From assembly GCA_965262645.1 (NCBI GenBank), contig CBDHFO010000017.1:1252134-1316133 (forward strand): a DNA stretch of 64,000 bases, read 5' to 3'. How positions within the stretch are numbered: the stretch's first letter is position 1; each line of letters begins with the position of its first letter. This document shows positions 1-64,000 of this stretch, one piece after another. This stretch comes from Candidatus Marinacidobacterium sp. GTDB taxonomy: Bacteria > Acidobacteriota > Vicinamibacteria > Marinacidobacterales > Marinacidobacteraceae. A program made the translations under genes and the position numbers. The notes below the pieces were generated by a model that saw nothing but the letters and a program-made list of their open reading frames with translations, searched no databases and had not been told where the DNA came from.

Positions 1-86
1 CCGTGCCGGAAGATGGAAGTCCAGACCTGCGAGTCGGTCGCCTCCTTCCAGGCGGCGCGGAGGGGAGCGATGATGCGGTTCAACAT
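1..86 (-). CDS. partial CDS (N-terminus only, runs off window edge); possibly cytochrome b subunit downstream of the Rieske gene
   Basis: Minus-strand ATG at 86..84 opens MLNRIIAPLRAAWKEATDSQVWTSIFRHG with strong G/C third-position bias. Its position directly downstream of a Rieske gene fits Rieske-cytochrome b operons. Identity is positional inference only. Confidence 0.35.
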   Translation of the reverse strand, partial: MLNRIIAPLRAAWKEATDSQVWTSIFRH

Positions 87-105
87 GACGCCCCCTTCGC
101 TTGCC

Positions 106-284
106 TTAGCAGTCCGTGGACCAGGAAGCCCGAGCACCGAAAGCGGTGAGGCACCCGGCTGACAAGGCGCGATTCGGGAGGAATACCGAGTGTATTCCGA
201 CTGAAGCGGAACGCAGAGCGAAGCGGTTCAGCCGGGATGGATCGCCGCTCGAATGCCGGGCTACTTGGTTCACGGGCTGCTCAG
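106..284 (+). repeat. F1 hairpin repeat, copy 1 (diverged), forward orientation
   Basis: TTAGCAGTCCGTGGACCAGGAAGCCCG...GGCTGACAAGGCGCG...GGGAGGAATACCGAGTGTATTCC...CAGCCGGGATGGATCGCC...CGGGCTACTTGGTTCACGGGCTGCTCAG. Collinear with the copy at 934..1117. The arms pair over about 23 positions with three G-T wobbles on the + strand. Confidence 0.85.
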
Positions 285-844
285 GTCAGGGAAAGGAACG
301 AGGCGGAATCGGTCCACTGGCCCGCTTCGAACTTGAAAAGGCGCGACTTGTCGATGAGCAGTTGGCCGTCCTCCGCGAGGCTCACGCCGACGCGTTCCAG
401 CGGGCGGGGCGCCGGGCCCTCGAAGTTGATCCCCGTCGCGTAGAACCCGCTCCCGTGACAGGGACACTTGAACTTGCTCTCGGCCTCGAGCCAGTTCGGC
501 GTACATCCCAAGTGGGTGCAGATGGTGGAGAGGGCGTAGATCTTTTCCTCGTCCCGGACGATCCACACCTGGTAGCGCTCCTTGAAACGGGTATCCACCA
601 CCCCGATCGAGAAGTCAGCCGGAAAGCCCGCCTTGAACTCCGAAGGCGGCTCCGTCAGGACGTTCGGGAACATGAACCGGCCCACGGCGGTGAGCCCGGC
701 GGCCATGGCAGCCGTGAAAACAGCCCAGCCGATGGCCAGAAAAGGAAATTCCCGGCGGGTGACCTTTTTGGCGGCGGCGGAGGCTCGTTTGGGGGCCGGC
801 GCACGGGCGGACCGGGTTGCTGGACTCGCCGGAGGGTCAGGCAT
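281..844 (-). CDS. Rieske [2Fe-2S] protein of a cytochrome bc-type complex
   Basis: CTHLGCTPNW...KCPCHGSGF are the two Rieske cluster-binding boxes. There is an N-terminal hydrophobic anchor. The TGA stop at 283..281 lies in the last bases of F1 copy 1. Confidence 0.85.
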   Translation of the reverse strand: MPDPPASPATRSARAPAPKRASAAAKKVTRREFPFLAIGWAVFTAAMAAGLTAVGRFMFPNVLTEPPSEFKAGFPADFSIGVVDTRFKERYQVWIVRDEEKIYALSTICTHLGCTPNWLEAESKFKCPCHGSGFYATGINFEGPAPRPLERVGVSLAEDGQLLIDKSRLFKFEAGQWTDSASFLSLT

Positions 845-933
845 GGGCTGGATTCAGAGGGGTGTGGGATCGGCGCGGAATTCTAACGGAAGGCTCTCAG
901 AATCGGTCCACGGATTTCCGCGCGTGCCGCCCC

Positions 934-1117
934 AACAGCCTGTGGTGGAACCCGGGTGAGCGCCGAGAGCGGCGAGGCGCCCGGCTGACAAGGCGCGTGA
1001 GGGAGGAATACCTGGTGTATTTCGACCGAAACGAAACGCAGAGCGCCGCGAAGCGACGCGGTGAACAGCCGGGATGCATCGCCGCTCGAACGCCTGGGTT
1101 TCGCCACAGGCTGTTAG
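934..1117 (+). repeat. F1 hairpin repeat, copy 2 (reference copy without core-box insertions), forward orientation
   Basis: AACAGCCTGTGG...CCACAGGCTGTT termini. Hand folding gives a 25-bp outer stem (four G-T wobbles), a 9-bp stem (GAGCGGCGA/TCGCCGCTC), an 8-bp stem (CCCGGCTG/CAGCCGGG) and a roughly 75-nt apical domain containing GAGGGAGGA. Confidence 0.9.
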
Positions 1118-2005
1118 TCACGGACGCGGCCCACCGGGTCGCCGACCTTCGGCAGCGAGAGCCGAGAGCGCGGCCGCCCGGACTCGCAGGTCGGGATCAC
1201 CCGCCGCCACCTCCTCGAGCCGCGCCCGGACGACCGGGGTTTCGAGGACGCCCGCCGCCTGAACCGCACTCAGCCGCGCCAGGACCCTTTCGCCTTCCAG
1301 CATTCCCGGGACGCCCGCCCAGTATTCCGGTTCCATCATCCCGAGGAGCCGCTCCCCCGCAGCCTCGTCTCCGATTCGGGCAAGCGCCACGACGGCGTTC
1401 ACGGAGACATCGAGGATCGGATCCTCGACCGCTCGACTCAAAGCGGCGGCAGCCGCCGGATCACCGATCGCGCCGAGCCCATAAACCGCCATGGTCCGCA
1501 GCCCCGCATCGTCGGCCCGGCTGGCCTCGCCAAGCGCCGAGACCGCGGCTCCCCCACCGATGGAGCCGAGCGCCCAGGCGGCATAGACCCGCACGGTTTC
1601 ATCCGGATCGGCAAGCGCCTCCGTCAAGACGGAAACGGCGGTGGGCTCCGAGAGCGTTCCCAGCGCCAGCGCGAGGTATTGGCGCACCCAGGGATCCGCC
1701 GGGGCTTGCTCCTCTCCAAACGCTCGCACCAGGTCGGGGCCGAGCGCGCCGAATTCTCCGGGCTCGCCATGCTGGATCCGGTTTGCGAGCTCGAACGCCG
1801 CCTGCCTCCTCTCCCGGTGTCCCCCGGCACGGATTCGCTGGAGGTGTTCTTGGGCGGTCGAGTCGTCGGAAACCAGCCACGCGAACCCGAGGAAGATCCC
1901 GACGCCGAGTACCACGACCAGCATGGGGATCACGAAGAACTGGAGCAGGGTCCGGCCGAAAGAGACGTCGCCGGGGTCCGGAGCGGGGGAGGAGTTTTCG
2001 GTCAT
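1118..2005 (-). CDS. HEAT-repeat (PBS-lyase-like) protein with N-terminal TM helix
   Basis: Repeated ...VRxxAAxALGxIGdpaA.. units (HEAT/PBS lyase style) and the hydrophobic segment FFVIPMLVVVLGVGIFLGFAWLV. I trimmed the 487-aa ORF to the ATG at 2005 because upstream codons run through F1 copies 3 and 4. No clear SD, so the start is uncertain. Confidence 0.6.
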   Translation of the reverse strand: MTENSSPAPDPGDVSFGRTLLQFFVIPMLVVVLGVGIFLGFAWLVSDDSTAQEHLQRIRAGGHRERRQAAFELANRIQHGEPGEFGALGPDLVRAFGEEQAPADPWVRQYLALALGTLSEPTAVSVLTEALADPDETVRVYAAWALGSIGGGAAVSALGEASRADDAGLRTMAVYGLGAIGDPAAAAALSRAVEDPILDVSVNAVVALARIGDEAAGERLLGMMEPEYWAGVPGMLEGERVLARLSAVQAAGVLETPVVRARLEEVAAGDPDLRVRAAALSALAAEGRRPGGPRP

Positions 2006-2007
2006 CT

Positions 2008-2193
2008 TTAGCAGCCGGTAGTGGAACCCGGGTGAGCGCCGAGGCTGGCCAGTCTCCCGGTGGGGGCGAGGCGCCCGGCTGACAATGCGCGTGAAGGAGG
2101 AGCCCCCACCCGGAGAACCGGCCCGAGTGTATGTCGACCGAAACGCAACGCAGAACACCAGTTCTCCCGGTGGGGGGGCGCAGCGGAGTGGTG
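2008..2193 (+). repeat. F1 hairpin repeat, copy 3 (right arm truncated, fused head-to-tail to copy 4)
   Basis: TTAGCAGCCGGTAGTGGAACCCGGGTGAGCGCCGAG...GACCGAAACGCAACGCAGAAC...GGTGAACAGCC runs directly into the left terminus of the next copy. Contains three core-box variants. Confidence 0.85.
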
Positions 2194-2431
2194 AACAGCC
2201 TGTGGTGGAACCCGCGTGAGCGCCGAGGCTGGCCAGTCTCCCGGTGGGGGCGAGGCGCTTGGCTGACAAGGCGCGTGAGGGAGGAGCCCCCACCGGGAGA
2301 ACTGGCCCGGGTGTATTCCGACCGAAACGCAACGATGAGCGGCGCGCAGCGACGCGGTCAGCCGGGATGGATCGCCGGCCGAGCCCCCACCGGGAGAACT
2401 GGGCCGCGTGAGTTTCACCACAGGCTGCTAA
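2194..2431 (+). repeat. F1 hairpin repeat, copy 4, forward orientation, with core-box insertions in both arms and the apical loop
   Basis: AACAGCCTGTGGTGGAACCCGCGTGAGCGCCGAG...GAGGGAGGAGCCCCCACCGGGAGAACTGGCCCGG...GAGTTTCACCACAGGCTGCTAA. Confidence 0.9.
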
Positions 2432-2456
2432 CCGGAATGTCGAAAGTGGAGGTTCT

Positions 2457-3461
2457 TCAGAGGCGCTCGAGATCCCGAATCGTACGGAGATCCCGGAAGA
2501 TCCCTTCGAAGGTCGGGATGTCCACAGTCTGGCGTGGATCGGTATAGGCCGTATCGGGATGCGTATGCACGGCGATCGCAAGTCCGGATGCGCCGGCCGC
2601 GAGAGCAGCGCGGGCCAGCGGTCGAACCCGGTCCCGCTCGGCGACTGCGTGCGAGGGGTCCACCAATACCGGCAGATGCGAAGTGCGCCGCACCACCGGC
2701 ACCGCGTGGAGGTCGAGGAGCGTGCGCCGCTGGCCCCCAGCTCGGATTCCCCGTTCGCAAAGGATCACGTCCCGCTTCTGTCGGGCCAGGAGGGATTCCG
2801 CGGCCATCAGCCACTCTTCGACCGTTGCCGACGGACCACGTTCCAGAATGACCGGCTTCGGGAGGCTGGCGGCGATCTCCAACAGGGCTTCGTTCTCCAT
2901 ATGCCGGCCGGCGATCTGGACCAGATCTACGTGCTCGGCGACCCGCTCCGCGGAACGCGGATCCACGATTTCCGAAACGACCGGAAGTCCCGTCTCTTCC
3001 CGGACCCGATCCAGAGTGTGCAGGCCCTCGTCGCCCACACCGCCGAAGTGGTAGGGGCCGATCCGTTCCGACCACAAGCGGGCGCGGAACAGGTCGGCTC
3101 CTGCCGCTCGGACCGCGCGGGCGATGTCCACGGTGCGGGCCTCGGTTTCGATGCTACAGGGTCCCGCAATCACCACCGCGTCGGGGCCGCCGACCGTCAC
3201 GCCGGCAACCTCCACGACGGTGTCCGCCGGATGCACTTCGCGGCTGACCAGCTTGAAGGGCTTGGTGACCGGAATACAGTGCGCGACGCCCGGGAGCCGG
3301 ACCAGGAACGATGGATCCACGGGCCCACGATTCCCGGTGACGCAGATGGCGGTCCGGTCGGCACCCGGAACCCGGAGCGGCGTGAATCCCATGTCGCGAA
3401 TCGCGGTTTCCACGCGCCGGCATTGCTCTTCGGTGGGGACCGCCCCCATGATGACCAACAT
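2457..3461 (-). CDS. 3-deoxy-7-phosphoheptulonate (DAHP) synthase, type I-beta with N-terminal ferredoxin-like regulatory domain
   Basis: AGPCSIE...GAD.FR core and C-terminal DPSH..G motifs typical of KDO8PS-like DAHP synthases. A roughly 80-aa N-terminal extension resembles the Thermotoga-type enzyme. It is the last gene of the trp string. Confidence 0.8.
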   Translation of the reverse strand: MLVIMGAVPTEEQCRRVETAIRDMGFTPLRVPGADRTAICVTGNRGPVDPSFLVRLPGVAHCIPVTKPFKLVSREVHPADTVVEVAGVTVGGPDAVVIAGPCSIETEARTVDIARAVRAAGADLFRARLWSERIGPYHFGGVGDEGLHTLDRVREETGLPVVSEIVDPRSAERVAEHVDLVQIAGRHMENEALLEIAASLPKPVILERGPSATVEEWLMAAESLLARQKRDVILCERGIRAGGQRRTLLDLHAVPVVRRTSHLPVLVDPSHAVAERDRVRPLARAALAAGASGLAIAVHTHPDTAYTDPRQTVDIPTFEGIFRDLRTIRDLERL

Positions 3462-3478
3462 GGTTCTTCCTTTCGCTG

Positions 3479-4276
3479 TTAACCGCTTGCGGTGAGTTGA
3501 AGCACCGCGGAACGGTAACCGGCGATCAGGTCATCCGCGTCCCCCGCCCTTCGGTAAAGGCGTTCGACGGCCCGCGCGAGGTGGCTCCCGACGACCGCGA
3601 TCCGCGCGCCGGCTTCGAAGCCGCGAACGACCTGAGTGCGGTCCGACAGCCCAAAACCGAGACACACGGGAACCTGCACAACTCCGGCGACTTCGGCGAC
3701 CCGGCGAAGGACGCCGGAGAACCCGCCGCGACGAACGCCGGTGACGCCCTGGAAGCCCGCGAGGTAAACGAAACAGGAGTCCCCGGCGAGGCGTTTGAGA
3801 CGCGGCGCCGGGGTGAGGGGCCCCGCCAGTTCAACGTGCCCGAGTCGGGCGCGCCGGCACGCCCGGCGGAGCGGAGCGGCCTCCTCCAGCGGTATATCCG
3901 GGACGAGCAGCGAAGAGGCGCCGGCATCGCACACGGTGTCGGTGAACCGTTCGTATCCGATCCGATGCACCAGATTCCCGTACACCAGCAGGTTGAGCGG
4001 TACTCCCGGACAGGTCTTTGCGATCCGCGCCAGAAGTTCGAACCCGCGGAACGTTGAGGTGCCTCCGGCAAGCGCGCGGCTCGCCGCCGCCTGGATCGCT
4101 GGACCATCGGCGACCGGATCGCTATAGGGAAATCCGATCTCGAGCATCCGGGCACCCGCCGAGACCGCCGTCCGCGCCAGCTCCACACACAGGTCAGGAG
4201 TCGGATCTCCGAGCACCAGAAACGGGGAAACCGCCGGCCCCTCCCCCAGCGTGGTACGGAGCGCGGCGAGGCTCAT
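3479..4276 (-). CDS. trpA: tryptophan synthase alpha chain
   Basis: [20 protein letters not shown] motif. The ATG at 4276 overlaps the trpB stop (ATGA), so the longer ORF start at 4330 is rejected. Confidence 0.9.
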
Positions 4277-5469
4277 GACGATCGCCCGAGCGCGAAATAG
4301 GTCTCGAGATCCTTGTCGCCGCGGCCGCAAAGGTTCACGAGTACCCGCGCCCCGGCGGCAATCTCCCCCGATTGCCGGGCGCGGAGGACGAAAGCGAGCG
4401 CGTGGGAAGGTTCGAAAGCGGGAATGATCCCTTCGGTGGCCGACAGCACCTCGAAGGCATCCAGCGCCTCTTCATCGGTGGCGGCGACGTAGGTGGCTCG
4501 ACCGATCTCCTGAAGGTACGCGTGCTCCGGGCCCACCCCGGGATAGTCGAGCCCTGCCGAAATGCTGTGGGGTTCGCGGATCTGGCCTTCGTCGTCCTGG
4601 AGGACCATGGTGCGGGCGCCGTGGAGCAGGCCCGGAGTGCCGCGCACGAGGGTCGCACCGTGCCGGCCGCTTTCCAGTCCGGCTCCTCCGGGCTCCACGC
4701 CGACAAGCCGAACCGATTTTTCGGGCACGAAGGCGTGGAAGATCCCGATCGCGTTGCTTCCGCCCCCCACGCACGCCACGACCACATCGGGGAGCCCGCC
4801 GAGCTCACGCCGCCACTGCCGTTTGGCCTCGCGCCCGATGACTGCCTGAAAATCCCGGACCAGGCGTGGAAAGGGATGCGGTCCCGCCGCCGTCCCGAGC
4901 AGGTAGTGCGTATCGGCGAGGCTCCCGGTCCAATCGCGCAGCGCTTCGTTGATCGCGTCCTTCAGGGTGCGGGCCCCCGCGGTGACGGGAACCACTTCGG
5001 CGCCGCACAGCTCCATTCGCTTCACGTTGGGGGCCTGGCGGGCCATGTCCTTTGCCCCCATGTAGATCACCGCCCGCATATCGAACCGCGCCGCGATCAT
5101 CGCCGTCGCGACCCCATGCTGACCGGCGCCGGTCTCGGCGATCAGCCGGGTCTTGCCCATGTGCCGGGCCAGGAGGGCCTGCCCGAGCACGTTATTCGCC
5201 TTGTGCGCCCCTCCATGGAGCAGGTCCTCGCGCTTGAATACCGTTTCGAATCCGGCCCTTGCCGAGAACCGTGGGACCCTGGTAAGCGGAGTCGGCCGCC
5301 CCACCCAGTCCCGCGCCTCCCGGTCCAGTTCGCTGCGGAACGCCGCCGTAGGCAGGATCTCCTTGCGGGCGGTTTCCAGCTCCTCGAGCGCAGGCGTGAG
5401 GAGTTCCGGAGCAAACCGTCCCCCGAAGGAACCGAACGCTCCCTGCCGGGGCCGAAGTCCGCGTTTCAC
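4273..5469 (-). CDS. trpB: tryptophan synthase beta chain
   Basis: [25 protein letters not shown] and [11 protein letters not shown]-enzyme motifs. The GTG at 5469 overlaps the trpF stop (GTGA). Confidence 0.9.
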
Positions 5470-6089
5470 GCGGCGAATTCTGGCTGCAACCGGCTGAACA
5501 AAAGCCGCAACCGATCGGGGTCCTTGACGCCGGGAGCCGACTCGATGCCGCTTGAAATATCCACACCCCATGGCTGAAAGGGAAGCAGGCGCCCGATGTT
5601 CTCGGGTTTCAATCCTCCCGCGATGAAAGCCCGTGCCGGAGCCTGTTCCCCGAGAATGCGCCAGTCGAAGGCGCGGCCGCTACCGCCGCCACCCACGTCG
5701 AAAACGAGCGGGCCGTCCCCGTCGCCGGGAGGGACGAAGTCCGGAAGACGGTCTGCGGTCTCCGGAACGGTCACGACCCGATGGACGATCAGGCCGGCCT
5801 GCCCAAGCGACCGGACTCCGGCGTCCGACAGCCCGTGCGGCTGAACCCTTTCTATCCCCAGCGCGAATGCGTCGGCGGCGACTTCGTCCCGAGTACGCCT
5901 TCCGGTCGCGAGCACCGGACGAACCTCCGGATGAACCTCCCGAGCAGCCGCGATCACCCTGCGGGCTTCCTCGAGCGTTGCCGAACGCGGGGAATCCGGA
6001 GCCCGCACGACCCCGATCCAGCGGGCCCCAAGCCGTACGGCCAACCGGGCATCCTCCGGTCTCCGAAGGCCGCAGATCTTGACTTCCAA
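5466..6089 (-). CDS. trpF: phosphoribosylanthranilate isomerase
   Basis: [14 protein letters not shown]... N-terminus is typical of TrpF. About 207 aa, sitting between trpC and trpB. Confidence 0.85.
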
Positions 6090-6109
6090 GACGCGCGCCC
6101 CGGTCTTCC

Positions 6110-6886
6110 TCAGGCGCCGACGGGCTGCGGTTCGGTGGCGGCGCGGAGAAACGCCGAAGGGTCCGGGGCGCGCATCAGTGCGGTCCCGATCAGCACCGCG
6201 TCTGCTCTTCCGCGCAGTTCAGCAAGGTGCGCCGGCTCGAGATAGCCGCTCTCCGCCACGGCAATGCGTCCCGGCGGGACTCGGGGGAGCAGCGCCGCGG
6301 CGCGCCGGCGGTCCGTGCCCAGCGTGTCCAGATTCCGGTTGTTGATCCCGACGATCGCATCGTCAAGGACCAGGGCGCGATCGAGTTCCGCCGCGCTGTG
6401 CACCTCAACCAGGGCGTCAAGCCCGAGGGATCGCGCTTCCTCGTAGAGATGATGGAGTAGGGAGTCGTGGAGACAACGAACGATGAGGAGCACCGCCGAC
6501 GCTCCCGCCGCCCACCCCGCCCGGATCTGCGCGGGGTGTACGACGAAGTCCTTCATCAGGATGGGAAGTGAGGAGGTAACCGAAGCAGCTTGCAGATCCT
6601 CCAGGGAACCACCGAAGGCATCGGGATCGGTCAGCACCGAAATCGCGGAGGCGCCCGCGTCCCGATAAGCGCGGGCCCGTGCCCCCGGATCGTCGTCGCG
6701 GATGGCCCCGGCGCTCGGACTTTTCCGCTTGAACTCGGCGATCACCGAGAGCGTGTCGCGCCCGCCGACCGCGTTCCGGAAGGAAGGGGGCTCGCGTTCA
6801 GGACGCTGGGGCGGTGGTCCGGTAGCGAGACGCACCGCTCTCGCTTCGGCCGAGCGGACGAGTCGGTCGAGTACCCCTCCGTTCAT
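6110..6886 (-). CDS. trpC: indole-3-glycerol-phosphate synthase
   Basis: VIAEFKRKSPSAG..., ISVLTD, LLIVR and VGINNRNL motifs. The ATG at 6886 overlaps the trpD stop (ATGA). The upstream part of the 382-aa ORF is Arg/Gly-rich read-through of trpD in another frame. Confidence 0.9.
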   Translation of the reverse strand: MNGGVLDRLVRSAEARAVRLATGPPPQRPEREPPSFRNAVGGRDTLSVIAEFKRKSPSAGAIRDDDPGARARAYRDAGASAISVLTDPDAFGGSLEDLQAASVTSSLPILMKDFVVHPAQIRAGWAAGASAVLLIVRCLHDSLLHHLYEEARSLGLDALVEVHSAAELDRALVLDDAIVGINNRNLDTLGTDRRRAAALLPRVPPGRIAVAESGYLEPAHLAELRGRADAVLIGTALMRAPDPSAFLRAATEPQPVGA

Positions 6887-7950
6887 GCGACATTCAGTCC
6901 GGTCATCCGCATGCTCGTTTCCACGTAGCGCTCCAGGGTGCGCAGGGCGCGGCCGGAGGACAGGGTTGCCAGCGCGGTACGCACTCCGGTCTCGAGGTCC
7001 GGGGCGAGCCCGGCAACGGTAAGCGCGGCGCCCGCGTTCGCCGCGACGACGTCCCGCTTCGGTCCCTGATCCTTCCCGGACAGCACCGCTGTGAGAATCT
7101 CGGCGTTTTCCGCGGTGCCACCACCTCGGAGTTCCTCGATCGGCGCCTCCCGCAGTCCGAGTTCGGAAACCCGGATCTCGACTGGACGCACCTCTCCTCC
7201 GCTGAGCGAATGGCCCCGGGTCGTTGCGTGAAGGCCAATTTCGTCCAAGCCATCGCAATGCACGACCAGCGCTGAGGCGGACCCCAACCTGGCCAGGGCT
7301 CCGGCAACGGTCTCGGTCAACGAAGGATCGTAGACACCGATCAACTGACGTTCCGCCAGCGCCGGATTCGCGAGCGGTCCGAGGACATTGAAGAGCGTCC
7401 GGATTCCGAGAGCGCGGCGGGCGGGTCCGACATGGGCCATCGCGGGGTGGAAAGCGGGGGCAAAGAGGAACACGAAACCAGTGGAATCCAGAATCCGGGA
7501 CGCTTGGCCCGGCTCAAGATGGAGGGGCGCTCCACAAGCCTCCAGCACGTCGGCGCTGCCGGTGATGGAAGAAACGCTGCGGTTGCCGTGTTTGGCGACA
7601 GCCCCGCCGGCGGCCGCCACGACCAGCGCCGACGCCGTCGAAATGTTGAAGGTGCCGCTCTTGTCACCGCCAGTGCCGCAGGTGTCCACGAGAGGTCGGA
7701 CCTGAGACATGACGGCCTTGCGGTGACTCCGGAGTGCGCGAGCGCACGCGGCAAGGGTTGCGGAGTCGGGCTCGCTGACGCGGAGCGCCACGAGCAGCCC
7801 CGCCGTCTGGGCGATGTCGCTTTCCCCGGACAGGATTCGGTGCAGAGCGCTCTCCAGCGCTCCGGAATCGGCAGATTCGCCGGAGAGGAGAGTTTCGAGG
7901 AGTGGGGCGATCACTGGAGTTGGCTCCTTGGTGGTGTGAGTGACGGTCAC
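6883..7950 (-). CDS. trpD: anthranilate phosphoribosyltransferase
   Basis: DTCGTGGDKSGTFNISTA and HGNRSVSS motifs. Confidence 0.9.
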   Translation of the reverse strand: MTVTHTTKEPTPVIAPLLETLLSGESADSGALESALHRILSGESDIAQTAGLLVALRVSEPDSATLAACARALRSHRKAVMSQVRPLVDTCGTGGDKSGTFNISTASALVVAAAGGAVAKHGNRSVSSITGSADVLEACGAPLHLEPGQASRILDSTGFVFLFAPAFHPAMAHVGPARRALGIRTLFNVLGPLANPALAERQLIGVYDPSLTETVAGALARLGSASALVVHCDGLDEIGLHATTRGHSLSGGEVRPVEIRVSELGLREAPIEELRGGGTAENAEILTAVLSGKDQGPKRDVVAANAGAALTVAGLAPDLETGVRTALATLSSGRALRTLERYVETSMRMTGLNVA

Positions 7951-8344
7951 AGCGTCCCGTACCGGGAACCTCAGAAGCCTTAGCGGGCGCTCTTGAGCAC
8001 CCTTTCGCGCCGTCGTCCAGAGGCGTCCCGGGTCGGGCCGCCTCCCGCCGCAATCAGTGGATCAAACGGACGCGAGGCGAGCCCGGCCTAAAGCAAAATC
8101 GCCATCGCCACAGCAAATGCCGGGAAAGGCGCGGCCGGGCTGACTCGCTGAGCGTCATGGGTCAGCATTGTAACGAAGCCGTCCGGCAAGCGACACCGCA
8201 ACCCGGAAGGCTCTCACCGTCAGGGACGCGACCCGGGTCTTCTCGCTCCCGGCCCTCCGTTCGCGCGGATACCTCCAGCAAGCAGCCGCCCCCGGCCGCG
8301 GACAGACGAATAGAATCGGACCATGGTAGGGACAGCGAGAACAC

Positions 8345-8594
8345 TTAGCAGGCTGTGGCGAAACTCGGGTGCGATCCATTCGCGGCGCCGAGCGCCGCGG
8401 GGGAGGGGTGTGGGGAGGGGTTTCCCCTCCCCACGAAAGACGATGGCGCGGGCCCCCACCGGGAGAACTGGCGCGGAGCGATTCGCGCCATCACCCCGTG
8501 GGGAAAGCGCCCCGCACGCGCACAAATCGTCGGAATTGCCGCACGTACCGTTCCGGAAATCGTGCGGGGTGCTTTTTCCACGGGCTGTCGGTAG
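8345..8594 (+). repeat. F2 repeat, copy 1 (reference orientation), carries one core box at 8453..8471
   Basis: TTAGCAGGCTGTGGCGAAAC...GGGGAGGGGTTTCCCCTCCCC...CCCCGTGGGGAAAGCGCCCCGCACGCG...GTGCGGGGTGCTTTTTCCACGGGCTGTCGGTA. Collinear in reverse with 54121..54338 and 55207..55425. Confidence 0.8.
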
Positions 8595-8607
8595 GCGAAG
8601 CGGGATC

Positions 8608-10143
8608 GTGCTGGCGGTTTCCGCGTCGTTCGTCATGGCTGGTTGCGGCGCTCCGGGGCCGGAGCTTCCCACTGGGCCGGAGGTCGTAGAACTCGACATT
8701 TCCGGAATCCACCAAGGCCTTCAGAACGGAGATTTCACCTGCGTCGATCTGGTAGCCGCCTACCTGGCGCGTATCGAAGCGTACGACCGGCAGGGTCCGG
8801 CACTGCACGCCATCGTCACCATCAATCCGGAGGCCATGACCCGTGCCCGCGAAGCCGACGCGCGCCTCGCCGCCTCCGGCCTCAGCCCGGACCGTCCGCT
8901 CGAATGCGTTCCGATGATCGTGAAGGACAACTACGACACCGCCGATCTCCCCACCACGGCGGGATCAGCATCGCTCAAGGATTCGTTGCCACCCGACGAC
9001 GCCTTCCAGGTCCGGAAAATCCGTGAGGCGGGAGCCATCGTCCTGGCCAAGTCCAACATGGCCGAGTTCGCGTTCAGTGCCTACGAGAGCCTCGGCTCGG
9101 TAGTGCCCGGGCACACCCGCAACCCATACGACCCCTACCGCGTCCCTGCCGGCTCTTCCGGCGGTACCGGGGCCGCGGTAGCGGCCAGTTTCGGCGCCGT
9201 CGGATTGGGGACCGACACCGGCAACTCCATCCGGGGCCCTTCTTCCCACAATGCGCTCTTCGGGATCCGGTCCACGATGGGCCTCACCAGCCGTGACGGA
9301 ATCGTTCCCCTGAATCTGTTCCGGGATGTCGGCGGCCCCATGGCGCGCACGGTCGAGGACGGGGTGCGGGTCTTCGATGTGTTGGCAGGACCGGACCCGG
9401 CCGATGAGGCAACCACCGGGTTCGAGCGCGAAGCCGACTATCTCCAGTACCTCGACGCCGGGATTCTGGCCGACTTCCGCATCGGGGTGGTGCGCCAGCT
9501 CAGCGATACCGAAACAGCCGACCCCGAGATCTCGGCGCTCTTCGAAGCGGCCCTGGCCGACCTCACCGAACTGGGAGCCACGATCGTTGATCCGGTTCGG
9601 ATCGAGGGGCTCGAAGCCGAGAGGTCGCTGTGGTGCAATCCCTTCCGCGCCCAGTTGGAGGCCTATCTGGGAAGCCTTGGGCCGAACGCGCCGGTAACGA
9701 CTCTTGAGGAGCTTATCGACGGCGGCGACTTCCATCCGTCGATCAGGCCCCGGCTCGCAACTGCGCTCGAGGTGGAAGGCGAGCCGGATGAGGTCTGTGC
9801 GGAAGCCAACGAACGGGCTGCGGAACTTCGGGCGGAAGTCCAAGGCCTTCTCGCGGACCAGGATCTCGACGCCCTCGCCTTCCCAACCTGGAGCAACCCG
9901 CCGCGCCTGCTGGGCGACCTGACGACTCCCGACGGAAACAACTCGCCCCAGCTCTCTCCGCCCACCGGCTTCCCCGCGGTCACCGTTCCCATGGGCTTCA
10001 CCCCCTCCGGACTTCCCGGCGGGTTGCAGTTGCTCGGGAACGCGCTCGGCGAAGGCGCGCTCTTTCGGATCTCCTACGCGTACGAGCAGGCGACCCGGCG
10101 CCGGCGACCACCGACGACGACACCGCCCCTCCAGAGTCGATAA
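8608..10143 (+). CDS. amidase-signature family amidase, probably a secreted lipoprotein
   Basis: GGSSGGTGAAVAASFGAVGLGTDTGNSIRGPSS amidase signature. The N-terminus VLAVSASFVMAGC looks like a lipobox. The start is set at the in-frame GTG at 8608 just after the F2 repeat and is uncertain (ATG at 8635 is an alternative). Confidence 0.75.
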   Translation: MLAVSASFVMAGCGAPGPELPTGPEVVELDISGIHQGLQNGDFTCVDLVAAYLARIEAYDRQGPALHAIVTINPEAMTRAREADARLAASGLSPDRPLECVPMIVKDNYDTADLPTTAGSASLKDSLPPDDAFQVRKIREAGAIVLAKSNMAEFAFSAYESLGSVVPGHTRNPYDPYRVPAGSSGGTGAAVAASFGAVGLGTDTGNSIRGPSSHNALFGIRSTMGLTSRDGIVPLNLFRDVGGPMARTVEDGVRVFDVLAGPDPADEATTGFEREADYLQYLDAGILADFRIGVVRQLSDTETADPEISALFEAALADLTELGATIVDPVRIEGLEAERSLWCNPFRAQLEAYLGSLGPNAPVTTLEELIDGGDFHPSIRPRLATALEVEGEPDEVCAEANERAAELRAEVQGLLADQDLDALAFPTWSNPPRLLGDLTTPDGNNSPQLSPPTGFPAVTVPMGFTPSGLPGGLQLLGNALGEGALFRISYAYEQATRRRRPPTTTPPLQSR

Positions 10144-10213
10144 CCCCGCAAGAGCCGAACGGCGGCGGACCGCCGAACGCCGCTAGACTCCGAGCCCCAA
10201 CGTCGAGTAGGGC

Positions 10214-10600
10214 ATGCCTATATACGAATATCGCTGCAACGACTGCGACGTAGTCTTCGAAGCCCTCCAGCGTCTCAGCGATGAACCGCTGGATGTCTGC
10301 CGGCACTGTGGTGGATCGGCCAGGAAGATCATTTCCAGCCCCGCCATCCATTTCGTAGGTAGTGGCTGGTACGTGACCGACTACGCCCGGAAAGCAGGGG
10401 AGAAAGGCGCAAACGGCAACAACGGCGCGTCCGCGAAAGGCGAGGATTCGGGTAAGACGGATTCGGAGAAGATGGATTCTGGCAAGACGGATTCGGGGAA
10501 CAGGGCCGGCAAGGAGAAGGCGGGGCAGAAGGCCGGCGCCGCAAGCGGCGCCAAGCCCTCCTCTTCCGGGAGCGAGTCGCGGGCCGGCTCGCCGTCGTAG
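10214..10600 (+). CDS. FmdB-family zinc-ribbon protein with low-complexity tail
   Basis: MPIYEYRCNDC...CRHCGG (CxxC...CxxC zinc ribbon typical of the FmdB/CxxC_CxxC_SSSS family). The tail has GKTDSEKMDSGKTDSG repeats. Confidence 0.8.
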   Translation: MPIYEYRCNDCDVVFEALQRLSDEPLDVCRHCGGSARKIISSPAIHFVGSGWYVTDYARKAGEKGANGNNGASAKGEDSGKTDSEKMDSGKTDSGNRAGKEKAGQKAGAASGAKPSSSGSESRAGSPS

Positions 10601-10613
10601 CAGCCTGGGTACC

Positions 10614-11555
10614 GTGCCCGGCAGGGCCATCACCTGGTCGGCAGTCGCATCCTTGTGGCTGGTCGCTGCTCCGGTGGCCGCCGCGCCGGCGCAGGCCGGA
10701 CGGGCGGCCGCGCGCGAGTGCGAAACCGCGATGCAGGCGTCCGCCTGGGACGGCGCAGTAACCCATTGCGAGGCCGCGATTCGGGCACTTCCGGACACGT
10801 ACGGCATTCACTACTTCCTCGGCCTTGCCTATCAGGCGAAACAGGCATGGAATGAGGCGGCGACCGCATTCGAATCCTTCGTTGCGGCGGCCGAAGCGGA
10901 GCCGGAGGGGGAAGCTCGGCTGGCCGAGCAGATCAGCACCGCCGTCCGCGGAGCCGCAATCGCGCGGTTTCGCGCCGCCGACCGTGAACTGGCAATGCCC
11001 CTGCTCCGGCGGGCCGCCGAAGCCGACCCGGGGGACGCCGAAGTGGCCTTTCTTCTCGGTGTCGGACTCCTGGAAGAGGGTGACCGCACAGGTGCGGAGG
11101 CCGCTTTTTCGGTCGTGGCGCGGGAAGCACCCCAGATCAGCCAGGCCCTCTTCTTTCTGGGACAACTCCGCTACGACTCCGGAGACTACGAAACGGCGCG
11201 GGCCCACCTCGCCGGGTATCTGGCGGCCGCTCCTGACGGGCCATTCCGCGCCGACGCCCACTGGATGGCGGGTTCCATGGCGCTCCGGAGTTCAGAGTCC
11301 GAGGCGGCGGATGCCGGCGCCACGGAGGACGAAGCCCTACTTCACTTCGCCGCATTTCTCGAAATCGAACCGGAGAGCGCCCGGGCCGCGGTTGCCCACT
11401 ACTTCATCGGCACGATCGCCGCCGATCGCGAAGAGTGCGATCAAGCCCGTCGCCACTATCAGGACTTCCTCAGAATCGCGCCGGAGCACGAGCGCGCCTC
11501 GGAGGTGCAGCGCTATCTGGAGGAGGATTTGGCACTCTGCAGCGCGCCCGGATAA
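10614..11555 (+). CDS. secreted TPR-repeat protein, paralogue 1 of 3
   Basis: Signal-like N-terminus (WSAVASLWLVAAPVAAAPAQA). TPR-like helices. Shares conserved Cys positions and block order with 11690..12745 and 12965..14062. GTG start. Confidence 0.65.
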   Translation: MPGRAITWSAVASLWLVAAPVAAAPAQAGRAAARECETAMQASAWDGAVTHCEAAIRALPDTYGIHYFLGLAYQAKQAWNEAATAFESFVAAAEAEPEGEARLAEQISTAVRGAAIARFRAADRELAMPLLRRAAEADPGDAEVAFLLGVGLLEEGDRTGAEAAFSVVAREAPQISQALFFLGQLRYDSGDYETARAHLAGYLAAAPDGPFRADAHWMAGSMALRSSESEAADAGATEDEALLHFAAFLEIEPESARAAVAHYFIGTIAADREECDQARRHYQDFLRIAPEHERASEVQRYLEEDLALCSAPG

Positions 11556-11689
11556 CCGGCGCCCTGAGCAAAACGCTCCAAGACTTCCCTCCGGCTGTGC
11601 TAGTTTCCTACACTTCGCGCGGGCCACGCTCGTCGAGTCGAAGCGCACATGACGAAGCGGTCGCCAGATCAGGCAAGGAGACTTCCGCC

Positions 11690-12745
11690 ATGCACACCCG
11701 ATTTCTGACTCTTTCCCTGGTCCTCATCGTTGGCGTCATCGCGGGAGGGGCCCGCGAAGCCGCGGCCCAGGATGTGGACCCGCAGAAGGCGACCGCCTGC
11801 ATGCAGGCGGTGGACAGCGCGAACTACGAGCAGGTCCTCGCCGCCTGCCCCGAGGTGGTCAACGCGCTCCCGGAGGATCACCCGTACTACGCCCACTGGT
11901 CGCAAACCGTGCAGTACGCGTACAGCCTCCAGTGCCAACCGGCGTTCGCTGCGCAGCAGTGGGACAGCGTCATCGCGTACTGCCAGATGGCGATCGAGGC
12001 GAACCCCGGGGCGTTCATCATGAACTACTTCCTCGGTGTCGCCCACCAGACGAAGCAGGACTGGGTGAACACCGCGGTCAATTTCCAGGCGTTCCTGAAC
12101 GGGGTCCAGGGGAATTCCGAGGCAGCGTCGCAACTGGCCCAGCAGATCACCATCGCGCAGCGGTCGGGCGGCATCGCCTTCGCCCGCGAGAACGCCGCCC
12201 AGGACGCCATTCCGCTCCTCCAGGCGGCAGCGAGGGCCAACCCGAAGGATGTCGAAGTGCATTTCCGTCTCGGACGCGCGCTCTTGGCGACCGGGGAAGA
12301 AGCAGGCGCCGAACGCGCACTCTCGGTCTATATCGCGGAGGCTCCGAACCCGGTCCCGGGGATCGTTTTCCTGGCCGGCCAGCTCAATTTCAACGCTGGC
12401 GACTACGCCAGGGCCGACGAACGGCTGAGCGCCTTCCTGGTCGCCGAGCCGAACGGCAGGGGCGCCCCGGAAGCCCACTACATGCTGGCGCTAGCGCATC
12501 AAGACTCCGATGAGGATCGCGCCATCACCCACTACCGGGGCTTCCTCGACGGCGCCGCCACGGGCGATCCGCGGCTTCCGGATGTCAACTACGCTCTCGG
12601 CACCATGTACTTCAATCGCGACGACTGCGGAAACGCCGAGCAGCACTACCAGGCGCTGATAGAACTGGCTCCGGATCACGGCAACGCCGCCCAGGTAACC
12701 GAGATTCTGGCGTCGATCGCTGAAGGCGGCTGCCAGGGAGACTGA
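11690..12745 (+). CDS. secreted TPR-repeat protein, paralogue 2 of 3
   Basis: ATG at 11690 preceded by AAGGAG. Signal peptide MHTRFLTLSLVLIVGVIAGGAREAAAQ. Blocks such as NYFLGVAHQTKQDW, EVHFRLGRALL and a C-terminal ...GGCQGD parallel the neighbours. Confidence 0.7.
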   Translation: MHTRFLTLSLVLIVGVIAGGAREAAAQDVDPQKATACMQAVDSANYEQVLAACPEVVNALPEDHPYYAHWSQTVQYAYSLQCQPAFAAQQWDSVIAYCQMAIEANPGAFIMNYFLGVAHQTKQDWVNTAVNFQAFLNGVQGNSEAASQLAQQITIAQRSGGIAFARENAAQDAIPLLQAAARANPKDVEVHFRLGRALLATGEEAGAERALSVYIAEAPNPVPGIVFLAGQLNFNAGDYARADERLSAFLVAEPNGRGAPEAHYMLALAHQDSDEDRAITHYRGFLDGAATGDPRLPDVNYALGTMYFNRDDCGNAEQHYQALIELAPDHGNAAQVTEILASIAEGGCQGD

Positions 12746-12964
12746 GCCTCCGACGGCCCCGCCGCGGGTCATCCCGACAGGCTCCGGCCTGACCCAGATT
12801 GGGGTGACAGGTGACTGATCGACCTTTCTTTCTTGGCTTTTGCCACCCGTACGGGTGTCCTGTGCTAGGCTGCTTCGTTCCATTCACGGGGGCGGGGTAT
12901 TGAGGGTGATAGCCCCGGTCACGGCTGGCCGGAACGCCCTTCCCGACCTCAAGGAGATTCTGTT

Positions 12965-14062
12965 ATGCCACTTCAGAGCAACCTCGGACTCCCCCTTCTG
13001 TTCGCTGCGACGCTCGCCTTCCCCGGTCTTGCGCTTTCTGCGACCGCGTCCCACCCCTTGGTGCAAGACGATCCGGACGCAGCGTGCGACGCCGCGATCG
13101 AGAGCCAGGTTTGGGAAGACGTCATCGCGGCCTGCGAACCGCTGCTCTCCGTTCACGACGAGAGTCATTCTTCGTGGGAGTTCTACAAAGAGAACGTGGA
13201 ATACGCCCACACGAGCATCAACTACGCCAACCAGACGCAGTGCGTAGAGTCGGCGGAGGCTGCGGCCTGGGACACCACCCTCACCGCCTGCCCGGCAACC
13301 CTTGAGGTCAATCCCGACTTTTTCGCTGGCCATCTCTTCCTCGGCTTCGCCCATCAGGCGAAGGGAAACGCGACGGAAGCCATGAGTTCGTTCGAAAAGT
13401 TTCTTGCCGGCACCGATACAAATCCGGAAATGGCGGCCCAACTCGGCGATCAGATCGCCATGGCCCGACGCAATGTCGCGCTTGGCCGCAGCGAGTCGGG
13501 GGACCGGGCAGCGGCGATCCCGTTGCTTCGCCAGGTAGCCGCCGCCGATCCCACCGACGTGGAAATCCACTTTCGTCTTGGATTCGCGCTGCTCCAGGAG
13601 GAGGACACCGCGGGAGCCGAGGAAGCCTTCTCGGTCGTCATCGCGCAGAATCCGGACATTCCCCAGTTGTCCCAAGTGCTCTACCGGGCCGCCTCGATCA
13701 ACTTCAACGCTCGGGACTACGACAAGGCGGGGCCACGCCTTACCGGCTACCTCGAGGCTGAACCCGAAGGGGAATACGTCACCGAAGCCCATTGGATGCT
13801 GGGTTTCATCGCGCAGCTGGCCCAAGACCAGAGGGGCGTGATGCGCCACTACGGCGTCGCGCTCCAGGCCGCTCCCAACGATCCCCGGGCGAAGGAGGCC
13901 AATTACTCGCTGGGCGTGATCACCTTCAACGGGGGCCAGTGCAACACCGCGCAGCGCTACTTCAACGCCTTCCTGAGGCTCGCGGGTAACGACTCGAGAC
14001 GTGCGGATGTCGACGACATGATCCTCGATATCGAGGACGGCGTCTGCGAAGGCGGAGCCTGA
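12965..14062 (+). CDS. secreted TPR-repeat protein, paralogue 3 of 3
   Basis: Signal peptide MPLQSNLGLPLLFAATLAFPGLALSA. HLFLGFAHQAKGN, EIHFRLGFALL and a C-terminal ...DGVCEGGA parallel the two upstream genes. Confidence 0.7.
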   Translation: MPLQSNLGLPLLFAATLAFPGLALSATASHPLVQDDPDAACDAAIESQVWEDVIAACEPLLSVHDESHSSWEFYKENVEYAHTSINYANQTQCVESAEAAAWDTTLTACPATLEVNPDFFAGHLFLGFAHQAKGNATEAMSSFEKFLAGTDTNPEMAAQLGDQIAMARRNVALGRSESGDRAAAIPLLRQVAAADPTDVEIHFRLGFALLQEEDTAGAEEAFSVVIAQNPDIPQLSQVLYRAASINFNARDYDKAGPRLTGYLEAEPEGEYVTEAHWMLGFIAQLAQDQRGVMRHYGVALQAAPNDPRAKEANYSLGVITFNGGQCNTAQRYFNAFLRLAGNDSRRADVDDMILDIEDGVCEGGA

Positions 14063-14087
14063 AGCTCCCGCGGGGTCAGATCCGCTC

Positions 14088-14292
14088 TTAACAGCCGGTG
14101 GCAAAACCCACGCGGCGTTCGGCGCGGGCTGCATCCCGGCTGAACCACTCCGCTTCGCTGCGTTCTGCGTTGCGTTTCGGTCGGAATACACCCGGGCCAG
14201 TTCTCCCGGTGGGGGCTCCTCCCTCACGCGCCTTGTCAGCCGGGCGCTTCCCGCACCTCGGCGCTCACGGGGGTTTCACCACCGGCTGTTAA
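14088..14292 (-). repeat. F1 hairpin repeat, copy 5, reverse orientation
   Basis: TTAACAGCCGGTGG...GCGTTGCGTTTCGGTCGGAATACACCCGGGCCAGTTCTCCCGGTGGGGGCTCCTCCCTCACGCGCCTTGTCAGCCGGG...CCACCGGCTGTTAA. Perfect 14-bp terminal inverted repeat. Inner arm mismatches are G-T only in the forward sense. Confidence 0.9.
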
Positions 14293-14747
14293 CCCGCCCC
14301 CACCGGCTCGCGCAGGTAGCGCGGCAGCAGCGGTGGATCCATGAACGCGATCCGTTGCCGTTCCACAAGCCAGATCCGGGCGAGGAGAAGGTTCAGGTAG
14401 CGCAGCTCTTCCAGCGAGTACCGAACCTCGCCCTGCTCGTAGCGTCGCAGCCAGTGGCCCGGCAGCTCCCTCGCGATCTCGTACCAGAGACCATCCACGG
14501 CGGCGGTCGCCGTCCGCGCCGTCTCAACCGTGTGCGCCACCAGGTAGAGCACCGAGTCCGGTTCCAGGAGACGGCTGCTGGCTGCCACCGAGCGTATCCC
14601 GCGGAGGAGATAGACCAGGCACCACCGCACCTCCGGGGTCAGTGACTGCGGGTCCGCGAGCATTCGCGGTGCGAGAAACGCTGCCGCTCCCTGTTCGTCG
14701 TCGAAGAGCAACCGGTAAAGCTCGGTGCGGAGGGCGTCTCTCGGCAT
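14289..14747 (-). CDS. hypothetical protein (152 aa)
   Basis: Good G/C third-position bias. Starts 16 nt after the stop of the FG-GAP/ASPIC gene. No motif I recognise. Its TAA stop is the TTAA terminus of F1 copy 5. Confidence 0.5.
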   Translation of the reverse strand: MPRDALRTELYRLLFDDEQGAAAFLAPRMLADPQSLTPEVRWCLVYLLRGIRSVAASSRLLEPDSVLYLVAHTVETARTATAAVDGLWYEIARELPGHWLRRYEQGEVRYSLEELRYLNLLLARIWLVERQRIAFMDPPLLPRYLREPVGAG

Positions 14748-14762
14748 GACCCAAACGATTGT

Positions 14763-17700
14763 TCAGCGACGTCGCTCCCGGCTGCCGCCAGCGGGCGGGA
14801 CGGGAGCGCCGGTCGTCACGCCCGGCGGCTCACCGTCGTCCAGGAATCCGTGCCGCCCCTCGGGGCCGATACGCCGGGTGTTGTATTCGGCCCGCCAGCG
14901 CGCCAACTCTTCGGAATCCGGATAGACCTCTTCGGGATACGGGTAGCTGGGCATCCCGTGGAAGGGGAGGGGCCCGACGGTGTGGGGCCGGGCGGAGTTC
15001 AGGTCCATGTCCTTCCCGAATCCATCAGCGAATGCAAAGAACGTGCGTCGGGTTCCGGGGGCCGTCGGCGGGAGTTGCTGCGCGTCGAAGCGGAGCCGTA
15101 GTTCGTCTCCGTGCCGGGCGATCACGTAGCGGTCGTCTATCTCAGCGAGGAGCGGCAGCACATCCCCGTAGCGGGTGTAATCCCCCTCGTGGGCGCCCCA
15201 GATGTCCCGGGCGGCGCGAGTCGCGTATCGGTATTCGGTGGGAGGGATTCCGCGTGGGCGATGGGGTTCGGGATATCCCGCGAAGCCGAACTCAGCGCTC
15301 GCGGCGTCCAGTCGCCACTCCTGAATCGAGGTCTCGGCGACCTCGGCAAGTTCGATTCGATCCCAGTAGATCCGCATGTTGGTCCGGATCCGGAGCGGGC
15401 GTCCGCTCTCCACCGCGGCATCCTCGAGCGGCACCACCATCGTCTTGGGCAGACCCGCCGGGAATCCCATTCGGTCCACGGCCATCCGGAACCCGCCGTC
15501 TTCGGCAACCTCGAGGACCGGAGGCTGGCTCCGGACGCCCGCCTGGGAGGCCGCGAGATTGGAACTGGAATCCGCGTAGTCCACCCATCCGTAGAGGAGG
15601 AGGACGTGCTGAACGCCGGGGCGCACCTCATCGAAGGTCAGCGTCAGTGCGTGGGGTTCCGCGTATCCCTTGAACGGGAGCAAGGCGAAATCGTCCACAT
15701 AGTCCCGATCCACGCGCGAGAGCGCCGCCGTCACGTCCCGTCCGCCTCCAGTCTTGCTGGACGAGGACGCGGCGGTGGGAGCGCGCCGGTTGCTTACTGC
15801 GATCAGCCCCGGCTCCGGGTATGGCGGGCCCGGCATGAGGCGTTCCTCCGGGAAGACGTCCACCTCCTCCGGATGGTCCGCCACCCAGAGTGCCGCGCGA
15901 TCGTAGAAGATGACCTCCTCAAGCTGGTTTACCCAGCGCATCTCGAACGCCCCGTTCCGCGGAACCAGCGGGAACGCTTCAATCTTCACGACTTCGGCAG
16001 TATCCGGGAAGTTGTGGGTTCCGGGAGCGAGGAGGTTTCCGAGAGCGCTGCCGCCAAGAAAGTCGGTGACGAAGCGGATCCGTTCCCCATCCCACGCGTA
16101 GAGGACGGGACACGAGGTGCCCTTGCGGTTCAGCTCCTCCACCGACGCAACCGCCTGCGCCGGAACGTCGAGCTCTACCTGTTTCACGCCTCCCGGCCAG
16201 AGGAACCGGACATAGTCGGCAGCCAGCGCATCCCCCAGCCCGAAATGCACGGGAAGATCGTTCTGCGACAGGTAACCCGAGGTCGTCTGCACCTGACGGC
16301 GCTGGCTGACCCCGGAAACCCGGACCTCTATCTTGGTGCCGACGCCATCGAGATTGCTGCGCAGGCCCCGCGGGCTCACCGCCATCCAGTTTCCGGCGCC
16401 CGTCTGAGTGTTCTGGAAGGCAAGGACGCGGCCTCGCGTCGTGCCGATCACCGCGTCGAGGTCACCGTCACCGTCCAGGTCACCGGTCGCCAGCGCCCTC
16501 GCTTCTTCTCCCGATGCAAGCCCGTCGCCGAACGTTCCGGCGCGTGAGAATCCGGCAGCCGTGTTCTCGTAGAAGGTCAGAGGCGCTCCGGCGCCGGCAG
16601 TGACCATCAGGAGGTCCAGATCCATGTCATGGTCGGCGTCGAGGAAGGAGACGCCGTAGCGAGCCCCCGGAACGCCGGCGCGGAGCAGGAACGGAGACCC
16701 GATGTCCGGAGAAAAACCGCCAGGTCCGGATCCCCGCAGCAGCAGGTTGAGAGCGTTTCCCTCGGCTGAGAGCAGAAGGTCGAAGAAGCCATCCCGGTCG
16801 TAGTCGGCGGCCGCGGCGCCCCGCATCCGGGAAGCCGTTTCGACGCCCCATGCCTCGGAGCTCTCGGTAAAGGTCCCGACTCGATCATTCGAAAAGACCT
16901 GCACGGGGCTGCCGTCATTCACCACCAGGAAGTCGACATCCCGGTCGTCATCCCAGTCCGCGAACAGCGCGAAGAGGCTGCGCCGGGCTCCGCCGGCAGT
17001 CCGGGTTTCCTCGGCTACATCCGTGAAATTCCCGCTGCCGTCATTCCGATAGAGGCGGTTCGGAGCACCTGGTAGATCATCCGGAACGCGAAGCACCTCC
17101 GGAACCCCATCGAACCCGTCCAGCGAAGAAGGGGCGTAGTTGGACACCTGGAGATCGAGATCGCCGTCATGGTCGAAGTCAGCGAAAGTGGCGCCCACCG
17201 AAACGTCGTCTCCCTCAGCTCCCGAAGCCTCCGCCGGAACGAAGAGCGGTCCGGTCTCGCCCGACTGGTTGAGGAGCAGCGTGTTGGGCCCGACGCCCGC
17301 GACATAGAGGTCCGGATCCCCATCGAGGTCCACATCACCCACGGTCACGCTGACCGCCCCGCCGACCTCGAGTCCGGCGTTCTCCCAGACTTCAAAGCCA
17401 GCTCCCGTGTTGCGAAACAGGACAACCGTCCCGTTCCGCACGAAGAGGATTTCCGGCCTCCCGTCTCGGTCGAGATCCCGTATCGCGACCCCGGAGCCGA
17501 GTTGAGGCAGCAGGTGCCGCGCCACCCAATCGGTCGAATAGTCCTCCATCCGGAGGGTCCGAGGCGGTTCGGGAGTCCGGTCCAGAGGAGGCAGCGCGAG
17601 GTCCCACTCGGCGGTGGATTCCGAGAAACCGGCCGCACCCTGGGTAACGGGCTCGTTCTGTCCGCCATGCAGCGGAACCGGGCGCTCTTCGACGGCTTCT

Positions 17701-18359
17701 GCGTAGGGCCCCAGCTCGGTGTACTGGAGCCCCGCCGAGACGCCGCCTCCCGAAAAGCTGTTCTTCAGTTCCTGGAACCGCATCAACTGGGCACGGCCCT
17801 CGTCCCGACGGCCCGCCCGAACGAGCACGTTCCCCAAGCTGAAGTGGGCTGATTCGTGCTCCGGCTGAAGCCGGATGGCGGTGCGCAGCGCGGTCTCGGC
17901 CTCCTCGAGACGACCGGCAGCGGCGTAGGCGGCGCCCAGGTAGTACTGCGTCATGGCGTCGTCGGGATCGGCCTCGGCGACACGCCGGAAGGCGGTCAGC
18001 GCCGCCTCGGTATTGCCCTCGAGCTTCTCGATGAGACCCAGGTTGTACCGCGCGTGAAGCCCAGCGGGATCGAGATCACGGGCCCGAGCGAAGGAATCGC
18101 GAGCCGCTGCGAAGTCACGCTCGTTGAACCACGCAATTCCGAGATTCACGTGGGCGGCTGCCGACTCCGGTCGAAGCTCCACCACCCTCTCGAACTCGGC
18201 GGCCGCATCCGAGAACCGAAACTGCTCGAGTAGCGCTACCCCACGACTCATTCTGGCGGCCGCTTCCTGCCCGGGTGTCTGGGCGCCAACAGCGCAAAGG
18301 GCAACGGCCGCCGCCAGGAGCAGAAGCCGGCGACGGTGGGGCTGGATCCTCCGATTCAT
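14763..18359 (-). CDS. secreted TPR + FG-GAP/VCBS repeat + ASPIC/UnbV-like protein (CRTAC1-like) with long C-terminal extension
   Basis: Signal peptide MNRRIQPHRRRLLLLAAAVALCAVGAQ, then TPR helices. Repeated D.D.DGD.D calcium-binding FG-GAP/VCBS units follow, then GVG..IEV...G..Q...V....GYLSQND (ASPIC/UnbV-like). I use the ATG at 18359 rather than the ORF top at 18476. Confidence 0.7.
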   Translation of the reverse strand: MNRRIQPHRRRLLLLAAAVALCAVGAQTPGQEAAARMSRGVALLEQFRFSDAAAEFERVVELRPESAAAHVNLGIAWFNERDFAAARDSFARARDLDPAGLHARYNLGLIEKLEGNTEAALTAFRRVAEADPDDAMTQYYLGAAYAAAGRLEEAETALRTAIRLQPEHESAHFSLGNVLVRAGRRDEGRAQLMRFQELKNSFSGGGVSAGLQYTELGPYAEAVEERPVPLHGGQNEPVTQGAAGFSESTAEWDLALPPLDRTPEPPRTLRMEDYSTDWVARHLLPQLGSGVAIRDLDRDGRPEILFVRNGTVVLFRNTGAGFEVWENAGLEVGGAVSVTVGDVDLDGDPDLYVAGVGPNTLLLNQSGETGPLFVPAEASGAEGDDVSVGATFADFDHDGDLDLQVSNYAPSSLDGFDGVPEVLRVPDDLPGAPNRLYRNDGSGNFTDVAEETRTAGGARRSLFALFADWDDDRDVDFLVVNDGSPVQVFSNDRVGTFTESSEAWGVETASRMRGAAAADYDRDGFFDLLLSAEGNALNLLLRGSGPGGFSPDIGSPFLLRAGVPGARYGVSFLDADHDMDLDLLMVTAGAGAPLTFYENTAAGFSRAGTFGDGLASGEEARALATGDLDGDGDLDAVIGTTRGRVLAFQNTQTGAGNWMAVSPRGLRSNLDGVGTKIEVRVSGVSQRRQVQTTSGYLSQNDLPVHFGLGDALAADYVRFLWPGGVKQVELDVPAQAVASVEELNRKGTSCPVLYAWDGERIRFVTDFLGGSALGNLLAPGTHNFPDTAEVVKIEAFPLVPRNGAFEMRWVNQLEEVIFYDRAALWVADHPEEVDVFPEERLMPGPPYPEPGLIAVSNRRAPTAASSSSKTGGGRDVTAALSRVDRDYVDDFALLPFKGYAEPHALTLTFDEVRPGVQHVLLLYGWVDYADSSSNLAASQAGVRSQPPVLEVAEDGGFRMAVDRMGFPAGLPKTMVVPLEDAAVESGRPLRIRTNMRIYWDRIELAEVAETSIQEWRLDAASAEFGFAGYPEPHRPRGIPPTEYRYATRAARDIWGAHEGDYTRYGDVLPLLAEIDDRYVIARHGDELRLRFDAQQLPPTAPGTRRTFFAFADGFGKDMDLNSARPHTVGPLPFHGMPSYPYPEEVYPDSEELARWRAEYNTRRIGPEGRHGFLDDGEPPGVTTGAPVPPAGGSRERRR

Positions 18360-18474
18360 GGACTCCGCATTATGACCAACCCTGATGGGTTCCAGCGGGC
18401 GGAGGCAGTTTCCACGGTCATCCTGAAACCCGGCCGGAAGGCCGTTCCCCGCGATACGGTTCTCCGCGGAAACC

Positions 18475-20415
18475 ATGATCCAGCTCGTCGGGGTCTCGAA
18501 AGCCTACGGGGAACAGGTCCTGCTCCGTGAAGTGTCCTGGCAGGTCGGCAACGGCGATCGCATCGGTCTGGTCGGACCCAACGGATCCGGGAAATCCACC
18601 CTACTGAAGATTCTGGCGGGAAAAGTCCCGCTGGACGGCGGAAAAGTTGTGCTGGCCAAGGGCAAGCGGGTCGGATACCTGCCCCAGGACGGTCTCCAAC
18701 TGACGGGCCGCAGCGTCTTTGAAGAAGTACGCACTGCCTTCGCCGACCTGTTGCGGCTGCGCCGGGAGCAGGAGGAGGTAGCCGAGCGACTGTCCCGGAC
18801 GCGCGATGAGCCGGAACTCCTCGCACGCTACGGAGAACTGGAAGAGGAGTGGCAGCGCCGCGGCGGATACGAAATGGATGTCCGCATCAGCGAAGTGCTT
18901 TCCGGTCTGGGATTCGCCACCGCGGATCAGGACCGTCCCGTGGAAACCTTCAGCCAGGGTTGGCAGATGCGAATCGCCCTCGCCCGGTTGCTGGTCGAAG
19001 CGAACGATCTCGTTCTCCTCGATGAACCGACAAACTACCTGGACATCGAGGCCCGAACCTGGTTGCTCGGATTCCTCGCACGGCACCGCGGAGGACTGGT
19101 GCTGGTCGCCCACGACCGGTTTTTTCTCAATTCCGTGGTTACGCGGATCACCGAGATCGGGCTCGGTCGCCTTGGCAACTACCCCGGCAACTACAGTCGG
19201 TACGAGTCCCAACGGGCGGCAGAAATCGCCGACCTGCGGAAGCGGGCTGCTGAGCAGGCGGCCGAAATCGAACGTACCGAGCGCTTCATCAGCCGTTTCC
19301 GCTACCAGGCCAGCCGGGCGCGGCAGGTCCAGAGCCGGGTCCGCATGCTCGGAAAGATCGAGCGGATCGAAGTACCTCCCGAGCGTCGACGGGTAGCGCT
19401 GCGGCTGCCGCATCCGCCGCGCTCAGGCAGAATTCTCGTGACGCTTACCGGCATCGCAAGAGCGTTCGGGGATAACGAAGTCTTCCGCGGCGTGGATCTG
19501 GTCGTGGAGCGCGGCCAGCGCCTGGCGCTCGTCGGTCCGAACGGCGCCGGGAAATCCACCCTCATCCGTCTCATCGCCGGCGAGGACCCTCCAAATTCGG
19601 GAACGCGTGAACTCGGCCATAACGCCCGCATCGCCTACTACGGACCCGACCGGCACGACCTGGATCCCGCGCGTACCGTGCGGGAGACCATGGCCGACGC
19701 GGCGCCGCTCTCGATGCTTCCCGAGATTCGCAACATCCTGGGCGCGTTCCTGTTCTCCGGAGACACGGTGGAAAAAAAGACAGAGGTCCTGTCAGGAGGA
19801 GAACGAAGTCGACTGGCACTGGCTCGGCTGTTCCTTCGTCCCGCAAATCTCCTCTTGCTCGACGAGCCCACCAACCATCTCGATCTGGATGCCAAAGCAG
19901 CGCTGCTGAACGCCCTCTCGACCTATCAGGGAACCATCGTGTTCGTCGCCCACGACCGGCACTTCATGGACGCCCTCGCCACCCGGGTAGCGGCGATCGG
20001 CGGCGGCGGGGCGGCTCTTTACTGGGGCAACTATTCGGACTACCTCGCGAGAACCGGCCCGACGGCGCCCGCCGAGAAGCGGCCCCCGGCCCCTGACTCC
20101 CGGGCGGCCCGCGTGGCCAAGCGGCCGAAGCGGGATGCGAAGCAGAAGACGGTGGTTGGCGAGCGCCGGCCACCGGGCAAGAACCGCCTGCGACAATTAC
20201 GGCGCGAATGGCGGGAAGTGTTCGACACGATCGCGGACACGGAAGCGGCCGTCGAGAGCCTGGAAGCGCGCATGGCCGCTCCCGGCTTCTTCGGCGATCG
20301 CGATGGATCCCGGGAGGTCACCGCTACCTACGAGGATCTCAAGAGCCGATTGCCGTCTCTTTACGAAGAACTCGAAAGACTCGACCACGCCGTAGGCAGC
20401 CAGGGGGTCCGCTGA
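18475..20415 (+). CDS. ABC-F family ATPase (two ABC cassettes, no TM domain)
   Basis: Two Walker A motifs (GPNGSGKST, GPNGAGKST), two LSGG signatures (FSQGWQMR, LSGGERSR) and a charged linker plus C-terminal coiled tail. Confidence 0.85.
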   Translation: MIQLVGVSKAYGEQVLLREVSWQVGNGDRIGLVGPNGSGKSTLLKILAGKVPLDGGKVVLAKGKRVGYLPQDGLQLTGRSVFEEVRTAFADLLRLRREQEEVAERLSRTRDEPELLARYGELEEEWQRRGGYEMDVRISEVLSGLGFATADQDRPVETFSQGWQMRIALARLLVEANDLVLLDEPTNYLDIEARTWLLGFLARHRGGLVLVAHDRFFLNSVVTRITEIGLGRLGNYPGNYSRYESQRAAEIADLRKRAAEQAAEIERTERFISRFRYQASRARQVQSRVRMLGKIERIEVPPERRRVALRLPHPPRSGRILVTLTGIARAFGDNEVFRGVDLVVERGQRLALVGPNGAGKSTLIRLIAGEDPPNSGTRELGHNARIAYYGPDRHDLDPARTVRETMADAAPLSMLPEIRNILGAFLFSGDTVEKKTEVLSGGERSRLALARLFLRPANLLLLDEPTNHLDLDAKAALLNALSTYQGTIVFVAHDRHFMDALATRVAAIGGGGAALYWGNYSDYLARTGPTAPAEKRPPAPDSRAARVAKRPKRDAKQKTVVGERRPPGKNRLRQLRREWREVFDTIADTEAAVESLEARMAAPGFFGDRDGSREVTATYEDLKSRLPSLYEELERLDHAVGSQGVR

Positions 20416-20438
20416 GAGCCTCCCAACCAGCCCCGAAG

Positions 20439-21002
20439 CTAAGGCCCGGATCCCGCCTCTTCCAACTCCACACCGAGGCCGTTGGCCATGCGGTTCACGA
20501 AGCAGTAGTAGGAGGCCACCGCACACGCGTCATGGATGTCGCGGTCGGAAAGCCCGGCGTTCCGGAGCGGCGCGAGGTCTTCCTCGGCAAGACTCGCCGG
20601 AGTCCGCGCCAGCTTGATCGCGTAGTCAACGAGAGCCCGGCGTCGCAGCGGAAGGGAACATCCTTCGGGATCGCGGCGCAATGCGTCCACCAGTTCCGGA
20701 TCTCTCGTCAGCCGGAGAAGACCCCTCCGGTGATGCTCGATTCAATAGTGGCACTCGTTGACCACGGAAACGGCGACCGCAATCAGTTCCCGCTCCGCCA
20801 GCTCGAGCCCCGATTCGCCACGCATCAGGTGCTCGTACAGGGACAGGTGGTGCTCCAGCGTTTCGGGGTTCAAGCTGGATACCCCAAGGATGTTGTCCAC
20901 GAGGCCATCGGGACGCCGGTGTCGCCGGTAGAGAGTTCCGAGCCGCCCCGAACGGCCCTCGGGGGCGTCGGGGGAAATCATGCGGATCCAGGGCACTGGC
21001 AA
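20439..21002 (-). CDS. AhpD/CMD-family peroxidase-related protein with in-frame TGA at 20744..20742 read as selenocysteine (CxxU)
   Basis: ORFs 20742..21002 and 20439..20690 are in the same frame, separated only by one TGA. The joined product reads ...LIAVAVSVVNECHY-[TGA]-IEHH.... The TGA therefore replaces the second Cys of the N-x-C-x-Y-C motif of the peroxidase-related CMD family. A hairpin follows (next feature). Confidence 0.7.
20708..20733 (-). promoter_or_regulatory. candidate bacterial SECIS hairpin
   Basis: mRNA sense: UGA-AUCGAGCA-UCA CCGGAG GGGUCUU CUCCGG C UGA. A 6-bp GC-rich core stem starts 11 nt after the UGA and is extendable by 3 bp across a bulged C. The apical loop contains GGUCU, like the GGUC loop of E. 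coli fdhF SECIS (from memory). Confidence 0.55.
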
Positions 21003-21025
21003 CCCGAAGCGTAGGATACTGGCCG

Positions 21026-21511
21026 ATGCTGCGTATCTCGTGCGACGGCTCCTGCCTCGGAAACCCCGGGCCGGGCGGCTGGGCGGCGGTGATCCTTTCG
21101 GGCGCTGGGGAGGAACGCACTCTTTCTGGCGGCGAACCGCAGACCACGAACAACCGGATGGAACTCACCGCCGCGATTCGGGCCGTGGAAGCCGTTCCGG
21201 ACGGAATACCCGCGACCGTGATCTGTGACAGCCAGTACGTGGTCAAGGGCATTACCGAATGGCTTCCGTCGTGGATACGTCGCGGCTGGCAGACGGCTGG
21301 CCGGCGCCCCGTGAAGAACGCCGACCTGTGGCGACGACTGGCAAACGCGCGCGCGAAGCGGCCCGCAGTTCGGTTCGAGTGGGTTCGGGGTCATTCCGGG
21401 CACCCGGGGAATGAACGGGCCCATGAACTCGCTTCGGAAGAAGCCATCCGGCAGAAACAGCAAACGCCAAACCGCCACCGAAGCGGTCGCCTCTTCCCTC
21501 CTAGCGGATAG
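21026..21511 (+). CDS. rnhA: ribonuclease HI
   Basis: CDGSCLGNPGPGGWAAV...TNNRMEL.A...DSQYV...W..W..NG W....V.N.DLW...W.WVRGHSGHPGNERAHELA, the canonical RNase H fold motifs (DEDD residues). Confidence 0.85.
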   Translation: MLRISCDGSCLGNPGPGGWAAVILSGAGEERTLSGGEPQTTNNRMELTAAIRAVEAVPDGIPATVICDSQYVVKGITEWLPSWIRRGWQTAGRRPVKNADLWRRLANARAKRPAVRFEWVRGHSGHPGNERAHELASEEAIRQKQQTPNRHRSGRLFPPSG

Positions 21512-21524
21512 ACTCGGGGCGTTC

Positions 21525-22475
21525 GTGCGCGAATACCGGTTCCTTCAGGCGGACGTTTTTACCGACCAGGCGTTCGCGGGGAATCCGCTGGCCATCGTTA
21601 CCGACGCCGAGGGGCTCTCCGGCGAAGACATGCAGCGGATCGCGGCAGAAATGAACCTGTCGGAAACCGCGTTCGTACTCCCGCCGACCGATGTGCAGGC
21701 GCTCTGCCGCCTTCGGATCTTCACTCCCAACACCGAACTTCCACTGGCGGGGCACCCCGTCGTGGGAACGGTCTTTGTGCTCGCCCGGCGCGGGGAACTG
21801 GGGCTTGGTGAGAAGCTCAGGAACCTCGGAACGGGTGTCCATCGAATCCATCAGGAATGCGGCGCCGGGGTGCTCCCAGTGGATATCCGCGTCTCGGGCG
21901 GTGCCGTGCAACAGGTCGTAATGACGCAGGCGCCTCCACGTTTCTTCGCCGAGTTCGCGGACCGAAACTCCCTCGCCGCCTGCCTCGGAATCGGCGCCGA
22001 TGAAGTCCTGCCCGACGACCGGCCGGCACAGGTCGTTTCGACGGCGCTCCCTCAGTTGCTGGTGCCGGTACGGTCGCTTCGCAGCATCGAAAAGCTGGAG
22101 CTCGATGCGATGGCGGCGCAGGCCTTGCTCAACAGGGAGGAAATCGGCTCCGACTGCATGATGGTCTTCTCCACCCAGTGCGTCGACGAGGAGAACGCTG
22201 CTCACGCCCGGATGTTCGCTCCGGGACTCGGAGTGACCGAGGACCCGGCGACCGGGAGTGCCGCGGGGGCGCTGGGCGCCTGGCTCGTCCGGCATGGATT
22301 GGTGAAGGACGGCGATCGGGATCCGGTCCGTCTGGTAATTGAACAGGGCTACGAGATCGGACGCCCCAGCTCGATCCATGTGGAGGTCGAGCGCGAGAAC
22401 GGCCAACCCTCCCTGGTGCGCGTCGGCGGCCAGGCGGTCGAGGTCGCCGAAGGGGTACTGCGGATTCCGGACTAG
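21525..22475 (+). CDS. PhzF-family isomerase/epimerase-like protein
   Basis: FLQADVFTDQAFAGNPLAIV...MQRIAAEMNLSETAFV... and C-terminal EDPATGSAAGALGAWL are typical of PhzF. The start is set at the in-frame GTG just after the rnhA stop and is uncertain. Confidence 0.7.
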   Translation: MREYRFLQADVFTDQAFAGNPLAIVTDAEGLSGEDMQRIAAEMNLSETAFVLPPTDVQALCRLRIFTPNTELPLAGHPVVGTVFVLARRGELGLGEKLRNLGTGVHRIHQECGAGVLPVDIRVSGGAVQQVVMTQAPPRFFAEFADRNSLAACLGIGADEVLPDDRPAQVVSTALPQLLVPVRSLRSIEKLELDAMAAQALLNREEIGSDCMMVFSTQCVDEENAAHARMFAPGLGVTEDPATGSAAGALGAWLVRHGLVKDGDRDPVRLVIEQGYEIGRPSSIHVEVERENGQPSLVRVGGQAVEVAEGVLRIPD

Positions 22476-22482
22476 CCCCGGG

Positions 22483-23051
22483 CTAGCCCGGATTTCTCAT
22501 ACTCGGGAGCGCTCGCCGAGTCGCAGAAGGCGCCACGCGGACGCTGAACATGGCGCATGGCGCCCATGCCACCAAGCGGAGCGACGCGCAGGCAAGGGAG
22601 CCCCCACCGGGAGAACTGGGCCGACCTCTGGCCAGTTCTCCCGGTGGGGGCCGGTACCGCCCCGCGCAGCGGGGCGAGCGGCGCAGATCTGAGTGAGCGG
22701 AAGCGCGGCCGGGCACCGGAACGCCACCTCCTGGGATGGGGACAGTGCCGAGACCTGAACCATCCCGGTGTGCGGCGATACGCGACTCCGCCCGCCTCCG
22801 GCGGGCTGTGCCGGGCCCCACCGGGAGAACTGCCCGGAGGTCGGCGTTCCCTGACTGGCGGCACCATCTGGATGGTGGCGTACCTGTGAGACCTGCTCTT
22901 TCGCAGCAACGCGCTGGAAGTCGGCGTTCCCTATCCGACACGCCGTCAGGTGGGTCGGGATCCGCGTTTCACATGGAACCGTCTTCCTCGTCAACAGGTT
23001 GCGGTTCCGCGGGGTGCGCTTCGGGCCGTGAGTATGAGAAATGCGGACTAG
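22483..23051. mobile_element. F3: 569-bp non-coding element with about 20-bp terminal inverted repeats (MITE-like), carrying three core boxes
   Basis: Left end CTAGCCCGGATTTCTCATACTC. The right end reverse-complements to CTAGTCCGCATTTCTCATACTC. Internal inverted core-box doublet at 22601..22650. Direct repeat GGA(G/A)GTCGGCGTTCCCT at 22836 and 22916. No credible ORF. It fills the whole gap between two convergent genes. Confidence 0.6.
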
Positions 23052-23062
23052 CGGCCTACGGA

Positions 23063-24676
23063 TCAGCGATAGTTGATTCGTTCACCGGGCAGCGGCGGAG
23101 TGTGCTCGGGCACCCGGTGCGCCTTCACTCGCTGCTCGAACGCGTAACCGATCGCGAGGAGTCGCGGCTCGCTGAACGCCCGGCCAAGGAAAGAAATGCC
23201 TACCGGCAAGCCGCCGCCGGTGAACCCGGCAGGAACGATCAAGTCCGGGAACCCGCTCATGTTCGCAAGGCGCGTGGGAGACGGTCCATAGAGATCCGAG
23301 GGGCGGCGATCAATCAGCGCCGGTCGTGTCGACGAAGTCGGATACACGATGGCGTCCAGTTCCTCCTGGTCCATCAGGCCCTCGACAAGTGAACGGACCA
23401 GCGGCAGGGCGTGTTCTCGCACGGCAATGTGCGCGTAGTCCGTGACCTCCCCGCTTGCGTTTTCGCGCAGGAAAAGGCTCCAGCGGCTCGGATTCGGACG
23501 AAGTCCGTCCCGATGGGAAGGCAAAGCCATCGAACGGTCCACGAGTTCGTCCAGCGTCCTGGGGTAGCCCTCGCCGAGACCTCCCAGATACTCCGCGATC
23601 TGCCCGCGAAACTCCGCCCAGCGGACGGTCGTGTAGAAGTCGCTCTCAACCTCCAGGAGCCATCCCGGGAATCGAACATCGACGACTTCGGCGCCAGCGT
23701 CGCGCATCGCGTCGAGGCCCGCTTCGATGGCCCAGTCCACCTCGCGATCAACCCCCATGAAGTCGCGGGCTACGCCGAGGCGAGCCCCCGCGAGGGCGTC
23801 GGAATCCAGGAACTGGGTGTAGTCGTCATGGAACTTCCCGGCGCTTCTCGACGTCGCCGCGTCAGCCTCATCCACCCCGACCATGGTTCCCAGCGAAACC
23901 GCGACGTCGTAGACACTACGCGCCATCGGGCCGCCGGTGTCGAAGGAAAGGGCAAGCGGCACGATGCCGTCACGACTGAGGAGCCCAAGCGTCGGCTTGA
24001 GCCCGGCAAGTCCGTTCGCAGTGGAAGGCCCGCGGATAGATCCCCCGGTGTCCGAGCCCAGTCCGACGAAGGCGTAGCCGGCAGCAACGGCCGCACCGGT
24101 CCCACCCGACGATCCGGAGGGGGTGCGGGCCGGATCGTGCGGGTTCCGGGTGATCCCGCCGAGCGAACTCATGGCGCCGCCGGAAGCGAATTCGCTGAGA
24201 TTCACCTTGGCCAGCACAATGGCGCCGGCCTCCCTCAGTTTCCGCACCACGAAAGCATCGTCCGGGGGAAGCGAATCCTGAAGCAGGAAAGATCCCGCGG
24301 TGGTCGGGATATCCGCGGTGTCGAAATTGTCCTTGAGGACGACCGGGATTCCGTGGAGGGGCGAACGGCGCCCCGACCGCTCCCGCTCGGCGTCCAACTC
24401 GCGGGCTCGCTCCCGGGCGTTGGGATTCAGCGAAATGACGGCGTTGATGCGTGGCCCCTGATCGTCGTAGGCGGCGATCCGGGCAAGGCACAACTCAACG
24501 AGCCGTTCGGCGGTCAGTGCGCCGGCATCCACTGCCTCGTTGATCTCGGCGATCGTGGCCGAAGTGAGGTCTATTTCCCGCGCTTGCCAGGCGTCGGAGC
24601 GGGTGACGGACAGCAGGACGAGGGTGACAAGCACCCCGCCCCGAAAGACGGAAGGGGTCGGCAGCACAAGACGCAT
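23063..24676 (-). CDS. amidase-signature family amidase, secreted (paralogue of 8608..10143)
   Basis: GGSSGGTGAAVAAGYAFVGLGSDTGGSIRGPS signature. Signal-like MRLVLPTPSVFRGGVLVTLVLLSV from the ATG at 24676. Collinear with the first amidase (ARI.AYDDQGP..NAV...NP...). Confidence 0.8.
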   Translation of the reverse strand: MRLVLPTPSVFRGGVLVTLVLLSVTRSDAWQAREIDLTSATIAEINEAVDAGALTAERLVELCLARIAAYDDQGPRINAVISLNPNARERARELDAERERSGRRSPLHGIPVVLKDNFDTADIPTTAGSFLLQDSLPPDDAFVVRKLREAGAIVLAKVNLSEFASGGAMSSLGGITRNPHDPARTPSGSSGGTGAAVAAGYAFVGLGSDTGGSIRGPSTANGLAGLKPTLGLLSRDGIVPLALSFDTGGPMARSVYDVAVSLGTMVGVDEADAATSRSAGKFHDDYTQFLDSDALAGARLGVARDFMGVDREVDWAIEAGLDAMRDAGAEVVDVRFPGWLLEVESDFYTTVRWAEFRGQIAEYLGGLGEGYPRTLDELVDRSMALPSHRDGLRPNPSRWSLFLRENASGEVTDYAHIAVREHALPLVRSLVEGLMDQEELDAIVYPTSSTRPALIDRRPSDLYGPSPTRLANMSGFPDLIVPAGFTGGGLPVGISFLGRAFSEPRLLAIGYAFEQRVKAHRVPEHTPPLPGERINYR

Positions 24677-24863
24677 CGCGCCATCGTACCCGCGTATCCG
24701 TCGAGCGCTCCCCGGACGGAACCACCGGTGGCGTCGAGTTAGCGCCTGTCGTCTTCGGTTGAGTGGCCTGGGCTGCGTGGCGATACACCACTCGCCTCCA
24801 GGGAGGTAGGCGATGAGCCGGCTCGCGTTGCCGGCCAACCTCCGGAGATGGCGGCCGGGAGCG

Positions 24864-25104
24864 CTAACAGCCTGTGGTGGAACCCGGGTGAGCGCCGAGA
24901 GCGGTGAGGCCCAGTTCTCCCGGTGGGGGTCCGGCTGACAAGGCGCGTGAGGGAGGAATACCGGGTGTATTTCGACCGAAACGCAACGCAGAACGCCAGT
25001 TCTCCCGGTGGGGGGGCGAAGCGGAGTGGTTCAGCCGGGATGCATCGCCGCTCGAGCCCCCACCGGGAGAACTGGGCCGCCTGGGTTTCACCACAGGCTG
25101 TTAA
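24864..25104 (+). repeat. F1 hairpin repeat, copy 6, forward orientation, three core boxes
   Basis: CTAACAGCCTGTGGTGGAACCCGGGTGAGCGCCGAGAGCGG...GAGGGAGGAATACCGGGTGTATTTCGACCGAAACGCAACGCAGAAC...GGGTTTCACCACAGGCTGTTAA. Confidence 0.9.
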
Positions 25105-26135
25105 CCCACGGAAACGCGGAGGCGCGGATCCTGGCGGAGCCGGAGAAGCGCTTCGGTCTCGAGCTGCCGCACCCGTTCCCGGGTCAGGTGAAGCTCACGC
25201 CCGATCTCCTCGAGGTTCGCCTCACCGCCACCCAGAATCCCGAAGCGTCGCTTGAGCACATGCTGCAACCGATCGGGGAGGTCCGAAATGGCATCCCGGA
25301 CGTGGCGGCGCTGTTCGGCATCGGTGACACCTTCGATCGGATTCAACTGATCCGGATCGGGAGTCAGCGCGATCCGCGGCGTCCCATCAGGAACCAACGG
25401 CGCATCAAGGGAGTCAATCTGCGGCACCGAACGGAGCGCATCCTTGAGCCTGTCCGCGGGCACTCCTATCTCGCGAGCGATGTCGTCGGCCGTCGGGAAT
25501 TGCCGCTTCCCGCGTCGCGCAGGATCGTTCCGGTACCGCTGCTCGAGTTCCGCCCGAACCTTGGAAGCCTTGCGGTGAAGATCCAGCTTGTTGATAGGAA
25601 CCTTGATCGTGCGTGACTTTTGGGAAAGTGCACGCCAGATCGCCTGCCGAATCCACCACGTCGCATAGGTCGAGAACTTCAGATTGCGCTCCGGCTCGAA
25701 CTTGCGAACCGCCTGCATGAGTCCGATGTTGCCTTCCTGGATGAGATCGCCCAGCGGGAGCCCCTTGCCTCGGGACTGCTTGGCAATGGAGATGACGAGG
25801 CGCAGGTTCCCCTCGATCATCTTTTCCCGGTTCTTGTAGAAGGCACTAAGGTCCTGGTTCGCCGGATCCTCGGTGCCCTCAATGCCGCGAAGGGCTTGCT
25901 GCATGGCGCGGCTGTAGCGCTGCTCGTCATTCTTGGTGAGCAGCCGGTGCCGGTGCGTATCCCGCAGATAGAGCCCCATCGAGTCCAGATCGCCGGTCTG
26001 GTGGGTATCTGGAGCGAGGCCGAGTTCTCGAGCCTCATCCAACTCATCCTCAGTGGACTCTTCCTCTTCCTCCTCGAGATCGAAAGCCTCGTCGACGAAC
26101 TCAATGGTTTCGTAGTCTGTAGTCGTAGGGTCCAT
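25101..26135 (-). CDS. RNA polymerase sigma-70 family factor (group 1/2-like)
   Basis: Acidic N-terminus, then [37 protein letters not shown] (region 2) and [18 protein letters not shown] (region 4.2). GGAGGG lies 5 nt before the ATG at 26135. The TAA stop is the TTAA terminus of F1 copy 6. Confidence 0.85.
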
Positions 26136-26324
26136 GACGCCCTCCTGGCAACTCCTGATTTGACCTACTTTGTGTCTAGACAAGGTAAGCACGCAGCGTG
26201 CCATCCTTGCCAATCTAACCGCTCCGTCTCCAAGCGGAACGACCCTAATAACGCCGCATCCGAACCAAGCGTTCCCTTCCCGCTGGATGGAACCTTCGAA
26301 TCGCTCCGGCGGGGCCGGAACGGT

Positions 26325-27041
26325 TCAGCCCGCCGGAGGCGGCTCGGAAAGCGGCAATCGCACGATGCTGGCGTTGGACTTCAACTCGTCCACCCAAGCG
26401 GAAATCCGCCGGTTCAGATCGCGCTGTCCAAGTATATTCCGAATCAGGCTCTCCACTTCACCCAAAGTTGCCGGTGAACCGGGATCCAGATCCGGAAGCA
26501 GCACGGTCCCGTAGTACTCCTCGACTTCGCGCTGGGCGACCTGGACCAGAGGCCGGAAACGGCGGTCCACATATCGGTCCACGATCAGCTCCCTCTGGAT
26601 TCGTTTCCGCAGATAGTCCTCGGCAATGCCGAGGCGCCGCAGTGTGGCCCGATAGTCCTCCGGGGTCGCAAACCGGTCCATGAGAGCCCGCAGCGTCGCC
26701 TCGCTTTCCTCTTCGGAAGGCGGCTCTTGCGGATACCGCCGTGCCTCATGTTCCATGAGCCGTGCATCGATCAGGCGATCCAGAGCCTCTGCAAGAGCGG
26801 GCGGCGGTCTGACTCCCGGCATGAGCGCGATCGCCTCGAGGACTTCAGAGAACGTAATCGGTTCGCCGTTGACGACCGCGAGCACCCGATCGATCCCTCC
26901 GGGCTCCGAAGCTCGCTGGGTTTGCCGCAGCGCCCCCGGGCCGCCGCTTCCGGAAGCCGCCGGGGCGGGGCAAAACACCGAGGCGGCGGCGACCATTGCG
27001 AGACGAGCGGCCCACCGACCAGCGTACGGTGAGTACTTCAC
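26325..27041 (-). CDS. SurA N-terminal-domain-like periplasmic chaperone
   Basis: Signal-like start (GTG at 27041: VKYSPYAGRWAARLAMVAAASVF). ...VLAVVNGEPITFSEV...IDARLMEHEA... matches the SurA_N style. Lies directly downstream of bamA. Start is uncertain. Confidence 0.5.
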   Translation of the reverse strand: MKYSPYAGRWAARLAMVAAASVFCPAPAASGSGGPGALRQTQRASEPGGIDRVLAVVNGEPITFSEVLEAIALMPGVRPPPALAEALDRLIDARLMEHEARRYPQEPPSEEESEATLRALMDRFATPEDYRATLRRLGIAEDYLRKRIQRELIVDRYVDRRFRPLVQVAQREVEEYYGTVLLPDLDPGSPATLGEVESLIRNILGQRDLNRRISAWVDELKSNASIVRLPLSEPPPAG

Positions 27042-27117
27042 GCTCTGCGGGCCTCCGGGCCGCGTCCGAACCGACACACCTGGACAGTCTGGCACAGCCC
27101 CGCCGAAAGCGTGCGTC

Positions 27118-27193
27118 TTACAGCCTGTGGTGGAACCCGCGTGAGCGCCGAGGCTGGCCAGTTCTCCCGGTGGGGGCGAGGCGCCCGGCTGAA
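27118..27193 (+). repeat. F1 repeat, copy 7 (left arm only)
   Basis: TTACAGCCTGTGGTGGAACCCGCGTGAGCGCCGAGGCTGGCCAGTTCTCCCGGTGGGGGCGAGGCGCCCGGCTGA, then homology stops. Confidence 0.8.
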
Positions 27194-27201
27194 ATCGCCC
27201 G

Positions 27202-30018
27202 CTAGAAAGCGTGGCCGATCGTGAAATGCCACTGCCCGCGCGGGGCATCACCGATGTCGCCGAGGCGGATTCCGTAATCGAAACGCAGCGGCCCGAGCGG
27301 AGTGTTCCATCGCAAGCCAGCGCCTACGTTGTGGCCGAGGTCTCCCACCCGAAAGGAGTTCACTTCGCTGTAGACCCCGCCATGATCCGAGAAAACCGCG
27401 CCGCGCAGACTGCTCAGGATGGGGAATCGAACCTCCAGATTGCCGACGATCAGCAGGTTGCCACCGACCGGGTAACCGCTCGGGTCGAGCGGTCCCGCGC
27501 GGTCCAGTTTGTAACCACGCAAGGAGGTCGCTCCACCGGCGAAGAATCGCTCGGTGATCGGTACGAGAGCCGGCTCGTCCGCGCCCAGAGTCCACGCAAG
27601 ACCGAGTCGGCCCGCAACCGCAACGACTACCTGTCCCCCGACCGGGAAAAACAGATATTGCTGTGCGAGGCCCTTCAGGAAGGGCGCTCGGGAGCGGAGA
27701 AGTGCGGACGACCACTCCACATCCAGGATGCCGAAACGGCCCCGACGAGGATCCACCGGGTCATCGCGGGTGTCCGTGACCACGGAAGCCGACACCGCCG
27801 AGAGCCAGAGATTGTCCGCAAAGTTGCGGTCAATCTGATTCGGATTGATCTTCAGATCGAACAGCTCGCTCGTGGTCAGGTCATAGCGGAGAAAAAAACT
27901 TCGCCCGAGGACTCTCCGGGTAACCTGCACGCCGATTCCAGAGCGGATGAAATCCAGGCTCTCCCGGTCCTGCGACTCACGGAACGCGCTCACGAAGATA
28001 GGGACCTCGCCCTCCACGCTCTCCGCCCCCCGGTAGGTCGCCACCATCCGCGTGCCCTTGAGCGAAAACCGGCCGAACAGACTCAAGGTATGGCCCATCC
28101 CGAAGAGATTGTTCCGGGTCCATTCGCCATCTCCCCGGACCTGCTCGCGTTCGCTGTACCCCGCGCCGTAGCCGATGCTGGTGCGCGGGCCCTCCACAAC
28201 CCGGATCAGCACGTTGCGCTCGCTGATCGGTTCCTCGGGCTCGAGGAGATTCACGTCGACGCTGCGAAAGATCCCCATGGAAACGAGGCGCCGGCGCACC
28301 TCGAGGAGATCGCCGCTCCCCAGCGGATCGCCCTCCTCAAAAGGAAGCCGGGACCGGATCACTGAATCCCTCGTGGTATCGAGGCCCGCGACGATGATCC
28401 CTCCGACCGTGAAGTAGTTGCCGGGTCGGATCCGGAAGACGACCTCCGCATCGTGGCTGATCGGATCGACCGGAGCCTCGACCTCCACCACGGCTTCCAG
28501 ATATCCCCGGTTTCGATGAAACGTCTCGAGATCTTCGCGGGCGCCCACGATTTCTTCGGCTACGTAGGGTGTACCCGGCGCAATGGCGGCCACCTCCGAC
28601 AGGTCGGTATCGGTGAATGCGGAACCCCCTTCGAAACGCACCGCCCGCACCGAGGCCGCCGGACCCGGATCAACCCGCACATTGAGATCAAGCGAGAGGC
28701 CTTCGTCGGCCGGGACGGGCGGGCCCGGCTCCAGCGGCACCACCTCAACCCGGAAATAACCCCGCCGCCGCAGCGTTCGGCGCAGGCTGTCGGTCAGGGC
28801 CCTCCACTCTTCTTCGCGGTAGGGACGGCCGGGCCGCAGCGGCAGAAGGGCTTCGGCGACGCTATCCGCCTCCTCCGGAGGGGCGCCTTCCGATGAGACC
28901 GCGCCGACAACGTAACGCGGGCCCGGGTCGGCGGAGAACCGGAAGGTCTGCCGGAGCCCATCCGGACTCTCGACGCTCTCCACCACCACGGTACCGTCCC
29001 GATGTCCTTCCCGACGAAGCTCGGCAAGGAGTTGCTGCCTGGTCGCTTCGATCGCATCCAAAGTGAGCGTGCGCTCCGAAAGGGAATCCACGACGCGCTC
29101 GGCAGCCCCCCCGGAAGCACCGAACCCTTCCACTTCCAGGGTAACCTCGGGGCCGGGCTCCACCGACAGAACCACCCGAACATCTCCCGTGTCGATGGGC
29201 CTCCAATCGAGACTGGCAGTGGCGAAGAGGAAGCCTCGATCCCGAAGTCTTTCCTCGACTTCGGGAAGGCGCGCAGCAACTTCGGCTTCGAGCCAGGGAT
29301 CCTCTGGAGAAACCCGGAGCGCGGGGATGACGTTCCGGCCGAGCTCGTCTTCCACCCCGACGGCCTCGATGAAGGCGACCCGGGCGCGCGCTCCCGAGGT
29401 CACCCGCACCTCCAGGCGCGCATCGCGGCCGTCCGGCACGCTCCGGATGTCCACTTCCGCGGTCAGGTAACCCCGCGAGCGCAACCACCCTTCGGCTGTC
29501 GCTCCTCGAACGGGCAGGTCGTCCGGAACGGATTCGCCGACCTCGAGACCGAGCGTGGCGATCAGCCCCAAATCCTCTCCGGGAGGGGCACCGTCAACGC
29601 TAAACCGGGCGATACTTGGAATGGGGTCGAGTTCAAAGACGAGCCGAAGTCCCCCACCCGACGCCGCCTCGGAACGAATCCGGACGTCGCGGAAGCGTCC
29701 GAGAGCAAACACCTGCTTCACAGATTGCCGGGCGACCAGTGGCCGGAAGCGAGTTCCGGGACGAACCGAGATCAGCCGGGACACCTCTTCGGGTACCGGG
29801 TCGTTGCTCCCATCCGCCCAGCGCACCACCACCGACTCCACGCGCTGTGACAACGGATCTTCCGCCTGACCGGCGCCGGTCTGGCCAGCGGCAAGGCGCC
29901 CGCTCGGGATCGCCGACAAGCCAGCGGCGAGGAGGATCGCTCCCGGACGGCCTAGGCTGCGCCAGGAATCCTTAACGGCCTGTGGACAAAGTCGCACGGC
30001 ATTCAAGCGGCGATGCAT
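27202..30018 (-). CDS. bamA: outer membrane protein assembly factor BamA
   Basis: POTRA-like repeats, then a beta-barrel ending ...GLRWNTPLGPLRFDYGIRLG...WHFTIGHAF (C-terminal aromatic). The N-terminal 96 codons of the ORF run through F1 copy 8. The first usable in-frame start (ATG at 30018) lies inside the repeat, so the start is uncertain. Confidence 0.8.
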   Translation of the reverse strand: MHRRLNAVRLCPQAVKDSWRSLGRPGAILLAAGLSAIPSGRLAAGQTGAGQAEDPLSQRVESVVVRWADGSNDPVPEEVSRLISVRPGTRFRPLVARQSVKQVFALGRFRDVRIRSEAASGGGLRLVFELDPIPSIARFSVDGAPPGEDLGLIATLGLEVGESVPDDLPVRGATAEGWLRSRGYLTAEVDIRSVPDGRDARLEVRVTSGARARVAFIEAVGVEDELGRNVIPALRVSPEDPWLEAEVAARLPEVEERLRDRGFLFATASLDWRPIDTGDVRVVLSVEPGPEVTLEVEGFGASGGAAERVVDSLSERTLTLDAIEATRQQLLAELRREGHRDGTVVVESVESPDGLRQTFRFSADPGPRYVVGAVSSEGAPPEEADSVAEALLPLRPGRPYREEEWRALTDSLRRTLRRRGYFRVEVVPLEPGPPVPADEGLSLDLNVRVDPGPAASVRAVRFEGGSAFTDTDLSEVAAIAPGTPYVAEEIVGAREDLETFHRNRGYLEAVVEVEAPVDPISHDAEVVFRIRPGNYFTVGGIIVAGLDTTRDSVIRSRLPFEEGDPLGSGDLLEVRRRLVSMGIFRSVDVNLLEPEEPISERNVLIRVVEGPRTSIGYGAGYSEREQVRGDGEWTRNNLFGMGHTLSLFGRFSLKGTRMVATYRGAESVEGEVPIFVSAFRESQDRESLDFIRSGIGVQVTRRVLGRSFFLRYDLTTSELFDLKINPNQIDRNFADNLWLSAVSASVVTDTRDDPVDPRRGRFGILDVEWSSALLRSRAPFLKGLAQQYLFFPVGGQVVVAVAGRLGLAWTLGADEPALVPITERFFAGGATSLRGYKLDRAGPLDPSGYPVGGNLLIVGNLEVRFPILSSLRGAVFSDHGGVYSEVNSFRVGDLGHNVGAGLRWNTPLGPLRFDYGIRLGDIGDAPRGQWHFTIGHAF

Positions 30019-30209
30019 CCCGGCTGAAGCGCCCCCCCACCGGGAGAACTGGCGCTTCGCGTCGTTCGTCGTTGCGCTTCGGTCGAAATACACCCGGGCC
30101 AGTTCTCCCGGTGGGGGCTCCTCCCTCACGCGCCTTGTCAGCCGGACCCCCACCGGGACTGGGCCTCCCCGCTCTCGGCGCTCCCCCGGGTTCCACCACA
30201 GGCCGTTAA
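29972..30209 (-). repeat. F1 hairpin repeat, copy 8, reverse orientation (arms from two different subfamilies)
   Basis: TTAACGGCCTGTGGACAAAGTCGCACGG...GGTCGAAATACACCCGGGCCAGTTCTCCCGGTGGGGGCTCCTCCCTCACGCGCCTTGTCAGCCGG...GGGTTCCACCACAGGCCGTTAA. Confidence 0.9.
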
Positions 30210-30326
30210 GCCGGGCGGCCCGCTCGCAGAATCGCGGGGCCCAGGTCCTCTCGCGGGGGCTCACCCAGCGACCCGCAGTTCTTCCGGTCGGGGCCTCGTC
30301 ACTCACGCGAATTGATCCACGAGACC

Positions 30327-33300
30327 CTAGAAGCTCCGGTGAAAGCGGACATCCACGCCCAGCGAGCCATCCTGATCCCGCGAAAAGATCCAGGAAACCG
30401 GGCCGCTTGGTGTGTACTCGACCACGATGATGGACTCTTCAGCGTCCGAGAGGCTCGAGGAATAGCGGACGTTGAGATCCCGGGTCACCTGTTTGCCCAG
30501 GGTGACCCTGGCGGTCGGGTTGCTGAACCGGCCGATCATGAAGGGGTCGATGCTCACTCGGTCAATCCCGAAGACCCTGCCGGCGCGCCGGCCGATCATG
30601 TTGCTGAGCTGTTGGCTCAACAGGCTCGCCGCCGAGGCTGCCACGAGTTCGTCGTCGCTCGCCGCCGTCAGGAGATCCTGTTCGGGGGCGCCGGAGAGAA
30701 GCCGGAGAATGTCCGCCTCCCGAAGCGGAGGTTCAGAACTCAGGTTCGCGTCGATCTGCTCGGCCGTTCCCGATGCGGCCAGCCGCACGCGATAGCTGCG
30801 GACGCTGGTTTCCGCCTCGATGTCGAACACCGGTTCGATCCCTTCGGGATCGATGAAATCAGCGCGTCCGTCGACGATCTGGAAGCGATGCGCACCAAAG
30901 TACACCTCACCCCCGACGAGGTCGGCCCGACCCAACACCGCGGGTGACCCGGCCGTCCCCCGAAGGCCGAAATCGGCAATCGCATCGAGCCTGAAAATGG
31001 AGTTGCGGACCGCAAAGGGAGAGTCGGTCCCCACGCGGATGTCCATCCGGAGCTCGTCCAGAAAACCACTTGCCTCCGTTTCTCCGGAACGCGCGACGCT
31101 GTTGATGTCGGCGAGAATGCTGGCAAACAACTCATACTCGCGGCTCCAGACCGCGTCATCGAGGCGAACCTCCCCGGTGAGCAGGCGTCCGCTCTGGTCG
31201 CCCAGGAGCCGCAGGTCGGCATCCACCGTCGCGCTCAAATCGCTCGGATAACGCAAGCTGGAATCGGATAGCTGCACGCGGAGATCGGTGGCGGCGAACT
31301 CCGCGTCCTCGATCGAGATCGAGCCGGATACAACCGCGTCGCCGCCACCCATACGACCGATGACTTCCGCAATCCGGAGCGTCCGGCGATCGAAGTCCAC
31401 GGAGCCTTCCACGTCGCTCAGGGCGTGTGGAAACCCTTCGACCCGGAAAGAGCCGTTTCGGATCGTCCCCGTGCCCAGTACCTCCGGCTCCGTCCAGGGA
31501 CCGACGACCGCGGCCTCCAGACCGAAATCTCCATCTGCGGCAAGCCAGGGCACAAACGGTGCCGCGACCCGCAGCGATGTCTGCCCCAGGAGCGAAAAGT
31601 CCAGGAGCTGGTCATCGAGTCCGATCGAACCGGCCAGACCGAGTTGGCTGTCATCGTGGAGGAGGCGGAGTCCTTCGATGTGCACGCGCGCATCCTCGAG
31701 GCGGACGTGGGTCGGCCCTCCCGACTCGGCGACGAAGTCCGGCGCCGAGAGTTTCAGGGTTTCGAGGGTCGCCGTGCCGGTCATCCATTCGTCGAGCGGG
31801 TTCTCGATGTGGAATTCACCGGATCCGCCAACGAGGATCGAGATCCCCCGTTCGCCCGGGGCATCGAAGAGGATGGGAGCAACATCAACCTCTCGAACCG
31901 TAACGGTGCCGGCGCCGTCGGTGCCGAGCGGGACCCGCCCCTCCATCCGGAAGGACGCGGCTCCCGAATCCAGGGCTCCGCTGCCCTCGAAGTCTTCGCC
32001 GTGGACGGTTCCCGTGATGTCGCCGGGGCCGAGGGACAAGCCGAGGACGGCGACGTTGGGGACGCGTGCCTCAAGAAGCAGTTCGGGAACCAGCAGATCG
32101 CCGCCGACGTCGAGGCGAAAGTCGGAACGGATGGAAATCCATTCGGGTGCGAGACCGGGCGTCAGCGGGTAGTCGGTCCCGGTAACGAGACCTTCCATCT
32201 CCCAGTCGACAAGCCCGATGTCCAGGACTCCCTCGGCGGTTCCATCTCGAAACACTCCGCTCATGGGGGCCAGGCGAGCCTTGTCGCCATCCATGTTCCA
32301 GGTGATGGTCAACTGGTCGAAGGGTTGCTCCAGAACGTGTCCGGCGGAACCGACGACCGATCCCCCTCCCGTATAGCGTTCATCCCGCCGTACCGTGTGG
32401 CTCCGGCCGGTTGCTGTCCCGTCCGCTTCGAGATCCCACTCCAGAAAGTCAATGATCTCCCGAGCGTCCCATTGTTCCCAGTCGGCGTCGAATTCCATGT
32501 CCGGGTACTCAACCGCGGCGCGGTCGAAGCTCCCCGAGGCGGAGATCCGCCCCTCTCCGCGCCGCGCGGTCAGGCTGCCGAGCCAGATCGTGTCCCGTTC
32601 GATCCTGCCGGTCGCAATCAGCGTCTCCGTTTGGATCGTGGAGAAGCGCATCATCTGACCTTCGACCTCTCCCTCGAGCACAAGGTCGGGCCACCGGCCG
32701 CGCGCGATGCCTTCAAATCCGCCGGCGCCGGATACATCCCAAAAGGTCGTTTCGGGATCTTCCCCGAAGAGGACACGGCGAAGCTCCTGCTGGACAGCGT
32801 CCGCTTCGGCTGATTCTCCGGCCAGCGCGGTTCCCGCGATGCTGGCGTTGCCGGATCGGGGGTAGCGGCCTTCGAGGGTGCTGCGAAAAGCCTCTCCTTC
32901 GAGGACGACGCGGCGGATTCCGGTTCCCGTGTCATCCATCACCAGGTCCGTTTCAAAGCCGAGCGGCAACTCCTCCGGCCCGGTCTCATCCGGCCTCAGC
33001 CCTGCGGCCTGGATGGTCCCGGTCATCAACCCCGGGTCAGCGAGGGGCATGAGCAGGTCCGCGTCCAACGTCACCCGCGAACGCAGCGAGGTCGGCATGC
33101 CGAACAGGCCTTCGAGCGCGGGGGCCAACGCTCCGTCGCGGACGCTCAGAAGGATTTCCGCCGGGTTGTCTTCTCGTGGTTGCACCTGCAGCAATTCGAG
33201 GGTGGCCGGGCCATCGGACGCCAACCCCTCGGAGGAGAGGATCTCAATGCGCTCGGGATCCCAGTGCACGAGTCCCGTCCAATCGCGGAGCGGAACACCA

Positions 33301-34241
33301 TAGAACCGGCTTACCGGCAGTGCGAATCTGCCGTCGATCGCCAGACCGTTTTCCTGGAACCCCGCCGTCCCGTCGAACTGGACCCAGGGGTCTCCCTGGG
33401 TATCGATCCCTTCGTATTCGAACAGGAAACGACCGAGAGCACCGGCATCTCCGCTCCCGACCATCTTCAACCGTCCGGCCAGGTCGTTGGCCAGGTCCAT
33501 GGTTCCTTCGAAGCGGACCGCGAGCAAGTCGGAGCGGAGCTCGAGGAAATCGAAGTGGAGATCGTCCTGGCGGACCCGGAAGTCCGCCGACAGCGCCATC
33601 GGAAGGTCCGGCCGCTCCCAAAGACGGATCACCCCCCATCCGGACCGAATTTCACCGTCCACCCCCCCCTCTTCGCCGGTGTGCAGGCTGACCGCGACGT
33701 CATCCGCGCGCACTTCCCAGGGGGTGGGCCGATTCCGATACCCGATGGTGGTGCCCGACACCGACATTCGGTTCGACGAGAAAGACAGCCGCGTGGCCAC
33801 TGCCTGAATCGTCGGCCCGAGAGGAGCGGATTCAGGCTGCGGGTTTCCCCCGTCATCCAGACCCCAAAGACCCACTCCCTCTACAGCGAGGCTCTCCATG
33901 TGGAGGCGCGCCGGAAAGAGCGAACGCCAACTCAGTTTGCCGCGGACGCGGTCGATCGAAAATATCGGCGGCGCCGGCCCGATCTCCATCGGTTCCCTCC
34001 CGATCTGAAGACCCCGAAGGACGAACTCACCTTCGGCAAGCGATACCTCGAAACCGCTCGCCGCGACGGGGCGGCCCAGCGCAGCGCTGAGGCGGCCGGT
34101 GACTTGAACGAGCAGCCGCTGCGAATCCAGGTTCGACACCACCCAGAGGATTACGGCAATCGAAGCGAGGAGAACGGCGGAAGAACCCGCCAGCAGAAGC
34201 CAAAACCGGCGGAATCGGCGAGGTGGATCGGAAGAAGTCAC
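30327..34241 (-). CDS. tamB: translocation and assembly module protein TamB (DUF490 family)
   Basis: N-terminal anchor FWLLLAGSSAVLLASIAVILWVV and a very long beta-rich body. C-terminus ...VTLGKQVTRDLNVRYSSSL...VVEYT....W.F.... is typical of DUF490. The GTG start overlaps the BCCP stop (GTGA). Confidence 0.8.
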   Translation of the reverse strand: MTSSDPPRRFRRFWLLLAGSSAVLLASIAVILWVVSNLDSQRLLVQVTGRLSAALGRPVAASGFEVSLAEGEFVLRGLQIGREPMEIGPAPPIFSIDRVRGKLSWRSLFPARLHMESLAVEGVGLWGLDDGGNPQPESAPLGPTIQAVATRLSFSSNRMSVSGTTIGYRNRPTPWEVRADDVAVSLHTGEEGGVDGEIRSGWGVIRLWERPDLPMALSADFRVRQDDLHFDFLELRSDLLAVRFEGTMDLANDLAGRLKMVGSGDAGALGRFLFEYEGIDTQGDPWVQFDGTAGFQENGLAIDGRFALPVSRFYGVPLRDWTGLVHWDPERIEILSSEGLASDGPATLELLQVQPREDNPAEILLSVRDGALAPALEGLFGMPTSLRSRVTLDADLLMPLADPGLMTGTIQAAGLRPDETGPEELPLGFETDLVMDDTGTGIRRVVLEGEAFRSTLEGRYPRSGNASIAGTALAGESAEADAVQQELRRVLFGEDPETTFWDVSGAGGFEGIARGRWPDLVLEGEVEGQMMRFSTIQTETLIATGRIERDTIWLGSLTARRGEGRISASGSFDRAAVEYPDMEFDADWEQWDAREIIDFLEWDLEADGTATGRSHTVRRDERYTGGGSVVGSAGHVLEQPFDQLTITWNMDGDKARLAPMSGVFRDGTAEGVLDIGLVDWEMEGLVTGTDYPLTPGLAPEWISIRSDFRLDVGGDLLVPELLLEARVPNVAVLGLSLGPGDITGTVHGEDFEGSGALDSGAASFRMEGRVPLGTDGAGTVTVREVDVAPILFDAPGERGISILVGGSGEFHIENPLDEWMTGTATLETLKLSAPDFVAESGGPTHVRLEDARVHIEGLRLLHDDSQLGLAGSIGLDDQLLDFSLLGQTSLRVAAPFVPWLAADGDFGLEAAVVGPWTEPEVLGTGTIRNGSFRVEGFPHALSDVEGSVDFDRRTLRIAEVIGRMGGGDAVVSGSISIEDAEFAATDLRVQLSDSSLRYPSDLSATVDADLRLLGDQSGRLLTGEVRLDDAVWSREYELFASILADINSVARSGETEASGFLDELRMDIRVGTDSPFAVRNSIFRLDAIADFGLRGTAGSPAVLGRADLVGGEVYFGAHRFQIVDGRADFIDPEGIEPVFDIEAETSVRSYRVRLAASGTAEQIDANLSSEPPLREADILRLLSGAPEQDLLTAASDDELVAASAASLLSQQLSNMIGRRAGRVFGIDRVSIDPFMIGRFSNPTARVTLGKQVTRDLNVRYSSSLSDAEESIIVVEYTPSGPVSWIFSRDQDGSLGVDVRFHRSF

Positions 34242-34765
34242 GCGGATTTCGCGGGCTCCACGACGAACAGAAGTTCGCCACCCTCCATTGGAGTTCCCGC
34301 GATAGCCCTCATGTTAGCGATGACTCCGCCCTCCGGGGCCCGGATCTGGTTCTGCATCTTCATCGCTTCAAAAACCAACACACCATCGCCCGCGGCGACC
34401 CTGTCTCCTTCTTCCCGCACAAGGCGTACCACCTTGCCCGGCATGGGGGTTCGCACTTCGCATCGGCCGCCCGCCGCCCCCCGGGCGCCGGACTGCCGCC
34501 TGCCGGACTCGCCAGCGGCCTCCCGGCCGGTCCGGAAGCGATACGTATGTCCCGCGATCTGAACCACCAGATCTCCGGATCGCCCGCTGGAGACACCGGC
34601 TTCGGCGGTTTGGCGTCCGTGGGTCACGTTCCACCCGCCGGGGGCCGCGCGCGCGACCAGTTCCTCGTCGGCGCCCTCGATCCTTAGGTTCAGGGTGGCG
34701 TCACCGGGCTCCGCGTGTACCTCGACCCAAAGGTCGTGTCCGTCGAGAGTGAGTACCCGCCGCAT
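34238..34765 (-). CDS. biotin carboxyl carrier / biotinyl-domain protein
   Basis: C-terminal GDGVLVFEAMKMQNQIRAPEGGVI has the biotinyl-lysine motif (E)AMKM. Confidence 0.75.
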   Translation of the reverse strand: MRRVLTLDGHDLWVEVHAEPGDATLNLRIEGADEELVARAAPGGWNVTHGRQTAEAGVSSGRSGDLVVQIAGHTYRFRTGREAAGESGRRQSGARGAAGGRCEVRTPMPGKVVRLVREEGDRVAAGDGVLVFEAMKMQNQIRAPEGGVIANMRAIAGTPMEGGELLFVVEPAKSA

Positions 34766-36279
34766 TACATCCGGTCCCGATGCGCCTCGGAGACACCCGC
34801 AAATCGCCAGTGGGAGGACGAGGCGGAAGAGTTCTGCGAGCCGGAGCTTTCGCGCCGCCAGAGTTCCGCCGCCGCCGCTGCGAGAGCCAGGGGAGCGAGT
34901 GCCGCCCGGGCTCTCGAATCGTCTCCGTCTCCACCCAAGCCGGGAGCTGGCCAGTGGGCGGTGACGAATGAGGTATCGAAGTTCCCGCTACGGAACGGGT
35001 CGCCGGCGAGGACCCTTTCGAAAAACGGAAGAGTCGACGCTACTCCAACGAGTCTCGTTTCCCTCACCGCCCGCAGCGCCCGTCGCCGCGCCGTCTCCCG
35101 ATCGGGTCCGGAAGCGATGATCTTGGCGAGCAGGGGATCGTAGTGGGGTGACACGACGCTTCCCGAGGCAATCCCCGCATCGCACCTCACCCCAGGACCC
35201 GCGGGGGCGCGGAACTCGCGGATACGGCCGGTGGCGGGCACAAAACCGGCGAACGGATCCTCCGCGGTGATTCGGAGCTCGATGGCGGCCCCGGCAATCG
35301 CAACGTCCTCCTGCGCGAAACCGAGCGGTTCTCCGGCGGCTACCCGCAACTGGAGCACCACCAGATCCATACCCGATACGAGTTCGGTGACCGGATGCTC
35401 GACCTGGAGTCGCGCATTCATTTCGAGGAAGTAGAAGCGCCCCTGCGGATCGAGAAGGAACTCGACGGTCCCCGCGTTCCGGTAACCGGCATCGCGCGCC
35501 AGACGCACGGCCGCCTCTCCCATCGCCGCGCGCAGTTCCGGCGAAGTCGCGGGCGACGGACTCTCCTCGAGGAGTTTCTGGTTGCGGCGTTGGATCGAAC
35601 AATCCCGCTCTCCCAGATGGACGACGGAGCCGAAGTTGTCGCCGAACACCTGGATTTCCACGTGACGGGGGTTTTCCACGAAGCGCTCGAGAAACACCCG
35701 CGAGTCTCCGAAGGCGGCGTCGGCCTCGGATCGCGCCTCCCGGAAAGCGTCGTGGAGGTTGGCCGGCTCCCGCACGAGCCGCATCCCCATGCCGCCGCCA
35801 CCCGCGGCCGCCTTGATCAGGAGCGGGAATCCGATCCTGGCGGCAGCCCGCTCGGCTTCTGACTCCGACACGATGTCCGAGCCGGCCACGACCGGCACCC
35901 CGGCCTGAATGGCCGCCTCGCGAGCGGCAGCCTTGTCTCCCATCCGGCGCATCGCATCGGGAGGCGGTCCCACGAAAACGACACCGCGCTCGGCGCAGCG
36001 AGCCGCGAACTCCGCGTTCTCCGCCAGGAACCCATACCCCGGATGCAGGGCCTCCGCCCCCATGGAATGTGCGGCCTCGATCACTCGCTCGCCGTTCAGG
36101 TAGCTGTCGCGCGAGGCCGCTCCTCCCACTTCGAAGGATTCGTCAGCCAGGCGCACATGCAGGCTGTCCCGGTCCGCCTCGGAGTGGACCGTCACGGGAG
36201 AAACGCCCAGGTCGCGGCAGGCCCGGATGATCCGGACCGCAATCTCGCCCCGGTTGGCGATGAGGACGCGGCGGAACAT
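34765..36279 (-). CDS. accC: biotin carboxylase subunit of an acyl-CoA carboxylase
   Basis: MFRRVLIANRGEIAVRIIRAC..., HPGYGFLAEN, GGGGMGMR and EMNARLQVEHPVTE motifs. The stop overlaps the BCCP start by 1 nt (TAATG). Confidence 0.9.
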   Translation of the reverse strand: MFRRVLIANRGEIAVRIIRACRDLGVSPVTVHSEADRDSLHVRLADESFEVGGAASRDSYLNGERVIEAAHSMGAEALHPGYGFLAENAEFAARCAERGVVFVGPPPDAMRRMGDKAAAREAAIQAGVPVVAGSDIVSESEAERAAARIGFPLLIKAAAGGGGMGMRLVREPANLHDAFREARSEADAAFGDSRVFLERFVENPRHVEIQVFGDNFGSVVHLGERDCSIQRRNQKLLEESPSPATSPELRAAMGEAAVRLARDAGYRNAGTVEFLLDPQGRFYFLEMNARLQVEHPVTELVSGMDLVVLQLRVAAGEPLGFAQEDVAIAGAAIELRITAEDPFAGFVPATGRIREFRAPAGPGVRCDAGIASGSVVSPHYDPLLAKIIASGPDRETARRRALRAVRETRLVGVASTLPFFERVLAGDPFRSGNFDTSFVTAHWPAPGLGGDGDDSRARAALAPLALAAAAAELWRRESSGSQNSSASSSHWRFAGVSEAHRDRM

Positions 36280-36376
36280 CAGGTGGTCGGCCACCTGCCA
36301 GGATTTTTCCCGAGCCGCAACGTCGCCCACGGCAGCAGGGAACGCATCCCGTACGCGTTTTCGGCCATCACCCCGG

Positions 36377-36457
36377 CAGTCCGTGGACAGTGTTCTGGCG
36401 GCCCGGTCCTCCCGCGGGAGGCTTGGCGCTCACACCACTCTACCCACAGGCTGTTAG
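36377..36457 (-). repeat. F1 repeat, short internally deleted copy, reverse orientation
   Basis: CAGTCCGTGGACAGTGTTCTGGCGGCCCGGTCCTCCCGCGGG...GGCGCTCACACCACTCTACCCACAGGCTGTTAG. Resembles the deleted copy at 51153..51276. Confidence 0.6.
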
Positions 36458-38019
36458 AGCGGGATGTTGCCGTGCTTTTTCGGAGGATTCCGGTCCCGCT
36501 TGGTGGAAAGGGAAGAGAGTGCGGAAGCCAGCTTCCGGCGCGTGCTGCGCGGAAGGATCACCTCGTCCACGTAACCTCGCTCCGCCGCCACGTAAGGATT
36601 CGCGAAGCGCTCCCGGTAGGCGGCCACGCGATCGGCGCGCTCCTGTTCAGGATCCTCGGCCTTCTCAAGTTCCTGGCGATACAGGACGTTCACGGCGCCT
36701 TCCGGCCCCATCACCGCTATTTCCGCGGCCGGCCACGCGTAGTTGAGGTCGGTGCGGATGTGCTTGCTGGCCATCACGCAGTACGCACCCCCGTACGCCT
36801 TACGGGTGATCACCGTGACCTTGGGCACGGTGGCTTCGGCGAACGCGTAGAGCAGCTTCGCGCCGTGACGGATGATCCCTCCCCATTCCTGCTGGGTTCC
36901 CGGCAAAAAACCCGGAACGTCCTCGAACACGACGAGCGGAATGTTGAAGGCGTCGCAGAACCGCACGAACCGCGCCCCCTTCACCGAGGCATGAATGTCC
37001 AAGACGCCGGCCAACACGGCCGGCTGGTTCGCGACGACGCCCACCGGGGCTCCGGCGATCCGGGCGAAACCGACCACCAGGTTCCCGGCGTGCAGCGCCT
37101 GGACTTCCAGAAAACCACCGTCGTCCACAATCTCGCCGATGAGGTCCTTGACGTCGTAGGGCTGATCGGGCTGCTCGGGCACCAGACTGTCGAGCGACGG
37201 GATTTCCCGGTCGGGCGGGTCCGCCGACGGACGCCGCGGGGGTCCTTCGAGGTTGTTCGAAGGGAGGAAGGAGAGGAGCTGCCGGATCAGACCGAGGCAG
37301 TCCTCGTCGTTTTCGCCGAGGAAGTGGGCGTTCCCTGACACGGTGTTGTGGGTTTCCGCGCCACCGAGGTCCTCCATGGTCACTTCCTCGTGGGTGACCG
37401 CGCGGATCACGTCGGGCCCGGTCACGAACATGTAGCTGGTGCCGCGAGACATGATCGTGAAATCGGTGATTGCCGGGGAATAGACGGCACCGCCTGCACA
37501 CGGCCCGAGGATGGCCGAAATCTGGGGAACCACCCCCGAAGCCAGCGTGTTTCTCAGGAAAATGTCCGCATACCCGGCGAGCGAAACCACCCCTTCCTGA
37601 ATGCGGGCCCCGCCCGAATCGTTCAGTCCGATGATCGGGGCCCCCTGCCGGACCGCCAAGTCCATGGTCCGGCAGATTTTTTCGGCGTACGCCTCACTTA
37701 GCGAGCCGCCGAGAACCGTGAAATCCTGGGAGAACAGGTAGACCAGTCGTCCGTCAATCCGCGCGTATCCCGTCACCACTCCATCCCCGGGATAGCGCCG
37801 GCGGTCGAGCCCAAAGTCGCGCGAACGATGTTCGACCAGTTTCCCGGTCTCCTCGAAGGACCCGGCGTCGGCGAGCGTCGCGATCCGCTCGCGCGCCGTC
37901 AGTCTTCCCGAACGTCGCTGGCGTTCGAGCCTCTCCTCGCCTCCCCCCGCTTCCGCGGCGCGGTTCCGCGCTTCAAGTTCGGCGAAGGACTCCGCACGGC
38001 CTCCGGATTTCGCGGACAC
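36454..38019 (-). CDS. acyl-CoA carboxylase carboxyltransferase subunit (propionyl-/methylmalonyl-CoA type)
   Basis: About 520 aa. [35 protein letters not shown] and a second-half ...[13 protein letters not shown].. are typical of the PccB/AccD5 family. GTG start. The TAA stop lies in the CTGTTAG terminus of the short F1 copy. Confidence 0.85.
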
Positions 38020-38020
38020 C

Positions 38021-38125
38021 TCAGCGGCCTGTGGACGAAGTCACGCGGCCCGGTTCGGCGGGCGAACAGCGATGCCCGTTCTCCCAGTGCGGCCCCCGAC
38101 GCTCACGCGATTTGTCCCCAGGATG
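38021..38125 (-). repeat. F1 repeat, decayed copy, reverse orientation
   Basis: TCAGCGGCCTGTGGACGAAGTCACGCGGCCCGGTT...CCCGTTCTCCCAGTGCGGCCCCCGACGCTCACGCGATTTGTCCCCAGG parallels the ...GTGGACA.AGTC.CGCGG / core box / CTCACGCGCCTTGTCAGCC order. Confidence 0.5.
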
Positions 38126-38146
38126 CTGGCCGGACCCGGCGGCGGG

Positions 38147-38794
38147 TCAGCTGACCCTGGCGGCGGCCCAGTCCTTCAAGAAGCGCTCGAGACCGATGTC
38201 CGTCAGCGGATGTTTGATCAGCAGATTCAGCACCTTCGCCGGCATCGTGGCGATATCAGCTCCCAGCCGCGCCGCTTCCACGACGTGCAGGGGATTCCGG
38301 ATGCTGGCCACCAGAATCTGGGTGGGAAAGCCGTAGTTGTCGTAGACCTCCCGAATGTCCGCAATCAACTGCATTCCGGGAGCGGCGATGTCGTCAAGCC
38401 GACCCACGAAAGGACTCACGATGTAGGCGCCGGCCTTGGCGGCGAAAAGCGCCTGTGGAAGGCTGAAGCAGAGGGTTACGTTGACGCGAATCCCGTCCTC
38501 CTTCAGCTCCCGGACCGCGCGCAGGCCATCGGGCGTCAGCGGACACTTGACAATGATGTTCGGGGCGATGGTGGCGAGTTCCCGGCCCTCGGCCACCATG
38601 CCGGCGGTGCCCGTTGAGAGCACCTCCGCCGAAACATCGCCCGGAACCAACTCGGCAATCCGAGCCAGGATTTCCCGCGGGTCTCCCGTTTCCTTCGCCA
38701 TGAGCGAAGGGTTCGTGGTGACGCCGTCCACGAGCCCCATCTCGGCGGCGCGCGAGATCTCGTCGAGATTGGCAGTGTCGAGAAATATTTGCAT
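38147..38794 (-). CDS. transaldolase / fructose-6-phosphate aldolase family (short type)
   Basis: MQIFLDTANLDEI..., VTTNPSL and IVKCP motifs, about 215 aa. Confidence 0.85.
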   Translation of the reverse strand: MQIFLDTANLDEISRAAEMGLVDGVTTNPSLMAKETGDPREILARIAELVPGDVSAEVLSTGTAGMVAEGRELATIAPNIIVKCPLTPDGLRAVRELKEDGIRVNVTLCFSLPQALFAAKAGAYIVSPFVGRLDDIAAPGMQLIADIREVYDNYGFPTQILVASIRNPLHVVEAARLGADIATMPAKVLNLLIKHPLTDIGLERFLKDWAAARVS

Positions 38795-39013
38795 TCGCGC
38801 CCGGCACCCGCCGGGCCGGAATCCGGCCCGGAAGTCTGAACCCGATCCCCGATGCGATTCTACCGTCTGCCGGGAACGCCGGGCCAGTTCTTCCGGTGGG
38901 GGTCTTCAGACCGGCATCGCCAGCCGCAGGCTGGCAAAACTCCCAGCGCGATCGGGACACCTGATCCTTGGCAATCGCGGGCATTTCAAGGCCTCATTCA
39001 CCCCGTCGATCCC

Positions 39014-40849
39014 CTATCTCGGATTGGCTCTGCGGCTCTCGGACGGCAGGCTCTCGTTGGGCGGATCGGCGCCGTCGATGGCCGTCACGGCGTAGCGAAA
39101 GGCCCCCCGCGGATCCCGGGCTCCGTCACCGAACGTGGTCTGCTCGATGGGCGATTCCGTCAAACGCTCGAAGCCGGAGCCGTCCGGGCCGGAGCGGTAG
39201 ACGTGGTATCCGACGACGTCCTGCGAGACCGACTCGCTCCAACTGAGCTCGGTTTGCTCGGCTCGCCAGAACAGACGCAGATCCGACGGAGGCAGCGGTG
39301 GAAAGACATCGACCGGAGTGACGCAGGCTTCGGCTGACAGCGGCCCGACGCTGAGCGCCGATGATCCGGTCCCGGAGACCCGGATCGGGATCGGGCTCCA
39401 GGGCGCCTCTGCCGCCTCCAGCGCGTCCGGGGCCGAAGACGCCGGATCCTCGTTCGGGATCGCGGATTCCTGAGACGGATCGGTCGGGGCGACGCCTTCG
39501 ACTTCGGGGTCCTGGAAACCAGGTGCCTCCGTGCCGTCGTTCGCCTCGAGATCGCCCGACGCCGCATCCGGACCGGGATCGGGGAGCGTCCGTTCGTCAT
39601 CACCCCCCGCCATGACGAGCCGCGCGCTGTAGCAGACCGCTTGCCCCCAGATCACTTCGGAATCAGCGAGAGTCGGCCCGAAAGACCTTCCGAAGCGTTC
39701 GGCCGGGCCATCCCGTCGCCGGAAGACCTCGAAAATCGGGTCGGTCAGGGTCGAAACCGACTCCAAGCCGGCCCGTGGATCCAACCACCGGACAGTCAGC
39801 GCCTGGGGGCCGACTTCAACGCTGACCTCGCGTACCGGCGGAAGTGGTCCGATCACGTCGAGGGATTGCGGTTCGCTCTCCTCGCTCGAACCACCGCGGG
39901 CCTCGTACCGGACGCTGATCTCCAACCGCCGGCCAATCCATTCCGGATCGACCGGCAGTTCCAGGACCCGCTCTTCCCCGAGGACTTCCGAATCCACTTC
40001 GGACAGAACCTCGAACTCGAACTCGTCGTAGTCGAGCAGCACTCCCGCGGGTTCGGGGTCGTCCTCCGGCTCCGGGGGTTCGGTTGAGTCCTCGCTGTCA
40101 GGCTCTCCCCCTTCGGGTTCCGGGTCGTCCTCCGTCTCCGGGGGTTGAGCAGCGCCCTCGCTGTCAGGCTCTCCCCCTTCGGGTTCCGTGATCCCCGGCT
40201 CTTCCGGCGCTTCCCCCGGCCCCGGTACCGGGTCTGATTCTTCGGCAGGCAGCTCACCGGCGGCAGGCTCCTCCTGCCCTTCGGCAACCGGCGGCGCCTC
40301 GTCCGGCAGCGTCTCGCCCGCCTCCCCCTCCGGTTCGGTGGTCAGCGCAGTTTCCGCAGCGGGAGCGGGTGGCTCCCCCTCGGGGGCCAGTTCGACGGTC
40401 TCCGGGACTTCGGGATCGGACGTAGCTTCCTCGACTGTTTGTGTCTCGGTACTTTCCGACTCAGGCGGCTCGGGGACCGCCTCGTCCTCGGGAGGCGCCT
40501 CCCCGCTTTCTTCTTCCTCGGCGTCTTCCTCGCCCGCACGTTGGGCGGCGCGCTCCTCGGCGGCCAGACGATGGATGTCCACAAGGCGGTAGGACACGAC
40601 CGCTCTGCGCAGCCGTAACTCTTCCACGTCCCCACCGGAGCTGAGACGCGGCGCGTACCAACGAATCAGGATCTGTCCTCCCTCCTCCCGCAGGGGAAGG
40701 AGCCGAGGCGTCTCCGGCTCCACCTGTAGCGGCGGGAGCGGTGGTCCCCGGCGACCGCATCCCGCCGTACCGAGCCCCAGAAGGAGGGCGAGCGCGCCAA
40801 TCGAGGCGCGGCCCCAACCCGCAAATCCGACAAGCCCGGTCCAGTTCAT
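39014..40849 (-). CDS. lipoprotein with a roughly 180-aa acidic Pro/Glu-rich low-complexity insert and beta-rich (Fn3-like?) C-terminal part
   Basis: MNWTGLVGFAGWGRASIGALALLLGLGTAGC lipobox. PE-rich tract with near-identical PEGGEPDSE..PPE.EDDPE units. C-terminal ...VVGYHVYRSG... The start is taken at the ATG at 40849; the ORF top is a GTG at 40891 inside an F1 fragment. Confidence 0.55.
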   Translation of the reverse strand: MNWTGLVGFAGWGRASIGALALLLGLGTAGCGRRGPPLPPLQVEPETPRLLPLREEGGQILIRWYAPRLSSGGDVEELRLRRAVVSYRLVDIHRLAAEERAAQRAGEEDAEEEESGEAPPEDEAVPEPPESESTETQTVEEATSDPEVPETVELAPEGEPPAPAAETALTTEPEGEAGETLPDEAPPVAEGQEEPAAGELPAEESDPVPGPGEAPEEPGITEPEGGEPDSEGAAQPPETEDDPEPEGGEPDSEDSTEPPEPEDDPEPAGVLLDYDEFEFEVLSEVDSEVLGEERVLELPVDPEWIGRRLEISVRYEARGGSSEESEPQSLDVIGPLPPVREVSVEVGPQALTVRWLDPRAGLESVSTLTDPIFEVFRRRDGPAERFGRSFGPTLADSEVIWGQAVCYSARLVMAGGDDERTLPDPGPDAASGDLEANDGTEAPGFQDPEVEGVAPTDPSQESAIPNEDPASSAPDALEAAEAPWSPIPIRVSGTGSSALSVGPLSAEACVTPVDVFPPLPPSDLRLFWRAEQTELSWSESVSQDVVGYHVYRSGPDGSGFERLTESPIEQTTFGDGARDPRGAFRYAVTAIDGADPPNESLPSESRRANPR

Positions 40850-40888
40850 CGGGGACACCCCGGGCGCGGGCCGCCCGTTCTCGCCCAT

Positions 40889-40984
40889 CACACGCGCCTT
40901 GTCAGCCGGGCCCCCACCGGGAGAACTGGCCCCACCGGGAGAACTGGCCGGGCTCGGCGCTCACCCGGGTTCCACCACAGGCTG

Positions 40985-40988
<4 letters not shown>
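40889..40988 (-). repeat. F1 repeat, copy 9 (partial; one arm plus two tandem core boxes), reverse orientation
   Basis: CACGCGCCTTGTCAGCCGGGCCCCCACCGGGAGAACTGGCCCCACCGGGAGAACTGGCCGGGCTCGGCGCTCACCCGGGTTCCACCACAGGCTGTTAG. Confidence 0.85.
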
Positions 40989-42403
<1,415 letters not shown>

Positions 42404-42427
42404 TGGAGGGAGATAGTTGACCAGACG

Positions 42428-42964
42428 TCACACCTCTTCGAACATCACTTGCCCGTTCGTGTAGATGCAGATGGCGTCGGTGACGCGCATCGCCTCCTCG
42501 GCGATTTCTCTCGCCGAGAGCCTGGTGCGCGAGGCCAGCGCCCGCGCCGCAGCCATAGCGAAGGGAGCACCCGCCCCGATCGCCATGATGCCGTCGTCCG
42601 GTTGCATGAGGTCCCCGTCGCCGGAAAGGAGGAACATGTGGTCCTTGTCGACGACGAGCAACAGGGCATCCAGATGCCGGAGAACCCGGTCCGTCCGCCA
42701 ATCCTGAGCAAGTTCCACCGAGGCCCGCTCCAGATTGCCCCGATGCGCCTCCAGCTTCATCTCGAACTTCGCGAAGAGCGCCTGAGCGTCCGCGGTGGCG
42801 CCAGCGAAACCGGCCAGGACCGACCCTTCGCTCAGACGGCGCAGCTTGCGCGCTCCGTGCTTGACCACGATGTCCCCAAGAGTGACCTGCCCGTCGGCGG
42901 CGAGGGTCGTCCGTCCGCTGCGCCGGACGGCCAGCACGGTCGTGGAGTGGAACGGTGACGGCAC
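42428..42964 (-). CDS. hslV: ATP-dependent protease subunit HslV
   Basis: ...HSTTVLAVRRSGRTTLAADGQVTLGDIVVKHGARKLRRL... is the HslV N-terminal Thr region. The start is set at the only nearby in-frame start (GTG at 42964), giving a short propeptide. Uncertain. Confidence 0.85.
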   Translation of the reverse strand: MPSPFHSTTVLAVRRSGRTTLAADGQVTLGDIVVKHGARKLRRLSEGSVLAGFAGATADAQALFAKFEMKLEAHRGNLERASVELAQDWRTDRVLRHLDALLLVVDKDHMFLLSGDGDLMQPDDGIMAIGAGAPFAMAAARALASRTRLSAREIAEEAMRVTDAICIYTNGQVMFEEV

Positions 42965-43072
42965 GGAGCGGAACTGATGCGGAACCCCCGCGCGCCTGGA
43001 CCATCGCGAAGCCGAGCGCAACCCGCTGATTGCGGGCAACCGAGAGCGGTTTTCCACACGGGGTAGTCGGGC

Positions 43073-43101
43073 AGTATAGCCGGGGCCCCGAGGGCTTGTA
43101 A
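43073..43101 (-). promoter_or_regulatory. candidate sigma-70 promoter for hslVU
   Basis: Minus strand reads TTACAA, a 17-nt spacer, then TATACT, about 110 nt upstream of the hslV start, in a locally AT-richer patch. Sequence match only. Confidence 0.35.
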
Positions 43102-43162
43102 TTCCACAATGACAACGCCCGGGTGGCCTCGTAAGGGGCGGATCGGCGGGTACTCTTGGCGA

Positions 43163-43549
43163 ATGAGGCTGCTCTTCGCCGTAGTTGTGGTCAGCGGCAT
43201 CTACGATGTTCTGCTGGGCGGCGCGCTGCTCTTCGCTCTCGAAGAAGTCCGGCGACTGTTCGGCACCGAGCCGCCGCTTTTCCCGATCCACGCGAATCTG
43301 AACGGCCTCTTCGCCCTGGGGATCGGTCTTGGGTATTTCGCGATCCTGAAGAATCTGGAAGCGAATCGCTGGTACATCTGGATCATGGGTCCCCTGCTCA
43401 AGGGAGGTGGGGCGCTGCTCTTTGTGCTGGACTTCGTGCTCCGGGGTTCTCCTCCCGTATTCCTGGTATTCGCCGCTTCGGACGGCGCCCTCGCCGCCAT
43501 CACGACCGCCGCACTCCTTGGCTCTGCTCCTCGGAGCCGCGGCGCGTGA
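43163..43549 (+). CDS. hypothetical integral membrane protein (about 4 TM)
   Basis: MRLLFAVVVVSGIYDVLLGGALLFAL..., LFALGIGLGYFAIL, WIMGPLLKGGGALLFVLDFVL and VFLVFAASDGALAAITTAALL hydrophobic segments. No recognised family. Confidence 0.45.
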   Translation: MRLLFAVVVVSGIYDVLLGGALLFALEEVRRLFGTEPPLFPIHANLNGLFALGIGLGYFAILKNLEANRWYIWIMGPLLKGGGALLFVLDFVLRGSPPVFLVFAASDGALAAITTAALLGSAPRSRGA

Positions 43550-43560
43550 AGAAGCCGCTC

Positions 43561-43590
43561 CCCGACCCGATCCGACCCGACCCGACCCGA
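43561..43590. repeat. pentanucleotide tandem repeat (CCCGA)x6
   Basis: CCCGACCCGATCCGACCCGACCCGACCCGA lies just after the stop of the membrane-protein gene and upstream of the sigma-like gene. Confidence 0.8.
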
Positions 43591-43671
43591 CGCCTAAGTC
43601 TTAGACAGGAACACGCAAAAGGGTTTCTTACAGCGAGCCGAAGGGAATAGAATACCCCGCTCGCGCCGTCG

Positions 43672-44376
43672 ATGAATTCCTGGGAGCTGCTTCGCCGCCT
43701 TGTGGTAGCGCGTCGGGATGACCCCTTGTGGGAGGTCCTCTTTCGCCGGTGCCAAGTCCTGATTCGGGCGAGGCTGCGATCGCGGTTCCGGGGCCGCCGG
43801 CGGGTGGACACCGCCCTCGAGGATGACCTTTGCCAGGACGTAATGGAAAGGCTCGTCTCAGACGGGCGCAGGGTCCTCAGCCGGTTCGAGGGGAAGCGCG
43901 AAGAGGCTTTCGCGGGCTACATCCGCCGGATAACGGAGAATCTTCTCTGTGACCAATTCCGTCGTGAAGCGTTCCGCCTCAAGATGGAAACGTCCTTTGG
44001 CCCCGAAGAGCTGTGGCGGCTTGAAGCGGCCCTTGCGGACAGCACGTTCCAGTATGTCGGAGACGATCCCGAAGCGGCGGTGGAGAGACGTGAGTACGAT
44101 GAAAGCGTCGAACGGATGCTCCGGCAGATTTCCGTTGATGATCGCCAACGCGCCCTGAACCGGTTTCTCTACCAGCGGTTTTTCAAAAGCCAGTACAGCA
44201 TCCCGCAAATCGCGCGGCTGCGGGCGGTGCCGCTCAGCGTCTCCTCCGTCGCCCGGCGAATCAGGCTGATGCGCCGAGAGCTGGCGACGTACCTGGCACC
44301 CCACTGGCAACGGGCGGCTATCCGACCGGCGGGCCGGTCGACCCGCAAAAAACGGACAACGAAAAAGTCCACCTGA
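43672..44376 (+). CDS. sigma-70 family (ECF-like) sigma factor
   Basis: DLCQDVMERLV...F.GYIRRITENLLCDQFRRE is region-2-like. SIPQIARLRAVPLSVSSVARRIRLMRRELA is a region-4 HTH. Basic tail. No adjacent anti-sigma seen. Confidence 0.5.
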   Translation: MNSWELLRRLVVARRDDPLWEVLFRRCQVLIRARLRSRFRGRRRVDTALEDDLCQDVMERLVSDGRRVLSRFEGKREEAFAGYIRRITENLLCDQFRREAFRLKMETSFGPEELWRLEAALADSTFQYVGDDPEAAVERREYDESVERMLRQISVDDRQRALNRFLYQRFFKSQYSIPQIARLRAVPLSVSSVARRIRLMRRELATYLAPHWQRAAIRPAGRSTRKKRTTKKST

Positions 44377-44417
44377 AGCCCAATTCCCCGGCAGAATCGG
44401 AAAAACAGCAGCGGCGC

Positions 44418-45788
44418 TCAGCGGAACCGGGAATCAGCCGTACTTCCGGCGCTGAGTCCCACCATGAGGTCCATGACGTTCGTACCGGTCGGGCCCGTGA
44501 TCAACAAATCGCCGGTTTCCCGGAACAGTGACCAGGAATCGTTCGTCTGCAGCGTGACGACCGGATCCACCCCCCTCTCCCGGGCCCGGCTCCAGGAATC
44601 CCCGTCAGCGAAAGCCCCGGCCGCATTCGTGGGGCCGTCGGTGCCGTCCGTGCCGGCCGCGAGCAGCGCCACCCCGGGAACCCCGTCGAGATCTCCGGCG
44701 GCGACCAGCGCAAACTCCTGGCTCCTCCCCCCCCGGCCGTCTCCCGTTACCCGCAGGGTCAGCTCGCCTCCCGCGAGCAGCGCCGCCGGGACGGGTCTCG
44801 AACCGAGGGCCGTCAGGCGGCGCGCGAACCGGTGAGCGGTGGCGTGGACTTCGCCGGAGAGATCCCGTCCGAAGATCTCCGTGAGGTAGCCGAGGCGGGA
44901 CGCCTCCTCCACGGCGGCACGAAGGGAATGGAAGTTGCTGGCGACAATGTGGTGGGGAACCGCGCCGTCGGGGGAGTCCGGGGTTTCGGGAATCGCGCCG
45001 GCGACTCCCTCCCGGAGGCGGTGGATGACCGATCCCGGGACGCGGCCCGTCAAATCAAACTTCCGGAGCACCTCCACGGCATCCCGGAAGGTCGTGGGAT
45101 CGGCCGTCGCCGGCCCGGAACCGATGGAAGTCAACTGGTCGCCGATGACATCGGAAATGACGAGCGCCGCGGCTCGCCCGGCTGGCAGCAGGGGCATCAA
45201 TCCTCCCCCCTTGACCGCCGAGAGGTGCTTCCTGACCGTGTTCATTTCGTGGATATCGGCACCGCAGGCGAGCAACAGGGAACTCACCTGCGATTTGTCT
45301 TCGAGGGTGATGCCGGCGGCGGGGGCGACGAGAAGCGCGGAGGCTCCGCCGGTCAGCAGCACGAGGACCCGGCTGTCCTTGCCGATCCTTCCGAGATCCT
45401 CGAGCAACCGCTCCGTTGCCGCGACCGAGTTGGCGTCCGGAACCGGATGCCCCGCCTCCTCGACAACCACGCCCGGAACCTCGATCCGGTGGTCGTGCTT
45501 GACGATGATCCTTCCCCGGACGGTCTCCCCGACGAGCCGGCGCTGGACCCCCCTCGCGAGAGCCGCCGCCGCCTTGCCGGCCCCAAACAGGAAGACCGGT
45601 TCTCCCTCCACGCGAGGCGGCGGCAACACATGCTCTCCCCGGAAGGACCAGCCGGAAACCAAGTCTCCCTGGAGATCCCGTTCCAGGATCCGTTCCGGAT
45701 CGGCGGCTCGCAGCGCGGCCTGGTAGATGGCGGAAAGATCCCGGCGCAGCGGTTCGGACACCGGCGACCGGCCTTTTCGACCCCCCAT
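44418..45788 (-). CDS. glycerate 2-kinase / hydroxypyruvate reductase-like (DUF4147 + MOFRL)
   Basis: FLFGAGKAAAALARGV, LLTGGASALL, ...ISDVIGD.L..IGSGP... and GGELT..V.G.GRGGRSQEFAL...L......LLAAGTDGTDGPT are typical of the GckA/TtuD family. ATG at 45788. Confidence 0.75.
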   Translation of the reverse strand: MGGRKGRSPVSEPLRRDLSAIYQAALRAADPERILERDLQGDLVSGWSFRGEHVLPPPRVEGEPVFLFGAGKAAAALARGVQRRLVGETVRGRIIVKHDHRIEVPGVVVEEAGHPVPDANSVAATERLLEDLGRIGKDSRVLVLLTGGASALLVAPAAGITLEDKSQVSSLLLACGADIHEMNTVRKHLSAVKGGGLMPLLPAGRAAALVISDVIGDQLTSIGSGPATADPTTFRDAVEVLRKFDLTGRVPGSVIHRLREGVAGAIPETPDSPDGAVPHHIVASNFHSLRAAVEEASRLGYLTEIFGRDLSGEVHATAHRFARRLTALGSRPVPAALLAGGELTLRVTGDGRGGRSQEFALVAAGDLDGVPGVALLAAGTDGTDGPTNAAGAFADGDSWSRARERGVDPVVTLQTNDSWSLFRETGDLLITGPTGTNVMDLMVGLSAGSTADSRFR

Positions 45789-45853
45789 GTCGGTCAAGAA
45801 CACCGGGTTGGGGACGGCGGAGATACCGGCATCCGGACAGTTAGAGTTGCCCG

Positions 45854-45982
45854 ATGAACGGGCCGGCGCAAACGGGCGGACCGAACCCGAAGCGCTGGCA
45901 CTTCGTATTGGCATTCGCGCCCATCGTCGTGGCGCTGCTCGCCCTCGGCGGCCTCCTGTGGTTTCACTGCGGAAGGGTCTGA
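45854..45982 (+). CDS. candidate small membrane protein (42 aa), not in the ORF track
   Basis: MNGPAQTGGPNPKRWHFVLAFAPIVVALLALGGLLWFHCGRV has one clear TM helix. 35 of 41 sense codons end in G/C, as real genes here do. Lies 40 nt upstream of the GYF-AIM24 gene. Confidence 0.35.
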   Translation: MNGPAQTGGPNPKRWHFVLAFAPIVVALLALGGLLWFHCGRV

Positions 45983-46022
45983 GGGAACGATCGGCGCGTC
46001 CGGGTTCGCGAAAGGAGAAATC

Positions 46023-47024
46023 ATGTCAACCAGTCAATGGTACGTAGCGGAAGGAGGCCGGACGCTTGGTCCGTTCTCCAGCGCCGATGTCCTGCAGGCT
46101 CTCCAGAGCGGACGCTGGACCGCGGCGACCATGGTTTGCCCTCTCGGGGAAACCTCCTGGAAACCCGCCTCCAGCATCCCCGAACTGCGGGTCGGCATCG
46201 GCGCCGGCTCAGCCCCGCCCCGTCCTCGGGCGCCGCGGCGGATGCACGAAGTGGACTACCGGATCGTCGGCGAGGAAATGCAGTTCGTGGAAGTCGAGCT
46301 CGATCCCAGCGAAGGGGCGATCGCCGAAGCGGGCGCCATGATGTTCATGAGCTCCGGAATCGAGATGCAGACCATCTTCGGCACCGGTGGAGAGAGCGGC
46401 TTCATGGACAAGGTGCTCGGCGCCGGAAAGCGGCTGCTGACCGGCGAGAGCCTCTTCATGACCGAGTTCGTGAACCGCGGCGCCGGAAAGCAGCACGTGG
46501 CCTTCGCTTCACCCTACCCAGGCAAGATCCTGCCGGTGCGACTCGACGAACTCGGGGGCCGGCTTATCGCGCAGAAGGATGCCTTCCTGTGCGGCGCCAA
46601 AGGGGTGTCGATCGGGATCGCCTTTCAGCGGAAGATCGGTACGGCGCTCTTCGGAGGCGAGGGTTTCATCATGCAGTCGCTCGAGGGCGACGGCCTGGCC
46701 TTCCTGCACGCCGGCGGCACGATCATCAAGAAGGAACTGGCGGCCGGCGAGAACCTGCGGGTAGACACCGGGTGTCTGGTCGCGCTCGCCCCTTCGGTGA
46801 ACTACGACATTCAGTCCGTGGGCGGGATCAAGTCCGCCCTCTTCGGCGGAGAGGGATTCTTCTTCGCCAGCCTCACGGGACCGGGGTGGGTCTGGCTGCA
46901 GTCCCTGCCCTTCAGCCGATTGGCCGGCCGGATCCATCAGGCCGCGCCGCAGACAGGCCGCGGTGGCAAGGGAGAGGGTTCGCTCCTCGGCCGGCTCTCC
47001 GGGGTCGGTTGGGACGGCTCTTAG
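46023..47024 (+). CDS. GYF_2 (DUF4339) domain fused to AIM24/TIGR00266-family protein
   Basis: WYVAEGGRTLGPFSSADVLQALQSGRWTAATMVCPLGETSWKPASSIPEL is GYF_2-like. Then Y.I.G...Q.VEV.L.P.E...AE.GAMM.M...I.M.T and GEGFIMQSLEGDG.AFLHAGG are AIM24-like. AGGAGA precedes the ATG. The TAG stop is the TTAG terminus of F1 copy 10. Confidence 0.65.
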   Translation: MSTSQWYVAEGGRTLGPFSSADVLQALQSGRWTAATMVCPLGETSWKPASSIPELRVGIGAGSAPPRPRAPRRMHEVDYRIVGEEMQFVEVELDPSEGAIAEAGAMMFMSSGIEMQTIFGTGGESGFMDKVLGAGKRLLTGESLFMTEFVNRGAGKQHVAFASPYPGKILPVRLDELGGRLIAQKDAFLCGAKGVSIGIAFQRKIGTALFGGEGFIMQSLEGDGLAFLHAGGTIIKKELAAGENLRVDTGCLVALAPSVNYDIQSVGGIKSALFGGEGFFFASLTGPGWVWLQSLPFSRLAGRIHQAAPQTGRGGKGEGSLLGRLSGVGWDGS

Positions 47025-47207
47025 CAGCCTATGGAAAAAGTCACGCGGCATTCGAACGGCGATGCATCCCGGCTGAACCGGGCCGCTTCGCGACCCTCAT
47101 CGTTGCGTTTCGGTCGGAATACACTCGGTATTCCTCCCTCACGCGCCTTGTCAGCCGGGCGCCTCGCCGTTCTCGGTGCTCACGTCACTTTCTCCACAGG
47201 CTGCTAG
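47021..47207 (-). repeat. F1 hairpin repeat, copy 10, reverse orientation, arm-variant subfamily without core boxes
   Basis: TTAGCAGCCTATGGAAAAAGTCACGCGG...GCGTTTCGGTCGGAATACACTCGGTATTCCTCCCTCACGCGCCTTGTCAGCCGGG...CACGTCACTTTCTCCACAGGCTGCTAG. A solo terminus-like fragment follows (CAGCCTGCGGACAA, 47208..47221). Confidence 0.9.
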
Positions 47208-47226
47208 CAGCCTGCGGACAACTGAC

Positions 47227-47829
47227 TTGGCCGAAACCACGATTTCCCAAGCTGCCCGGGCGTTCCTGGAGGGTTTCGCCTGGGACGGCTGGATTCCCGA
47301 CGAAAGAGCCACGCTTCTCTTCGTGGTGCGAAACGGCAAGATCCTGCTCATCGAGAAACATCGGGGACTCGGCCGGGGAAAGATCAATGGACCCGGGGGA
47401 CGGTTGGAGCCGGGGGAGACCCCGAGGGCCGCAGCCATCCGCGAAGTCGAGGAAGAGATTCGGGTCCGGCCCACCGGGATCCATCCTGCGGGTGAACTTC
47501 GATTCCAGTTCGTGAACGGGTATGCGATCCACGTCTATGTCTTTCGCGCCGACGGATTCGTCGGGAGCCCGGCGCCGACCGAGGAAGCCACCCCGGTCTG
47601 GGCGGATGTCGAGTCCATTCCCTACGAACGCATGTGGCAGGACGACGTCATCTGGCTTCCGCTACTCCTCAAGAACCAGCCTTTTGCCGGCCGCTTCGTG
47701 TTCGATGGCGACCTCATGCTGACAAACGAGATCGAACTTCACAGTGGCTCAGCACTCGGTTCGTGGGACGCCGCACCCGCGGCGCCAAACCAGCCACCAA
47801 TCCCCCGTGAGGCGGCCGGCGCGGACTGA
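47227..47829 (+). CDS. NUDIX hydrolase (MutT-like)
   Basis: GKINGPGGRLEPGETPRAAAIREVEEEIRV is the Nudix box GX5EX7REUXEEXGU. The ORF top at 47176 lies inside the F1 repeat, so I start at the in-frame TTG at 47227. Very uncertain. Confidence 0.65.
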   Translation: MAETTISQAARAFLEGFAWDGWIPDERATLLFVVRNGKILLIEKHRGLGRGKINGPGGRLEPGETPRAAAIREVEEEIRVRPTGIHPAGELRFQFVNGYAIHVYVFRADGFVGSPAPTEEATPVWADVESIPYERMWQDDVIWLPLLLKNQPFAGRFVFDGDLMLTNEIELHSGSALGSWDAAPAAPNQPPIPREAAGAD

Positions 47830-47858
47830 GCCACGCCGGCCACCGCATCGAGGCGCGG

Positions 47859-50800
47859 CTACTCCGGCGTTTTCGAGCGGCCAGCGTCCACCGGGTCTCC
47901 GCCGGAAGCGGTGATCTTGCCGTTCAGGTCGTCGAGTCGCTCGCCGAGCAATCCGCCGAGTCGTCCGAGGTGCTGATTCAGCTCCCCTGACAGCTCCTCG
48001 AACACGGCGTAGGCGCCGTCGGTGGGTTTCGCGTCGCCGTTCTCCACGCTGCGGCGGAGCGAGGCCAGGCGGTTGTTCAGCCGAATCGGGAAGTTCAGGG
48101 GGTCCTGGTTGCTTCGGTTCTTCGTCTGGTAGAGGGCCTCCTCGACCTCGGTCATCTCCTCGATCAGGCGGCCGCCGTCGGCTATCACCCCCTGGTCGCT
48201 GCTTCCCTCGAGTCGGTCCTCAAGCTGAAGCCGAACGTCCCGGATCTGGATGACTGCCTCGTTCGCCTCGGAAGTCCGGTCCCGGATCCTGCTGGCAAAT
48301 TCGAACTGCTCCACCAGGTCGGCGGTGGTCACGCCCTTGAGCCTCGGATTGGCGATCAGGGTCAGGTTCGTGGTTTCGGTCATCCCGGCGGCGCTGACGC
48401 TCACCCGGTATTCGCCCGGGGGCGCCTTCGGACCACTGGTAGCCCGCGCGCTCCAAAGGATCATTCCGTCGAACTCGACAGCACCGGAGTAGCGGCCGTT
48501 CCAACTGAAACGGTTGAGCCCGTTTCCGGTGGTCGGCAGTGACGAACGACGGGAGCGGAAGAAGGAAAAGTCGGCTTCGGCCTCAAAATCCGGCTCGGTT
48601 CCCTCGAAGCGGTCCACCAGCGTCCCGCTGCTGTCATGGATTTCGACGACCACGGAATCCGTTTCTTCCGCCAGGTGATACTGAATCACCGCGTTCTGGA
48701 CCCCGCGCACGGCCGGGTCCGGATCGAAAACGGTCAGCGTGGCGTTGAGGGACTCGGCCGTGAACTGCCGTAGGGGCTGGATGTCATCGAGGATCCAGAA
48801 ACCGCGTCCGTGGGTACCGAGCACCACGTCCCCTTCCTTGACGGCGAGATCGCGGATGGGGGTATCAGGAAGGTTCTGCTGCAGGGACATCCAGTGGTCT
48901 CCGTCGTCCCAGGAGGCGTAGGCCCCGTGTTCGGTCCCCAGGAAGAGCAGTCCCTGCCGCACCGGATCCTCGCGCACGGCGCGCGCGAAGTGTCCCGGGG
49001 CGATCCCATCCACGATCTTGGTCCACGTCGCGCCGTAGTCGGTGGTGCGGAAGACGTAGGGCTCGCGGTCGTCCACCTGGTAGCGGTTGGCCGCGACGAA
49101 GATCGTTCCCGACCGGTGGGCCGACTCTTCGATGATGCTCACCCGGCTGAACTTCGGAAGCTCCGCCGGAGTGATGTCGGTCCAATTGGCTCCGTGATCG
49201 CGAGTGACGTGGATGCGTCCGTCGTCGGAACCCACCCAGATCGTGTCGATATCGTGCTGTGAAGGAGCCACCGCAAAGATCGTCGCGTAGATCTCCGGAC
49301 CGTTCATGTCCATCGTGATCACCCCGCCGGTCTCGCCGAGGGTTTCCGGATCGGCATAGGTCAGGTCCGGGCTGATCTTTTCCCATGACTGGCCGTCATC
49401 GGTGGTCAGGTAGAGGAATTGCGAACTCGTGTAGAGGCGGTTCTCGTCGAGCGGCGAAAACACGATCGGGAACGTCCACTGCCAGCGATCGGGAAGCGCA
49501 CTCGCCGGTTCCCCCGAAAAGAACCGCGGGTAGACCTGAATGTCACGAATCTGGCCGTTGGCCCGGTTGTAGCGGGTCAGCAGCGCACCCTGGCTGCCGG
49601 CGTAAAAGACATCCAGATCGGAAGGGTGCTGGGTGATGTATCCGCTTTCGCCGCCGCCCGCATCGTAGTACCAGCGGCTTCCCGGCCCCCTCGCCTGCAT
49701 GTGGTCCCAACCCTCGCTGGGCATGCAGAGCGTGGAGTTGTCCTGTTGCGCGCCGCAGACGTGGTAGGGGAAGTCGTTCGTCACGTTCACGTGGTAGAGC
49801 TGGGTGGTCACGTAGGCCTGACCCGTCCACGTCTCGCCCCCGTTGACGCTGACGTTGCCCCCGCCGTCGTTCGAGTTGCACATGCGGAGAGGGTTGTTCG
49901 GGTCGATCCACAGATCGTGCTGGTCGCCGTGGGGGGGACGGATCACGATGTCGAAGGTCTCCCCGCCGTCCGTTGACTTGTAGAACCCGGTGTTGAGCGC
50001 GTACACCGTGTCGGCATCCACCGGATCCGCGTATACCCGCGAGTAGTAGAAGGCCCGCTGGCGCAGCTTCCGCTCGTTGTTCGTGAGTCGCCAGGTGGCG
50101 CCGCGGTCGTCGGACCGGAACACCCCGCCCTCGGGGGCCTCGACGATCGCCCAGACCCGGTCCGGATTCGTTGGAGAAACCGTGACTCCGATCTTGCCGA
50201 TGGGACCCTCCGGCATTCCGGGGTTTTCGGTGAGTTCGGTCCAGGTATCGCCGCCATCATCCGAGCGGTAAAACCCGGAATCGGGGCCGCCACCCCACAT
50301 CTGCCACGCCTTGCGGTAGACCTGCCAGATGCTCGCGTAGATCACGTCGGGGTTCGTCCGATCGATGATGAGGTCGGCCGCACCGGCTCGCGGGCTCACA
50401 AAGAGCACCCGCTCCCACGTCGCCCCGCCATCGCGTGAACGAAAAATCCCGCGCTCTTCGTTGTCCCCATAGGGGTGACCAAGGGCGGCAACGTAAACGA
50501 TGTCGGGATTCACCGGATGGATCCGGATCCGGGCGATCGCCTGGGTGTCGCGCAAGCCGACGTGGCGCCAGGTCTCACCCCCGTCCGAGCTCTTGTACAC
50601 CCCATCGCCCTGGGTGATGCTCCCCCGGAGCTGTGTTTCTCCCCCGCCAATGAAGATGATGTCGGGATTGGTCTCCGCCACCGCGACCGCCCCGATCGAG
50701 GAACTCGAGATCTGGCCGTCGGTCACCGGAAACCAGGTCGTCCCGGAGTCAACGGTCTTCCAGAGCCCACCGCCGGTGGCCCCGAAGTAGTACTCGTGGC

Positions 50801-50987
50801 GTCGGCCCGGACTGCCGGTACAGGAGAGGGAGCGCCCACCGCGGGCCGGGCCGATGTTCCGCCATTCCATCGTCCGGAGGTGGGAGGCCTCGAGCCGTAG
50901 ATCCTGAGCGAGGCCGGTCGCGGGGAGAGCTGAAATCGCCAGACCGGCGAGTGCGATACGTGCGAATACCAGTTGTCGAAGCAACAT
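47859..50987 (-). CDS. secreted BNR/Asp-box repeat, sortilin/VPS10-like beta-propeller protein
   Basis: Signal peptide MLLRQLVFARIALAGLAISALPATGLAQ. Many S.DGG.TW Asp-box units (SDGGETW, SRDGGATW, SDDGGDTW, STDGGETF, DDGQSW, DHGANW, TDYGATW). About 1040 aa. Confidence 0.65.
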   Translation of the reverse strand: MLLRQLVFARIALAGLAISALPATGLAQDLRLEASHLRTMEWRNIGPARGGRSLSCTGSPGRRHEYYFGATGGGLWKTVDSGTTWFPVTDGQISSSSIGAVAVAETNPDIIFIGGGETQLRGSITQGDGVYKSSDGGETWRHVGLRDTQAIARIRIHPVNPDIVYVAALGHPYGDNEERGIFRSRDGGATWERVLFVSPRAGAADLIIDRTNPDVIYASIWQVYRKAWQMWGGGPDSGFYRSDDGGDTWTELTENPGMPEGPIGKIGVTVSPTNPDRVWAIVEAPEGGVFRSDDRGATWRLTNNERKLRQRAFYYSRVYADPVDADTVYALNTGFYKSTDGGETFDIVIRPPHGDQHDLWIDPNNPLRMCNSNDGGGNVSVNGGETWTGQAYVTTQLYHVNVTNDFPYHVCGAQQDNSTLCMPSEGWDHMQARGPGSRWYYDAGGGESGYITQHPSDLDVFYAGSQGALLTRYNRANGQIRDIQVYPRFFSGEPASALPDRWQWTFPIVFSPLDENRLYTSSQFLYLTTDDGQSWEKISPDLTYADPETLGETGGVITMDMNGPEIYATIFAVAPSQHDIDTIWVGSDDGRIHVTRDHGANWTDITPAELPKFSRVSIIEESAHRSGTIFVAANRYQVDDREPYVFRTTDYGATWTKIVDGIAPGHFARAVREDPVRQGLLFLGTEHGAYASWDDGDHWMSLQQNLPDTPIRDLAVKEGDVVLGTHGRGFWILDDIQPLRQFTAESLNATLTVFDPDPAVRGVQNAVIQYHLAEETDSVVVEIHDSSGTLVDRFEGTEPDFEAEADFSFFRSRRSSLPTTGNGLNRFSWNGRYSGAVEFDGMILWSARATSGPKAPPGEYRVSVSAAGMTETTNLTLIANPRLKGVTTADLVEQFEFASRIRDRTSEANEAVIQIRDVRLQLEDRLEGSSDQGVIADGGRLIEEMTEVEEALYQTKNRSNQDPLNFPIRLNNRLASLRRSVENGDAKPTDGAYAVFEELSGELNQHLGRLGGLLGERLDDLNGKITASGGDPVDAGRSKTPE

Positions 50988-51152
50988 CAGACGATCTCCT
51001 CGGAGAGACAAATCGGAAAACCCAAGAGCATACGGCCTCCGGCGGGGAGTTGCCCCGTACCGGGAGTCCGTCGCGAACGGCGGCCGAGGCCGGCCATCCT
51101 CACCCGACGGTCAGCGCCTGACGCGGCCGGGCTGGCGGCGCTCCACACGCTG

Positions 51153-51276
51153 CCAGCAGCCTGTGGACACAGTCGCGCGGCCCGGTTCTCCCGGTGGGGG
51201 CTCCTCCCTCGCGCGCCTTGTCGGCCGGGCGACTCGCCGGGCTCGGCGCTCACCCGGGTCCACCACCGGCTGCTAG
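51153..51276 (-). repeat. F1 repeat, copy 11, reverse orientation, internally deleted
   Basis: CCAGCAGCCTGTGGACACAGTCGCGCGG|CCCGGTTCTCCCGGTGGGGGCTCCTCCCTCGCGCGCCTTGTCGGCCGGG...CACCCGGGTCCACCACCGGCTGCTAG. Confidence 0.8.
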
Positions 51277-51289
51277 CATTCCTGACCCC

Positions 51290-51559
51290 ATGGCCAACCG
51301 CTCCCGACAGACCTTCCTCAAGCGCCGGAAGGAAAAGGAGCGCGTAGCGCGTCAGCGGGCCAAGGCTGTGCAGCGCCGGGAGCGGTCCATCGAGAAAGAG
51401 CGCGAAATTCCGGTGCGCACGGATGGAGATCCGGATATTCAGGGTTTGGTTGCGGGTCCGCAGGAACCCGTCTGGAAGATGGCCGACGTCCTGACGGACG
51501 ATGAACGGGTCGCGCTCGAAGAAGAAGAAGAAGAAGAAGAGGAACAGGCCGCATCCTGA
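51290..51559 (+). CDS. small highly charged protein (89 aa; basic N-half, poly-Glu C-terminus)
   Basis: MANRSRQTFLKRRKEKERVARQRAKAVQRRERSIEKERE...LEEEEEEEEEQAAS. The poly-E is encoded by (GAA)7-GAG-GAA at 51518..51544. No recognised family. Flanked by F1 copies 11 and 12. Confidence 0.45.
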   Translation: MANRSRQTFLKRRKEKERVARQRAKAVQRRERSIEKEREIPVRTDGDPDIQGLVAGPQEPVWKMADVLTDDERVALEEEEEEEEEQAAS

Positions 51560-51576
51560 GCGATTGGGCGCAGCTC

Positions 51577-51612
51577 CCAATCAGCTGGCCAATCAGCTGG
51601 CCAATCAGCCGG
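51577..51612. repeat. 12-nt tandem repeat x3 (CCAATCAGCTGG)
   Basis: CCAATCAGCTGG CCAATCAGCTGG CCAATCAGCCGG lies 18 nt after the stop of the small charged ORF. Each unit holds a CAGCTG palindrome. Confidence 0.8.
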
Positions 51613-51654
51613 TCTCCCGGAGAACACCCCGGGGGACAAGAAAGCGCTTCGGTG

Positions 51655-51832
51655 AACAGCCGGTGGTGGAACCCGGGTGAGCGCCGAGGCCGGCCAGTTC
51701 TCCCGGTGGGGGCAAGGCCCAGTTCTCCCGGTGGGGCCAGTTCTCCCGGTGGGGGCCCGGCTGACAAGGCGCGTGAGGGAGGAGCCCCCACCGGGAGAAC
51801 TGGGCCGCGTGGGTTTCACCACCGGCTGTTAA
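51655..51832 (+). repeat. F1 repeat, copy 12, forward orientation, apical domain deleted, three tandem core boxes at 51694..51755
   Basis: AACAGCCGGTGGTGGAACCCGGGTGAGCGCCGAGG, then the box three times, then GGCTGACAAGGCGCGTGAGGGAGGAGCCCCCACCGGGAGAACTGGGCCGCGTGGGTTTCACCACCGGCTGTTAA. Confidence 0.85.
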
Positions 51833-51851
51833 AGCCGGTAGCGGGCTACCG

Positions 51852-52553
51852 TCAGGTGCCGCGCGCGCCTCGCCGGCTCCGCGCTTCCGGCTGGTTCCGC
51901 CGTTCGGGGCGGCCGCGCTCGCCGCGGTTCCGGCGCATCTGCGCGAGCCGCTCACGCTGCTCTTCGGTCAGGATGCCGGCCAGCCGGTCCCGATCGGCGC
52001 GTCCCCGGACGACTGCATCGGCCTGGGCCTTCCCGAGAGCCTCTCCGAGCGCCTGAATCTCTTCTGCGGTCCTCTCTGAGTCTCGCGCCGCTTGACGGAA
52101 AGAGCGCCGCGCGTCGGCAATCTCGCGCCGGCTGTCCCGGCGGTTGTCGCCGTTTTCGCGCATCGCCTGTCGCATCTGATCGCGCTGCTCGTCAGTGAGG
52201 TCCAGCGCCGCGGCCGCCCGGCGTCCGAACCAGCGTCCGGCCTGATCCATGCGGGAGTCACGGCCGGAGTCACGGCGGGCGTCACGGCGCCCCTCGCGGC
52301 GCCCGCTGCGGCGGATGCGACGTTCCTGAATCACCGTCCGGCGCTCGAACCGGCGCGCCATCCGCTCGCGGTCCGGCTGAACCGCCGACTCAATTCCGGC
52401 CTCCGCGGACGAAACGGCGGCGACGCGGGCATCCGGCTCCGGGCGGGGTTCCGCCGCTGCCTGTCCGACGGAGGCGAGGCCAAACGGCACGGCCACCAGG
52501 AGAGTCCGGAACGGGCCGAGCCGAACCGGCGTGGGGCGCTCGATCTTCTTCAT
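51852..52553 (-). CDS. Spy/CpxP-family (LTxxQ motif) periplasmic protein
   Basis: Signal-like MKKIERPTPVRLGPFRTLLVAVPFGLASVGQAAA. Two LTxxQ motifs (LDLTDEQRDQM, ILTEEQRERL). Arg/Asp/Glu-rich helical body. Confidence 0.55.
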   Translation of the reverse strand: MKKIERPTPVRLGPFRTLLVAVPFGLASVGQAAAEPRPEPDARVAAVSSAEAGIESAVQPDRERMARRFERRTVIQERRIRRSGRREGRRDARRDSGRDSRMDQAGRWFGRRAAAALDLTDEQRDQMRQAMRENGDNRRDSRREIADARRSFRQAARDSERTAEEIQALGEALGKAQADAVVRGRADRDRLAGILTEEQRERLAQMRRNRGERGRPERRNQPEARSRRGARGT

Positions 52554-52663
52554 GAGAATGGCTCCTTTCCGCGCCTTGGGGCGCGAGACAACGCACTAAA
52601 ACGCAACCGGCGTGCCAAGCTGGCGCGGTGATAAAGTTGGCCGGTTCCGACGAAATATCGGTT

Positions 52664-52737
52664 GGCGGGGTAGCTCAGCCGGTCAGAGCGAAGGACTCAT
52701 AACCCTTAGGTCGGCGGTTCAAGTCCGCCCCCCGCTA
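52664..52737 (+). tRNA. tRNA with CAT anticodon (Met; could be the lysidine-modified Ile2 type)
   Basis: GGCGGGG-TA-GCTC-AGCCGGTC-AGAGC-G-AAGGA-CTCATAA-CCCTT-AGGTC-GGCGG-TTCAAGT-CCGCC-CCCCGCT-A. Cloverleaf with anticodon loop CTCATAA. There is a G1-T72 wobble and one A-C at the loop end of the anticodon stem. No encoded CCA. Confidence 0.8.
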
Positions 52738-52776
52738 CCGACGGTAACCTCCGAGTTGGAGATCCCATTGCTGGAG

Positions 52777-53112
52777 ATGTTTATGGACATGAAGAAAACG
52801 TTCAAGATCAAGGCTCGGCGCGATGTCCAGTGTCCGGAGGTGTATGCGAACTTCTGCGAAGCAACGCATTCGCCGTTCGACCTGACGCTCACTTTCTGTA
52901 GTCTCACGGGCATTCAGCCGGAGGATCTTTCCCATACCGATGCGACCGGGGAGCCTGTCGTGCTCGCGGATCCCAAGACGCGGATCACGCTTCCCTTCCG
53001 GATTGTCCCTGCCCTCATCAAGATGCTCGAAACCCAGTTGCACGCCGTAGAGCAGGCCGAAAACGAGAATGTCCCCCGACCCCAGGGGACCGATTCCTCG
53101 ACGGTTCACTAG
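52777..53112 (+). CDS. DUF3467-like small protein
   Basis: ...VYANFCEATHSPFDLTLTFCSL... resembles the DUF3467 core (from memory). The ORF-track start at 52612 overlaps the tRNA, so it is trimmed to the ATG at 52777 (ATGs at 52783 and 52789 are alternatives). The TAG stop is the terminus of an F2 fragment. Confidence 0.55.
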   Translation: MFMDMKKTFKIKARRDVQCPEVYANFCEATHSPFDLTLTFCSLTGIQPEDLSHTDATGEPVVLADPKTRITLPFRIVPALIKMLETQLHAVEQAENENVPRPQGTDSSTVH

Positions 53113-53200
53113 CAGCCCGTGGCAAAGCACCCCTTCGCACGCCCCACTCCGGCGGCGCTCCGCGCCGCCGGCGGACACGGGCCGACTTTCGCCCCCCGCT
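53110..53200 (-). repeat. F2-like terminal fragment
   Basis: TAGCAGCCCGTGGCAAAGCACCCCTTCGCACGCC matches the CCCGTGGGGAAAGCACCCCG end of F2 copies at 54121 and 55207. The inner boundary is unclear. Confidence 0.45.
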
Positions 53201-53229
53201 GCCAAGGCCGTCGCTGACTCGTTGCTGAG

Positions 53230-53685
53230 ATGCCGGTAACTGGCCGTCCCCGCTTGCGCGCCGAACCGCCGAAGCCCCGGCGCACGGAACGGGACGGGGC
53301 TTTGGACCGGATTCAGACCGCGCGAGCCTCGGTGGCCAGCAGGTCGCTCTGGTTGAAGCGCGGGAGCGTCGCCGTGGTGGCGGGCGCCATGGGCGTCGGC
53401 GCTCTGCAGGGATGGCTGTTGCTGCGCCTGGCAGCTCTGCCGATCGCGCTGTGGTTTTGGTGGCTCGACGCCTCGCTCACCCGCACCGACGAGCGACTGG
53501 AACGCCTCTACGACGACGTGTTCCAGCGGACCGCGGAACCGCCCCTGATGGGAGACGAGACGGGGGCAGCCGCCCGGATGACGGAGCCGCCCGGTTCGCT
53601 CCGGCAGGCCCTGCTCTCAGGACCCGGAACCAGTCTCCACTGGATGATGACCGGAGTCGCCGCCCTCTTCAACATCCTGGTCTGA
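53230..53685 (+). CDS. hypothetical membrane protein
   Basis: Hydrophobic stretches SVAVVAGAMGVGALQGWLLLRLAALPIALWFWWL and HWMMTGVAALFNILV. No known motif. The 3' end overlaps the convergent Trm112-like ORF by 69 nt. Confidence 0.4.
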   Translation: MPVTGRPRLRAEPPKPRRTERDGALDRIQTARASVASRSLWLKRGSVAVVAGAMGVGALQGWLLLRLAALPIALWFWWLDASLTRTDERLERLYDDVFQRTAEPPLMGDETGAAARMTEPPGSLRQALLSGPGTSLHWMMTGVAALFNILV

Positions 53686-53955
53686 CTCTGCGGGGACGTC
53701 CCCGAGCGCGGAAATCGGGATCCGGTCCTCGATCAGCATGATCGGAATCCCGTTCCGGACGGGGTAGAGAAACTTCCCGTCCTCCCGAACCAAGCCGCCG
53801 TCCACGGCCTCGGGCTTCGCAGTGCCGGCCGGCACCTCAAGACTTCCGTCGCGGATGGCGCGGTTCACGGATTCCACCAGCGCCGCAGGCGCCACCCTTA
53901 CCGGTTGGCGCGTCTCCGGGCAGCAGAGGATTTCCAGGAGTTCGGGATGGATCAT
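53617..53955 (-). CDS. Trm112/YcaR (UPF0434)-like protein with long C-terminal tail
   Basis: MIHPELLEILCCPETRQPV...LVREDGKFLYPVRNGIPIMLIEDRIPI is typical of the Trm112p-like family. An acidic tail follows. Confidence 0.6.
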   Translation of the reverse strand: MIHPELLEILCCPETRQPVRVAPAALVESVNRAIRDGSLEVPAGTAKPEAVDGGLVREDGKFLYPVRNGIPIMLIEDRIPISALGDVPAESDQDVEEGGDSGHHPVETGSGS

Positions 53956-53989
53956 CGGGTCACGGAGCCCAGCGCGGCGAGCAGGGGGC

Positions 53990-54077
53990 TGGTGCCGGAG
54001 GAGGGACTCGAACCCTCATGGCCCCAGGGACCGCGGGATTTTGAGTCCCGTGCGTCTACCAATTCCGCCACTCCGGC
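53990..54077 (-). tRNA. tRNA-Leu (anticodon CAA), CCA encoded
   Basis: Reverse complement reads GCCGGAG-TG-GCGG-AATTGGTAG-ACGC-A-CGGGA-CTCAAAA-TCCCG-(long variable arm CGGTCCCTGGGGCCATG)-AGGGT... TTCGAGT ...CTCCGGC-A-CCA. Class II tRNA cloverleaf. Confidence 0.92.
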
Positions 54078-54120
54078 TATCCCCCGAAGTCACCGCCGGA
54101 CCGGCGCTCGGAAGGACAGT

Positions 54121-54338
54121 CTACCCACGGCCCGTGGGGAAAGCACCCCGGATCGCGTCCATGACCGGAAACGCGCCAAGTCTCAGATCTTTGGTTGCGG
54201 GTGCTTTCCCCCACACAATGGCGGCGCAAATCGTTCCGCGATGCACCCCACCGTCTTGGGGAAATCCCTCCCCACACGTCGCCTGCGGCGCTGCACGCCG
54301 CAATTTGACGCTGCGCGACTTGCGCCACCGGCTGTTGA
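54121..54338 (-). repeat. F2 repeat, copy 2, reverse orientation
   Basis: CTACCCACGGCCCGTGGGGAAAGCACCCCGGATCGCG...GCGGGTGCTTTCCCCCACA...GGGGAAATCCCTCCCCACAC...TTGCGCCACCGGCTGTTGA. Collinear with the reverse complement of 8345..8594. Confidence 0.75.
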
Positions 54339-54484
54339 CGATCCCTCCTCCCAAGCGTCCTCGACCCTGAAGGAGACGTCACGAGGGCCGTCATTCGTAC
54401 CTCTCACCCGGCGGCGGGCAACGGCGAGGTTCCGAAAGCCAACCCCGGCAAGTGGACAAAGTCACCAAATCCCAAGAGTGCCAG

Positions 54485-54514
54485 TAGTCAGGGTCTTTCC
54501 GAGTGTGGTATCAT
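54485..54514 (+). promoter_or_regulatory. candidate extended -10 sigma-70 promoter for carD
   Basis: TAGTCA, an 18-nt spacer, then TGGTATCAT (TGn plus TATCAT), about 48 nt upstream of the carD start in an unusually AT-rich patch. Sequence match only. Confidence 0.35.
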
Positions 54515-54561
54515 CACTGGTTCGCGTACTAAAAATGCTATCCGGGAGGCGTCGTTGAGTA

Positions 54562-55209
54562 TTGATGCGGTTTGAAGTGGGAGACAAGGTGATCTACCCG
54601 AATCAGGGGATCAGCGTCGTCGAGAGCATTGAACTCACCAACGGGGCGGCGGGGCCGAGCTTCTATCGTCTGCGCCTGCTGGCGAAGTCCACACTGGTCA
54701 TGGTGCCGGTGGAAAAGGTTGATGAAGTCGGGCTGCGCCGGATCATGACCGAAGGTGATGTCGAGGAGGTTCTCGACGTCCTCGAAAACGGCGCGGTGGA
54801 TGAACAGGTCAACTGGAAGACCCGTTACAAGGACAACTCCGACCGCATGAAGGGCGGTTCTCCGGTGGAGGTCGCTGGCGTCCTCAAAGGTCTCTTCTAC
54901 CTGAGCGAGCGCAAGACCCTTTCCTTCCGCGAGAAGCGGATGCTCGACCGGGCGCACCAGCTCACCGTGACCGAGGTCGCCGAAGTCGCCAACGAGACCC
55001 TCGAGGCGGTGGAACGCAAGGTCGTGGAGGCGCTGCGCCGGAGCCGGAACGGAATGGTTGGCCACGAGGCCCGAGAGGGAGAGCGCGAAGGAAGCGCCGC
55101 CGGCGCCGCCACCAGCGTAGTGCCCCTGCGACCGCCCAAGCGGCGGCGGGTGGCCAAGGGCTTGGACAGCGGGCGGCGTCCCGTCTCCATCTCGATAAAC
55201 CGCTACTAG
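54562..55209 (+). CDS. carD: CarD/CdnL-family transcriptional regulator
   Basis: F.VGDKVIYPNQGISVVESIE.......FYRLRLL...T.MVPV is the CarD_TRCF RNAP-interacting domain, followed by a helical C-terminal domain. The TAG stop is the terminus of F2 copy 3. Confidence 0.8.
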   Translation: MMRFEVGDKVIYPNQGISVVESIELTNGAAGPSFYRLRLLAKSTLVMVPVEKVDEVGLRRIMTEGDVEEVLDVLENGAVDEQVNWKTRYKDNSDRMKGGSPVEVAGVLKGLFYLSERKTLSFREKRMLDRAHQLTVTEVAEVANETLEAVERKVVEALRRSRNGMVGHEAREGEREGSAAGAATSVVPLRPPKRRRVAKGLDSGRRPVSISINRY

Positions 55210-55425
55210 CGCCCGGGGGGAAGCACCCCGCTCGCGATCACGACGGGAAACACCCCACGTCTGCGGAATCGGTCGGATGCGGGGCGTTTCCCTCTCTGGA
55301 TGGCGGAGCGCATCGCTTCGCGATCCGCTCCACCGTCTTTCGTTTCGAGGGGATACCCCTCCCGAGCGGCGCTCGGCGCCGCGGGCTCGGCCTGGCGCCA
55401 GGCGACTTCCTCCGCACGCTGCTAG
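55207..55425 (-). repeat. F2 repeat, copy 3, reverse orientation
   Basis: TAGCGCCCGGGGGGAAGCACCCCGCTCGCGATC...GCGGGGCGTTTCCCTCTCTGGATGGCGGAGCGCATCGCTTCGCGATCC...GAGGGGATACCCCTCCC...CCGCACGCTGCTAG. Confidence 0.7.
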
Positions 55426-55484
55426 ACGAGCCCATCCGCGCCGGAACAGAATTCGGCGCGTGACTGCCTGAGCGGCCCATACTC

Positions 55485-56264
55485 ATGGTTCGAGAGTCTG
55501 TCCGGCGCAGGCCACTACGGACCGTACGCGCCATCCTCGGCACCATTGGGATCGCCGCGGTTTTGCCGATTCTGCTGTTTCTCGGGGCGTTCCTGATGCC
55601 GCTAGGGGATGTCTTCAGCGGCCGGCATCGTCTTGGCTACGAGATCGGACGCCAGATCATTGCCGTTCTCTGGTTCGTTGGCGGAATCCGGATGCACGAA
55701 GTGGACCGGTGGCGTGTCGAACCGTTCCGTACTCGGGTGTACATGCCGAACCACCAGTCGCTGACGGACATGCCGCAGGTGCTCTACCTCCTGCCCAAAG
55801 CCAACGGAACGCTCATCAAGAAAGAGTCATTCCGGGTGCCGCTGCTCGGCTGGGGCCTCCGCGCCGCGGGATTCACGCCCGTGGATCGGTCGGGTGTGAA
55901 GGCAGCCCGAAAGAGCCTCGAAGCGGCGGTCACCGCTCTCAAGGGTGGTCGATCGTTCGTGATCGCGCCCGAAGGAACCCGTAGTCGCACCGGGGAACTT
56001 GGCCCGTTCAAAACGGGCGGATTCCGTCTCGCAATCCAGGCGGAGGTCCCGATCGTGCCCATCACGGTTACCGGGGCCAGGGACATCCTTCCCCCGCGCG
56101 GCAAGCTCATCTATCCGGGAACCATCCAGGTCCGGTATCACGACCCCATAGAGACCGAGGGAATCGACGGCCGGGACCGCCGGCAGATCGGGGCTCTGAT
56201 GGACCGGGTCCGGAACGCCATCCAGAGCGGGCTCGACGAAGGGGAGCCAACCGCCAGCGGATGA
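55485..56264 (+). CDS. plsC: 1-acyl-sn-glycerol-3-phosphate acyltransferase
   Basis: PNHQSLTD (HX4D) and FVIAPEGTRSRTG acyltransferase motifs. N-terminal TM. Confidence 0.8.
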   Translation: MVRESVRRRPLRTVRAILGTIGIAAVLPILLFLGAFLMPLGDVFSGRHRLGYEIGRQIIAVLWFVGGIRMHEVDRWRVEPFRTRVYMPNHQSLTDMPQVLYLLPKANGTLIKKESFRVPLLGWGLRAAGFTPVDRSGVKAARKSLEAAVTALKGGRSFVIAPEGTRSRTGELGPFKTGGFRLAIQAEVPIVPITVTGARDILPPRGKLIYPGTIQVRYHDPIETEGIDGRDRRQIGALMDRVRNAIQSGLDEGEPTASG

Positions 56265-56331
56265 TCGGTCAGAGCCAAAACGGCGGCCGAATGGAGCACC
56301 ACCCGGCGCACGCCGGCGTTCGAATTCGGCA

Positions 56332-56554
56332 CCAGCAGCCGGTGGCGAAACCCGCGCGGCCCAGTTCTCCCGGTGGGGGCTCGGCCGGCGATCCATCCCG
56401 GCTGAACCGCGTCGCTGCGCGCCGCTCATCGTTGCGTTTCAGTCGAAATACACCCGGGCCAGTTCTCCCGGTGGGGGCTCCTCCCTCACGCGCCTCGTCA
56501 GCCGGGCGCCTCGCCGGCCTCGGCGCTCACGTGGGTTCCGCCACCGGCTGTTAA
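56332..56554 (-). repeat. F1 hairpin repeat, copy 13, reverse orientation
   Basis: CCAGCAGCCGGTGGCGAAACCCGCGCGGCCCAGTTCTCCCGGTGGGGGC...GCGTTTCAGTCGAAATACACCCGGGCCAGTTCTCCCGGTGGGGGCTCCTCCCTCACGCGCCTCGTCAGCCGGG...GGGTTCCGCCACCGGCTGTTAA. Confidence 0.9.
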
Positions 56555-56684
56555 CCGCGTCGCTGCGCGCCGCTCATCGTTGCATTTCGGTCGAAATACA
56601 CCCGGTATTCCTCCCTCACGCGCCTTGTCAGCCCGGCGCCTCACCGGCCTCGGCGCTCACGTGGGTTCCGCCACCAACTACTAG
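56555..56684 (-). repeat. F1 repeat, copy 14 (partial, fused head-to-tail to copy 13), reverse orientation
   Basis: Restarts at CCGCGTCGCTGCGCGCCGCTCATCGTTGCATTTCGGTCGAAATACACCCGGTATTCCTCCCTCACGCGCCTTGTCAGCC...GGGTTCCGCCACCAACTACTAG. Confidence 0.85.
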
Positions 56685-56850
56685 AATCAACGCCTCCCGA
56701 CTCCTGATCGAGTCGTCCGGCGGGAGACCCCGGTGCCGTAAGGGGCGGTTTGCGACGCCTGGAGCACGCCAGCCGACCGCGCAGCGGTCCCAGGCCGGCA
56801 GCACCTTCCATCTACGCCGCCGATTTCGCTCCCCGTCCGTATTCCCCGCA

Positions 56851-58479
56851 TTGACCCATCTAGCAACAGAACATTTCGGTTTCGCCCGGAGTCGCCACGA
56901 CCTGCAGCTTGCCGGTATCCGCTACCCCCGCCGCATCTTCTGGAACCTCTCGAGCGCCGCGCTGACCCAGGAAGCCGTCTTTCGCGGGGAGGCGACTCTT
57001 GCGCACGGCGGGCCGATCGTGGTCCGTACCGGGGAGTTCACCGGCCGTTCGCCTTCCGACAAGTACGTGGTCGGCGGCCCGGCGACGAACGACGAGGTGT
57101 GGTGGGGCCCCCACAATCAGCCATTCCCGGAGTCGCGCTACGCGCAGTTGCGCTGGCGCCTCACCGCGTTCCTTCAGGGACGGGATCTGTTTGTCCAGGA
57201 CTGCTACGTGGGCGCCCATCCCCGCTTCCGCATGCCCCTGCGGGTCATCACCACGGAGGCCTGGCAGAGCCTGTTCGCGCGCAACATGTTCGTGCGGACG
57301 AGAGACCGCGACACGCTGGGGGAGCACCTGCCGGAGTACACGGTCATCGCAGCGCCCGGGTTCCGCGCCGCGCCGGATCAGGACGGCACCCGTTCCGAGG
57401 TCTTCGTCATCGTCAATTTCGAGCGGAAGGAAATCCTGATCGGCGGCACCGCCTATGCGGGCGAGATCAAGAAATCGGTGTTTTCGGTCATGAACTGGCT
57501 GATGCCGGAACGCGACGTATTGCCGATGCACTGCGCGGCGAACTGCGACGCCGACGGCGGCAATCTCGCCATCTTCTTCGGCCTCTCGGGAACCGGAAAA
57601 ACGACGCTTTCAGCGGATCCCGGAAGAACGTTGATCGGTGACGACGAGCACGGCTGGGGGGCTGACGGTGTCTTCAACTTCGAAGGCGGCTGCTACGCCA
57701 AGGTAATCCGGCTTTCCCGGACCGGGGAGCCGGAAATCCACGCCACCACCCGGAAGTTCGGCACCATTCTCGAAAACGTGGTGGTGCACGAGGACACCCG
57801 CCGGCTGGACCTCGACAGTGCGGAGTTCACCGAAAACACCCGCGCCTCGTACCCCGTGACCCACATCCCGAGCGCTTCCAGGACGGGGGCCGGTGGACAA
57901 CCCGAAGTCGTGCTGATGTTGACCGCCGACGCCTTCGGCGTACTTCCTCCCATCTCGCGGCTGACCGCCGAGCAGGCCATGCATCACTTCCTCTCCGGCT
58001 ACACCGCAAAGGTCGCCGGGACGGAACGGGGAATCAAGGAACCCCAAGCGACGTTCAGCGCCTGCTTCGGAGCGCCGTTCATGACGCGGCGGCCCGAGGC
58101 GTACGCGCGCTTGCTGGGACGCCGCATCGAGGATAACGACGTGCGGTGCTATCTCGTGAACACCGGCTGGGCCGGCGGTCCCTGCGGGGTTGCCGACCGC
58201 ATGCCCCTCGCCCTGACGCGCCAACTGGTCCGGGGGGCGCTGAGCGGAGAAATCGATCGGGCGGGGTTCAGCCGGGAACCGGTCTTCGGTCTCGACATTC
58301 CCCGTGAATGCCCCGGCGTTCCTTCCCGGGTGCTCGATCCTCGCCAGACCTGGGATGACGGGTCGGCCTACGACCGGCAGGCACAGCAGCTCTCCGAAAT
58401 GTTCGAGGAGAACGCGAAACAGCTCGGAATCCCGGCGGCCCCGGCAGCCAGCGAGATCACGCTCGTCCCGACCGGATGA
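56851..58479 (+). CDS. pckA: phosphoenolpyruvate carboxykinase (ATP)
   Basis: GRSPSDK, FFGLSGTGKTTLSADP, IGDDEHGW and the NTGW..G motif. TTG start as given by the ORF track. Confidence 0.9.
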   Translation: MTHLATEHFGFARSRHDLQLAGIRYPRRIFWNLSSAALTQEAVFRGEATLAHGGPIVVRTGEFTGRSPSDKYVVGGPATNDEVWWGPHNQPFPESRYAQLRWRLTAFLQGRDLFVQDCYVGAHPRFRMPLRVITTEAWQSLFARNMFVRTRDRDTLGEHLPEYTVIAAPGFRAAPDQDGTRSEVFVIVNFERKEILIGGTAYAGEIKKSVFSVMNWLMPERDVLPMHCAANCDADGGNLAIFFGLSGTGKTTLSADPGRTLIGDDEHGWGADGVFNFEGGCYAKVIRLSRTGEPEIHATTRKFGTILENVVVHEDTRRLDLDSAEFTENTRASYPVTHIPSASRTGAGGQPEVVLMLTADAFGVLPPISRLTAEQAMHHFLSGYTAKVAGTERGIKEPQATFSACFGAPFMTRRPEAYARLLGRRIEDNDVRCYLVNTGWAGGPCGVADRMPLALTRQLVRGALSGEIDRAGFSREPVFGLDIPRECPGVPSRVLDPRQTWDDGSAYDRQAQQLSEMFEENAKQLGIPAAPAASEITLVPTG

Positions 58480-59258
58480 GCGGTTCCGAACGAATCCCCG
58501 AACGAATTCCCGAACGAATTCCCGAACGAATTCTTGTCCTCCTCCGCCACGGGGAGAGCGTCTGGAATCGGAAGAACCGCTTCACCGGTTGGACCGACGT
58601 AGCGCTCACCGAAACCGGGCGGGAGCAGGCGCGCCGGGCCGGCGAAGAACTGCGGGATGCCGGAATCGTTCCGGCGGTTGCGCACACCTCCGTCCTCCAG
58701 CGCGCCATTCACACGCTCGAGGAGGTCCTGGTCCGGCTGGAGTCTCCGGCGATCCCGACCCGGTACGCCTGGGAACTGAACGAACGGCACTACGGGGCGC
58801 TCCAGGGGAAGGGCAAGGCGGAAACGGAACGCGAGTTCGGCCCGGAAAGGACACTTTCCTGGCGGCGCAGCTTCGCTGACCGGCCACCCCTGGTGGATTT
58901 CGACGATCCGCGGAATCCGCGATTCGACGAGCGTTACGCGGCGGTTCCCGATGAGCGGCTACCTCGCGGGGAATCCCTTCAGGACACCGGGCGCCGGGTC
59001 ATTCCTTACTGGGAGCAGCGAATCGTTCCGGATCTCGCCTCGGGTCCGGTTCTGGTGGTCGCCCACGGCAACAGCCTGCGCGCGCTGATCATGCACCTCG
59101 AGGCCTTGGGACCTGCGGAAATCCAGCGAACGAACATTCCGACCGGCATGCCGCTCGTGTACCGTCTCGGCGAGGCGCTGAAGGTGATCGGCCGGCGCTA
59201 TCTCGCAGGCGAACGAGAACTCGCGGCCGGAATCGCCAAGGCGATCCGGCGTCCCTGA
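58476..59258 (+). CDS. gpmA: 2,3-bisphosphoglycerate-dependent phosphoglycerate mutase with (ERIP)4 N-terminal extension
   Basis: LVLLRHGESVWNRKNRFTGWTDV..LTE.G..QA and ...AHGNSLRAL motifs. The ATG overlaps the pckA stop (ATGA). No alternative start lies between the repeat and the RHGES motif. Confidence 0.88.
   Translation: MSGSERIPERIPERIPERILVLLRHGESVWNRKNRFTGWTDVALTETGREQARRAGEELRDAGIVPAVAHTSVLQRAIHTLEEVLVRLESPAIPTRYAWELNERHYGALQGKGKAETEREFGPERTLSWRRSFADRPPLVDFDDPRNPRFDERYAAVPDERLPRGESLQDTGRRVIPYWEQRIVPDLASGPVLVVAHGNSLRALIMHLEALGPAEIQRTNIPTGMPLVYRLGEALKVIGRRYLAGERELAAGIAKAIRRP
58486..58533 (+). repeat. 12-nt tandem repeat x4 (CCGAACGAATTC) inside the gpmA 5' coding region
   Basis: CCGAACGAATCC CCGAACGAATTC CCGAACGAATTC CCGAACGAATTC, in frame, encoding SERIPERIPERIPERIL. 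Confidence 0.9.
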
Positions 59259-59269
59259 AGGCCACCTCG

Positions 59270-59307
59270 GCGGGCGGACCGCGCCGCCCGCTTCTCCGCG
59301 TTTTTTT
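59270..59307. terminator. candidate bidirectional intrinsic terminator between gpmA and the flotillin gene
   Basis: GCGGGCGG-ACCGCG-CCGCCCGC is an 8-bp GC stem at 59270..59291. A 9-nt spacer and T7 (59301..59307) follow. The spacer before the T-run weakens the call. Confidence 0.45.
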
Positions 59308-59327
59308 GTAGCCTCAGCGGGCCGTCG

Positions 59328-60626
59328 TCAATGACCCTTGTGCCCTAGCGGGCCCCGGGCTGAACCGCGCTTCGCTCCACCCTCGTCGTCGTCGCCGTTT
59401 CCGCTGCCGCGGAGCAGCGCCGGCACGTCCACGCCCGTCGAAGTCTTCAACTGCTCCAGAAAGGCAGCGATGGAACCGGTGAGGCCGCGCACGTGGTTCG
59501 GAAGCGCGTCGCCGCCCCCGGAATCCACCACCGTGAGTCTTTCGACATGGAGGTTGTCGTGGAGCACGTGGGTCACCTTGTCGAGGAGCTGGGGAAGCAT
59601 CTGCAGCAGCATGATTTCCCGGGTCGTGTCGTCGGTCCACTGGGCCTTGATCTCGGCCAGGGCCTGGGCGGTCGCTTTCCCGTTCTCCCGGATACGGGAC
59701 GCCTCTCCCCGGGAGGTCAGCTCCTGGGCCTGACTCGCCGCTTCGGCCGGGACGATGGTGTTGGCGCTCTCCCGCAGCTTGTTGCGCTCCACCCGGATGG
59801 CTTCGAGCCGGCGCTCTTCCTCGACGCGCGACATGCGCTTCGCCACTTCGGCGACCTGCTCGGCCTGATTCGCGGTGGCCGCCCGCTCGGCCCGCCGCAT
59901 CCGGACGCGGTGTTCGGCGTCCACAATGGCCTCTTCCGCCTTCGTCTCGGCGACCACCGCGTCCATCCTGGCGTTCGCCGCGACATCCCGCGCCTCGGAG
60001 TCGGCCCGGGCCTCGGCCACCTTGGCATCCCGCCTGACCATGGCGCTGCGCTTCCGCCCGATGGCGTCGAGGTACCCCTCGGTGTCGGACAGGTTCTGGA
60101 TCTTGAAGGTGTCGAGCACCAGGCCGAGCTGCGAGAAGTCCTTCTGCGCGGATTCGGACACCGCCTCGGCGACCCCCAGGCGTTCGGCGTTCGCCTCCTC
60201 GGGGGACCGGGTCGCGAGCACTCCGCGCAGGCTTCCCTCGAGCGTCTGCCTCGCCACGGACTGGATTTCGTGCTGACTCCTGCCGAGGAAACGCTCCACG
60301 GCGTTTTCGAGCCCGCCCTTCGGATCGCCGGAAATCTTCACGGTCGCCATGCCGTCCACGTTGAGGGAAATCATTCCGGCGGAGAGCGCCTTCTTGACCG
60401 TCACATCAATGGGAATGGTGTTCAGGGAGATCCGCGACACCGTTTCGAGGAGGGGCCGGCGGAAACCGCGGCCGCCCCGAACGATCCGGTATCCCTTCTT
60501 CCTTCCCGAAAAGATCACCGCCTCGTTGGGGGCGCAGACCACCACGTGGGCGCGGATGAAGATGACGATCGCCAGTATTCCGGTTATCCCGAGGGCAAGG
60601 GCGATTCCAATGGTTCCTGGGGTCAT
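59328..60626 (-). CDS. flotillin-like SPFH/band-7 domain protein
   Basis: N-terminal TM (IGIALALGITGILAIVIFI), then an SPFH core (...APNEAVIFSGRK.GYRIV.GG..F..PL...). A long Ala/Glu/Arg-rich coiled region (AEARADSEARDVAA...AEQVAEVAKRMSRVEEERR) is typical of flotillins. Confidence 0.75.
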   Translation of the reverse strand: MTPGTIGIALALGITGILAIVIFIRAHVVVCAPNEAVIFSGRKKGYRIVRGGRGFRRPLLETVSRISLNTIPIDVTVKKALSAGMISLNVDGMATVKISGDPKGGLENAVERFLGRSQHEIQSVARQTLEGSLRGVLATRSPEEANAERLGVAEAVSESAQKDFSQLGLVLDTFKIQNLSDTEGYLDAIGRKRSAMVRRDAKVAEARADSEARDVAANARMDAVVAETKAEEAIVDAEHRVRMRRAERAATANQAEQVAEVAKRMSRVEEERRLEAIRVERNKLRESANTIVPAEAASQAQELTSRGEASRIRENGKATAQALAEIKAQWTDDTTREIMLLQMLPQLLDKVTHVLHDNLHVERLTVVDSGGGDALPNHVRGLTGSIAAFLEQLKTSTGVDVPALLRGSGNGDDDEGGAKRGSARGPLGHKGH

Positions 60627-60695
60627 GAAAGGGCCTCCCTGGTCGCTGGCCGGACACTCGAATTCGAGGTCCGGCGGCGGGATTCCTCACGAGAA

Positions 60696-62111
60696 TCAAC
60701 AGTCATAGTAGAGAGCGAACTCCGCCGGGTGCGGACGCTGGTCCAAGTAGGCGAGCTCGTGGCTCCGCTTGTAACGCACCCAGGTCTCGATGACATCCGG
60801 CGTGAAGACATCGCCCCGCAGCAGGTAGTCGTTGTCCTCTTCCAGGGCGTCGAGCGCCGCCTTCAGCGTCGGCGGCGTGTCGCCGATCTTGCGCTGCTCC
60901 TCTTCGGGCATCTCGTAGAGGTCGCGGTCCACCGGATCGGGAGGCACGATGCGATTCTTCATGCCGTCTATCCCGGCCATCATGATGGCGGAAAACGCCA
61001 GGTACGGGTTGGCGCTCGGGTCGGGACAGCGGAACTCGATCCGCTTCGCGCCGGGACTTGCCGAGTACATGGGGATCCGGATCGCCGCCGAGCGGTTGCG
61101 CTGGGAGTAGACGAGCTTCACCGGAGCTTCGAACCCGGGAACGAGGCGCCGGTAGGAGTTGGCCGTGGGACAGGTGAAGGCCAGGAGCGACCCCGCGTGT
61201 TTCAGGATGCCGCCGATGAAGTGAATCCCCATATCGCTGAGGCCAGCGTACCCGTCGGCATCGTAGAAGAGGTTCTGCCCCTTCCTCCACAGGCTCATGT
61301 GGCAGTGCATTCCGGAACCGTTGTCACCGAAGAGCGGCTTCGGCATGAAGGTCGCGGTTCTTCCATGCCGGTGGGCGGTGTTCTTCACGACGTACTTGAA
61401 CTTCATCATGGCGTCCGACATGTGGCTGAGGGTTTGGTACTTGAGCCCGATCTCGCACTGCCCGCCGCTTCCGACTTCCTGGTGGTGCAGTTCCGCATCG
61501 ACCCCGCAGTCCCGCAGATTGGTCACCATCTGGGAGCGCACGTCCTGATAGGGATCCGTGGGCGGCATCCGGAAATAGCCCTGCTTCAGGCCCGGCTTGT
61601 GGCCGAGGTTCGGGTTTTCGACGCGTCCGACGTTCCAGGCGCCGCTGCCGGAGTCCACGTGATAGAAGGCCTCGTTCACGGTCTGATCGAACCGGACATC
61701 GTCGAAGATATAGAACTCCGCTTCCGGGCCCACGAAACACGTATCCGCAATCGAGGAAGTCTCCAGAAAACGCGTGGCCTTCTCGACGATGTTCCGCGGA
61801 TCGCGTGAGTACAGGCTGAGGTCCACCGGATCCTTGACGTTGCAGATGAAGACCATCGTCGGATCCTTGTAGAAAGGATCGATGAAGCCGCTGTCCGGAT
61901 CGGGGCGGAGCAGCATGTCGCTGTTTTCGATGCCCTGGAAGCCGCGTACCGACGAACCGTCGAAGCCGATCCCATGGACGAACATGTCCTCGTCAAAGGC
62001 CTCGATGGCGTAGGAAATGTGGCGCCAGCCGCCCAGGAGGTCGGTGAAGCGGAAGTCCACGAACCGGATCTTCTGGTCGGTGATGACGCGGCGGACGTCG
62101 CGAAGAGACAT
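60696..62111 (-). CDS. glnA: glutamine synthetase, type I
   Basis: IRFVDFRFTDLLG..., ...GSGMHCHMSLW..G.NLF and NSY.RLVPG.EAP....S..NRSA.IRIP motifs. 471 aa. Confidence 0.92.
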   Translation of the reverse strand: MSLRDVRRVITDQKIRFVDFRFTDLLGGWRHISYAIEAFDEDMFVHGIGFDGSSVRGFQGIENSDMLLRPDPDSGFIDPFYKDPTMVFICNVKDPVDLSLYSRDPRNIVEKATRFLETSSIADTCFVGPEAEFYIFDDVRFDQTVNEAFYHVDSGSGAWNVGRVENPNLGHKPGLKQGYFRMPPTDPYQDVRSQMVTNLRDCGVDAELHHQEVGSGGQCEIGLKYQTLSHMSDAMMKFKYVVKNTAHRHGRTATFMPKPLFGDNGSGMHCHMSLWRKGQNLFYDADGYAGLSDMGIHFIGGILKHAGSLLAFTCPTANSYRRLVPGFEAPVKLVYSQRNRSAAIRIPMYSASPGAKRIEFRCPDPSANPYLAFSAIMMAGIDGMKNRIVPPDPVDRDLYEMPEEEQRKIGDTPPTLKAALDALEEDNDYLLRGDVFTPDVIETWVRYKRSHELAYLDQRPHPAEFALYYDC

Positions 62112-62120
62112 GGGAAACCG

Positions 62121-62462
62121 TCAGCCGACAGCCTGCGAGCCGCGCTCACCGGTTCGAATCCGGATGCAGTCGTGGAGGTCGGTGACGAAGATCTTCCCGT
62201 CGCCGGCCTGTCCCGTTTGCGCGGCCCGCAGGATCGCCTGCACCGCACGTTCCACGAAGTCCTCGTTCACCGCAACGTCAATGCGGACGCGCTTCAGGAT
62301 GTTCACCTGCGTCTGCACCCCGCGGAAGGTGGCTTCGTATCCCTTCTGGGTTCCGTGGCCGACTCCCGCGGTAATCGAGAACTTGTTGATCTGTGCGCCG
62401 AAGAGTTCCTCCTGAACCAGGGGAACCACTTCGGGTTGCACCAGGGCGGTGACTAGCTTCAT
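62121..62462 (-). CDS. glnB: P-II nitrogen regulatory protein
   Basis: 113 aa. T-loop region GVGHGTQKGYEATFRG and C-terminal TGQAGDGKIFVTDL...IRIRTGE. Sits between amt and glnA. Confidence 0.85.
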   Translation of the reverse strand: MKLVTALVQPEVVPLVQEELFGAQINKFSITAGVGHGTQKGYEATFRGVQTQVNILKRVRIDVAVNEDFVERAVQAILRAAQTGQAGDGKIFVTDLHDCIRIRTGERGSQAVG

Positions 62463-62490
62463 GTCGTAACAGCCTTGAAAAAAGTTCCCG

Positions 62491-63807
62491 TCAGGAACCC
62501 AGAATCTGGAAGCCGGTGTAGGACTCCATCCCGTGCTCGTTCATGTCGAGACCGCGGATCTCCTCCATCCGATCCACGCGAAGGCCGAGCACGGCCCTGA
62601 TGGCGATGAACACCATCCCCATGGAGATGAACACGAACAAACCGGATGCAAAGGTGCCGAGCGCCTGGATGCCGAGCTGCTCGAACCCTCCGCCATAGAA
62701 GAGGCCCTCTCTGGCGAGTCCGAGCGCTTCCCGTCCCCAGAGCCCGACCGTCAGCGTTCCCCAGATGCCGCAGAGGCCGTGCACCGGGAAGGCGCCGCAG
62801 GGGTCGTCCACCTTGATGATGTTCATGAGCCGCTCGCCGAGAACGATCACGAACCCGCCCGTCACGCCGATCCAGATGGCGGACGCGGGACTCACCACCG
62901 CGCAGGACGCGGTAATGGAAACGAGGCCGGCGAGCGCCCCGTTCATCGTGAAGAAGAGGTCAGGCTTGCCGAACAGGGTCCAGGAAAGGAAGGTCGTGGT
63001 CACCGCTCCGGCCGCGGCCGCGAGGTTGGTATTGATCGCGATCAGGGAGATCAACTCTCCGTCACCGACCGCGAGGGCGGATCCGGGGTTGAAGCCGAAC
63101 CAGCCGAACCAGAGGATGAAGACGCCAAGGGATGCCAGCGGTACGGAATGGCCCGGAATGGCATTCGCGGTGCCGTCGGCGTTGAAACGCCCCAGCCGCG
63201 GCCCCAGGAGCATGGCGCCGACCAGAGCCGTCGCGCCTCCGGTGAGGTGGACGACCGTGGAGCCCGCGAAGTCGAAGAAATCGAGCTGGGCGAGCCAACC
63301 CCCACCCCAGGTCCAGTGGCCGACGATCGGGTAGATGAACGAGGAAATGATGAAGGAGTAGGCGAGATAGGCGGGGAACTTCATCCGCTCCGCCATTCCG
63401 CCGGCCACGATGGTCGCGGCCGCGCCGCAAAACGCCGCCTGGAACAACCAGAAGGCCCAGATCGGTACGTCAGCGCCCGACTCGGCGCCCACCAGGAAGA
63501 AACCGCTGGTTCCGAAGAAGGGGTTTCCCTCCGAGAACATGATGGCGTAGCCGAACACGAAGAACCCGATCGACGCCATGCAGTAGTCGAGGAAGTTCTT
63601 CGTGAGGATGTTGCAGGTGTTTTTGGCCCGGATGAACCCCGCCTCGAGCATCCCGAACCCGGCCTGCATGAGGAACACCAGGAACGCCGAGATCAACACG
63701 AAGAGGGTGTCGAGCCCTACGGTGCTCACGCCCCCGTCGTCCTGCGCAAACGCCGGTGCGGCCAGCAGGAGCGCGGCCAACCCGATCAGCGGAATTCGCT
63801 TCAGCAT
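62491..63807 (-). CDS. amtB: ammonium transporter (Amt family)
   Basis: Signal peptide MLKRIPLIGLAALLLAAPAFAQ. FLMQAGFGMLEAGF, DFAGSTVVHL.GG, GWFGFNPGS and VHG.CG.WG motifs. AGGAGG precedes the ATG at 63807. Confidence 0.9.
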   Translation of the reverse strand: MLKRIPLIGLAALLLAAPAFAQDDGGVSTVGLDTLFVLISAFLVFLMQAGFGMLEAGFIRAKNTCNILTKNFLDYCMASIGFFVFGYAIMFSEGNPFFGTSGFFLVGAESGADVPIWAFWLFQAAFCGAAATIVAGGMAERMKFPAYLAYSFIISSFIYPIVGHWTWGGGWLAQLDFFDFAGSTVVHLTGGATALVGAMLLGPRLGRFNADGTANAIPGHSVPLASLGVFILWFGWFGFNPGSALAVGDGELISLIAINTNLAAAAGAVTTTFLSWTLFGKPDLFFTMNGALAGLVSITASCAVVSPASAIWIGVTGGFVIVLGERLMNIIKVDDPCGAFPVHGLCGIWGTLTVGLWGREALGLAREGLFYGGGFEQLGIQALGTFASGLFVFISMGMVFIAIRAVLGLRVDRMEEIRGLDMNEHGMESYTGFQILGS

Positions 63808-64000
63808 CAGGACCTCCTCCTGGGGAGCGCCATTGGTAGGGATTCCGCAACCCGGCCGGAAATCCCCTCTCTCGCGCGGGGAGATTATGGCCGGAGCGGG
63901 TTCCCGGTCAAGAGTTGCACGCAGCACGGATGGCGCGGCCCCGGAGAACGCCCGGTCTTCAAACCGGCGCCGCGGCCCGACAGGGCCGCGAAACGCGCCC

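Follow-up and report, generated by a model that had tools for sequence, protein, structure and literature searches.

Copies of F1 and their neighboring genes

The window analyzed here, a stretch of 64,000 nucleotides, comes from an uncultured acidobacterium of marine or sponge-associated origin. All 16 intervals listed in the sequence-only reading are members of one repeat family, F1, the basic form of which is 184 nt long (range 183-185 nt). An exact 18-nt module, S, occupies any of five slots within F1, and the length classes of F1 climb by 18-nt steps. S had been missed in that reading, and it lies behind much of the length variation. Related stretches of DNA that were compared with the window are labeled with L-numbers (L027, L106, etc.).

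Four copies on the plus strand lie at the left end of the window. The copy at 106-284 is full length and divergent, with the core GATTCGGGAGGA (profile HMM, 108-281, 118.5 bits; covariance model [CM], 147.9 bits). It lies between the stop of the Rieske gene and the start of the next gene, which is cytochrome b in relatives, and is antisense to both. L106 and L107 have an orthologous copy, L108 has F1 elsewhere in the same gap, and L109 is empty. The reference copy at 934-1117, between the stop of a HEAT-repeat gene and the start of the Rieske gene, is the basic 184-nt form without S (CM, 183.6 bits). The 5' part at 2008-2193 covers model positions 1 to ~129 and has S modules (HMM, model 1-113). 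It is joined at GGTGA|ACAGCC, a junction that recurs in arrays of L003, L075, L028, and L103, to the full copy at 2194-2431 (HMM 1-184, 135 bits). The latter has three S in the slots after model positions ~36, ~74, and ~156; its S content, with S at 2288-2305 and 2385-2402, is unlike that of the L106/L107 copy.

The interval 8345-8595, to which no strand is assigned, was not in the earlier list. Direct reading of this 'F3' relative showed the same kind of ends as F1 (TTAGCAGGCTGTGGCGAAA ... TTTTTCCACGGGCTGTCGG) around a different interior with one S, and the CM matched 8490-8591 weakly (E 0.022). It is missing at the orthologous place in L091, and L107 and L106 are polymorphic for a similar element. 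A free-standing inverted pair of S, forming a hairpin, lies outside any F1 at 22597-22654 (weak CM matches on both strands, E 0.002-0.003).

The full copy at 14088-14292 (minus strand; one S; HMM 156.7 bits, CM 170.3 bits) lies between convergent genes, and by the gene calls its flanking TTAA is the TAA stop of the right-hand gene. At 24864-25104 (plus), a full copy with three S (slots ~45, ~121, and ~156; HMM 157 bits) lies antisense to both neighbors, between the start of an amidase gene and the stop of a sigma-70 gene (Pfam). A 5' fragment with one S follows at 27118-27193 (plus; model 2-68; HMM E 6e-8). The full copy at 29972-30209 (minus; three S; HMM 128 bits), between the BamA and TamB genes (Pfam), is the only full-length copy of the window that lies in sense orientation between co-directional genes. 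On the minus strand, the miniature derivative at 36377-36457 consists of both ends, read directly, and a degenerate S-like center (CM E 0.014). It sits between genes for biotin carboxylase and carboxyltransferase, which by Pfam are the genes flanking both it and the degenerate derivative at 38021-38125 (minus; CM E 0.018; under the HMM threshold).

The 5' fragment at 40889-40988 (minus; model 1-68; HMM E 3.6e-8) has two tandem S (40912-40947), and the TAA stop of the HslU gene (Pfam) lies within its flanking TTAG. The basic copy at 47021-47207 (minus), whose flanking TTAG is the TAG stop of the upstream gene, is the best match in the window (HMM 194.6 bits, CM 216.6 bits). Two internal-deletion derivatives follow. 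That at 51153-51276 (minus; HMM 1-74; CM E 0.042) runs from the 5' arm through the core to model position 74 and then to the 3' end, and that at 51655-51832 (plus; HMM in two pieces; CM 40.9 bits) consists of the 5' arm, three S, part of the core, one reverse S, and the 3' arm, with S copies at 51694-51803. The full copy at 56332-56554 (minus; two S; HMM 141.5 bits) is abutted by a 5' part at 56555-56684 (minus; model 2-130; HMM 121.9 bits). Fragments or deletion derivatives account for 7 of the 16 listed copies (2008-2193, 27118-27193, 36377-36457, 38021-38125, 40889-40988, 51153-51276, and 56555-56684).

These copies form one family, as had been proposed. The 25-nt core GGCTGACAAGGCGCGNNNGGGAGGA had 11 matches in the window (at most 3 mismatches) and none in 100 shuffles. 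The HMM, built from 56 copies, matched 14 of the 16 intervals. The CM with filters off added 36373-36455 (E 0.014) and 38021-38127 (E 0.018) and scored 148-217 bits for the four best window copies. Repeat detection in the window recovered F1 copies in both orientations, again as first described. No Rfam family matched F1, either at its gathering score or at E <= 1, in accordance with the initial failure to recognize a named repeat or RNA family.

Other parts of the sequence-only reading need revision. F1 totals 2,675 nt, that is, 4.2% of the window, at a density of one copy per 4 kb, and makes up ~23% of the non-coding DNA; to call the intergenic space saturated was an overstatement. The claim that gaps of more than about 100 nt nearly all hold a copy was too strong, because by our own gene calls only 13 of the 32 gaps of at least 100 nt in the window do so. 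Among the operon neighbors, Pfam bore out Rieske, BamA (Omp85/POTRA), TamB, and HslU, whereas the supposed SurA is really biotin carboxylase/carboxyltransferase.

Folding of one strand and its orientation

The basic unit of F1 is 5'-A-R-CAGCCTGTGG ... CCACAGGCTG-Y-T-3'. Its halves pair along their full length to give a rod ending in a three-way junction, and the junction core of ~60 nt (GCGCCCGGCTGACAAGGCGCGTGAGGGAGGAATACC...GTATTYCGACCGAAACGCAACG) is nearly invariant among species. RNAfold gave -115.8 kcal/mol for 934-1117 (z = -10.2), with an outer stem of ~25 bp, inner stems of 9 bp and ~8-11 bp, and two apical hairpins. The fold previously drawn by hand agrees with this, and the block order of terminus, arm, interior, arm, and terminus was right.

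The predicted three-way-junction hairpin has 62 pairs, and 98.4% of the cells were paired in 56 basic copies, compared with 91.7% after shuffling and 31-41% when partners were slid. Compensatory (double) changes occurred at 26 of the 62 pairs, and the covariation score was 0.241, which 0 of 500 shuffles reached, versus 0.117. That is, the proposed stems hold up and covary in a multi-copy alignment. G·T cells outnumbered A·C cells by 315 to 16 in the 56 copies and by 1,063 to 74 in 177 distinct full-length copies. Among the non-Watson-Crick pair types in the 177 copies, those with a frequency of at least 5% were 18 G·T versus 1 A·C, and the rare ones were 41 G·T versus 33 A·C. Variants that apparently gave rise to subfamilies preserve folding in only one strand, tolerating G·T and almost never A·C. 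The better-folding strand was the core-bearing strand in 56 of 56 copies with RNA and DNA parameters alike. These results indicate that selection favors folding of F1 as a single strand, and only of one of the two strands.

Between co-directional genes, the folding, GAGGGAGGA-bearing strand was the one antisense to the transcripts in 64 of the 93 regions (p = 0.0004), where the gene calls came from a home-made codon model and were checked with Pfam for ~12 window genes. It appears that the orientation putting the folding strand into the transcripts of flanking genes is selected against. A scan of F1 for sigma-70-type promoters and intrinsic (U-tract) terminators found neither. An action on translation through the Shine-Dalgarno-like GAGGGAGGA and its anti-SD-like counterpart UCCUCCCUC had been suggested. 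This idea is unsupported: the motif lies partly within predicted helices, S is inserted directly after it in about one third of full-length copies, the strand bearing it is usually off-transcript between co-directional genes, and promoter and terminator are absent.

Insertion sites, mobility and host range

F1 sits at YT|AR sites, often on a stop codon. The flanks read Y (94%), T (78%), A (94%), R, element, Y, T (96%), A (67%), R (94%). Comparison of orthologous loci gave filled and empty pairs, namely ccgCTAccc to CTA[G..C]TAG (L027 versus L094) and ggTTAAcg to TTA[A..]TAG (L092 versus L062). Many YTAR sites in this DNA of 64-68% G+C are TAA/TAG stops or the TA ending an earlier copy, and for this reason copies lie close against gene ends and line up in head-to-tail arrays. 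The outer T and A (78% and 67%) are less well kept than the inner A and T (94-96%), a pattern that suits an element carrying its own A...T without target duplication. A true duplication of TA was not evident at these sites, and several filled/empty junctions differ by 1-2 extra bases exactly at the site.

The presence of F1 varies between genomes that are 95-99% identical, and F1 has therefore been mobile recently. The copy at 934-1117 is missing in L106 and L107, which are 95-97% identical to the window, so that it was recently gained or lost. L107 carries a copy at 3338-3543 that is missing from the window and from L106 (99% identical). In L069, one F1 lies inside another, which is not the case in L056 (94-98% identical); F1 copies also nest and build arrays. 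L108 has F1 at other positions in the same gaps, and in L109 all of these are empty.

Some copies are old and have been in place since before species split. The copies of L027 and L094 share a private deletion seen at no other locus and are 96.9% identical, and those of L023 and L055 are 98.6% identical, while identity in the flanks of both pairs is 83-90%, and randomly paired paralogues have a mean of 88%. Since these orthologous copies are conserved better than the flanking genes, some copies may serve the cell. This conservation suggests that they do something for it, which is unexpected under pure selfish mobility.

F1 is not restricted to this region. Among species-level MAGs of Vicinamibacteria, a class, at least 13 contain it, 'Ca. 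Marinacidobacterium' and MAGs from sponges among them; the matches listed comprise at least 103 stretches from these 13 MAG species. Another 51 stretches are from metagenomes. In three complete chromosomes of related species (OZ252286, OZ244986, and CAXXLQ01; 3.7-4.2 Mb), copies are scattered along the whole length. A search of viral contigs found none.

As first reported, no transposase was found in the window, here by tblastn with two queries, an IS630-family transposase and E. coli RayT. The related DNA sampled, which amounted to ~1.36 Mb and covered only a small fraction of each genome, yielded neither an autonomous element with F1-type ends nor a candidate enzyme; the best RayT match there was FolD, which is not a real one. 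The transposase genes seen in 0.88 Mb were of only three kinds (IS4-like, IS630-family, and IS3-type OrfA). An IS630-family IS (HTH + DDE_3) of a related genome is inserted in the TA between two F1 copies, so that the clade does have a transposase that targets TA. The inverted repeats of this IS are unrelated to the F1 ends.

Interpretation and comparison with known systems

We think that F1 probably represents short non-coding, non-autonomous mobile elements of the MITE/foldback type that are specific to a marine/sponge-associated clade of Vicinamibacteria (Acidobacteriota). The terminal inverted repeats, TA-centered sites, and presence/absence between near-identical genomes all fit the MITE-like nature proposed earlier. 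F1 would be mobilized in trans by an enzyme. The simplest candidate is a DDE transposase that targets TA and is of the IS630/Tc1-mariner type, and a single-strand (HUH-type) enzyme is a serious alternative. Because the subfamily founders keep a one-strand fold, we infer that copying most likely uses that strand in single-stranded form; the copy-making step would most likely proceed via, or depend on, a folded single strand of DNA or RNA. The strand-specific fold, the internal compensatory changes, and the invariant core are not accounted for by a double-strand cut-and-paste transposase of the ordinary kind. The length classes and fragments, the patterns of which were observed directly, probably arose when S was exchanged or inserted at the five slots, when internal parts were deleted, and when copies nested at a single internal site.

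It is possible, if rather unlikely, that a single-copy HUH (Y1) enzyme moves F1 in the form of single-stranded DNA, as in REPIN/RAYT or the palindrome-associated elements of IS200/IS605. The folded strand would then be the recognized substrate, and no target would be duplicated. The strand-specific fold with its G·T rather than A·C spread variants, the compensatory changes within helices, and the better-kept element-proximal A/T agree with such movement, as does the great abundance of copies in genomes with seemingly few insertion sequences. Against it, RayT had no real match, F1 has no GTAG-type head, and its 184 nt with a three-way junction differ from a REP doublet of 20-40 nt. The palindromic Y-T-A-R target, constrained on both sides, suits a symmetric double-strand-binding enzyme. 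Moreover, F1 orientation showed no clear association with the sign of local GC skew in the three complete chromosomes, whereas the orientation of IS608/ISDra2 is associated with GC skew.

We doubt that F1 is primarily a structured RNA used by the cell, or a cis-acting RNA/DNA signal, with repetition being secondary. Such an element might be an mRNA 3'-end stabilizer or processing site, an antisense/small RNA, or a protein-binding site. The ~10% G·U pairs, compensatory changes, and junction core invariant in at least 13 species would be expected of it, and orthologous copies are 96-99% identical beside mostly coding flanks of 83-90%; bcr1 and ERIC are precedents of transcribed repeats conserved as RNA structure (PMC3184786, PMC10969869). 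However, the folding strand is mostly antisense, promoter, terminator, and Rfam match are lacking, and copies turn over between near-identical genomes, with L109 having none of the three Rieske-region copies and no visible compensation. The asymmetry is strong in spread variants (18:1) and weak in private changes (41:33), a pattern that argues for propagation rather than per-site function. That the similarity stems from chimeric assemblies, G+C-rich sequence of low complexity, or palindromes arising by chance has practically no probability. The window and most relatives are metagenome-assembled, and repeats could in principle be misplaced; nothing else was found in favor. The shuffles, the occurrence of F1 in independent assemblies of many projects, closed long-read chromosomes among them, and the identical sites of orthologous copies in different species refute this explanation.

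The mobile elements that we favor resemble several known systems. Like REP/BIME and REPIN-RAYT, F1 consists of very abundant extragenic palindromes that are mosaics of short modules, and the hairpin-forming unit of REPIN-RAYT is likewise thought to move as a single strand. Unlike REP/REPIN, F1 is much larger, lacks the GTAG head, and has terminal inverted repeats and a TA site; no RAYT was found in the related DNA sampled (1.36 Mb). The target of IS630 is CTAG. F1 shares a TA-centered, palindromic target with the MITEs derived from IS630/Tc1-mariner (e.g., RUP and Nezha), and differs from them in its strand-specific fold and in having no clear TA duplication.

ERIC/IRU of Enterobacteriaceae and Vibrionaceae are 127-bp MITE-like imperfect palindromes, intergenic with TA on both flanks, in tens to hundreds of copies, and 711 in Photorhabdus (PMC10969869, PMC3184786). 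Like ERIC, F1 is an intergenic, TA-flanked, whole-length imperfect palindrome in many copies, lies in either orientation beside gene ends, and has no known transposase. Unlike ERIC, to which it has no detectable sequence relation, F1 belongs to another phylum and reaches a density of one per 4 kb in the window; its greater length (184 nt) goes with a three-way-junction core, a nested 18-nt module, and nested arrays. A further likeness is that sequence conservation between species is reported to be unusually high in ERIC (Hulton 1991; Wilson and Sharp 2006). The effects of ERIC on mRNA decay need co-transcription, whereas F1 is mostly antisense to its neighbors.

Correia elements (CREE/NEMIS) of Neisseria have a TA target, terminal inverted repeats, more than 100 copies, strain presence/absence, and an unknown partner transposase (PMC10969869). 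F1 shares these features. Correia elements contain promoters together with an IHF site, and RNase III cleaves their RNA hairpin; in contrast, the promoter scan of F1 was negative. In the Bacillus cereus group, bcr1 (~155 bp) is a mobile intergenic repeat in which compensatory changes keep a long double-stranded fold (PMC3184786). F1 is likewise mobile and intergenic, and its fold is kept by compensatory base changes. bcr1 has 5-bp direct repeats and is reported as transcribed, whereas F1 has TA-centered sites without clear duplication. In conclusion, F1 is an undescribed repeat family of an already known kind, the structured MITE-like intergenic repeat, and ERIC, Correia, and bcr1 are of the same general kind, that is, mobile hairpin repeats.

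Abundance and distribution of F1

The sequence-only reading had listed 16 full or partial copies of one long hairpin repeat, F1, with a reference copy at window positions 934-1117. Repeat detection in the window linked all of these intervals, in both orientations, and thus F1 is one real repeat family. The 25-nt core block GGCTGACAAGGCGCGNNNGGGAGGA occurred 11 times in the window with at most 3 mismatches, and none of 100 dinucleotide-preserving shuffles contained it. With a profile HMM made from 56 clean copies, 14 of the 16 intervals were matched, and a covariance model run with its filters off gained the two weakest ones, 36373-36455 (E 0.014) and 38021-38127 (E 0.018). The best four window copies reached 148-217 bits with the covariance model. 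With a combined length of 2,675 nt, the 16 intervals make up 4.2% of the window and about 23% of its non-coding DNA, where non-coding means the remainder after our own gene calls. The earlier statement that nearly every gap holds a copy was too strong. Abundance is real, with F1 present in 13 of the 32 gaps of at least 100 nt, and near-universality was not found. The housekeeping neighbours named at that time (Rieske, BamA, TamB and HslU) were borne out by Pfam, which further confirmed a HEAT-repeat protein, an amidase, a sigma-70 protein, a biotin carboxylase and a carboxyltransferase next to F1.

When one genome per species was scanned with an exact pattern, F1 appeared in at least 103 stretches from 13 assemblies; the scan demanded the exact core, and this number represents neither the copy number nor the true phylogenetic range. 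The hosts of the listed matches, all of them MAGs, are named as Acidobacteria/Acidobacteriota, Vicinamibacteria or 'Candidatus Marinacidobacterium', and the NCBI taxonomy places the order Candidatus Marinacidobacterales within the class Vicinamibacteria. The clade consists of marine and sponge-associated Acidobacteriota, with no cultured representatives among the genomes found. F1 is scattered genome-wide and not only in the window: in three complete chromosomes of relatives (3.7-4.2 Mb), copies lay along the entire length in both orientations. At least 238 HMM matches were obtained in 0.88 Mb of related loci, and a metagenome collection gave 51 more stretches. In viral contigs the F1 core was absent, and S, an 18-nt module found inside F1, was matched once.

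The earlier claim that F1 belongs to no Rfam family agrees with our search of the window and five related loci, which gave only two tRNAs at the gathering score and nothing on F1 at E <= 1; F2, another module found with F1-type ends, likewise had no match at either level. A full-text literature search found the diagnostic sequences of F1 in none of the papers covered, the sole match being an irrelevant primer, and a search for 'Marinacidobacterium' returned no paper.

Long spurious ORFs run through F1 or antisense to real genes at window positions 817-2082 (+), 27202-30306 (-), 46037-47515 (+) and 59493-61808 (+), and false or over-extended genes are likely to be annotated at the repeats when such genomes are processed automatically. 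Should the window be representative, one structured repeat would account for a few per cent of these 3.6-4.2 Mb genomes, and F1-type repeats would break short-read assemblies and confuse gene callers.

Module structure and insertion of F1

F1 measures 183-257 nt, and full-length copies group at about 183, 201, 219, 237 and 256 nt. The step between these length classes is the exact 18-nt module S, CCAGTTCTCCCGGTGGGG. Along the basic 184-nt unit S has five preferred slots, with forward modules after model positions ~36, ~45 and ~121 and reverse modules after ~74 and ~156. S modules of opposite orientation pair mutually, and thereby lengthen or re-route the stems. There are 311 copies of S in the window and the related loci L001-L103, 59 of which lie outside F1; those in the window include 2104-2121, 8454-8471, 22602-22649, 38884-38901, 40912-40947 and 51694-51803. 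S also occurs as a free-standing inverted pair (window 22597-22654), as tandem doublets and within other repeats. At 95-99% identity, the window, L106 and L107 still differ in the S content of a given F1 copy, and S is therefore the fastest-changing part of F1. A conserved reading frame in F1 was ruled out by the 18-nt and other indels; a small ORF starting from GTG after GGAGGA was rejected in the same way, as the S modules and indels disrupt both its frame and its spacing.

The terminal inverted repeats of F1 are A-R-CAGCCTGTGG... pairing with ...CCACAGGCTG-Y-T, and the outer helix has 26 pairs. Across the 56 copies, from 13 species, the central ~60 nt are almost invariant and the stems are variable. 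This pattern of conservation is very unusual for a transposon relic.

Rearranged forms were also found. In several CAXXLQ01 loci (L003, L075, L028 and L103), arrays consist of n units of model positions 1-129 followed by n units of 129-184, with the junctions GCGGTGA/ACAGCC and GGTTGT/TTGGCCGGG, as if units had been nested at a single internal site. The window interval 2008-2431 is one 5' array unit plus a full copy, and the short forms at 36377, 51153 and 51655 are internal deletions. F2 is a conserved module of 220-500 nt, GCTGTGAAAATGCAG...GCGCGAAACCAGCGCCGATGAC...TTTTCATGCCCGGCGGGGTG...GATCATG (L081:2719-3085, L091:6362-7005, L070:4348-4610, L090:7141-7700 and L084:3500-4045). It is placed exactly within S (CCCAGTT/.../CTCCCGGTGGGGGC), itself within F1-type ends, and accordingly S may represent what a larger element's ends become after collapse. 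F3 is an element of ~230-250 nt with F1-like ends and another interior (a GGGGAGGGGTTTCCCCTCCCC hairpin). The window copy of F3 (8345-8595) is absent from the orthologous L091 site, and L107 and L106 are polymorphic for a similar element at L107:7560-7802. A further short palindromic repeat (about GGGAACGCCGRCCTCYGGYCGGCGTTCCC), often accompanied by S, lies at window 22476-23062 and 38860-38930 and in many loci; it fills some of the F1-free gaps, so that the genome holds several repeat families. A duplication of ~5 kb on one chromosome (CAXXLQ01 contig_4; L045:410-5995 and L076:2416-8000) is 98.6-99.7% identical, has F1 at the same internal positions and contains genes mostly without Pfam matches.

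The flanks of 104 non-tandem ends read Y(94%) T(78%) A(94%) R, then CAGCC...GGCTG, then Y T(96%) A(67%) R(94%), and the R and Y adjoining the element covary. Of 93 non-tandem copies, 50 have TA on either side. Conservation is higher at the inner A and T (94-96%) than at the outer T (78%) and the outer A (67%), and therefore F1 may carry its own A...T and enter between T and A without duplication; the sequence alone also allows a duplication of TA. Two older filled/empty pairs have a single TA at the empty site: ccgCTAccc in L094 versus CTA[GCAGCC..GGCTGC]TAG in L027, and ggTTAAcg in L062 versus TTA[ACAGCC..GGCTG]TAG in L092. Several filled/empty pairs differ by one or two bases right at the junction. 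Adjoining units of head-to-tail arrays have their central TA in common. At window 14289, 25101, 36454, 40985 and 47022, the adjacent gene uses the TAA or TAG beside F1 as its stop codon.

Comparison of related genomes gave four further cases. L107 has an F1 at 3338-3543, where L106, which is 99% identical, has GCGGCG TGA CTCC and the window is also empty. The reference copy at 934-1117 is absent from both L106 and L107. In L069 a complete F1 lies within the core of another F1, which is uninterrupted in L056 (94-98% identical). In the Rieske region, L108 and the window both have F1 in the same pair of gaps, at differing positions, and in L109 all three gaps are empty. These four between-genome comparisons clearly point to recent movement of F1. 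Because F1 differs even between genomes that are 99% identical, the copies are usable for comparative work as ready-made strain-typing markers.

Two further observations concern single sites. A stop codon followed by a look-alike of a lone F1 end (TAGCAGCC, TAACAGC) stands at window 10598-10606 (TAGCAGCCT) and at 3477-3485 (GCTGTTAAC, + strand). At both places a relative has F1 and the window is F1-free; these look-alikes could be what remains of a copy that was lost, or a site that F1 prefers to enter. In one orthologous gap, L003 has an F1 array (2198-2931) and L065 has a single F1 of the opposite orientation (6871-7077), which would reflect either independent insertions at a hot spot or an inversion of the palindromic element.

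Fold, strand and orientation

The fold of the reference copy 934-1117 that had been drawn by hand proved right in its long outer stem, its two inner stems and its two apical hairpins, with a computed energy of -115.8 kcal/mol (z = -10.2 versus shuffles). The predicted stems were also upheld, with compensatory changes, when the 56 copies were aligned. RNAalifold gave 62 pairs in seven helices, which form a rod ending in a three-way junction, and changes on both sides that keep the pair were seen in 26 of the 62 predicted pairs. The proportion of paired cells was 98.4%, versus 91.7% when partners were shuffled and 31-41% when partners were slid by 1-3 columns. The covariation score was 0.241, which 0 of 500 shuffles reached, versus 0.117. 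Since one alignment yielded both the structure and the counts, and since the copies are related to each other, the figures give strong support to the predicted F1 fold and should not be read as a probability.

The two strands are not equivalent. In the 56 copies there were 315 G·T cells versus 16 A·C cells, and the strand with GGCTGACAAGG...GAGGGAGGA folded more strongly than its complement in all 56, with mean energies of -116 versus -95 kcal/mol by RNA parameters and -61 versus -51 kcal/mol by DNA parameters. When 177 distinct full-length copies were counted, we obtained 9,438 Watson-Crick, 1,063 G·T and 74 A·C cells. Among the non-Watson-Crick pair types with a frequency of at least 5% at a position, 18 were G·T and 1 was A·C, and among the rare types the numbers were 41 and 33. 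The asymmetry therefore belongs to the variants that founded subfamilies, and much less to private changes. From these counts, which are of cells and pair types and not of events on a tree, we infer that the production of new F1 copies would depend on a folded single strand of that polarity, and that decay after insertion would be roughly symmetric between the strands.

If the strand-specific fold were kept for a function in the mRNA of the neighbouring genes, the folding strand would be expected in the transcripts. Using gene calls from a home-made codon model, which agreed with the genes checked by Pfam, we found the folding strand antisense to transcription in 64 of 93 co-directional intergenic regions (binomial p = 0.0004). 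In the gene strings of the window, three of the four sense-oriented copies are short derivatives. Read-through transcripts would therefore mostly hold the complement, which folds more weakly. This bias argues against such a function in the neighbours' mRNA, and it fits selection against the strongly folding orientation. Scans of the F1 copies found no sigma-70-type promoter, no U-tract terminator and no consistent terminator-like site, the counts of the latter being close to the shuffled expectation. In the three complete chromosomes, F1 orientation did not clearly follow whether the local GC skew was positive or negative.

We also compared orthologous copies with their flanks. The identity of the F1 copies was 96.9% in L027/L094 (flanks 85-90%), 98.6% in L023/L055 (flanks 83%) and 95.6% in L054/L100 (flanks 88-91%), and random pairs of F1 paralogues, within or between genomes, had a mean identity of 88%. 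The L027 and L094 copies are truly orthologous, since they have a private internal deletion that is found in none other of the 109 loci. With three pairs only, this comparison suggests that at least some resident copies are under purifying selection in place.

Search for a partner and comparison with known systems

In 1.36 Mb of sampled related DNA, which is a small fraction of each genome, neither a partner enzyme nor an autonomous IS with F1 ends was found. Orphan F1 ends led only into other short cargo (F2, F3) or were chance matches, the L086 end enters an ordinary gene, and a search for split F1 ends around a gene gave nested F1 arrays only. The genes with F1 on both sides were mostly ordinary, apart from one IS630-family IS and one IS3-type OrfA. 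The best tblastn match of the E. coli RayT protein (L090) was FolD, and nothing real was found in the sampled loci. The searches covered a small fraction of each genome, and a single-copy partner could easily have been missed.

Two insertion sequences were seen during this search. An IS630-family IS (HTH_33/32/29 and DDE_3, with the frame split in two) occupies about L023:2756-3866, precisely within the TA that separates two F1 copies. The ends of this IS read TACATAGCGCC.../...GGCGTTGTGTA, TA adjoins it on either side, and the orthologous L055 site has one F1 and no IS. The transposase of the L023 element had no other match in the 1.36 Mb, and its inverted repeats (TACATAGCGCCTTAAG...) are unlike F1. 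The other is an IS4-like IS with identical copies at L012:1-1371 and L097:6399-7769, with ends CCCAATACTGTTCACTTAG, CCTAG on both sides and a transposase of ~400 aa by appearance. The first 0.88 Mb contains no perfect repeat other than this 1,371-bp element, which was rejected as the F1 partner because its ends are unrelated to F1.

Like a bacterial MITE, F1 is short (less than ~500 bp) and non-coding, has many dispersed copies (16 in 64 kb) with terminal inverted repeats, and is present or absent at orthologous sites (L107/L106, window/L106 and L107, L069/L056, L027/L094 and L092/L062); a related autonomous IS with the same ends was not found in the 1.36 Mb sampled. F1 lies at TA in a palindromic context (YTAR logo) as do MITEs derived from IS630/Tc1-mariner elements, but its ends are unlike those of the IS630-family IS of this clade. 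REP/REPIN elements have a palindromic unit of 20-40 nt with a GTAG-type head, arranged in inverted doublets, and a RAYT (Y1 HUH) gene between repeats. In contrast, F1 is 184 nt long and has no such head; S does form inverted pairs, but without GTAG. The tblastn search with RayT gave nothing real in the small part sampled. Elements of the IS200/IS605 type have asymmetric ends, subterminal hairpins, a target motif on the left only and an orientation tied to replication, whereas F1 has inverted-repeat ends, a symmetric flank constraint and no clear link to GC skew. The attC sites of integrons have R''/R' core sites RYYYAAC ... GTTRRRY in one-orientation arrays beside intI, whereas about half of the F1 copies have AGC/GCT in place of AAC/GTT, and F1 stands in both orientations among housekeeping genes. 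An intrinsic terminator is a G+C-rich hairpin followed by a U tract, and F1 has no consistent site of this kind. Readings of the core as attC, hammerhead-like (CUGA...GAAA), sigma-54 or IHF sites were dropped by eye, because the defining positions do not fit.

In F1, traits that usually occur separately come together: its copies turn over like transposons, show the covariation of an RNA with a fold specific to one strand, have an invariant core and, where old, evolve slowly. F1 is thus well suited to the question of how such repeats move and why they are selected. As a reading of the whole, we consider it improbable, yet worth stating, that F1 is the substrate of a mobility system so far undescribed in bacteria. 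In that case F1, a high-copy element, would make no target duplication and would be copied or moved via a folded single strand of fixed polarity. The intermediate would be either ssDNA handled by an unrecognised enzyme or RNA, the invariant core at the three-way junction would be the recognition or catalytic part, and the host would have adopted some of the long-lived copies for a function of its own.

The closest resemblances are to the structured MITE-like intergenic repeats. ERIC is an imperfect palindrome over its whole length, flanked by TA and present in hundreds of copies (PMC10969869, PMC3184786), bcr1 has compensatory changes that preserve a long fold (PMC3184786), and Correia elements have a TA target and strain-level mobility (PMC10969869). 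F1 is alike in each of these respects, but it has no sequence in common with any of the three and belongs to another phylum. F1 alone opens no new category; it is a new family among the structured MITE-like intergenic repeats, noteworthy for its one-strand-selected fold, its invariant junction core and its system of 18-nt modules.

Follow-up and report, generated by a model that had tools for sequence, protein, structure and literature searches.

The window analysed here, a stretch of 64,000 nt, raises the question of why dispersed repeats end exactly where genes end. Seven TAA or TAG stop codons directly adjoin a CAGCC... repeat end: five, those of a 152-aa gene, the sigma-70 factor, the carboxyltransferase, hslU and the GYF-AIM24 gene, stand at a canonical F1 end (CAGCCKGTGG/CCACMGGCTG), and two, those of the DUF3467 gene and carD, at diverged F2-type ends (Table 1). 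Gene identities were assigned by Pfam (Rieske, HEAT, sigma-70, carboxyltransferase, HslU-type AAA protein, GYF+AIM24, DUF3467 and CarD). The preliminary description had placed eight stops inside repeat termini, which stands for these seven but not for the Rieske gene; its stop overlaps the degenerate right flank of a diverged copy, and the case is weak because the TGA is out of register and is not the TAR of a YTAR flank (Y = C or T, R = A or G). The HEAT stop does abut a terminus as described, its TGA directly adjoining the flanking TTAG. We consider it probable (about 0.85) that F1 and F2 are MITEs of uncultured, mostly sponge-associated Vicinamibacteria, whose targeting of YTAR funnels copies onto stop codons.

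Table 1. Repeat copies in the window, with their flanking tetranucleotides and the stop codons or genes beside them.
Position	Strand	Element	Flanks	Stop codon or neighbour
110..279	+	F1, diverged, A end left	TTAG (106-109), CTCA (280-283)	Rieske TGA stop 281-283 (minus strand) within CTCA
936..1113	+	F1, 178 nt	CCAA, TTAG (1114-1117)	HEAT TGA stop 1118-1120 (minus strand)
2012..2427	+	Composite: truncated F1 (2012-2195) and full F1 with 19-nt modules (2196-2427)	TTAG, CTAA	
8349..8587	+	F2, 239 nt	TTAG, TCGG	
14092..14288	-	F1, B end left	TTAA both sides	TAA stop of 152-aa gene = right TTA 14289-14291
22597..22650		Two inverted 19-nt modules CCAGTTCTCCCGGTGGGGG as hairpin		Outside any F1 copy
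24868..25100	+	F1, three modules	CTAA, TTAA	Sigma-70 TAA stop = TTA 25101-25103; B end toward gene
27121..27192	+	Truncated F1, A end only	CTTA (left)	
29976..30205	-	F1 with modules	TTAA both sides	Upstream of BamA-like gene, not at a stop
36377..36453		Short element, 77 nt, ends CAGTCCGTGG...CCCACAGGCTG	TTAG (right, 36454-36457)	Carboxyltransferase TAA stop = TTA 36454-36456
38025..38110	+	Decayed element, B-type end CGGCCTGTGGACGAAGTC	TCAG (left)	Adjoins carboxyltransferase start codon
40891..40984	-	Truncated F1, core to A end, two modules	TTAG (right, 40985-40988)	hslU TAA stop = TTA 40985-40987
47025..47203	-	F1, B end at gene	TTAG (left, 47021-47024), CTAG (right)	GYF-AIM24 TAG stop 47022-47024 inside TTAG
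47208..47217	+	Solo 10-nt end CAGCCTGCGG, then ACAAC		Found in every strain, also where the site is empty; differs between strains
51157..51272	-	Short F1, 116 nt; right end of a decayed copy (ending 51152) before it	CCAG, CTAG	
51657..51828	+	F1, several modules	TGAA, TTAA	Between convergent genes
53113..53225	+	Degenerate F2-like segment, starts CAGCCCGTGGCAAAGCACCCC; F2 resemblance only in a short internal stretch	CTAG (left, 53109-53112)	DUF3467 TAG stop 53110-53112 inside CTAG
54130..54334		F2-like remnant resembling 55210-55343, ends CCACCGGCTG, then TTGA		Beside tRNA 53993-54077
55210..55421	+	F2-type element, starts CGCCCGGGGGGAAGCACCCC, ends GCACGCTG	CTAG (55206-55209), CTAG (55422-55425)	carD TAG stop 55207-55209 inside CTAG
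56336..56679	-	Full F1 (56336-56550) and partial F1 (56555-56679), TTAA 56551-56554 common to both	CCAG, CTAG (outer)	

F1 (about 180 nt) and F2 (about 240 nt) are non-coding and have inverted ends and a long-hairpin fold. Their terminal inverted repeats read CAGCCKGTGG...CCACMGGCTG, and the full element pairs as a single hairpin; with at most one mismatch, CAGCCKGTGG occurs 46 times in the window as against 11.9 ± 3.4 in shuffles. YTAR or TA flanks the elements at both sides, some insertions are in tandem, and presence varies between strains. For comparison we used 875 kb from related Vicinamibacteria genomes (about 12 MAGs), at loci chosen for their F1 content and not at random, with genes called by a home-made codon model. 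There, 415 element ends are dispersed over the MAGs, and 148 paired copies measure 100-450 nt, with a mode at 160-180 nt and other size classes at +20-nt steps. A 19-nt module is nested inside F1 copies, one pair of it lying outside any F1. The internal core was found in more than 102 stretches, every one of them in MAGs of Vicinamibacteria/Acidobacteriota. F1 and F2 are MITEs, being short, devoid of a transposase gene, bounded by inverted ends and a target-site duplication, and present in many dispersed, strain-variable copies.

Termini had been described as always carrying a stop codon. This overstates the regularity, as YTAR was found at about 22 of the 32 recognisable ends in the window and at 196 of the 312 exact ends (63%) in the 875 kb. 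The departures in the window are CCAA at 932, TGAA at 2192 and 51653, TCAG at 38021, CCAG at 51153 and 56332, TCGG at 8588 and CTTA at 27117. When the four bases before the 312 exact ends are taken one by one, Y is seen in 288, T in 225, A in 280 and R in 293. The distances from termini to stops, whose tabulation had been proposed, peak sharply: a predicted stop lies at offset 0 for 54 of the 415 ends, and every other offset within 30 nt on either side has at most five. The peak and the shuffle counts therefore place the coincidence of ends and stops far beyond random placement. It is no greater than a target preference for YTAR predicts. With diverged F2 ends scored as unoccupied sites, the ratio of occupied to unoccupied YTARs is 39:75 at stops (34%) and 93:185 at other intergenic positions (33%), giving an odds ratio of 1.03 (p = 0.91); leaving out the window, the ratios are 34:70 and 88:162, and in coding DNA the ratio is 6:103. 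C or T precedes 129 TAR stops, of which 48 are occupied, as against 2 of the 130 preceded by A or G. TTAA is the most heavily used site, with an occupancy of about 50%. In these genomes of 66% GC, YTAR is per kb about 15 times rarer in coding than in intergenic DNA, and it is because the motif is almost absent from coding DNA that about three in ten of the copies coincide exactly with a TAA or TAG stop; among oriented F1 copies the count is 39 of 143 (27%), against 29% expected. Equal occupancy and the requirement for a pyrimidine thus explain the pattern by target preference and the scarcity of YTAR in genes, as the preliminary description had suggested, and the position at stop codons is as expected without selection for that position.

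The duplication that was part of the same suggestion is borne out by other strains and species, which carry one CTAG/YTAR at the same place. At four empty sites, one YTAR-like tetranucleotide stands in place of the two that flank a filled site, and the lengths of these empty sites fit a duplication of 2 or 4 bp. OZ244986 (L068) lacks the copy at 8349-8587, its orthologous site reading ACATTCAGTAGGCG; in OZ252286 (L087), the site of 51657-51828 is empty and reads CCGGGAAAGCC, and so is that of the block 56336-56683, which reads CGCTACTAGAATC with one CTAG. Six strain contigs encoding an identical GYF-AIM24 protein have an empty CTAG stop; the site holds a different F1 in three strain contigs and an F2 in OY821641, so that three different elements (F1a, F1b and F2) occupy this stop in different genomes through independent insertions. 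The CTAG stop of carD holds an F2 in the window and an F1 in OZ252286. At the 152-aa gene, strains with an identical protein carry a 77-nt mini version, versions of 197 or 215 nt, or a tandem pair, while at hslU the same truncated F1 is found in five strains and OY821641 (L101) has TGA at the same codon and no repeat. Presence is polymorphic between strains at two loci, and the elements have been mobile recently. GYF-AIM24, CarD and HslU end at the same codon whether a genome has this element, another one or none. Where empty sites exist, these comparisons show that the stops predate the insertion and that the C-termini have not been moved. The idea that the repeats supply the stop codon, or have redefined C-termini, finds no support where tested; in the sample, 14 of 650 genes run at least 6 nt (6-50 nt) into repeat DNA.

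Among known systems, IS5 targets YTAR and duplicates all four bases (PMC5009759), whereas IS711 of the IS427 group targets YTAR, duplicates the TA at its centre and has a further preference for inserting into palindromic repeats (PMC2266754); MITEPsy1 of Pseudomonas syringae, 100 nt long, duplicates CTAG or YTAA (PMC3189936). F1 and F2 share with IS5-family elements and their MITEs the target, the length class of the duplication and the insertion beside earlier copies. However, the 875 kb yielded no transposase of that family with CAGCCKGTGG ends, the printed ends of MITEPsy1 (PMC3189936) do not match those of F1 and F2, F1 is a near full-length hairpin with the nested 19-nt module, and the host is an uncultured acidobacterial lineage. 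RUP of Streptococcus pneumoniae, a small element derived from IS630/Tc1-mariner with inverted ends, inserts at TA, duplicates it and is mobilised in trans (PMC2229807). F1 and F2 resemble such IS630-derived MITEs in their insertion at TA, small size and inverted ends, but they depend strongly on a Y ahead of the TA and an R behind it, and have one extra base between the TA and the conserved CAG. IS630 itself prefers CTAG. The empty sites are compatible with a TA duplication, and the 875 kb turned up no IS630-type gene. An autonomous partner was sought in the same sample, with neither a long end pair enclosing a transposase nor a dispersed multi-copy protein found; the ten genes between neighbouring copies are all ordinary host genes. 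IS5/IS427-like and IS630-like enzymes are both candidates for the transposase.

We propose that a transposase acting in trans would recognise the common ends of F1 and F2 (CAGCCKGTGG..RAA) and insert them at the tetranucleotide Y-TA-R, with either the TA or the whole YTAR probably duplicated. Insertions within genes would be purged. Because of this and the rarity of YTAR in coding DNA, the usable sites would consist of intergenic YTARs and Y-TAA/Y-TAG stops, and the stops, forming some 29% of this pool, take some 29% of the insertions. Since the TA survives an insertion into a stop and is again followed by a purine, the stop and the C-terminus would be unchanged; a hairpin of around -100 kcal/mol would then begin directly after the stop, presumably as a neutral addition to the RNA.

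The base that separates TA from CAGCC is at odds with a simple duplication, whether of 2 bp or of 4 bp. It is identical at both ends (30:8) and tracks the target palindromically, with A prevailing 19:1 at TTAA, G 22:1 at CTAG and a ratio of about 1:1 at mixed sites, a pattern that recurs within each genome; its identity does not descend together with the internal sequence (p = 0.11). Together with the exactness of the empty sites and the heavy use of TTAA, these junctions would suit a piggyBac-like cut-and-paste, in which 4-nt cohesive YTAR flanks brought from the donor serve as overhangs that must pair with the target, and excision leaves no trace. On such a model, however, asymmetric junctions should be commoner at mixed sites than they are, and no transposase was seen in the 875 kb; moreover, the empty sites could be ancestral and not excisions, and gene conversion between copies could blur the lineage signals. 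The elements may have travelled with donor YTAR flanks in this way and, separately, selection may act on the hairpin strand in the mRNA after the stop, but we regard this as unlikely.

YTAR targeting by MITEs accounts for where the copies lie; their orientation is another matter. At stops, F1 copies turn the B end toward the gene in a ratio of 30:10 (p = 0.002, 40 independent genes), a bias not expected from target availability alone; in this orientation the mRNA contains the strand whose fold is weaker by about 18 kcal/mol. The hairpin, which starts at the TA of the stop, is very stable (the F1 at 936..1113 forms as RNA one rod of -115.9 kcal/mol with z = -10.8, and a second copy has z = -9.9), and F1 sequence was found in sponge metatranscriptome contigs. 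Selection could hence be thought to keep the elements at stops for an effect on ribosome release, mRNA 3'-end stability or transcription termination, in the manner of REPs. According to Liang, Rudd and Deutscher (reportedly in 2015), E. coli REP elements lie close to stop codons. The likeness is that of a stable extragenic hairpin within a few bases of the stop, which could hinder terminating ribosomes and would then fit the orientation bias of F1. REP/BIME elements are nevertheless 20-40-nt palindromes mobilised by RAYT transposases with no target duplication, and we rejected this class for F1, which is about 180 nt long with inverted ends, duplicated flanks and exact empty sites with YTAR. 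That selection holds the copies at stops is quite unlikely, since occupancy is equal at stops and at other intergenic YTARs, stops preceded by A or G are almost never occupied, and among strains whose proteins are identical some have the site vacant, some filled and some filled in another way. A search of the elements turned up no promoter-like or terminator-like consensus, and two F1 copies with their flanks had no terminator-like site and no U-tract terminator, the combination of GC-rich hairpin and T run that marks an intrinsic terminator being absent from them. The bias itself suggests that one orientation is avoided and not that elements are recruited to stops. Selection for a position at the end of translation, the alternative offered in the preliminary description, is not needed, and the one thing that speaks for it is the orientation bias.

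It is very improbable that YTAR belongs to the element and is not duplicated, so that insertions upstream of old stops made new stops and shortened the proteins: YTAR does read as a stop on both strands, where any in-frame read-in would end, and a few genes do run into repeat DNA, but empty sites keep exactly one YTAR at a length that fits a 2- or 4-bp duplication, the GYF-AIM24, carD and hslU stops stay at the same codon, and stops fall at offset 0 from element ends, not inside elements.

Two further copies lie near genes of the window. The TAG stop of the BamA-like gene (27202-27204) is found about 10 nt past the truncation of the F1 at 27121..27192, and not in an element end. The start codon of the HEAT gene is at 2003-2005, with the composite at 2012..2427 lying 6 nt upstream of it.

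The window has 66% GC and about 47 genes, of which 30 end in TGA, 9 in TAG and 8 in TAA, and it holds some 19 occurrences (full, truncated, tandem or decayed) of a repeat family ended by CAGCCKGTGG...CCACMGGCTG. The end 10-mer was found 46 times with at most one mismatch, against 11.9 +/- 3.4 in shuffles. F1 elements are about 180 nt long, with an A end (CAGCCKGTGGTGGAACCCGGGTGAGCGCCGAG), a B end (CAGCCKGTGGCGAAACCC...GCATCCCGGCTGAAC) and a conserved core (GGCTGACAAGGCGCGTGAGGGAGG), while F2 elements are about 240 nt long and have only the first ~18 nt of the ends in common with F1. The RNA folds of two F1 copies gave a single rod-like hairpin that takes in the flanking TA (-115.9 and -98.7 kcal/mol; z-scores -10.8 and -9.9). 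When the internal core was used as a query against one genome per species, so that the ends stayed unbiased, it was found in more than 102 stretches, every one from a Vicinamibacteria/Acidobacteriota MAG, including "Candidatus Marinacidobacterium" and sponge bins. Pooled with the window, these gave a sample of 875 kb in which 719 genes were predicted and the repeats amount to 415 ends and 148 paired copies; copy lengths peak at 160-180 nt, with extra classes at +20-nt steps. F1 and F2 are a real and abundant family of small non-coding mobile elements (MITEs), new as a family although of a kind already known. No Rfam family matched the repeats of the window at gathering thresholds (two tRNAs were the sole matches), and a plasmid collection yielded a single 31-nt match to F1, which we put down to chance. 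A literature search with the element end returned only enterovirus primer papers, TTAAAACAGCCTGTGGG being by coincidence the enterovirus 5′ end, and no papers were found under the name "Marinacidobacterium".

The preliminary description placed the stop codons of eight genes inside repeat termini; Pfam bears out the identities of the genes that it names. Seven of them are indeed TAA or TAG stops abutting an element end, five at canonical F1 ends and two at diverged F2-type ends; the eighth, that of the Rieske gene, reads TGA, lies out of register within a degenerate flank and hardly belongs with the others. The HEAT stop does lie at a terminus, coming right after the flanking TTAG. Any copy of YTAR, the four-base target site, contains a stop on either strand, but this is a trivial consequence of its sequence, and termini do not always carry it: YTAR was found at about 22 of the 32 window ends and at 196 of 312 exact ends (63%) in the larger sample. 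About 7 of the 16 window copies are stop-associated, a higher share than in the sample overall, which is probably why this window drew attention.

Throughout the 875 kb, termini are very strongly enriched at stops relative to random placement: of 415 ends, 54 lie at offset 0 from a predicted stop, and the count at any other offset within 30 nt does not exceed 5. Two explanations had been offered, namely a TA/YTAR target preference in a GC-rich genome and selection to sit at the end of translation. The four bases preceding an end follow YTAR closely (Y in 288, T in 225, A in 280 and R in 293 of 312). In a census of YTAR sites outside repeats and element flanks, 39 at gene stops were occupied by an element end and 75 were not (34% occupancy), compared with 93 and 185 at other intergenic sites (33%) and 6 and 103 in 719 kb of coding sequence (5.5%). 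Stops and other intergenic sites are therefore occupied alike (odds ratio 1.03, Fisher p = 0.91), also when the window is left out (34/70 vs 88/162), and intergenic occupancy ranges from 24 to 39% among tandem, divergent and convergent contexts with no outlier. Likewise, 39 of 143 oriented F1 copies abut a stop (27%), against 29% expected. Moreover, TAR stops were occupied in 48 of 129 cases when preceded by a pyrimidine and in 2 of 130 when preceded by a purine, a requirement expected of a YTAR target and needless for a function at the end of translation. The lack of enrichment beyond target scarcity, which the preliminary description had named as a refuting outcome, argues against selection for a position at the end of translation, and target preference holds as the simple explanation. 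The coincidence with stop codons is thus a by-product of the YTAR target in a GC-rich genome, and a worked example of how target motif and genome composition can mimic function at stop codons without selection. The further suggestion that the elements supply stops and redefine C-termini was not upheld: no C-terminus was shifted in any gene with a comparator, and among the 650 genes sampled for this, only 14 reach 6-50 nt into repeat DNA.

Mobility is apparent from three loci syntenic to the window (82-96% identity), at which filled and empty sites could be compared (see table). Further strain differences were found through exact-protein look-ups. Every strain has an element at the stop of the 152-aa gene, but in one of several versions: a mini element of 77 nt, one of 197 nt, one of 215 nt that carries an additional module, or two in tandem around a common TTAA. 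Six contigs that encode an identical GYF-AIM24 protein have an empty site at its stop, the order there being ctcCTAG, a 10-nt solo end and the NUDIX start; three contigs carry one F1 at this stop, the window and a single contig carry another F1 (~80% identical), and OY821641 carries an F2. At the carD stop the window has an F2 and OZ252286 an F1, and the hslU stop in OY821641 is at the same codon, as TGA, with no repeat. These varied fillings and empty sites indicate that one stop codon was struck independently several times and that the stop is older than the insertions. The look-ups found no identical protein on record for the carboxyltransferase or for the 55563-56264 protein, and for HEAT they returned only identical architectures or contigs broken at repeats. 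The solo end after the GYF-AIM24 stop persists in the empty-site strains, in variants CAGCCTGTGG, CAGCCGGTGG, CTGCCTGCGG and CCGCCTGTGG between identical flanks.

Features of the repeat family and its neighbourhood (L-numbers are stretches from related genomes and strains)
Feature	Window position	Other sequences	Remark
TAA/TAG stops at canonical F1 ends	14289, 25101, 36454, 40985, 47022
TAA/TAG stops at diverged F2-type ends	53110, 55207
Rieske stop	281-283
HEAT stop	1118-1120		TGA
HEAT gene	1118-2005	L128-L131
B end toward gene at stop (examples)	14288, 25100, 47025
Filled in window, empty elsewhere	56336-56683	OZ252286	one CTAG in place
Filled in window, empty elsewhere	51657-51828	OZ252286
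Filled in window (F2), empty elsewhere	8349-8587	OZ244986
Solo 10-nt element end	47208-47217	L111-L120, 2203-2212
19-nt module	22597-22650; most F1 copies, e.g. 24911-24929, 24996-25014, 25056-25074	L103-L110
Start codon of gene downstream of hslU	40886-40891
Truncated F1	40891-40984
tRNA genes	52664-52737 (+), 53993-54077 (-)
F2-like remnant	54130-54334		after second tRNA
Tandem paralogous gene pairs adjoining F1		L006 3796-7130; L013 636-3842; L027 2659-5796; L082 4092-6555	proteins 76-91% identical

The orientation of the copies at stops is biased. The B end faces the gene in 30 of 40 unrelated genes (30:10, p = 0.002), compared with 49:37 for copies farther downstream of a gene. In 143 of 143 copies the RNA fold of the A-to-B strand, which is rich in G, is ~18 kcal/mol more stable than that of the opposite strand, so that the mRNA usually holds the weaker hairpin. 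The bias may reflect the cost of a very strong structure directly at the stop, such as stop-proximal REP elements impose in E. coli, and it speaks for the purging of one orientation, not for recruitment to stops. Targeting by replication strand explains it poorly, the link with local GC skew being weak (OR 0.40, p = 0.017). We consider the bias a modest but concrete lead, worth following up, on what strong structure costs where translation ends. F1 is present in sponge metatranscriptome contigs, which are uninformative on transcript ends, since all copies are merged into a handful of them. One RNA contig spans GYF-AIM24 to NUDIX across the empty site, indicating that the two genes are co-transcribed there. 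No sigma-70-type promoter or intrinsic-terminator consensus was found in the element copies tested.

Among the paired copies of the window and of L001-L102, 30 informative pairs have the same base between TA and CAGCC at both ends and 8 have different bases. This base tracks the flank palindromically, being A at TTAA (19:1), G at CTAG (22:1) and either at mixed sites, and no inheritance with the internal sequence of the copy was seen (p = 0.11). Population structure does not account for this correlation, since both classes are present in every genome and it holds inside each. The pattern is predicted by neither a plain TA nor a plain 4-bp direct duplication; speculatively, donor-derived 4-nt cohesive flanks would predict it. 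Reconstructed occupancy is ~50% at TTAA and 18-19% at CTAG and CTAA/TTAG. The symmetry is a modest, concrete lead into the transposition chemistry and deserves follow-up.

No long end pair enclosing a transposase was found in the 875 kb, nor any dispersed multi-copy protein, tandem paralogues being the only multi-copy ones; some tandem paralogous pairs adjoin F1 in relatives. Genes lying between relaxed end pairs were rejected as transposase candidates, as Pfam identified them as host genes flanked by two MITEs (RbfA, TruB, BamB-like, beta-lactamase-fold, TPR and others), and the plasmid collection supplied no transposase either. Among known systems, IS5 targets YTAR with a 4-bp duplication (PMC5009759), IS711 has the same target, with a TA duplication and a preference for palindromic repeats (PMC2266754), the IS5-like MITEPsy1 duplicates CTAG/YTAA (PMC3189936), and RUP inserts at TA and is thought to be mobilised by IS630-Spn1 (PMC2229807). 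For F1 and F2, IS5/IS427-like and IS630-like enzymes are both candidates.

The host genomes are those of abundant sponge symbionts, in which the elements extend spurious ORFs, place hairpins of about -100 kcal/mol between co-transcribed genes and are usable as strain markers. The F1 family also fragments short-read assemblies: the HEAT gene lies in contigs of 0.9-1.3 kb that end at F1 on both sides. The longest ORF of the DUF3467 gene runs over the first tRNA gene, and its true start is thus probably near 52756. The downstream neighbour of hslU has its start codon directly at the truncated inner edge of an F1 copy, whose truncation may have been shaped by the 5′ end of that neighbour.

A nested 19-nt module (CCAGTTCTCCCGGTGGGGG) is a further anomaly outside the simple target model, and again a modest but concrete lead. 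Of its 285 occurrences in the 875 kb, 277 are within repeat DNA; F1 copies carry 0-5 modules at a few fixed positions and in either orientation, and the number differs among strains whose flanking proteins are identical. A deletion from one module to another accounts for the 77-nt mini F1.

Follow-up and report, generated by a model that had tools for sequence, protein, structure and literature searches.

A foldback repeat of Marinacidobacterium genomes whose multiplication depends on the fold of one strand

The F1 repeat and its copies in the window

The window, a stretch of 64,000 nt from Candidatus Marinacidobacterium sp. (assembly GCA_965262645.1, contig CBDHFO010000017.1, positions 1,252,134 to 1,316,133; 66% G+C), contains about 15 full and partial copies of a non-coding foldback repeat, designated F1, which together account for ~4% of its bases (Table 1). 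F1 is ~185 nt long, with a length range of 182-250 nt, has no ORF and is bounded by a terminal inverted repeat (CAGCCKGTGG...CCACMGGCTG) that is kept in nearly all copies. As a rule, copies were intergenic and abutted the starts and stops of housekeeping genes. A second element, F2, was found to carry the F1 terminal repeat around a different interior consisting of short hairpins in a row, several with C(GNA)G caps. It has the same polarity as F1; among its 12 relatives the forward strand was the more stable in 11, and mismatches numbered 20 of the G-U type vs. 7 of the A-C type. Two tRNA genes, each adjoining element ends or F2 remnants, were the only features in the window to reach an Rfam gathering score. 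No family for F1 was found in Rfam 15, where the best E-value on the element was 0.28, to an unrelated family. Resemblances to hammerhead, k-turn and omega-RNA were considered and rejected as lacking support.

At least 102 places in public genomes contain a 25-nt stretch of the F1 core; every one of these genomes is a MAG assigned to Vicinamibacteria or 'Candidatus Marinacidobacterium' (Acidobacteriota), and sponges are the source of many. An HMM built from three copies gave 236 nhmmer matches in the window and 102 further loci; 136 of the copies were distinct and full-length, and 64 of these had the plain 182-186-nt form. Hundreds of F1 copies lie outside the window, in at least 13 genomes. 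A covariance model (CM) matched 233 times in 0.85 Mb of sequence from 13 genomes, in both orientations and with indels that varied, which is the short, non-coding and dispersed habit of a MITE; the terminal inverted repeat likewise agrees with that class. Some CM matches that seemed to be separate, 'core-only' elements proved to be F1 copies interrupted by box insertions (see below). A search of a plasmid collection gave no match, and no F1 element was present in the viral contigs searched; an 18-mer match in one viral contig (L103) belonged to an unrelated coding sequence.

Table 1. Copies, parts and neighbors of F1 and F2 in the window (fold energies in kcal/mol, forward vs. reverse strand)
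Feature	Position	Strand	Evidence or remark
F1 copy 1, canonical with divergent arms	102..287	+	CM 161.7 bits; fold -114.9 vs. -91.8
F1 copy 2	934..1117	+	CM match 928-1121, 188 bits; fold -115.9 vs. -98.1, z -9.3
Copy 2, outer helix	934-958 with 1093-1117	+	pair list
Copy 2, termini	CAGCC 936-940; GGCTG 1109-1113	+	
Copy 2, conserved apical three-way-junction domain	about 983-1083	+	
F1 copy 3, left arm and core; head-to-tail fusion with copy 4 at internal CAGCC	2008..2156	+	nhmmer 58 bits, model positions 1-113
F1 copy 4, mirrored pair of 19-nt box insertions	2194..2430	+	nhmmer 116.6 bits; fold
Copy 4, mirrored boxes	2218-2240 with 2384-2402		
F2 element	8345..8592	+	12 relatives by nhmmer
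F1 copy 5, box in P7 apex	14084..14296	-	CM 174.6 bits
F1 copy 6, mirrored boxes	24860..25108	+	CM 117.5 bits; fold -159.0 vs. -137.2
Copy 6, mirrored boxes	24911-24929 with 25057-25075		
F1 copy 7, left-arm fragment	27119..27205	+	nhmmer 23.5 bits
F1 copy 8, mixed arm types	29968..30213	-	CM 82.8 bits
Short hairpin derivative of F1, outer arms only, apex deleted	36377..36457	-	fold and pair list
F1 copy 9, half copy	40889..40987	-	nhmmer 27.5 bits
F1 copy 10, best canonical copy of the window	47017..47211	-	CM 224.5 bits; fold -120.9 vs. -99.9
F1 copy 11, partial	51202..51275	-	nhmmer 35.8 bits
F1 copy 12, box-rich, most of the core missing	51649..51836	+	CM 39.7 bits; fold
Copy 12, mirrored boxes	51694-51755 with 51785-51803		
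tRNA gene	52664-52737	+	reaches Rfam gathering score
tRNA gene	53993-54077	-	reaches Rfam gathering score
Further F2 places	54125-54336; 55219-55383		
F1 copy 13	56328..56558	-	CM 124.5 bits; site empty in syntenic locus L087
F1 copy 14, left arm and core, fused to copy 13	56545..56683	-	nhmmer 111 bits

Syntenic loci differed by the presence or absence of F1 (the window against L087 and L068; L069 against L045). In the cleanest pair, L069 and L045, the empty site consisted of one TAA and the filled site of TAA and TAG flanking the element; when the window was compared with L087, X-CTAG-element-CTGG-Y stood against X-CTAG-Y. These junctions resemble TA, TAR or YTAR duplications and fit an insertion without duplication equally well, an ambiguity due to the palindromic nature of the extended ends TTAACAGCC...GGCTGTTAA. 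At a further site (window 10590-10615) the 'empty' allele is that of the window, which retains TAGCAGCC (~10597-10612); the site reads GTAGCAGCCTGGG, 8 nt of it identical to the left end of F1, and the filled allele in L068 (7380-7610) has two tandem TARCAGC motifs. The remnant may be the footprint left by an excision, or else the target may imitate the element end.

A 19-nt box (CCAGTTCTCCCGGTGGGGG) was nested in F1 copies in either orientation, often as mirrored pairs in which one arm pairs with the other, which suggests arm-to-arm copying or nested growth instead of two independent insertions. Mini-hairpins of 55-80 nt made up of the F1 outer arms only were found in the window and at L101 (5091-5157) and L089 (~6004-6066); their deletion end-points lay at paired positions, as expected from a polymerase skipping the apex of a DNA hairpin. 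Head-to-tail arrays of left arm plus core occurred at window positions 2150-2200 and 56545-56560 and at L001 (5330-6130), joined at an internal CAGCCGG that mimics the left terminus, via the junction GGTGAACAGCC. The end of the L001 array resembles a resumed host copy, suggesting that F1 is here nested in F1.

Fold, covariation and one-strand wobbles

The F1 forward strand was found to fold into a single long rod that begins with an outer helix of ~25 bp, continues through a conserved, asymmetric, purine-rich internal loop (CCGA opposite GAA) and two more helices, and ends in a three-way junction. This apex is nearly invariant across genomes, its unpaired bases included, while the arms vary, so that the interior is conserved more than the subterminal arms. 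One arm of the junction contains a 5-nt loop and two G-A-rich internal loops (tandem G-A loops). The other, a short hairpin that covaries, has a C(GNA)G cap in 104 of ~128 simple copies, N being A, C, T or G; d(GCGNAGC) is a classic hyperstable DNA mini-hairpin. The sequence CTGA was noted at the foot of the inner junction (GGCTGACAAGG). Overall, the forward strand is purine-rich (10929 G vs. 8334 C; 5670 A vs. 3993 T).

An RNAalifold analysis of a MAFFT alignment (A1) of 63 plain or canonical copies from 13 genomes gave 61 pairs, 27 of which had changed on both sides with pairing kept. In the alignment 98.2% of the stem cells were paired, as against 32-41% when the structure was slid by 1-3 columns, which also left only 6-10 double-change pairs. 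Shuffled alignments gave 16.5 +/- 1.4 double-change pairs, and none of 500 shuffles reached any of the five measures used. Clear examples were alignment pairs 15/186 (UA in 43 copies, GC in 10), 9/192 (GC 35, AU 25), 25/176 (CG 48, GC 14) and 26/175 (CG 38, UA 21). A reading of the window from its letters alone (hereafter the sequence-only reading) had proposed that different copies use different arm sequences that still pair and that the terminal stem shows double substitutions; both were evident in the 63-copy alignment, and covariation, which it had proposed to test, exceeded shuffled and slid controls alike. F1 therefore resembles a REPIN in being a hairpin-forming inverted doublet with compensatory arm changes.

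The sequence-only reading had also listed the imperfections of individual outer stems, and most of that list held. The 25-position outer helix of copy 2, reported to contain four T-G or G-T pairs, had exactly four G-U/U-G pairs and no mismatch; copy 1 had three wobbles and an A-A, and copy 5 three wobbles and a C-U, in both cases as described. In copy 10 the G-G mismatch was recovered, with three wobbles where two had been counted. The short copy, the apex-deleted hairpin at 36377-36457, described as mixed, was indeed so, with two wobbles and one C-A.

The bias toward forward-strand wobbles proved to be general. When 150 copies were aligned on a covariance model (R1), the stem cells comprised 7125 Watson-Crick, 789 G-U-type, 59 A-C-type and 252 other combinations, so that wobbles on the forward strand were 13 times commoner than those on the reverse; standard pairs accounted for 96.2% of the forward and 87.3% of the reverse reading. 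Equal frequencies on the two strands, which the sequence-only reading had named as the result that would speak against it, were thus not observed. The forward strand was the more stable in all 136 full-length copies under RNA parameters and in 134 of 136 under DNA parameters, by a mean of 17.5 and 8.1 kcal/mol, respectively. In a strand-neutral count, each of the 136 copies was folded with G-U pairs forbidden and mismatches were tallied in symmetric 1x1 and 2x2 loops. This yielded 414 G-U-type vs. 62 A-C-type and 522 purine-purine vs. 48 pyrimidine-pyrimidine mismatches. F1 has no hidden common A-C position, so the asymmetry was not produced by the choice of structure. Taken as a whole, the wobble census and the covariation controls support the proposal of the sequence-only reading that a folded single strand with a defined polarity is under selection, and not just inverted repeats bound by protein.

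Selection at propagation and orientation on the chromosome

Distinct variants, each defined by a pair and its state, were binned by the number of copies carrying them. Those found in a single copy comprised 13 of the G-U type and 15 of the A-C type, and those in two copies 10 and 11. Among variants in 3-8 copies the numbers were 15 and 6, and among variants in 9 or more copies 18 and 0. Rare variants (1-2 copies) were therefore balanced, with 23 G-U-type and 26 A-C-type, while variants that had spread (at least 3 copies) stood at 33 to 6 (Fisher p = 3e-4; spread class alone against parity, p = 1.4e-5). The independent MAFFT alignment A1 gave 16/14 for singletons and 22/3 for spread variants, and 62 new metagenome copies showed the same pattern (18/10 vs. 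32/6). In 59 unpaired columns, spread transitions numbered 8 (C>T, A>G) vs. 8 (G>A, T>C) and singletons 8 vs. 6, and non-standard pairs were about as frequent in sense as in antisense copies (4.2% vs. 3.3%, p = 0.18).

Since every variant requires at least one mutation and hitch-hiking is blind to its type, the G-U excess means that lineages with forward-strand mismatches fail to multiply. An asymmetry that is absent from private variants and strong in spread ones places the selection at the propagation step and not on resident copies, which show no sign of purifying selection, given that private changes are symmetric and that sense and antisense copies pair equally well. The symmetric loop transitions argue against strand-biased deamination as the cause. 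These results show that lineages keeping forward-strand pairing, either by G-T/G-U wobbles or by compensated pairs, make more copies and that A-C lineages do not, whereas inserted copies decay neutrally on both strands. Because wobbles are kept on one strand, and only in variants that have multiplied, F1 copying depends on the single-stranded fold of that strand, i.e., on the purine-rich forward strand folding on itself.

The orientation of F1 was not that of the neighboring genes. Between co-directional genes, 41 copies were sense and 76 antisense (35% sense). In four complete chromosomes, orientation concordance was 0.59-0.62 at distances of 100-600 kb vs. 0.44 beyond 1.5 Mb (contrast p = 0.012). 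With tandem copies collapsed, orientation matched that of other blocks within 500 kb by 45 to 17, and where the region and the flanking genes were in conflict it sided with the region by 34 to 9. A KOPS-like octamer, GGGNAGGG, counted outside elements, had 62 occurrences on the element-forward strand and 108 on the other (permutation p = 4e-4), with a coding-strand preference of only 59%. Its strand skew was seen to run in step with element orientation at loci on CAXXLQ010000004.1, OZ252286.1, OZ244986.1 and OY821641.1. The GC skew of 8-kb blocks was uninformative about F1 orientation (rho -0.16), with a third-position skew opposite in sign, and seems to be dominated there by coding-strand composition. 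A two-change-point scan of orientation, which is a weak design, gave p = 0.04 for V1 and no significance for M1 and M2.

F1 orientation is tied to a chromosome-scale polarity, which is most likely the direction of replication. Judged from these proxies, the forward strand tends to be lagging-strand sequence, i.e., leading-strand template. The sequence-only reading had asked whether orientation goes with replication or with transcription. By the proxies of regional concordance and GGGNAGGG, the answer leaned to replication, and it went against transcription. An orientation that follows chromosome-scale polarity together with a bias toward antisense argues against a simple role as co-transcribed RNA.

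The folded strand, rival explanations and known systems

We propose that F1 is a non-autonomous foldback mobile element, MITE- or REPIN-like, and that to propagate it requires one strand, of fixed polarity, in a folded single-stranded state; we put the probability of this reading at roughly 0.7. The folded forward strand would serve as an intermediate or a cofactor of transposition, with the transposase acting in trans. It may be exposed as ssDNA at the replication fork, as in HUH/Y1 (RAYT or IS200-like) systems or a variant of them, or else may be an RNA produced from source copies. We slightly favor ssDNA; the points counted for it are the orientation pattern, the C(GNA)G caps, the symmetric apex deletions and the mirrored box insertions. 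The high tolerance of G-U favors RNA: such pairs make up 9.6% of F1 stem cells, which is typical of RNAs, and G-T pairs are weakly maintained in ssDNA viruses while G-U pairs are strongly kept in RNAs (PMC6993869). The presence of F1 in sponge metatranscriptome contigs, which are undirected and carry no strand information, also counts toward RNA. The summed word depth of window segments 958-1044 and 2263-2436 in the metatranscriptome was 20-70x that of the neighboring Rieske gene, a figure that is not interpretable because it sums hundreds of copies and may include DNA carry-over. A scan of F1 revealed no promoter-like site in the element.

No transposase was found in ~1.5 Mb of loci sequence, and the loci examined held no autonomous IS with F1 ends. 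A six-frame regex scan for the Y1 HUH...Y motif returned nothing convincing in the 0.87 Mb covered, which is a minor fraction of each genome, and no multi-copy protein occurred among 739 ORFs. Ten ORFs bracketed by element ends were considered as transposase candidates and rejected, all being housekeeping genes. The TA/YTAR duplication-like sites, which count against our preferred reading, point to a DDE enzyme of the IS630 or IS5 type that works by cut-and-paste. DDE cut-and-paste enzymes handle double-stranded DNA, and on such a substrate there is no obvious reason for strand polarity. A bolder version of the proposal, which we rate as doubtful, is that F1 and F2 move through folded ssDNA despite their TA-type junctions, by a class 3 Y1/HUH or an undescribed enzyme for which the three-way-junction core would be a recognition or priming module, or that the core is a structured RNA of a new kind that copying requires. 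If this were true, selection would act on the single-strand fold as a unit and not on the terminal repeats, in an element that accounts for several percent of the genomes of these symbionts.

An ordinary double-strand MITE would offer another account, in which an IS630- or IS5-type DDE transposase recognizes the terminal repeats only, the hairpin is a by-product of palindromic origin, and the asymmetry reflects effects on the host at the RNA level (terminator or stabilizer hairpins, RNase III targets) that filter which insertions survive. The duplication-like junctions are what such an enzyme would leave, F2 has the F1 terminal repeat around another interior, and both the metatranscriptome contigs and the RNA-typical share of G-U pairs agree with an effect exerted through transcripts. 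An RNA-level filter is hard to reconcile, however, with a sense orientation in just 35% of copies between co-directional genes, with equal pairing in sense and antisense copies, with an orientation that flanking genes predict worse than regional polarity does, and with an element in which no promoter-like site was seen; moreover, the strand symmetry of private mutations leaves no detectable RNA-level purifying selection on resident copies. We therefore regard this account as rather unlikely. The notion that the G-T pairs are simply made by mutation, through deamination of a single-stranded forward strand (C>T, A>G) and with no selection on folding, fares much worse. Both changes that create G-U pairs are of that type, and F1 is oriented with a bias relative to the replication proxy, but the unpaired columns were unbiased in spread variants and singletons alike and private stem variants were symmetric (23 vs. 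26), making this explanation highly improbable.

Compensatory changes might also arise unselected, if quasi-palindrome correction or fold-back template switching during replication copied changes and insertions from one arm to the other. The mutually pairing 19-nt boxes in both arms of copies 4, 6 and 12 and the mini-hairpins left by symmetric apex deletions look like products of such templated conversion, and transversion swaps (CG to GC, UA to GC), which are impossible via a wobble, account for many of the double changes. Conversion of this kind corrects every type of mismatch alike, however, and so explains neither the 33 G-U-type against 6 A-C-type spread variants nor the many G-U intermediates at exactly those pairs that alternate between AU and GC. 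It may complement one-strand selection but is no substitute for it, and as a full explanation we consider it unlikely.

Bacterial genomes often contain hairpin repeats, but seldom can one tell whether the hairpin as such is of consequence. Compensatory arm changes as such are already known from REPINs, bcr1 and ERIC; what F1 newly demonstrates is that selection during its spread acts on a single-strand fold of fixed polarity. REPINs are doublets of REP sequences that form hairpins and are moved by RAYT/TnpA-REP, acting on a single ssDNA strand, with compensatory arm changes common (PMC3116915). F1 shares with them hundreds of intergenic copies, a whole unit that is one hairpin, compensated arms, and tandem and mosaic arrays similar to BIMEs. 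It differs in being longer (185 nt), in having a conserved three-way-junction core and in its base, YTAR-CAGCC with ends CAGCC...GGCTG, where no GT[AG]G foot (CnGA in class 3) was recognized; F1 is accordingly classed as a MITE/REPIN variant. In Acidobacteria and Planctomycetes, class 3 TnpA-Y1 genes sit among 'atypical' hairpin repeats, ~600 of them in the acidobacterium Solibacter (PMC6006769), whereas for F1 no Y1 gene was found in the 0.87 Mb scanned, a small part of each genome. A further difference lies in the junctions of F1, which resemble TA duplications of a kind that HUH enzymes are not known to make; given the palindromic ends, this point is ambiguous.

The IS200/IS605 family offers a parallel for strand dependence, in that its movement requires strand-specific folding of ssDNA and its orientation is coupled to replication (PMC6006769). 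Members of this family and their non-autonomous derivatives, the PATEs, unlike F1, have two different subterminal hairpins in place of one element-long hairpin and insert 3' of a tetra- or pentanucleotide. Their active strand lies on the lagging-strand template; the polarity of F1 is opposite to that of IS608 if GGGNAGGG, a proxy, marks the leading strand, which would count against our preferred reading.

In outward form F1 comes closest to Correia/CREE of Neisseria, a TA-duplicating MITE (PMC3184786), and to RUP. These belong to the same 100-200 bp class and likewise have TIRs with TA at both ends and no ORF, are intergenic and often placed on stop codons, fold into hairpins and are present in transcripts. 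RUP of pneumococcus is thought to be moved by IS630-Spn1. Neither is known to have the strong one-strand wobble asymmetry of F1 with its evidence of selection at propagation; F1 also differs in an interior conserved more than the subterminal arms, in an orientation tied to chromosome-scale polarity and in a far higher density. The MITE-like repeats bcr1 (Bacillus cereus group) and ERIC have compensatory changes that were interpreted as RNA structure (PMC3184786). They resemble F1 as dispersed repeats of ~150 nt with a predicted cruciform or hairpin kept by such changes, and they are transcribed. In F1, by contrast, the direction of transcription predicts neither orientation nor pairing quality, and sequence, host and target site are unrelated.

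Set beside these systems, the variant spectrum of F1 separates two levels, the symmetric decay of resident copies and the one-strand pairing of variants that multiply, and so provides direct sequence evidence for a polar, single-stranded step in the life cycle of an otherwise plain-looking, TA-inserting MITE. The mechanism bears on how sponge-symbiont genomes are shaped and expressed, given the abundance of F1 beside the starts and stops of housekeeping genes. For any repeat family, scoring G-T against A-C variants by copy number is an inexpensive test.
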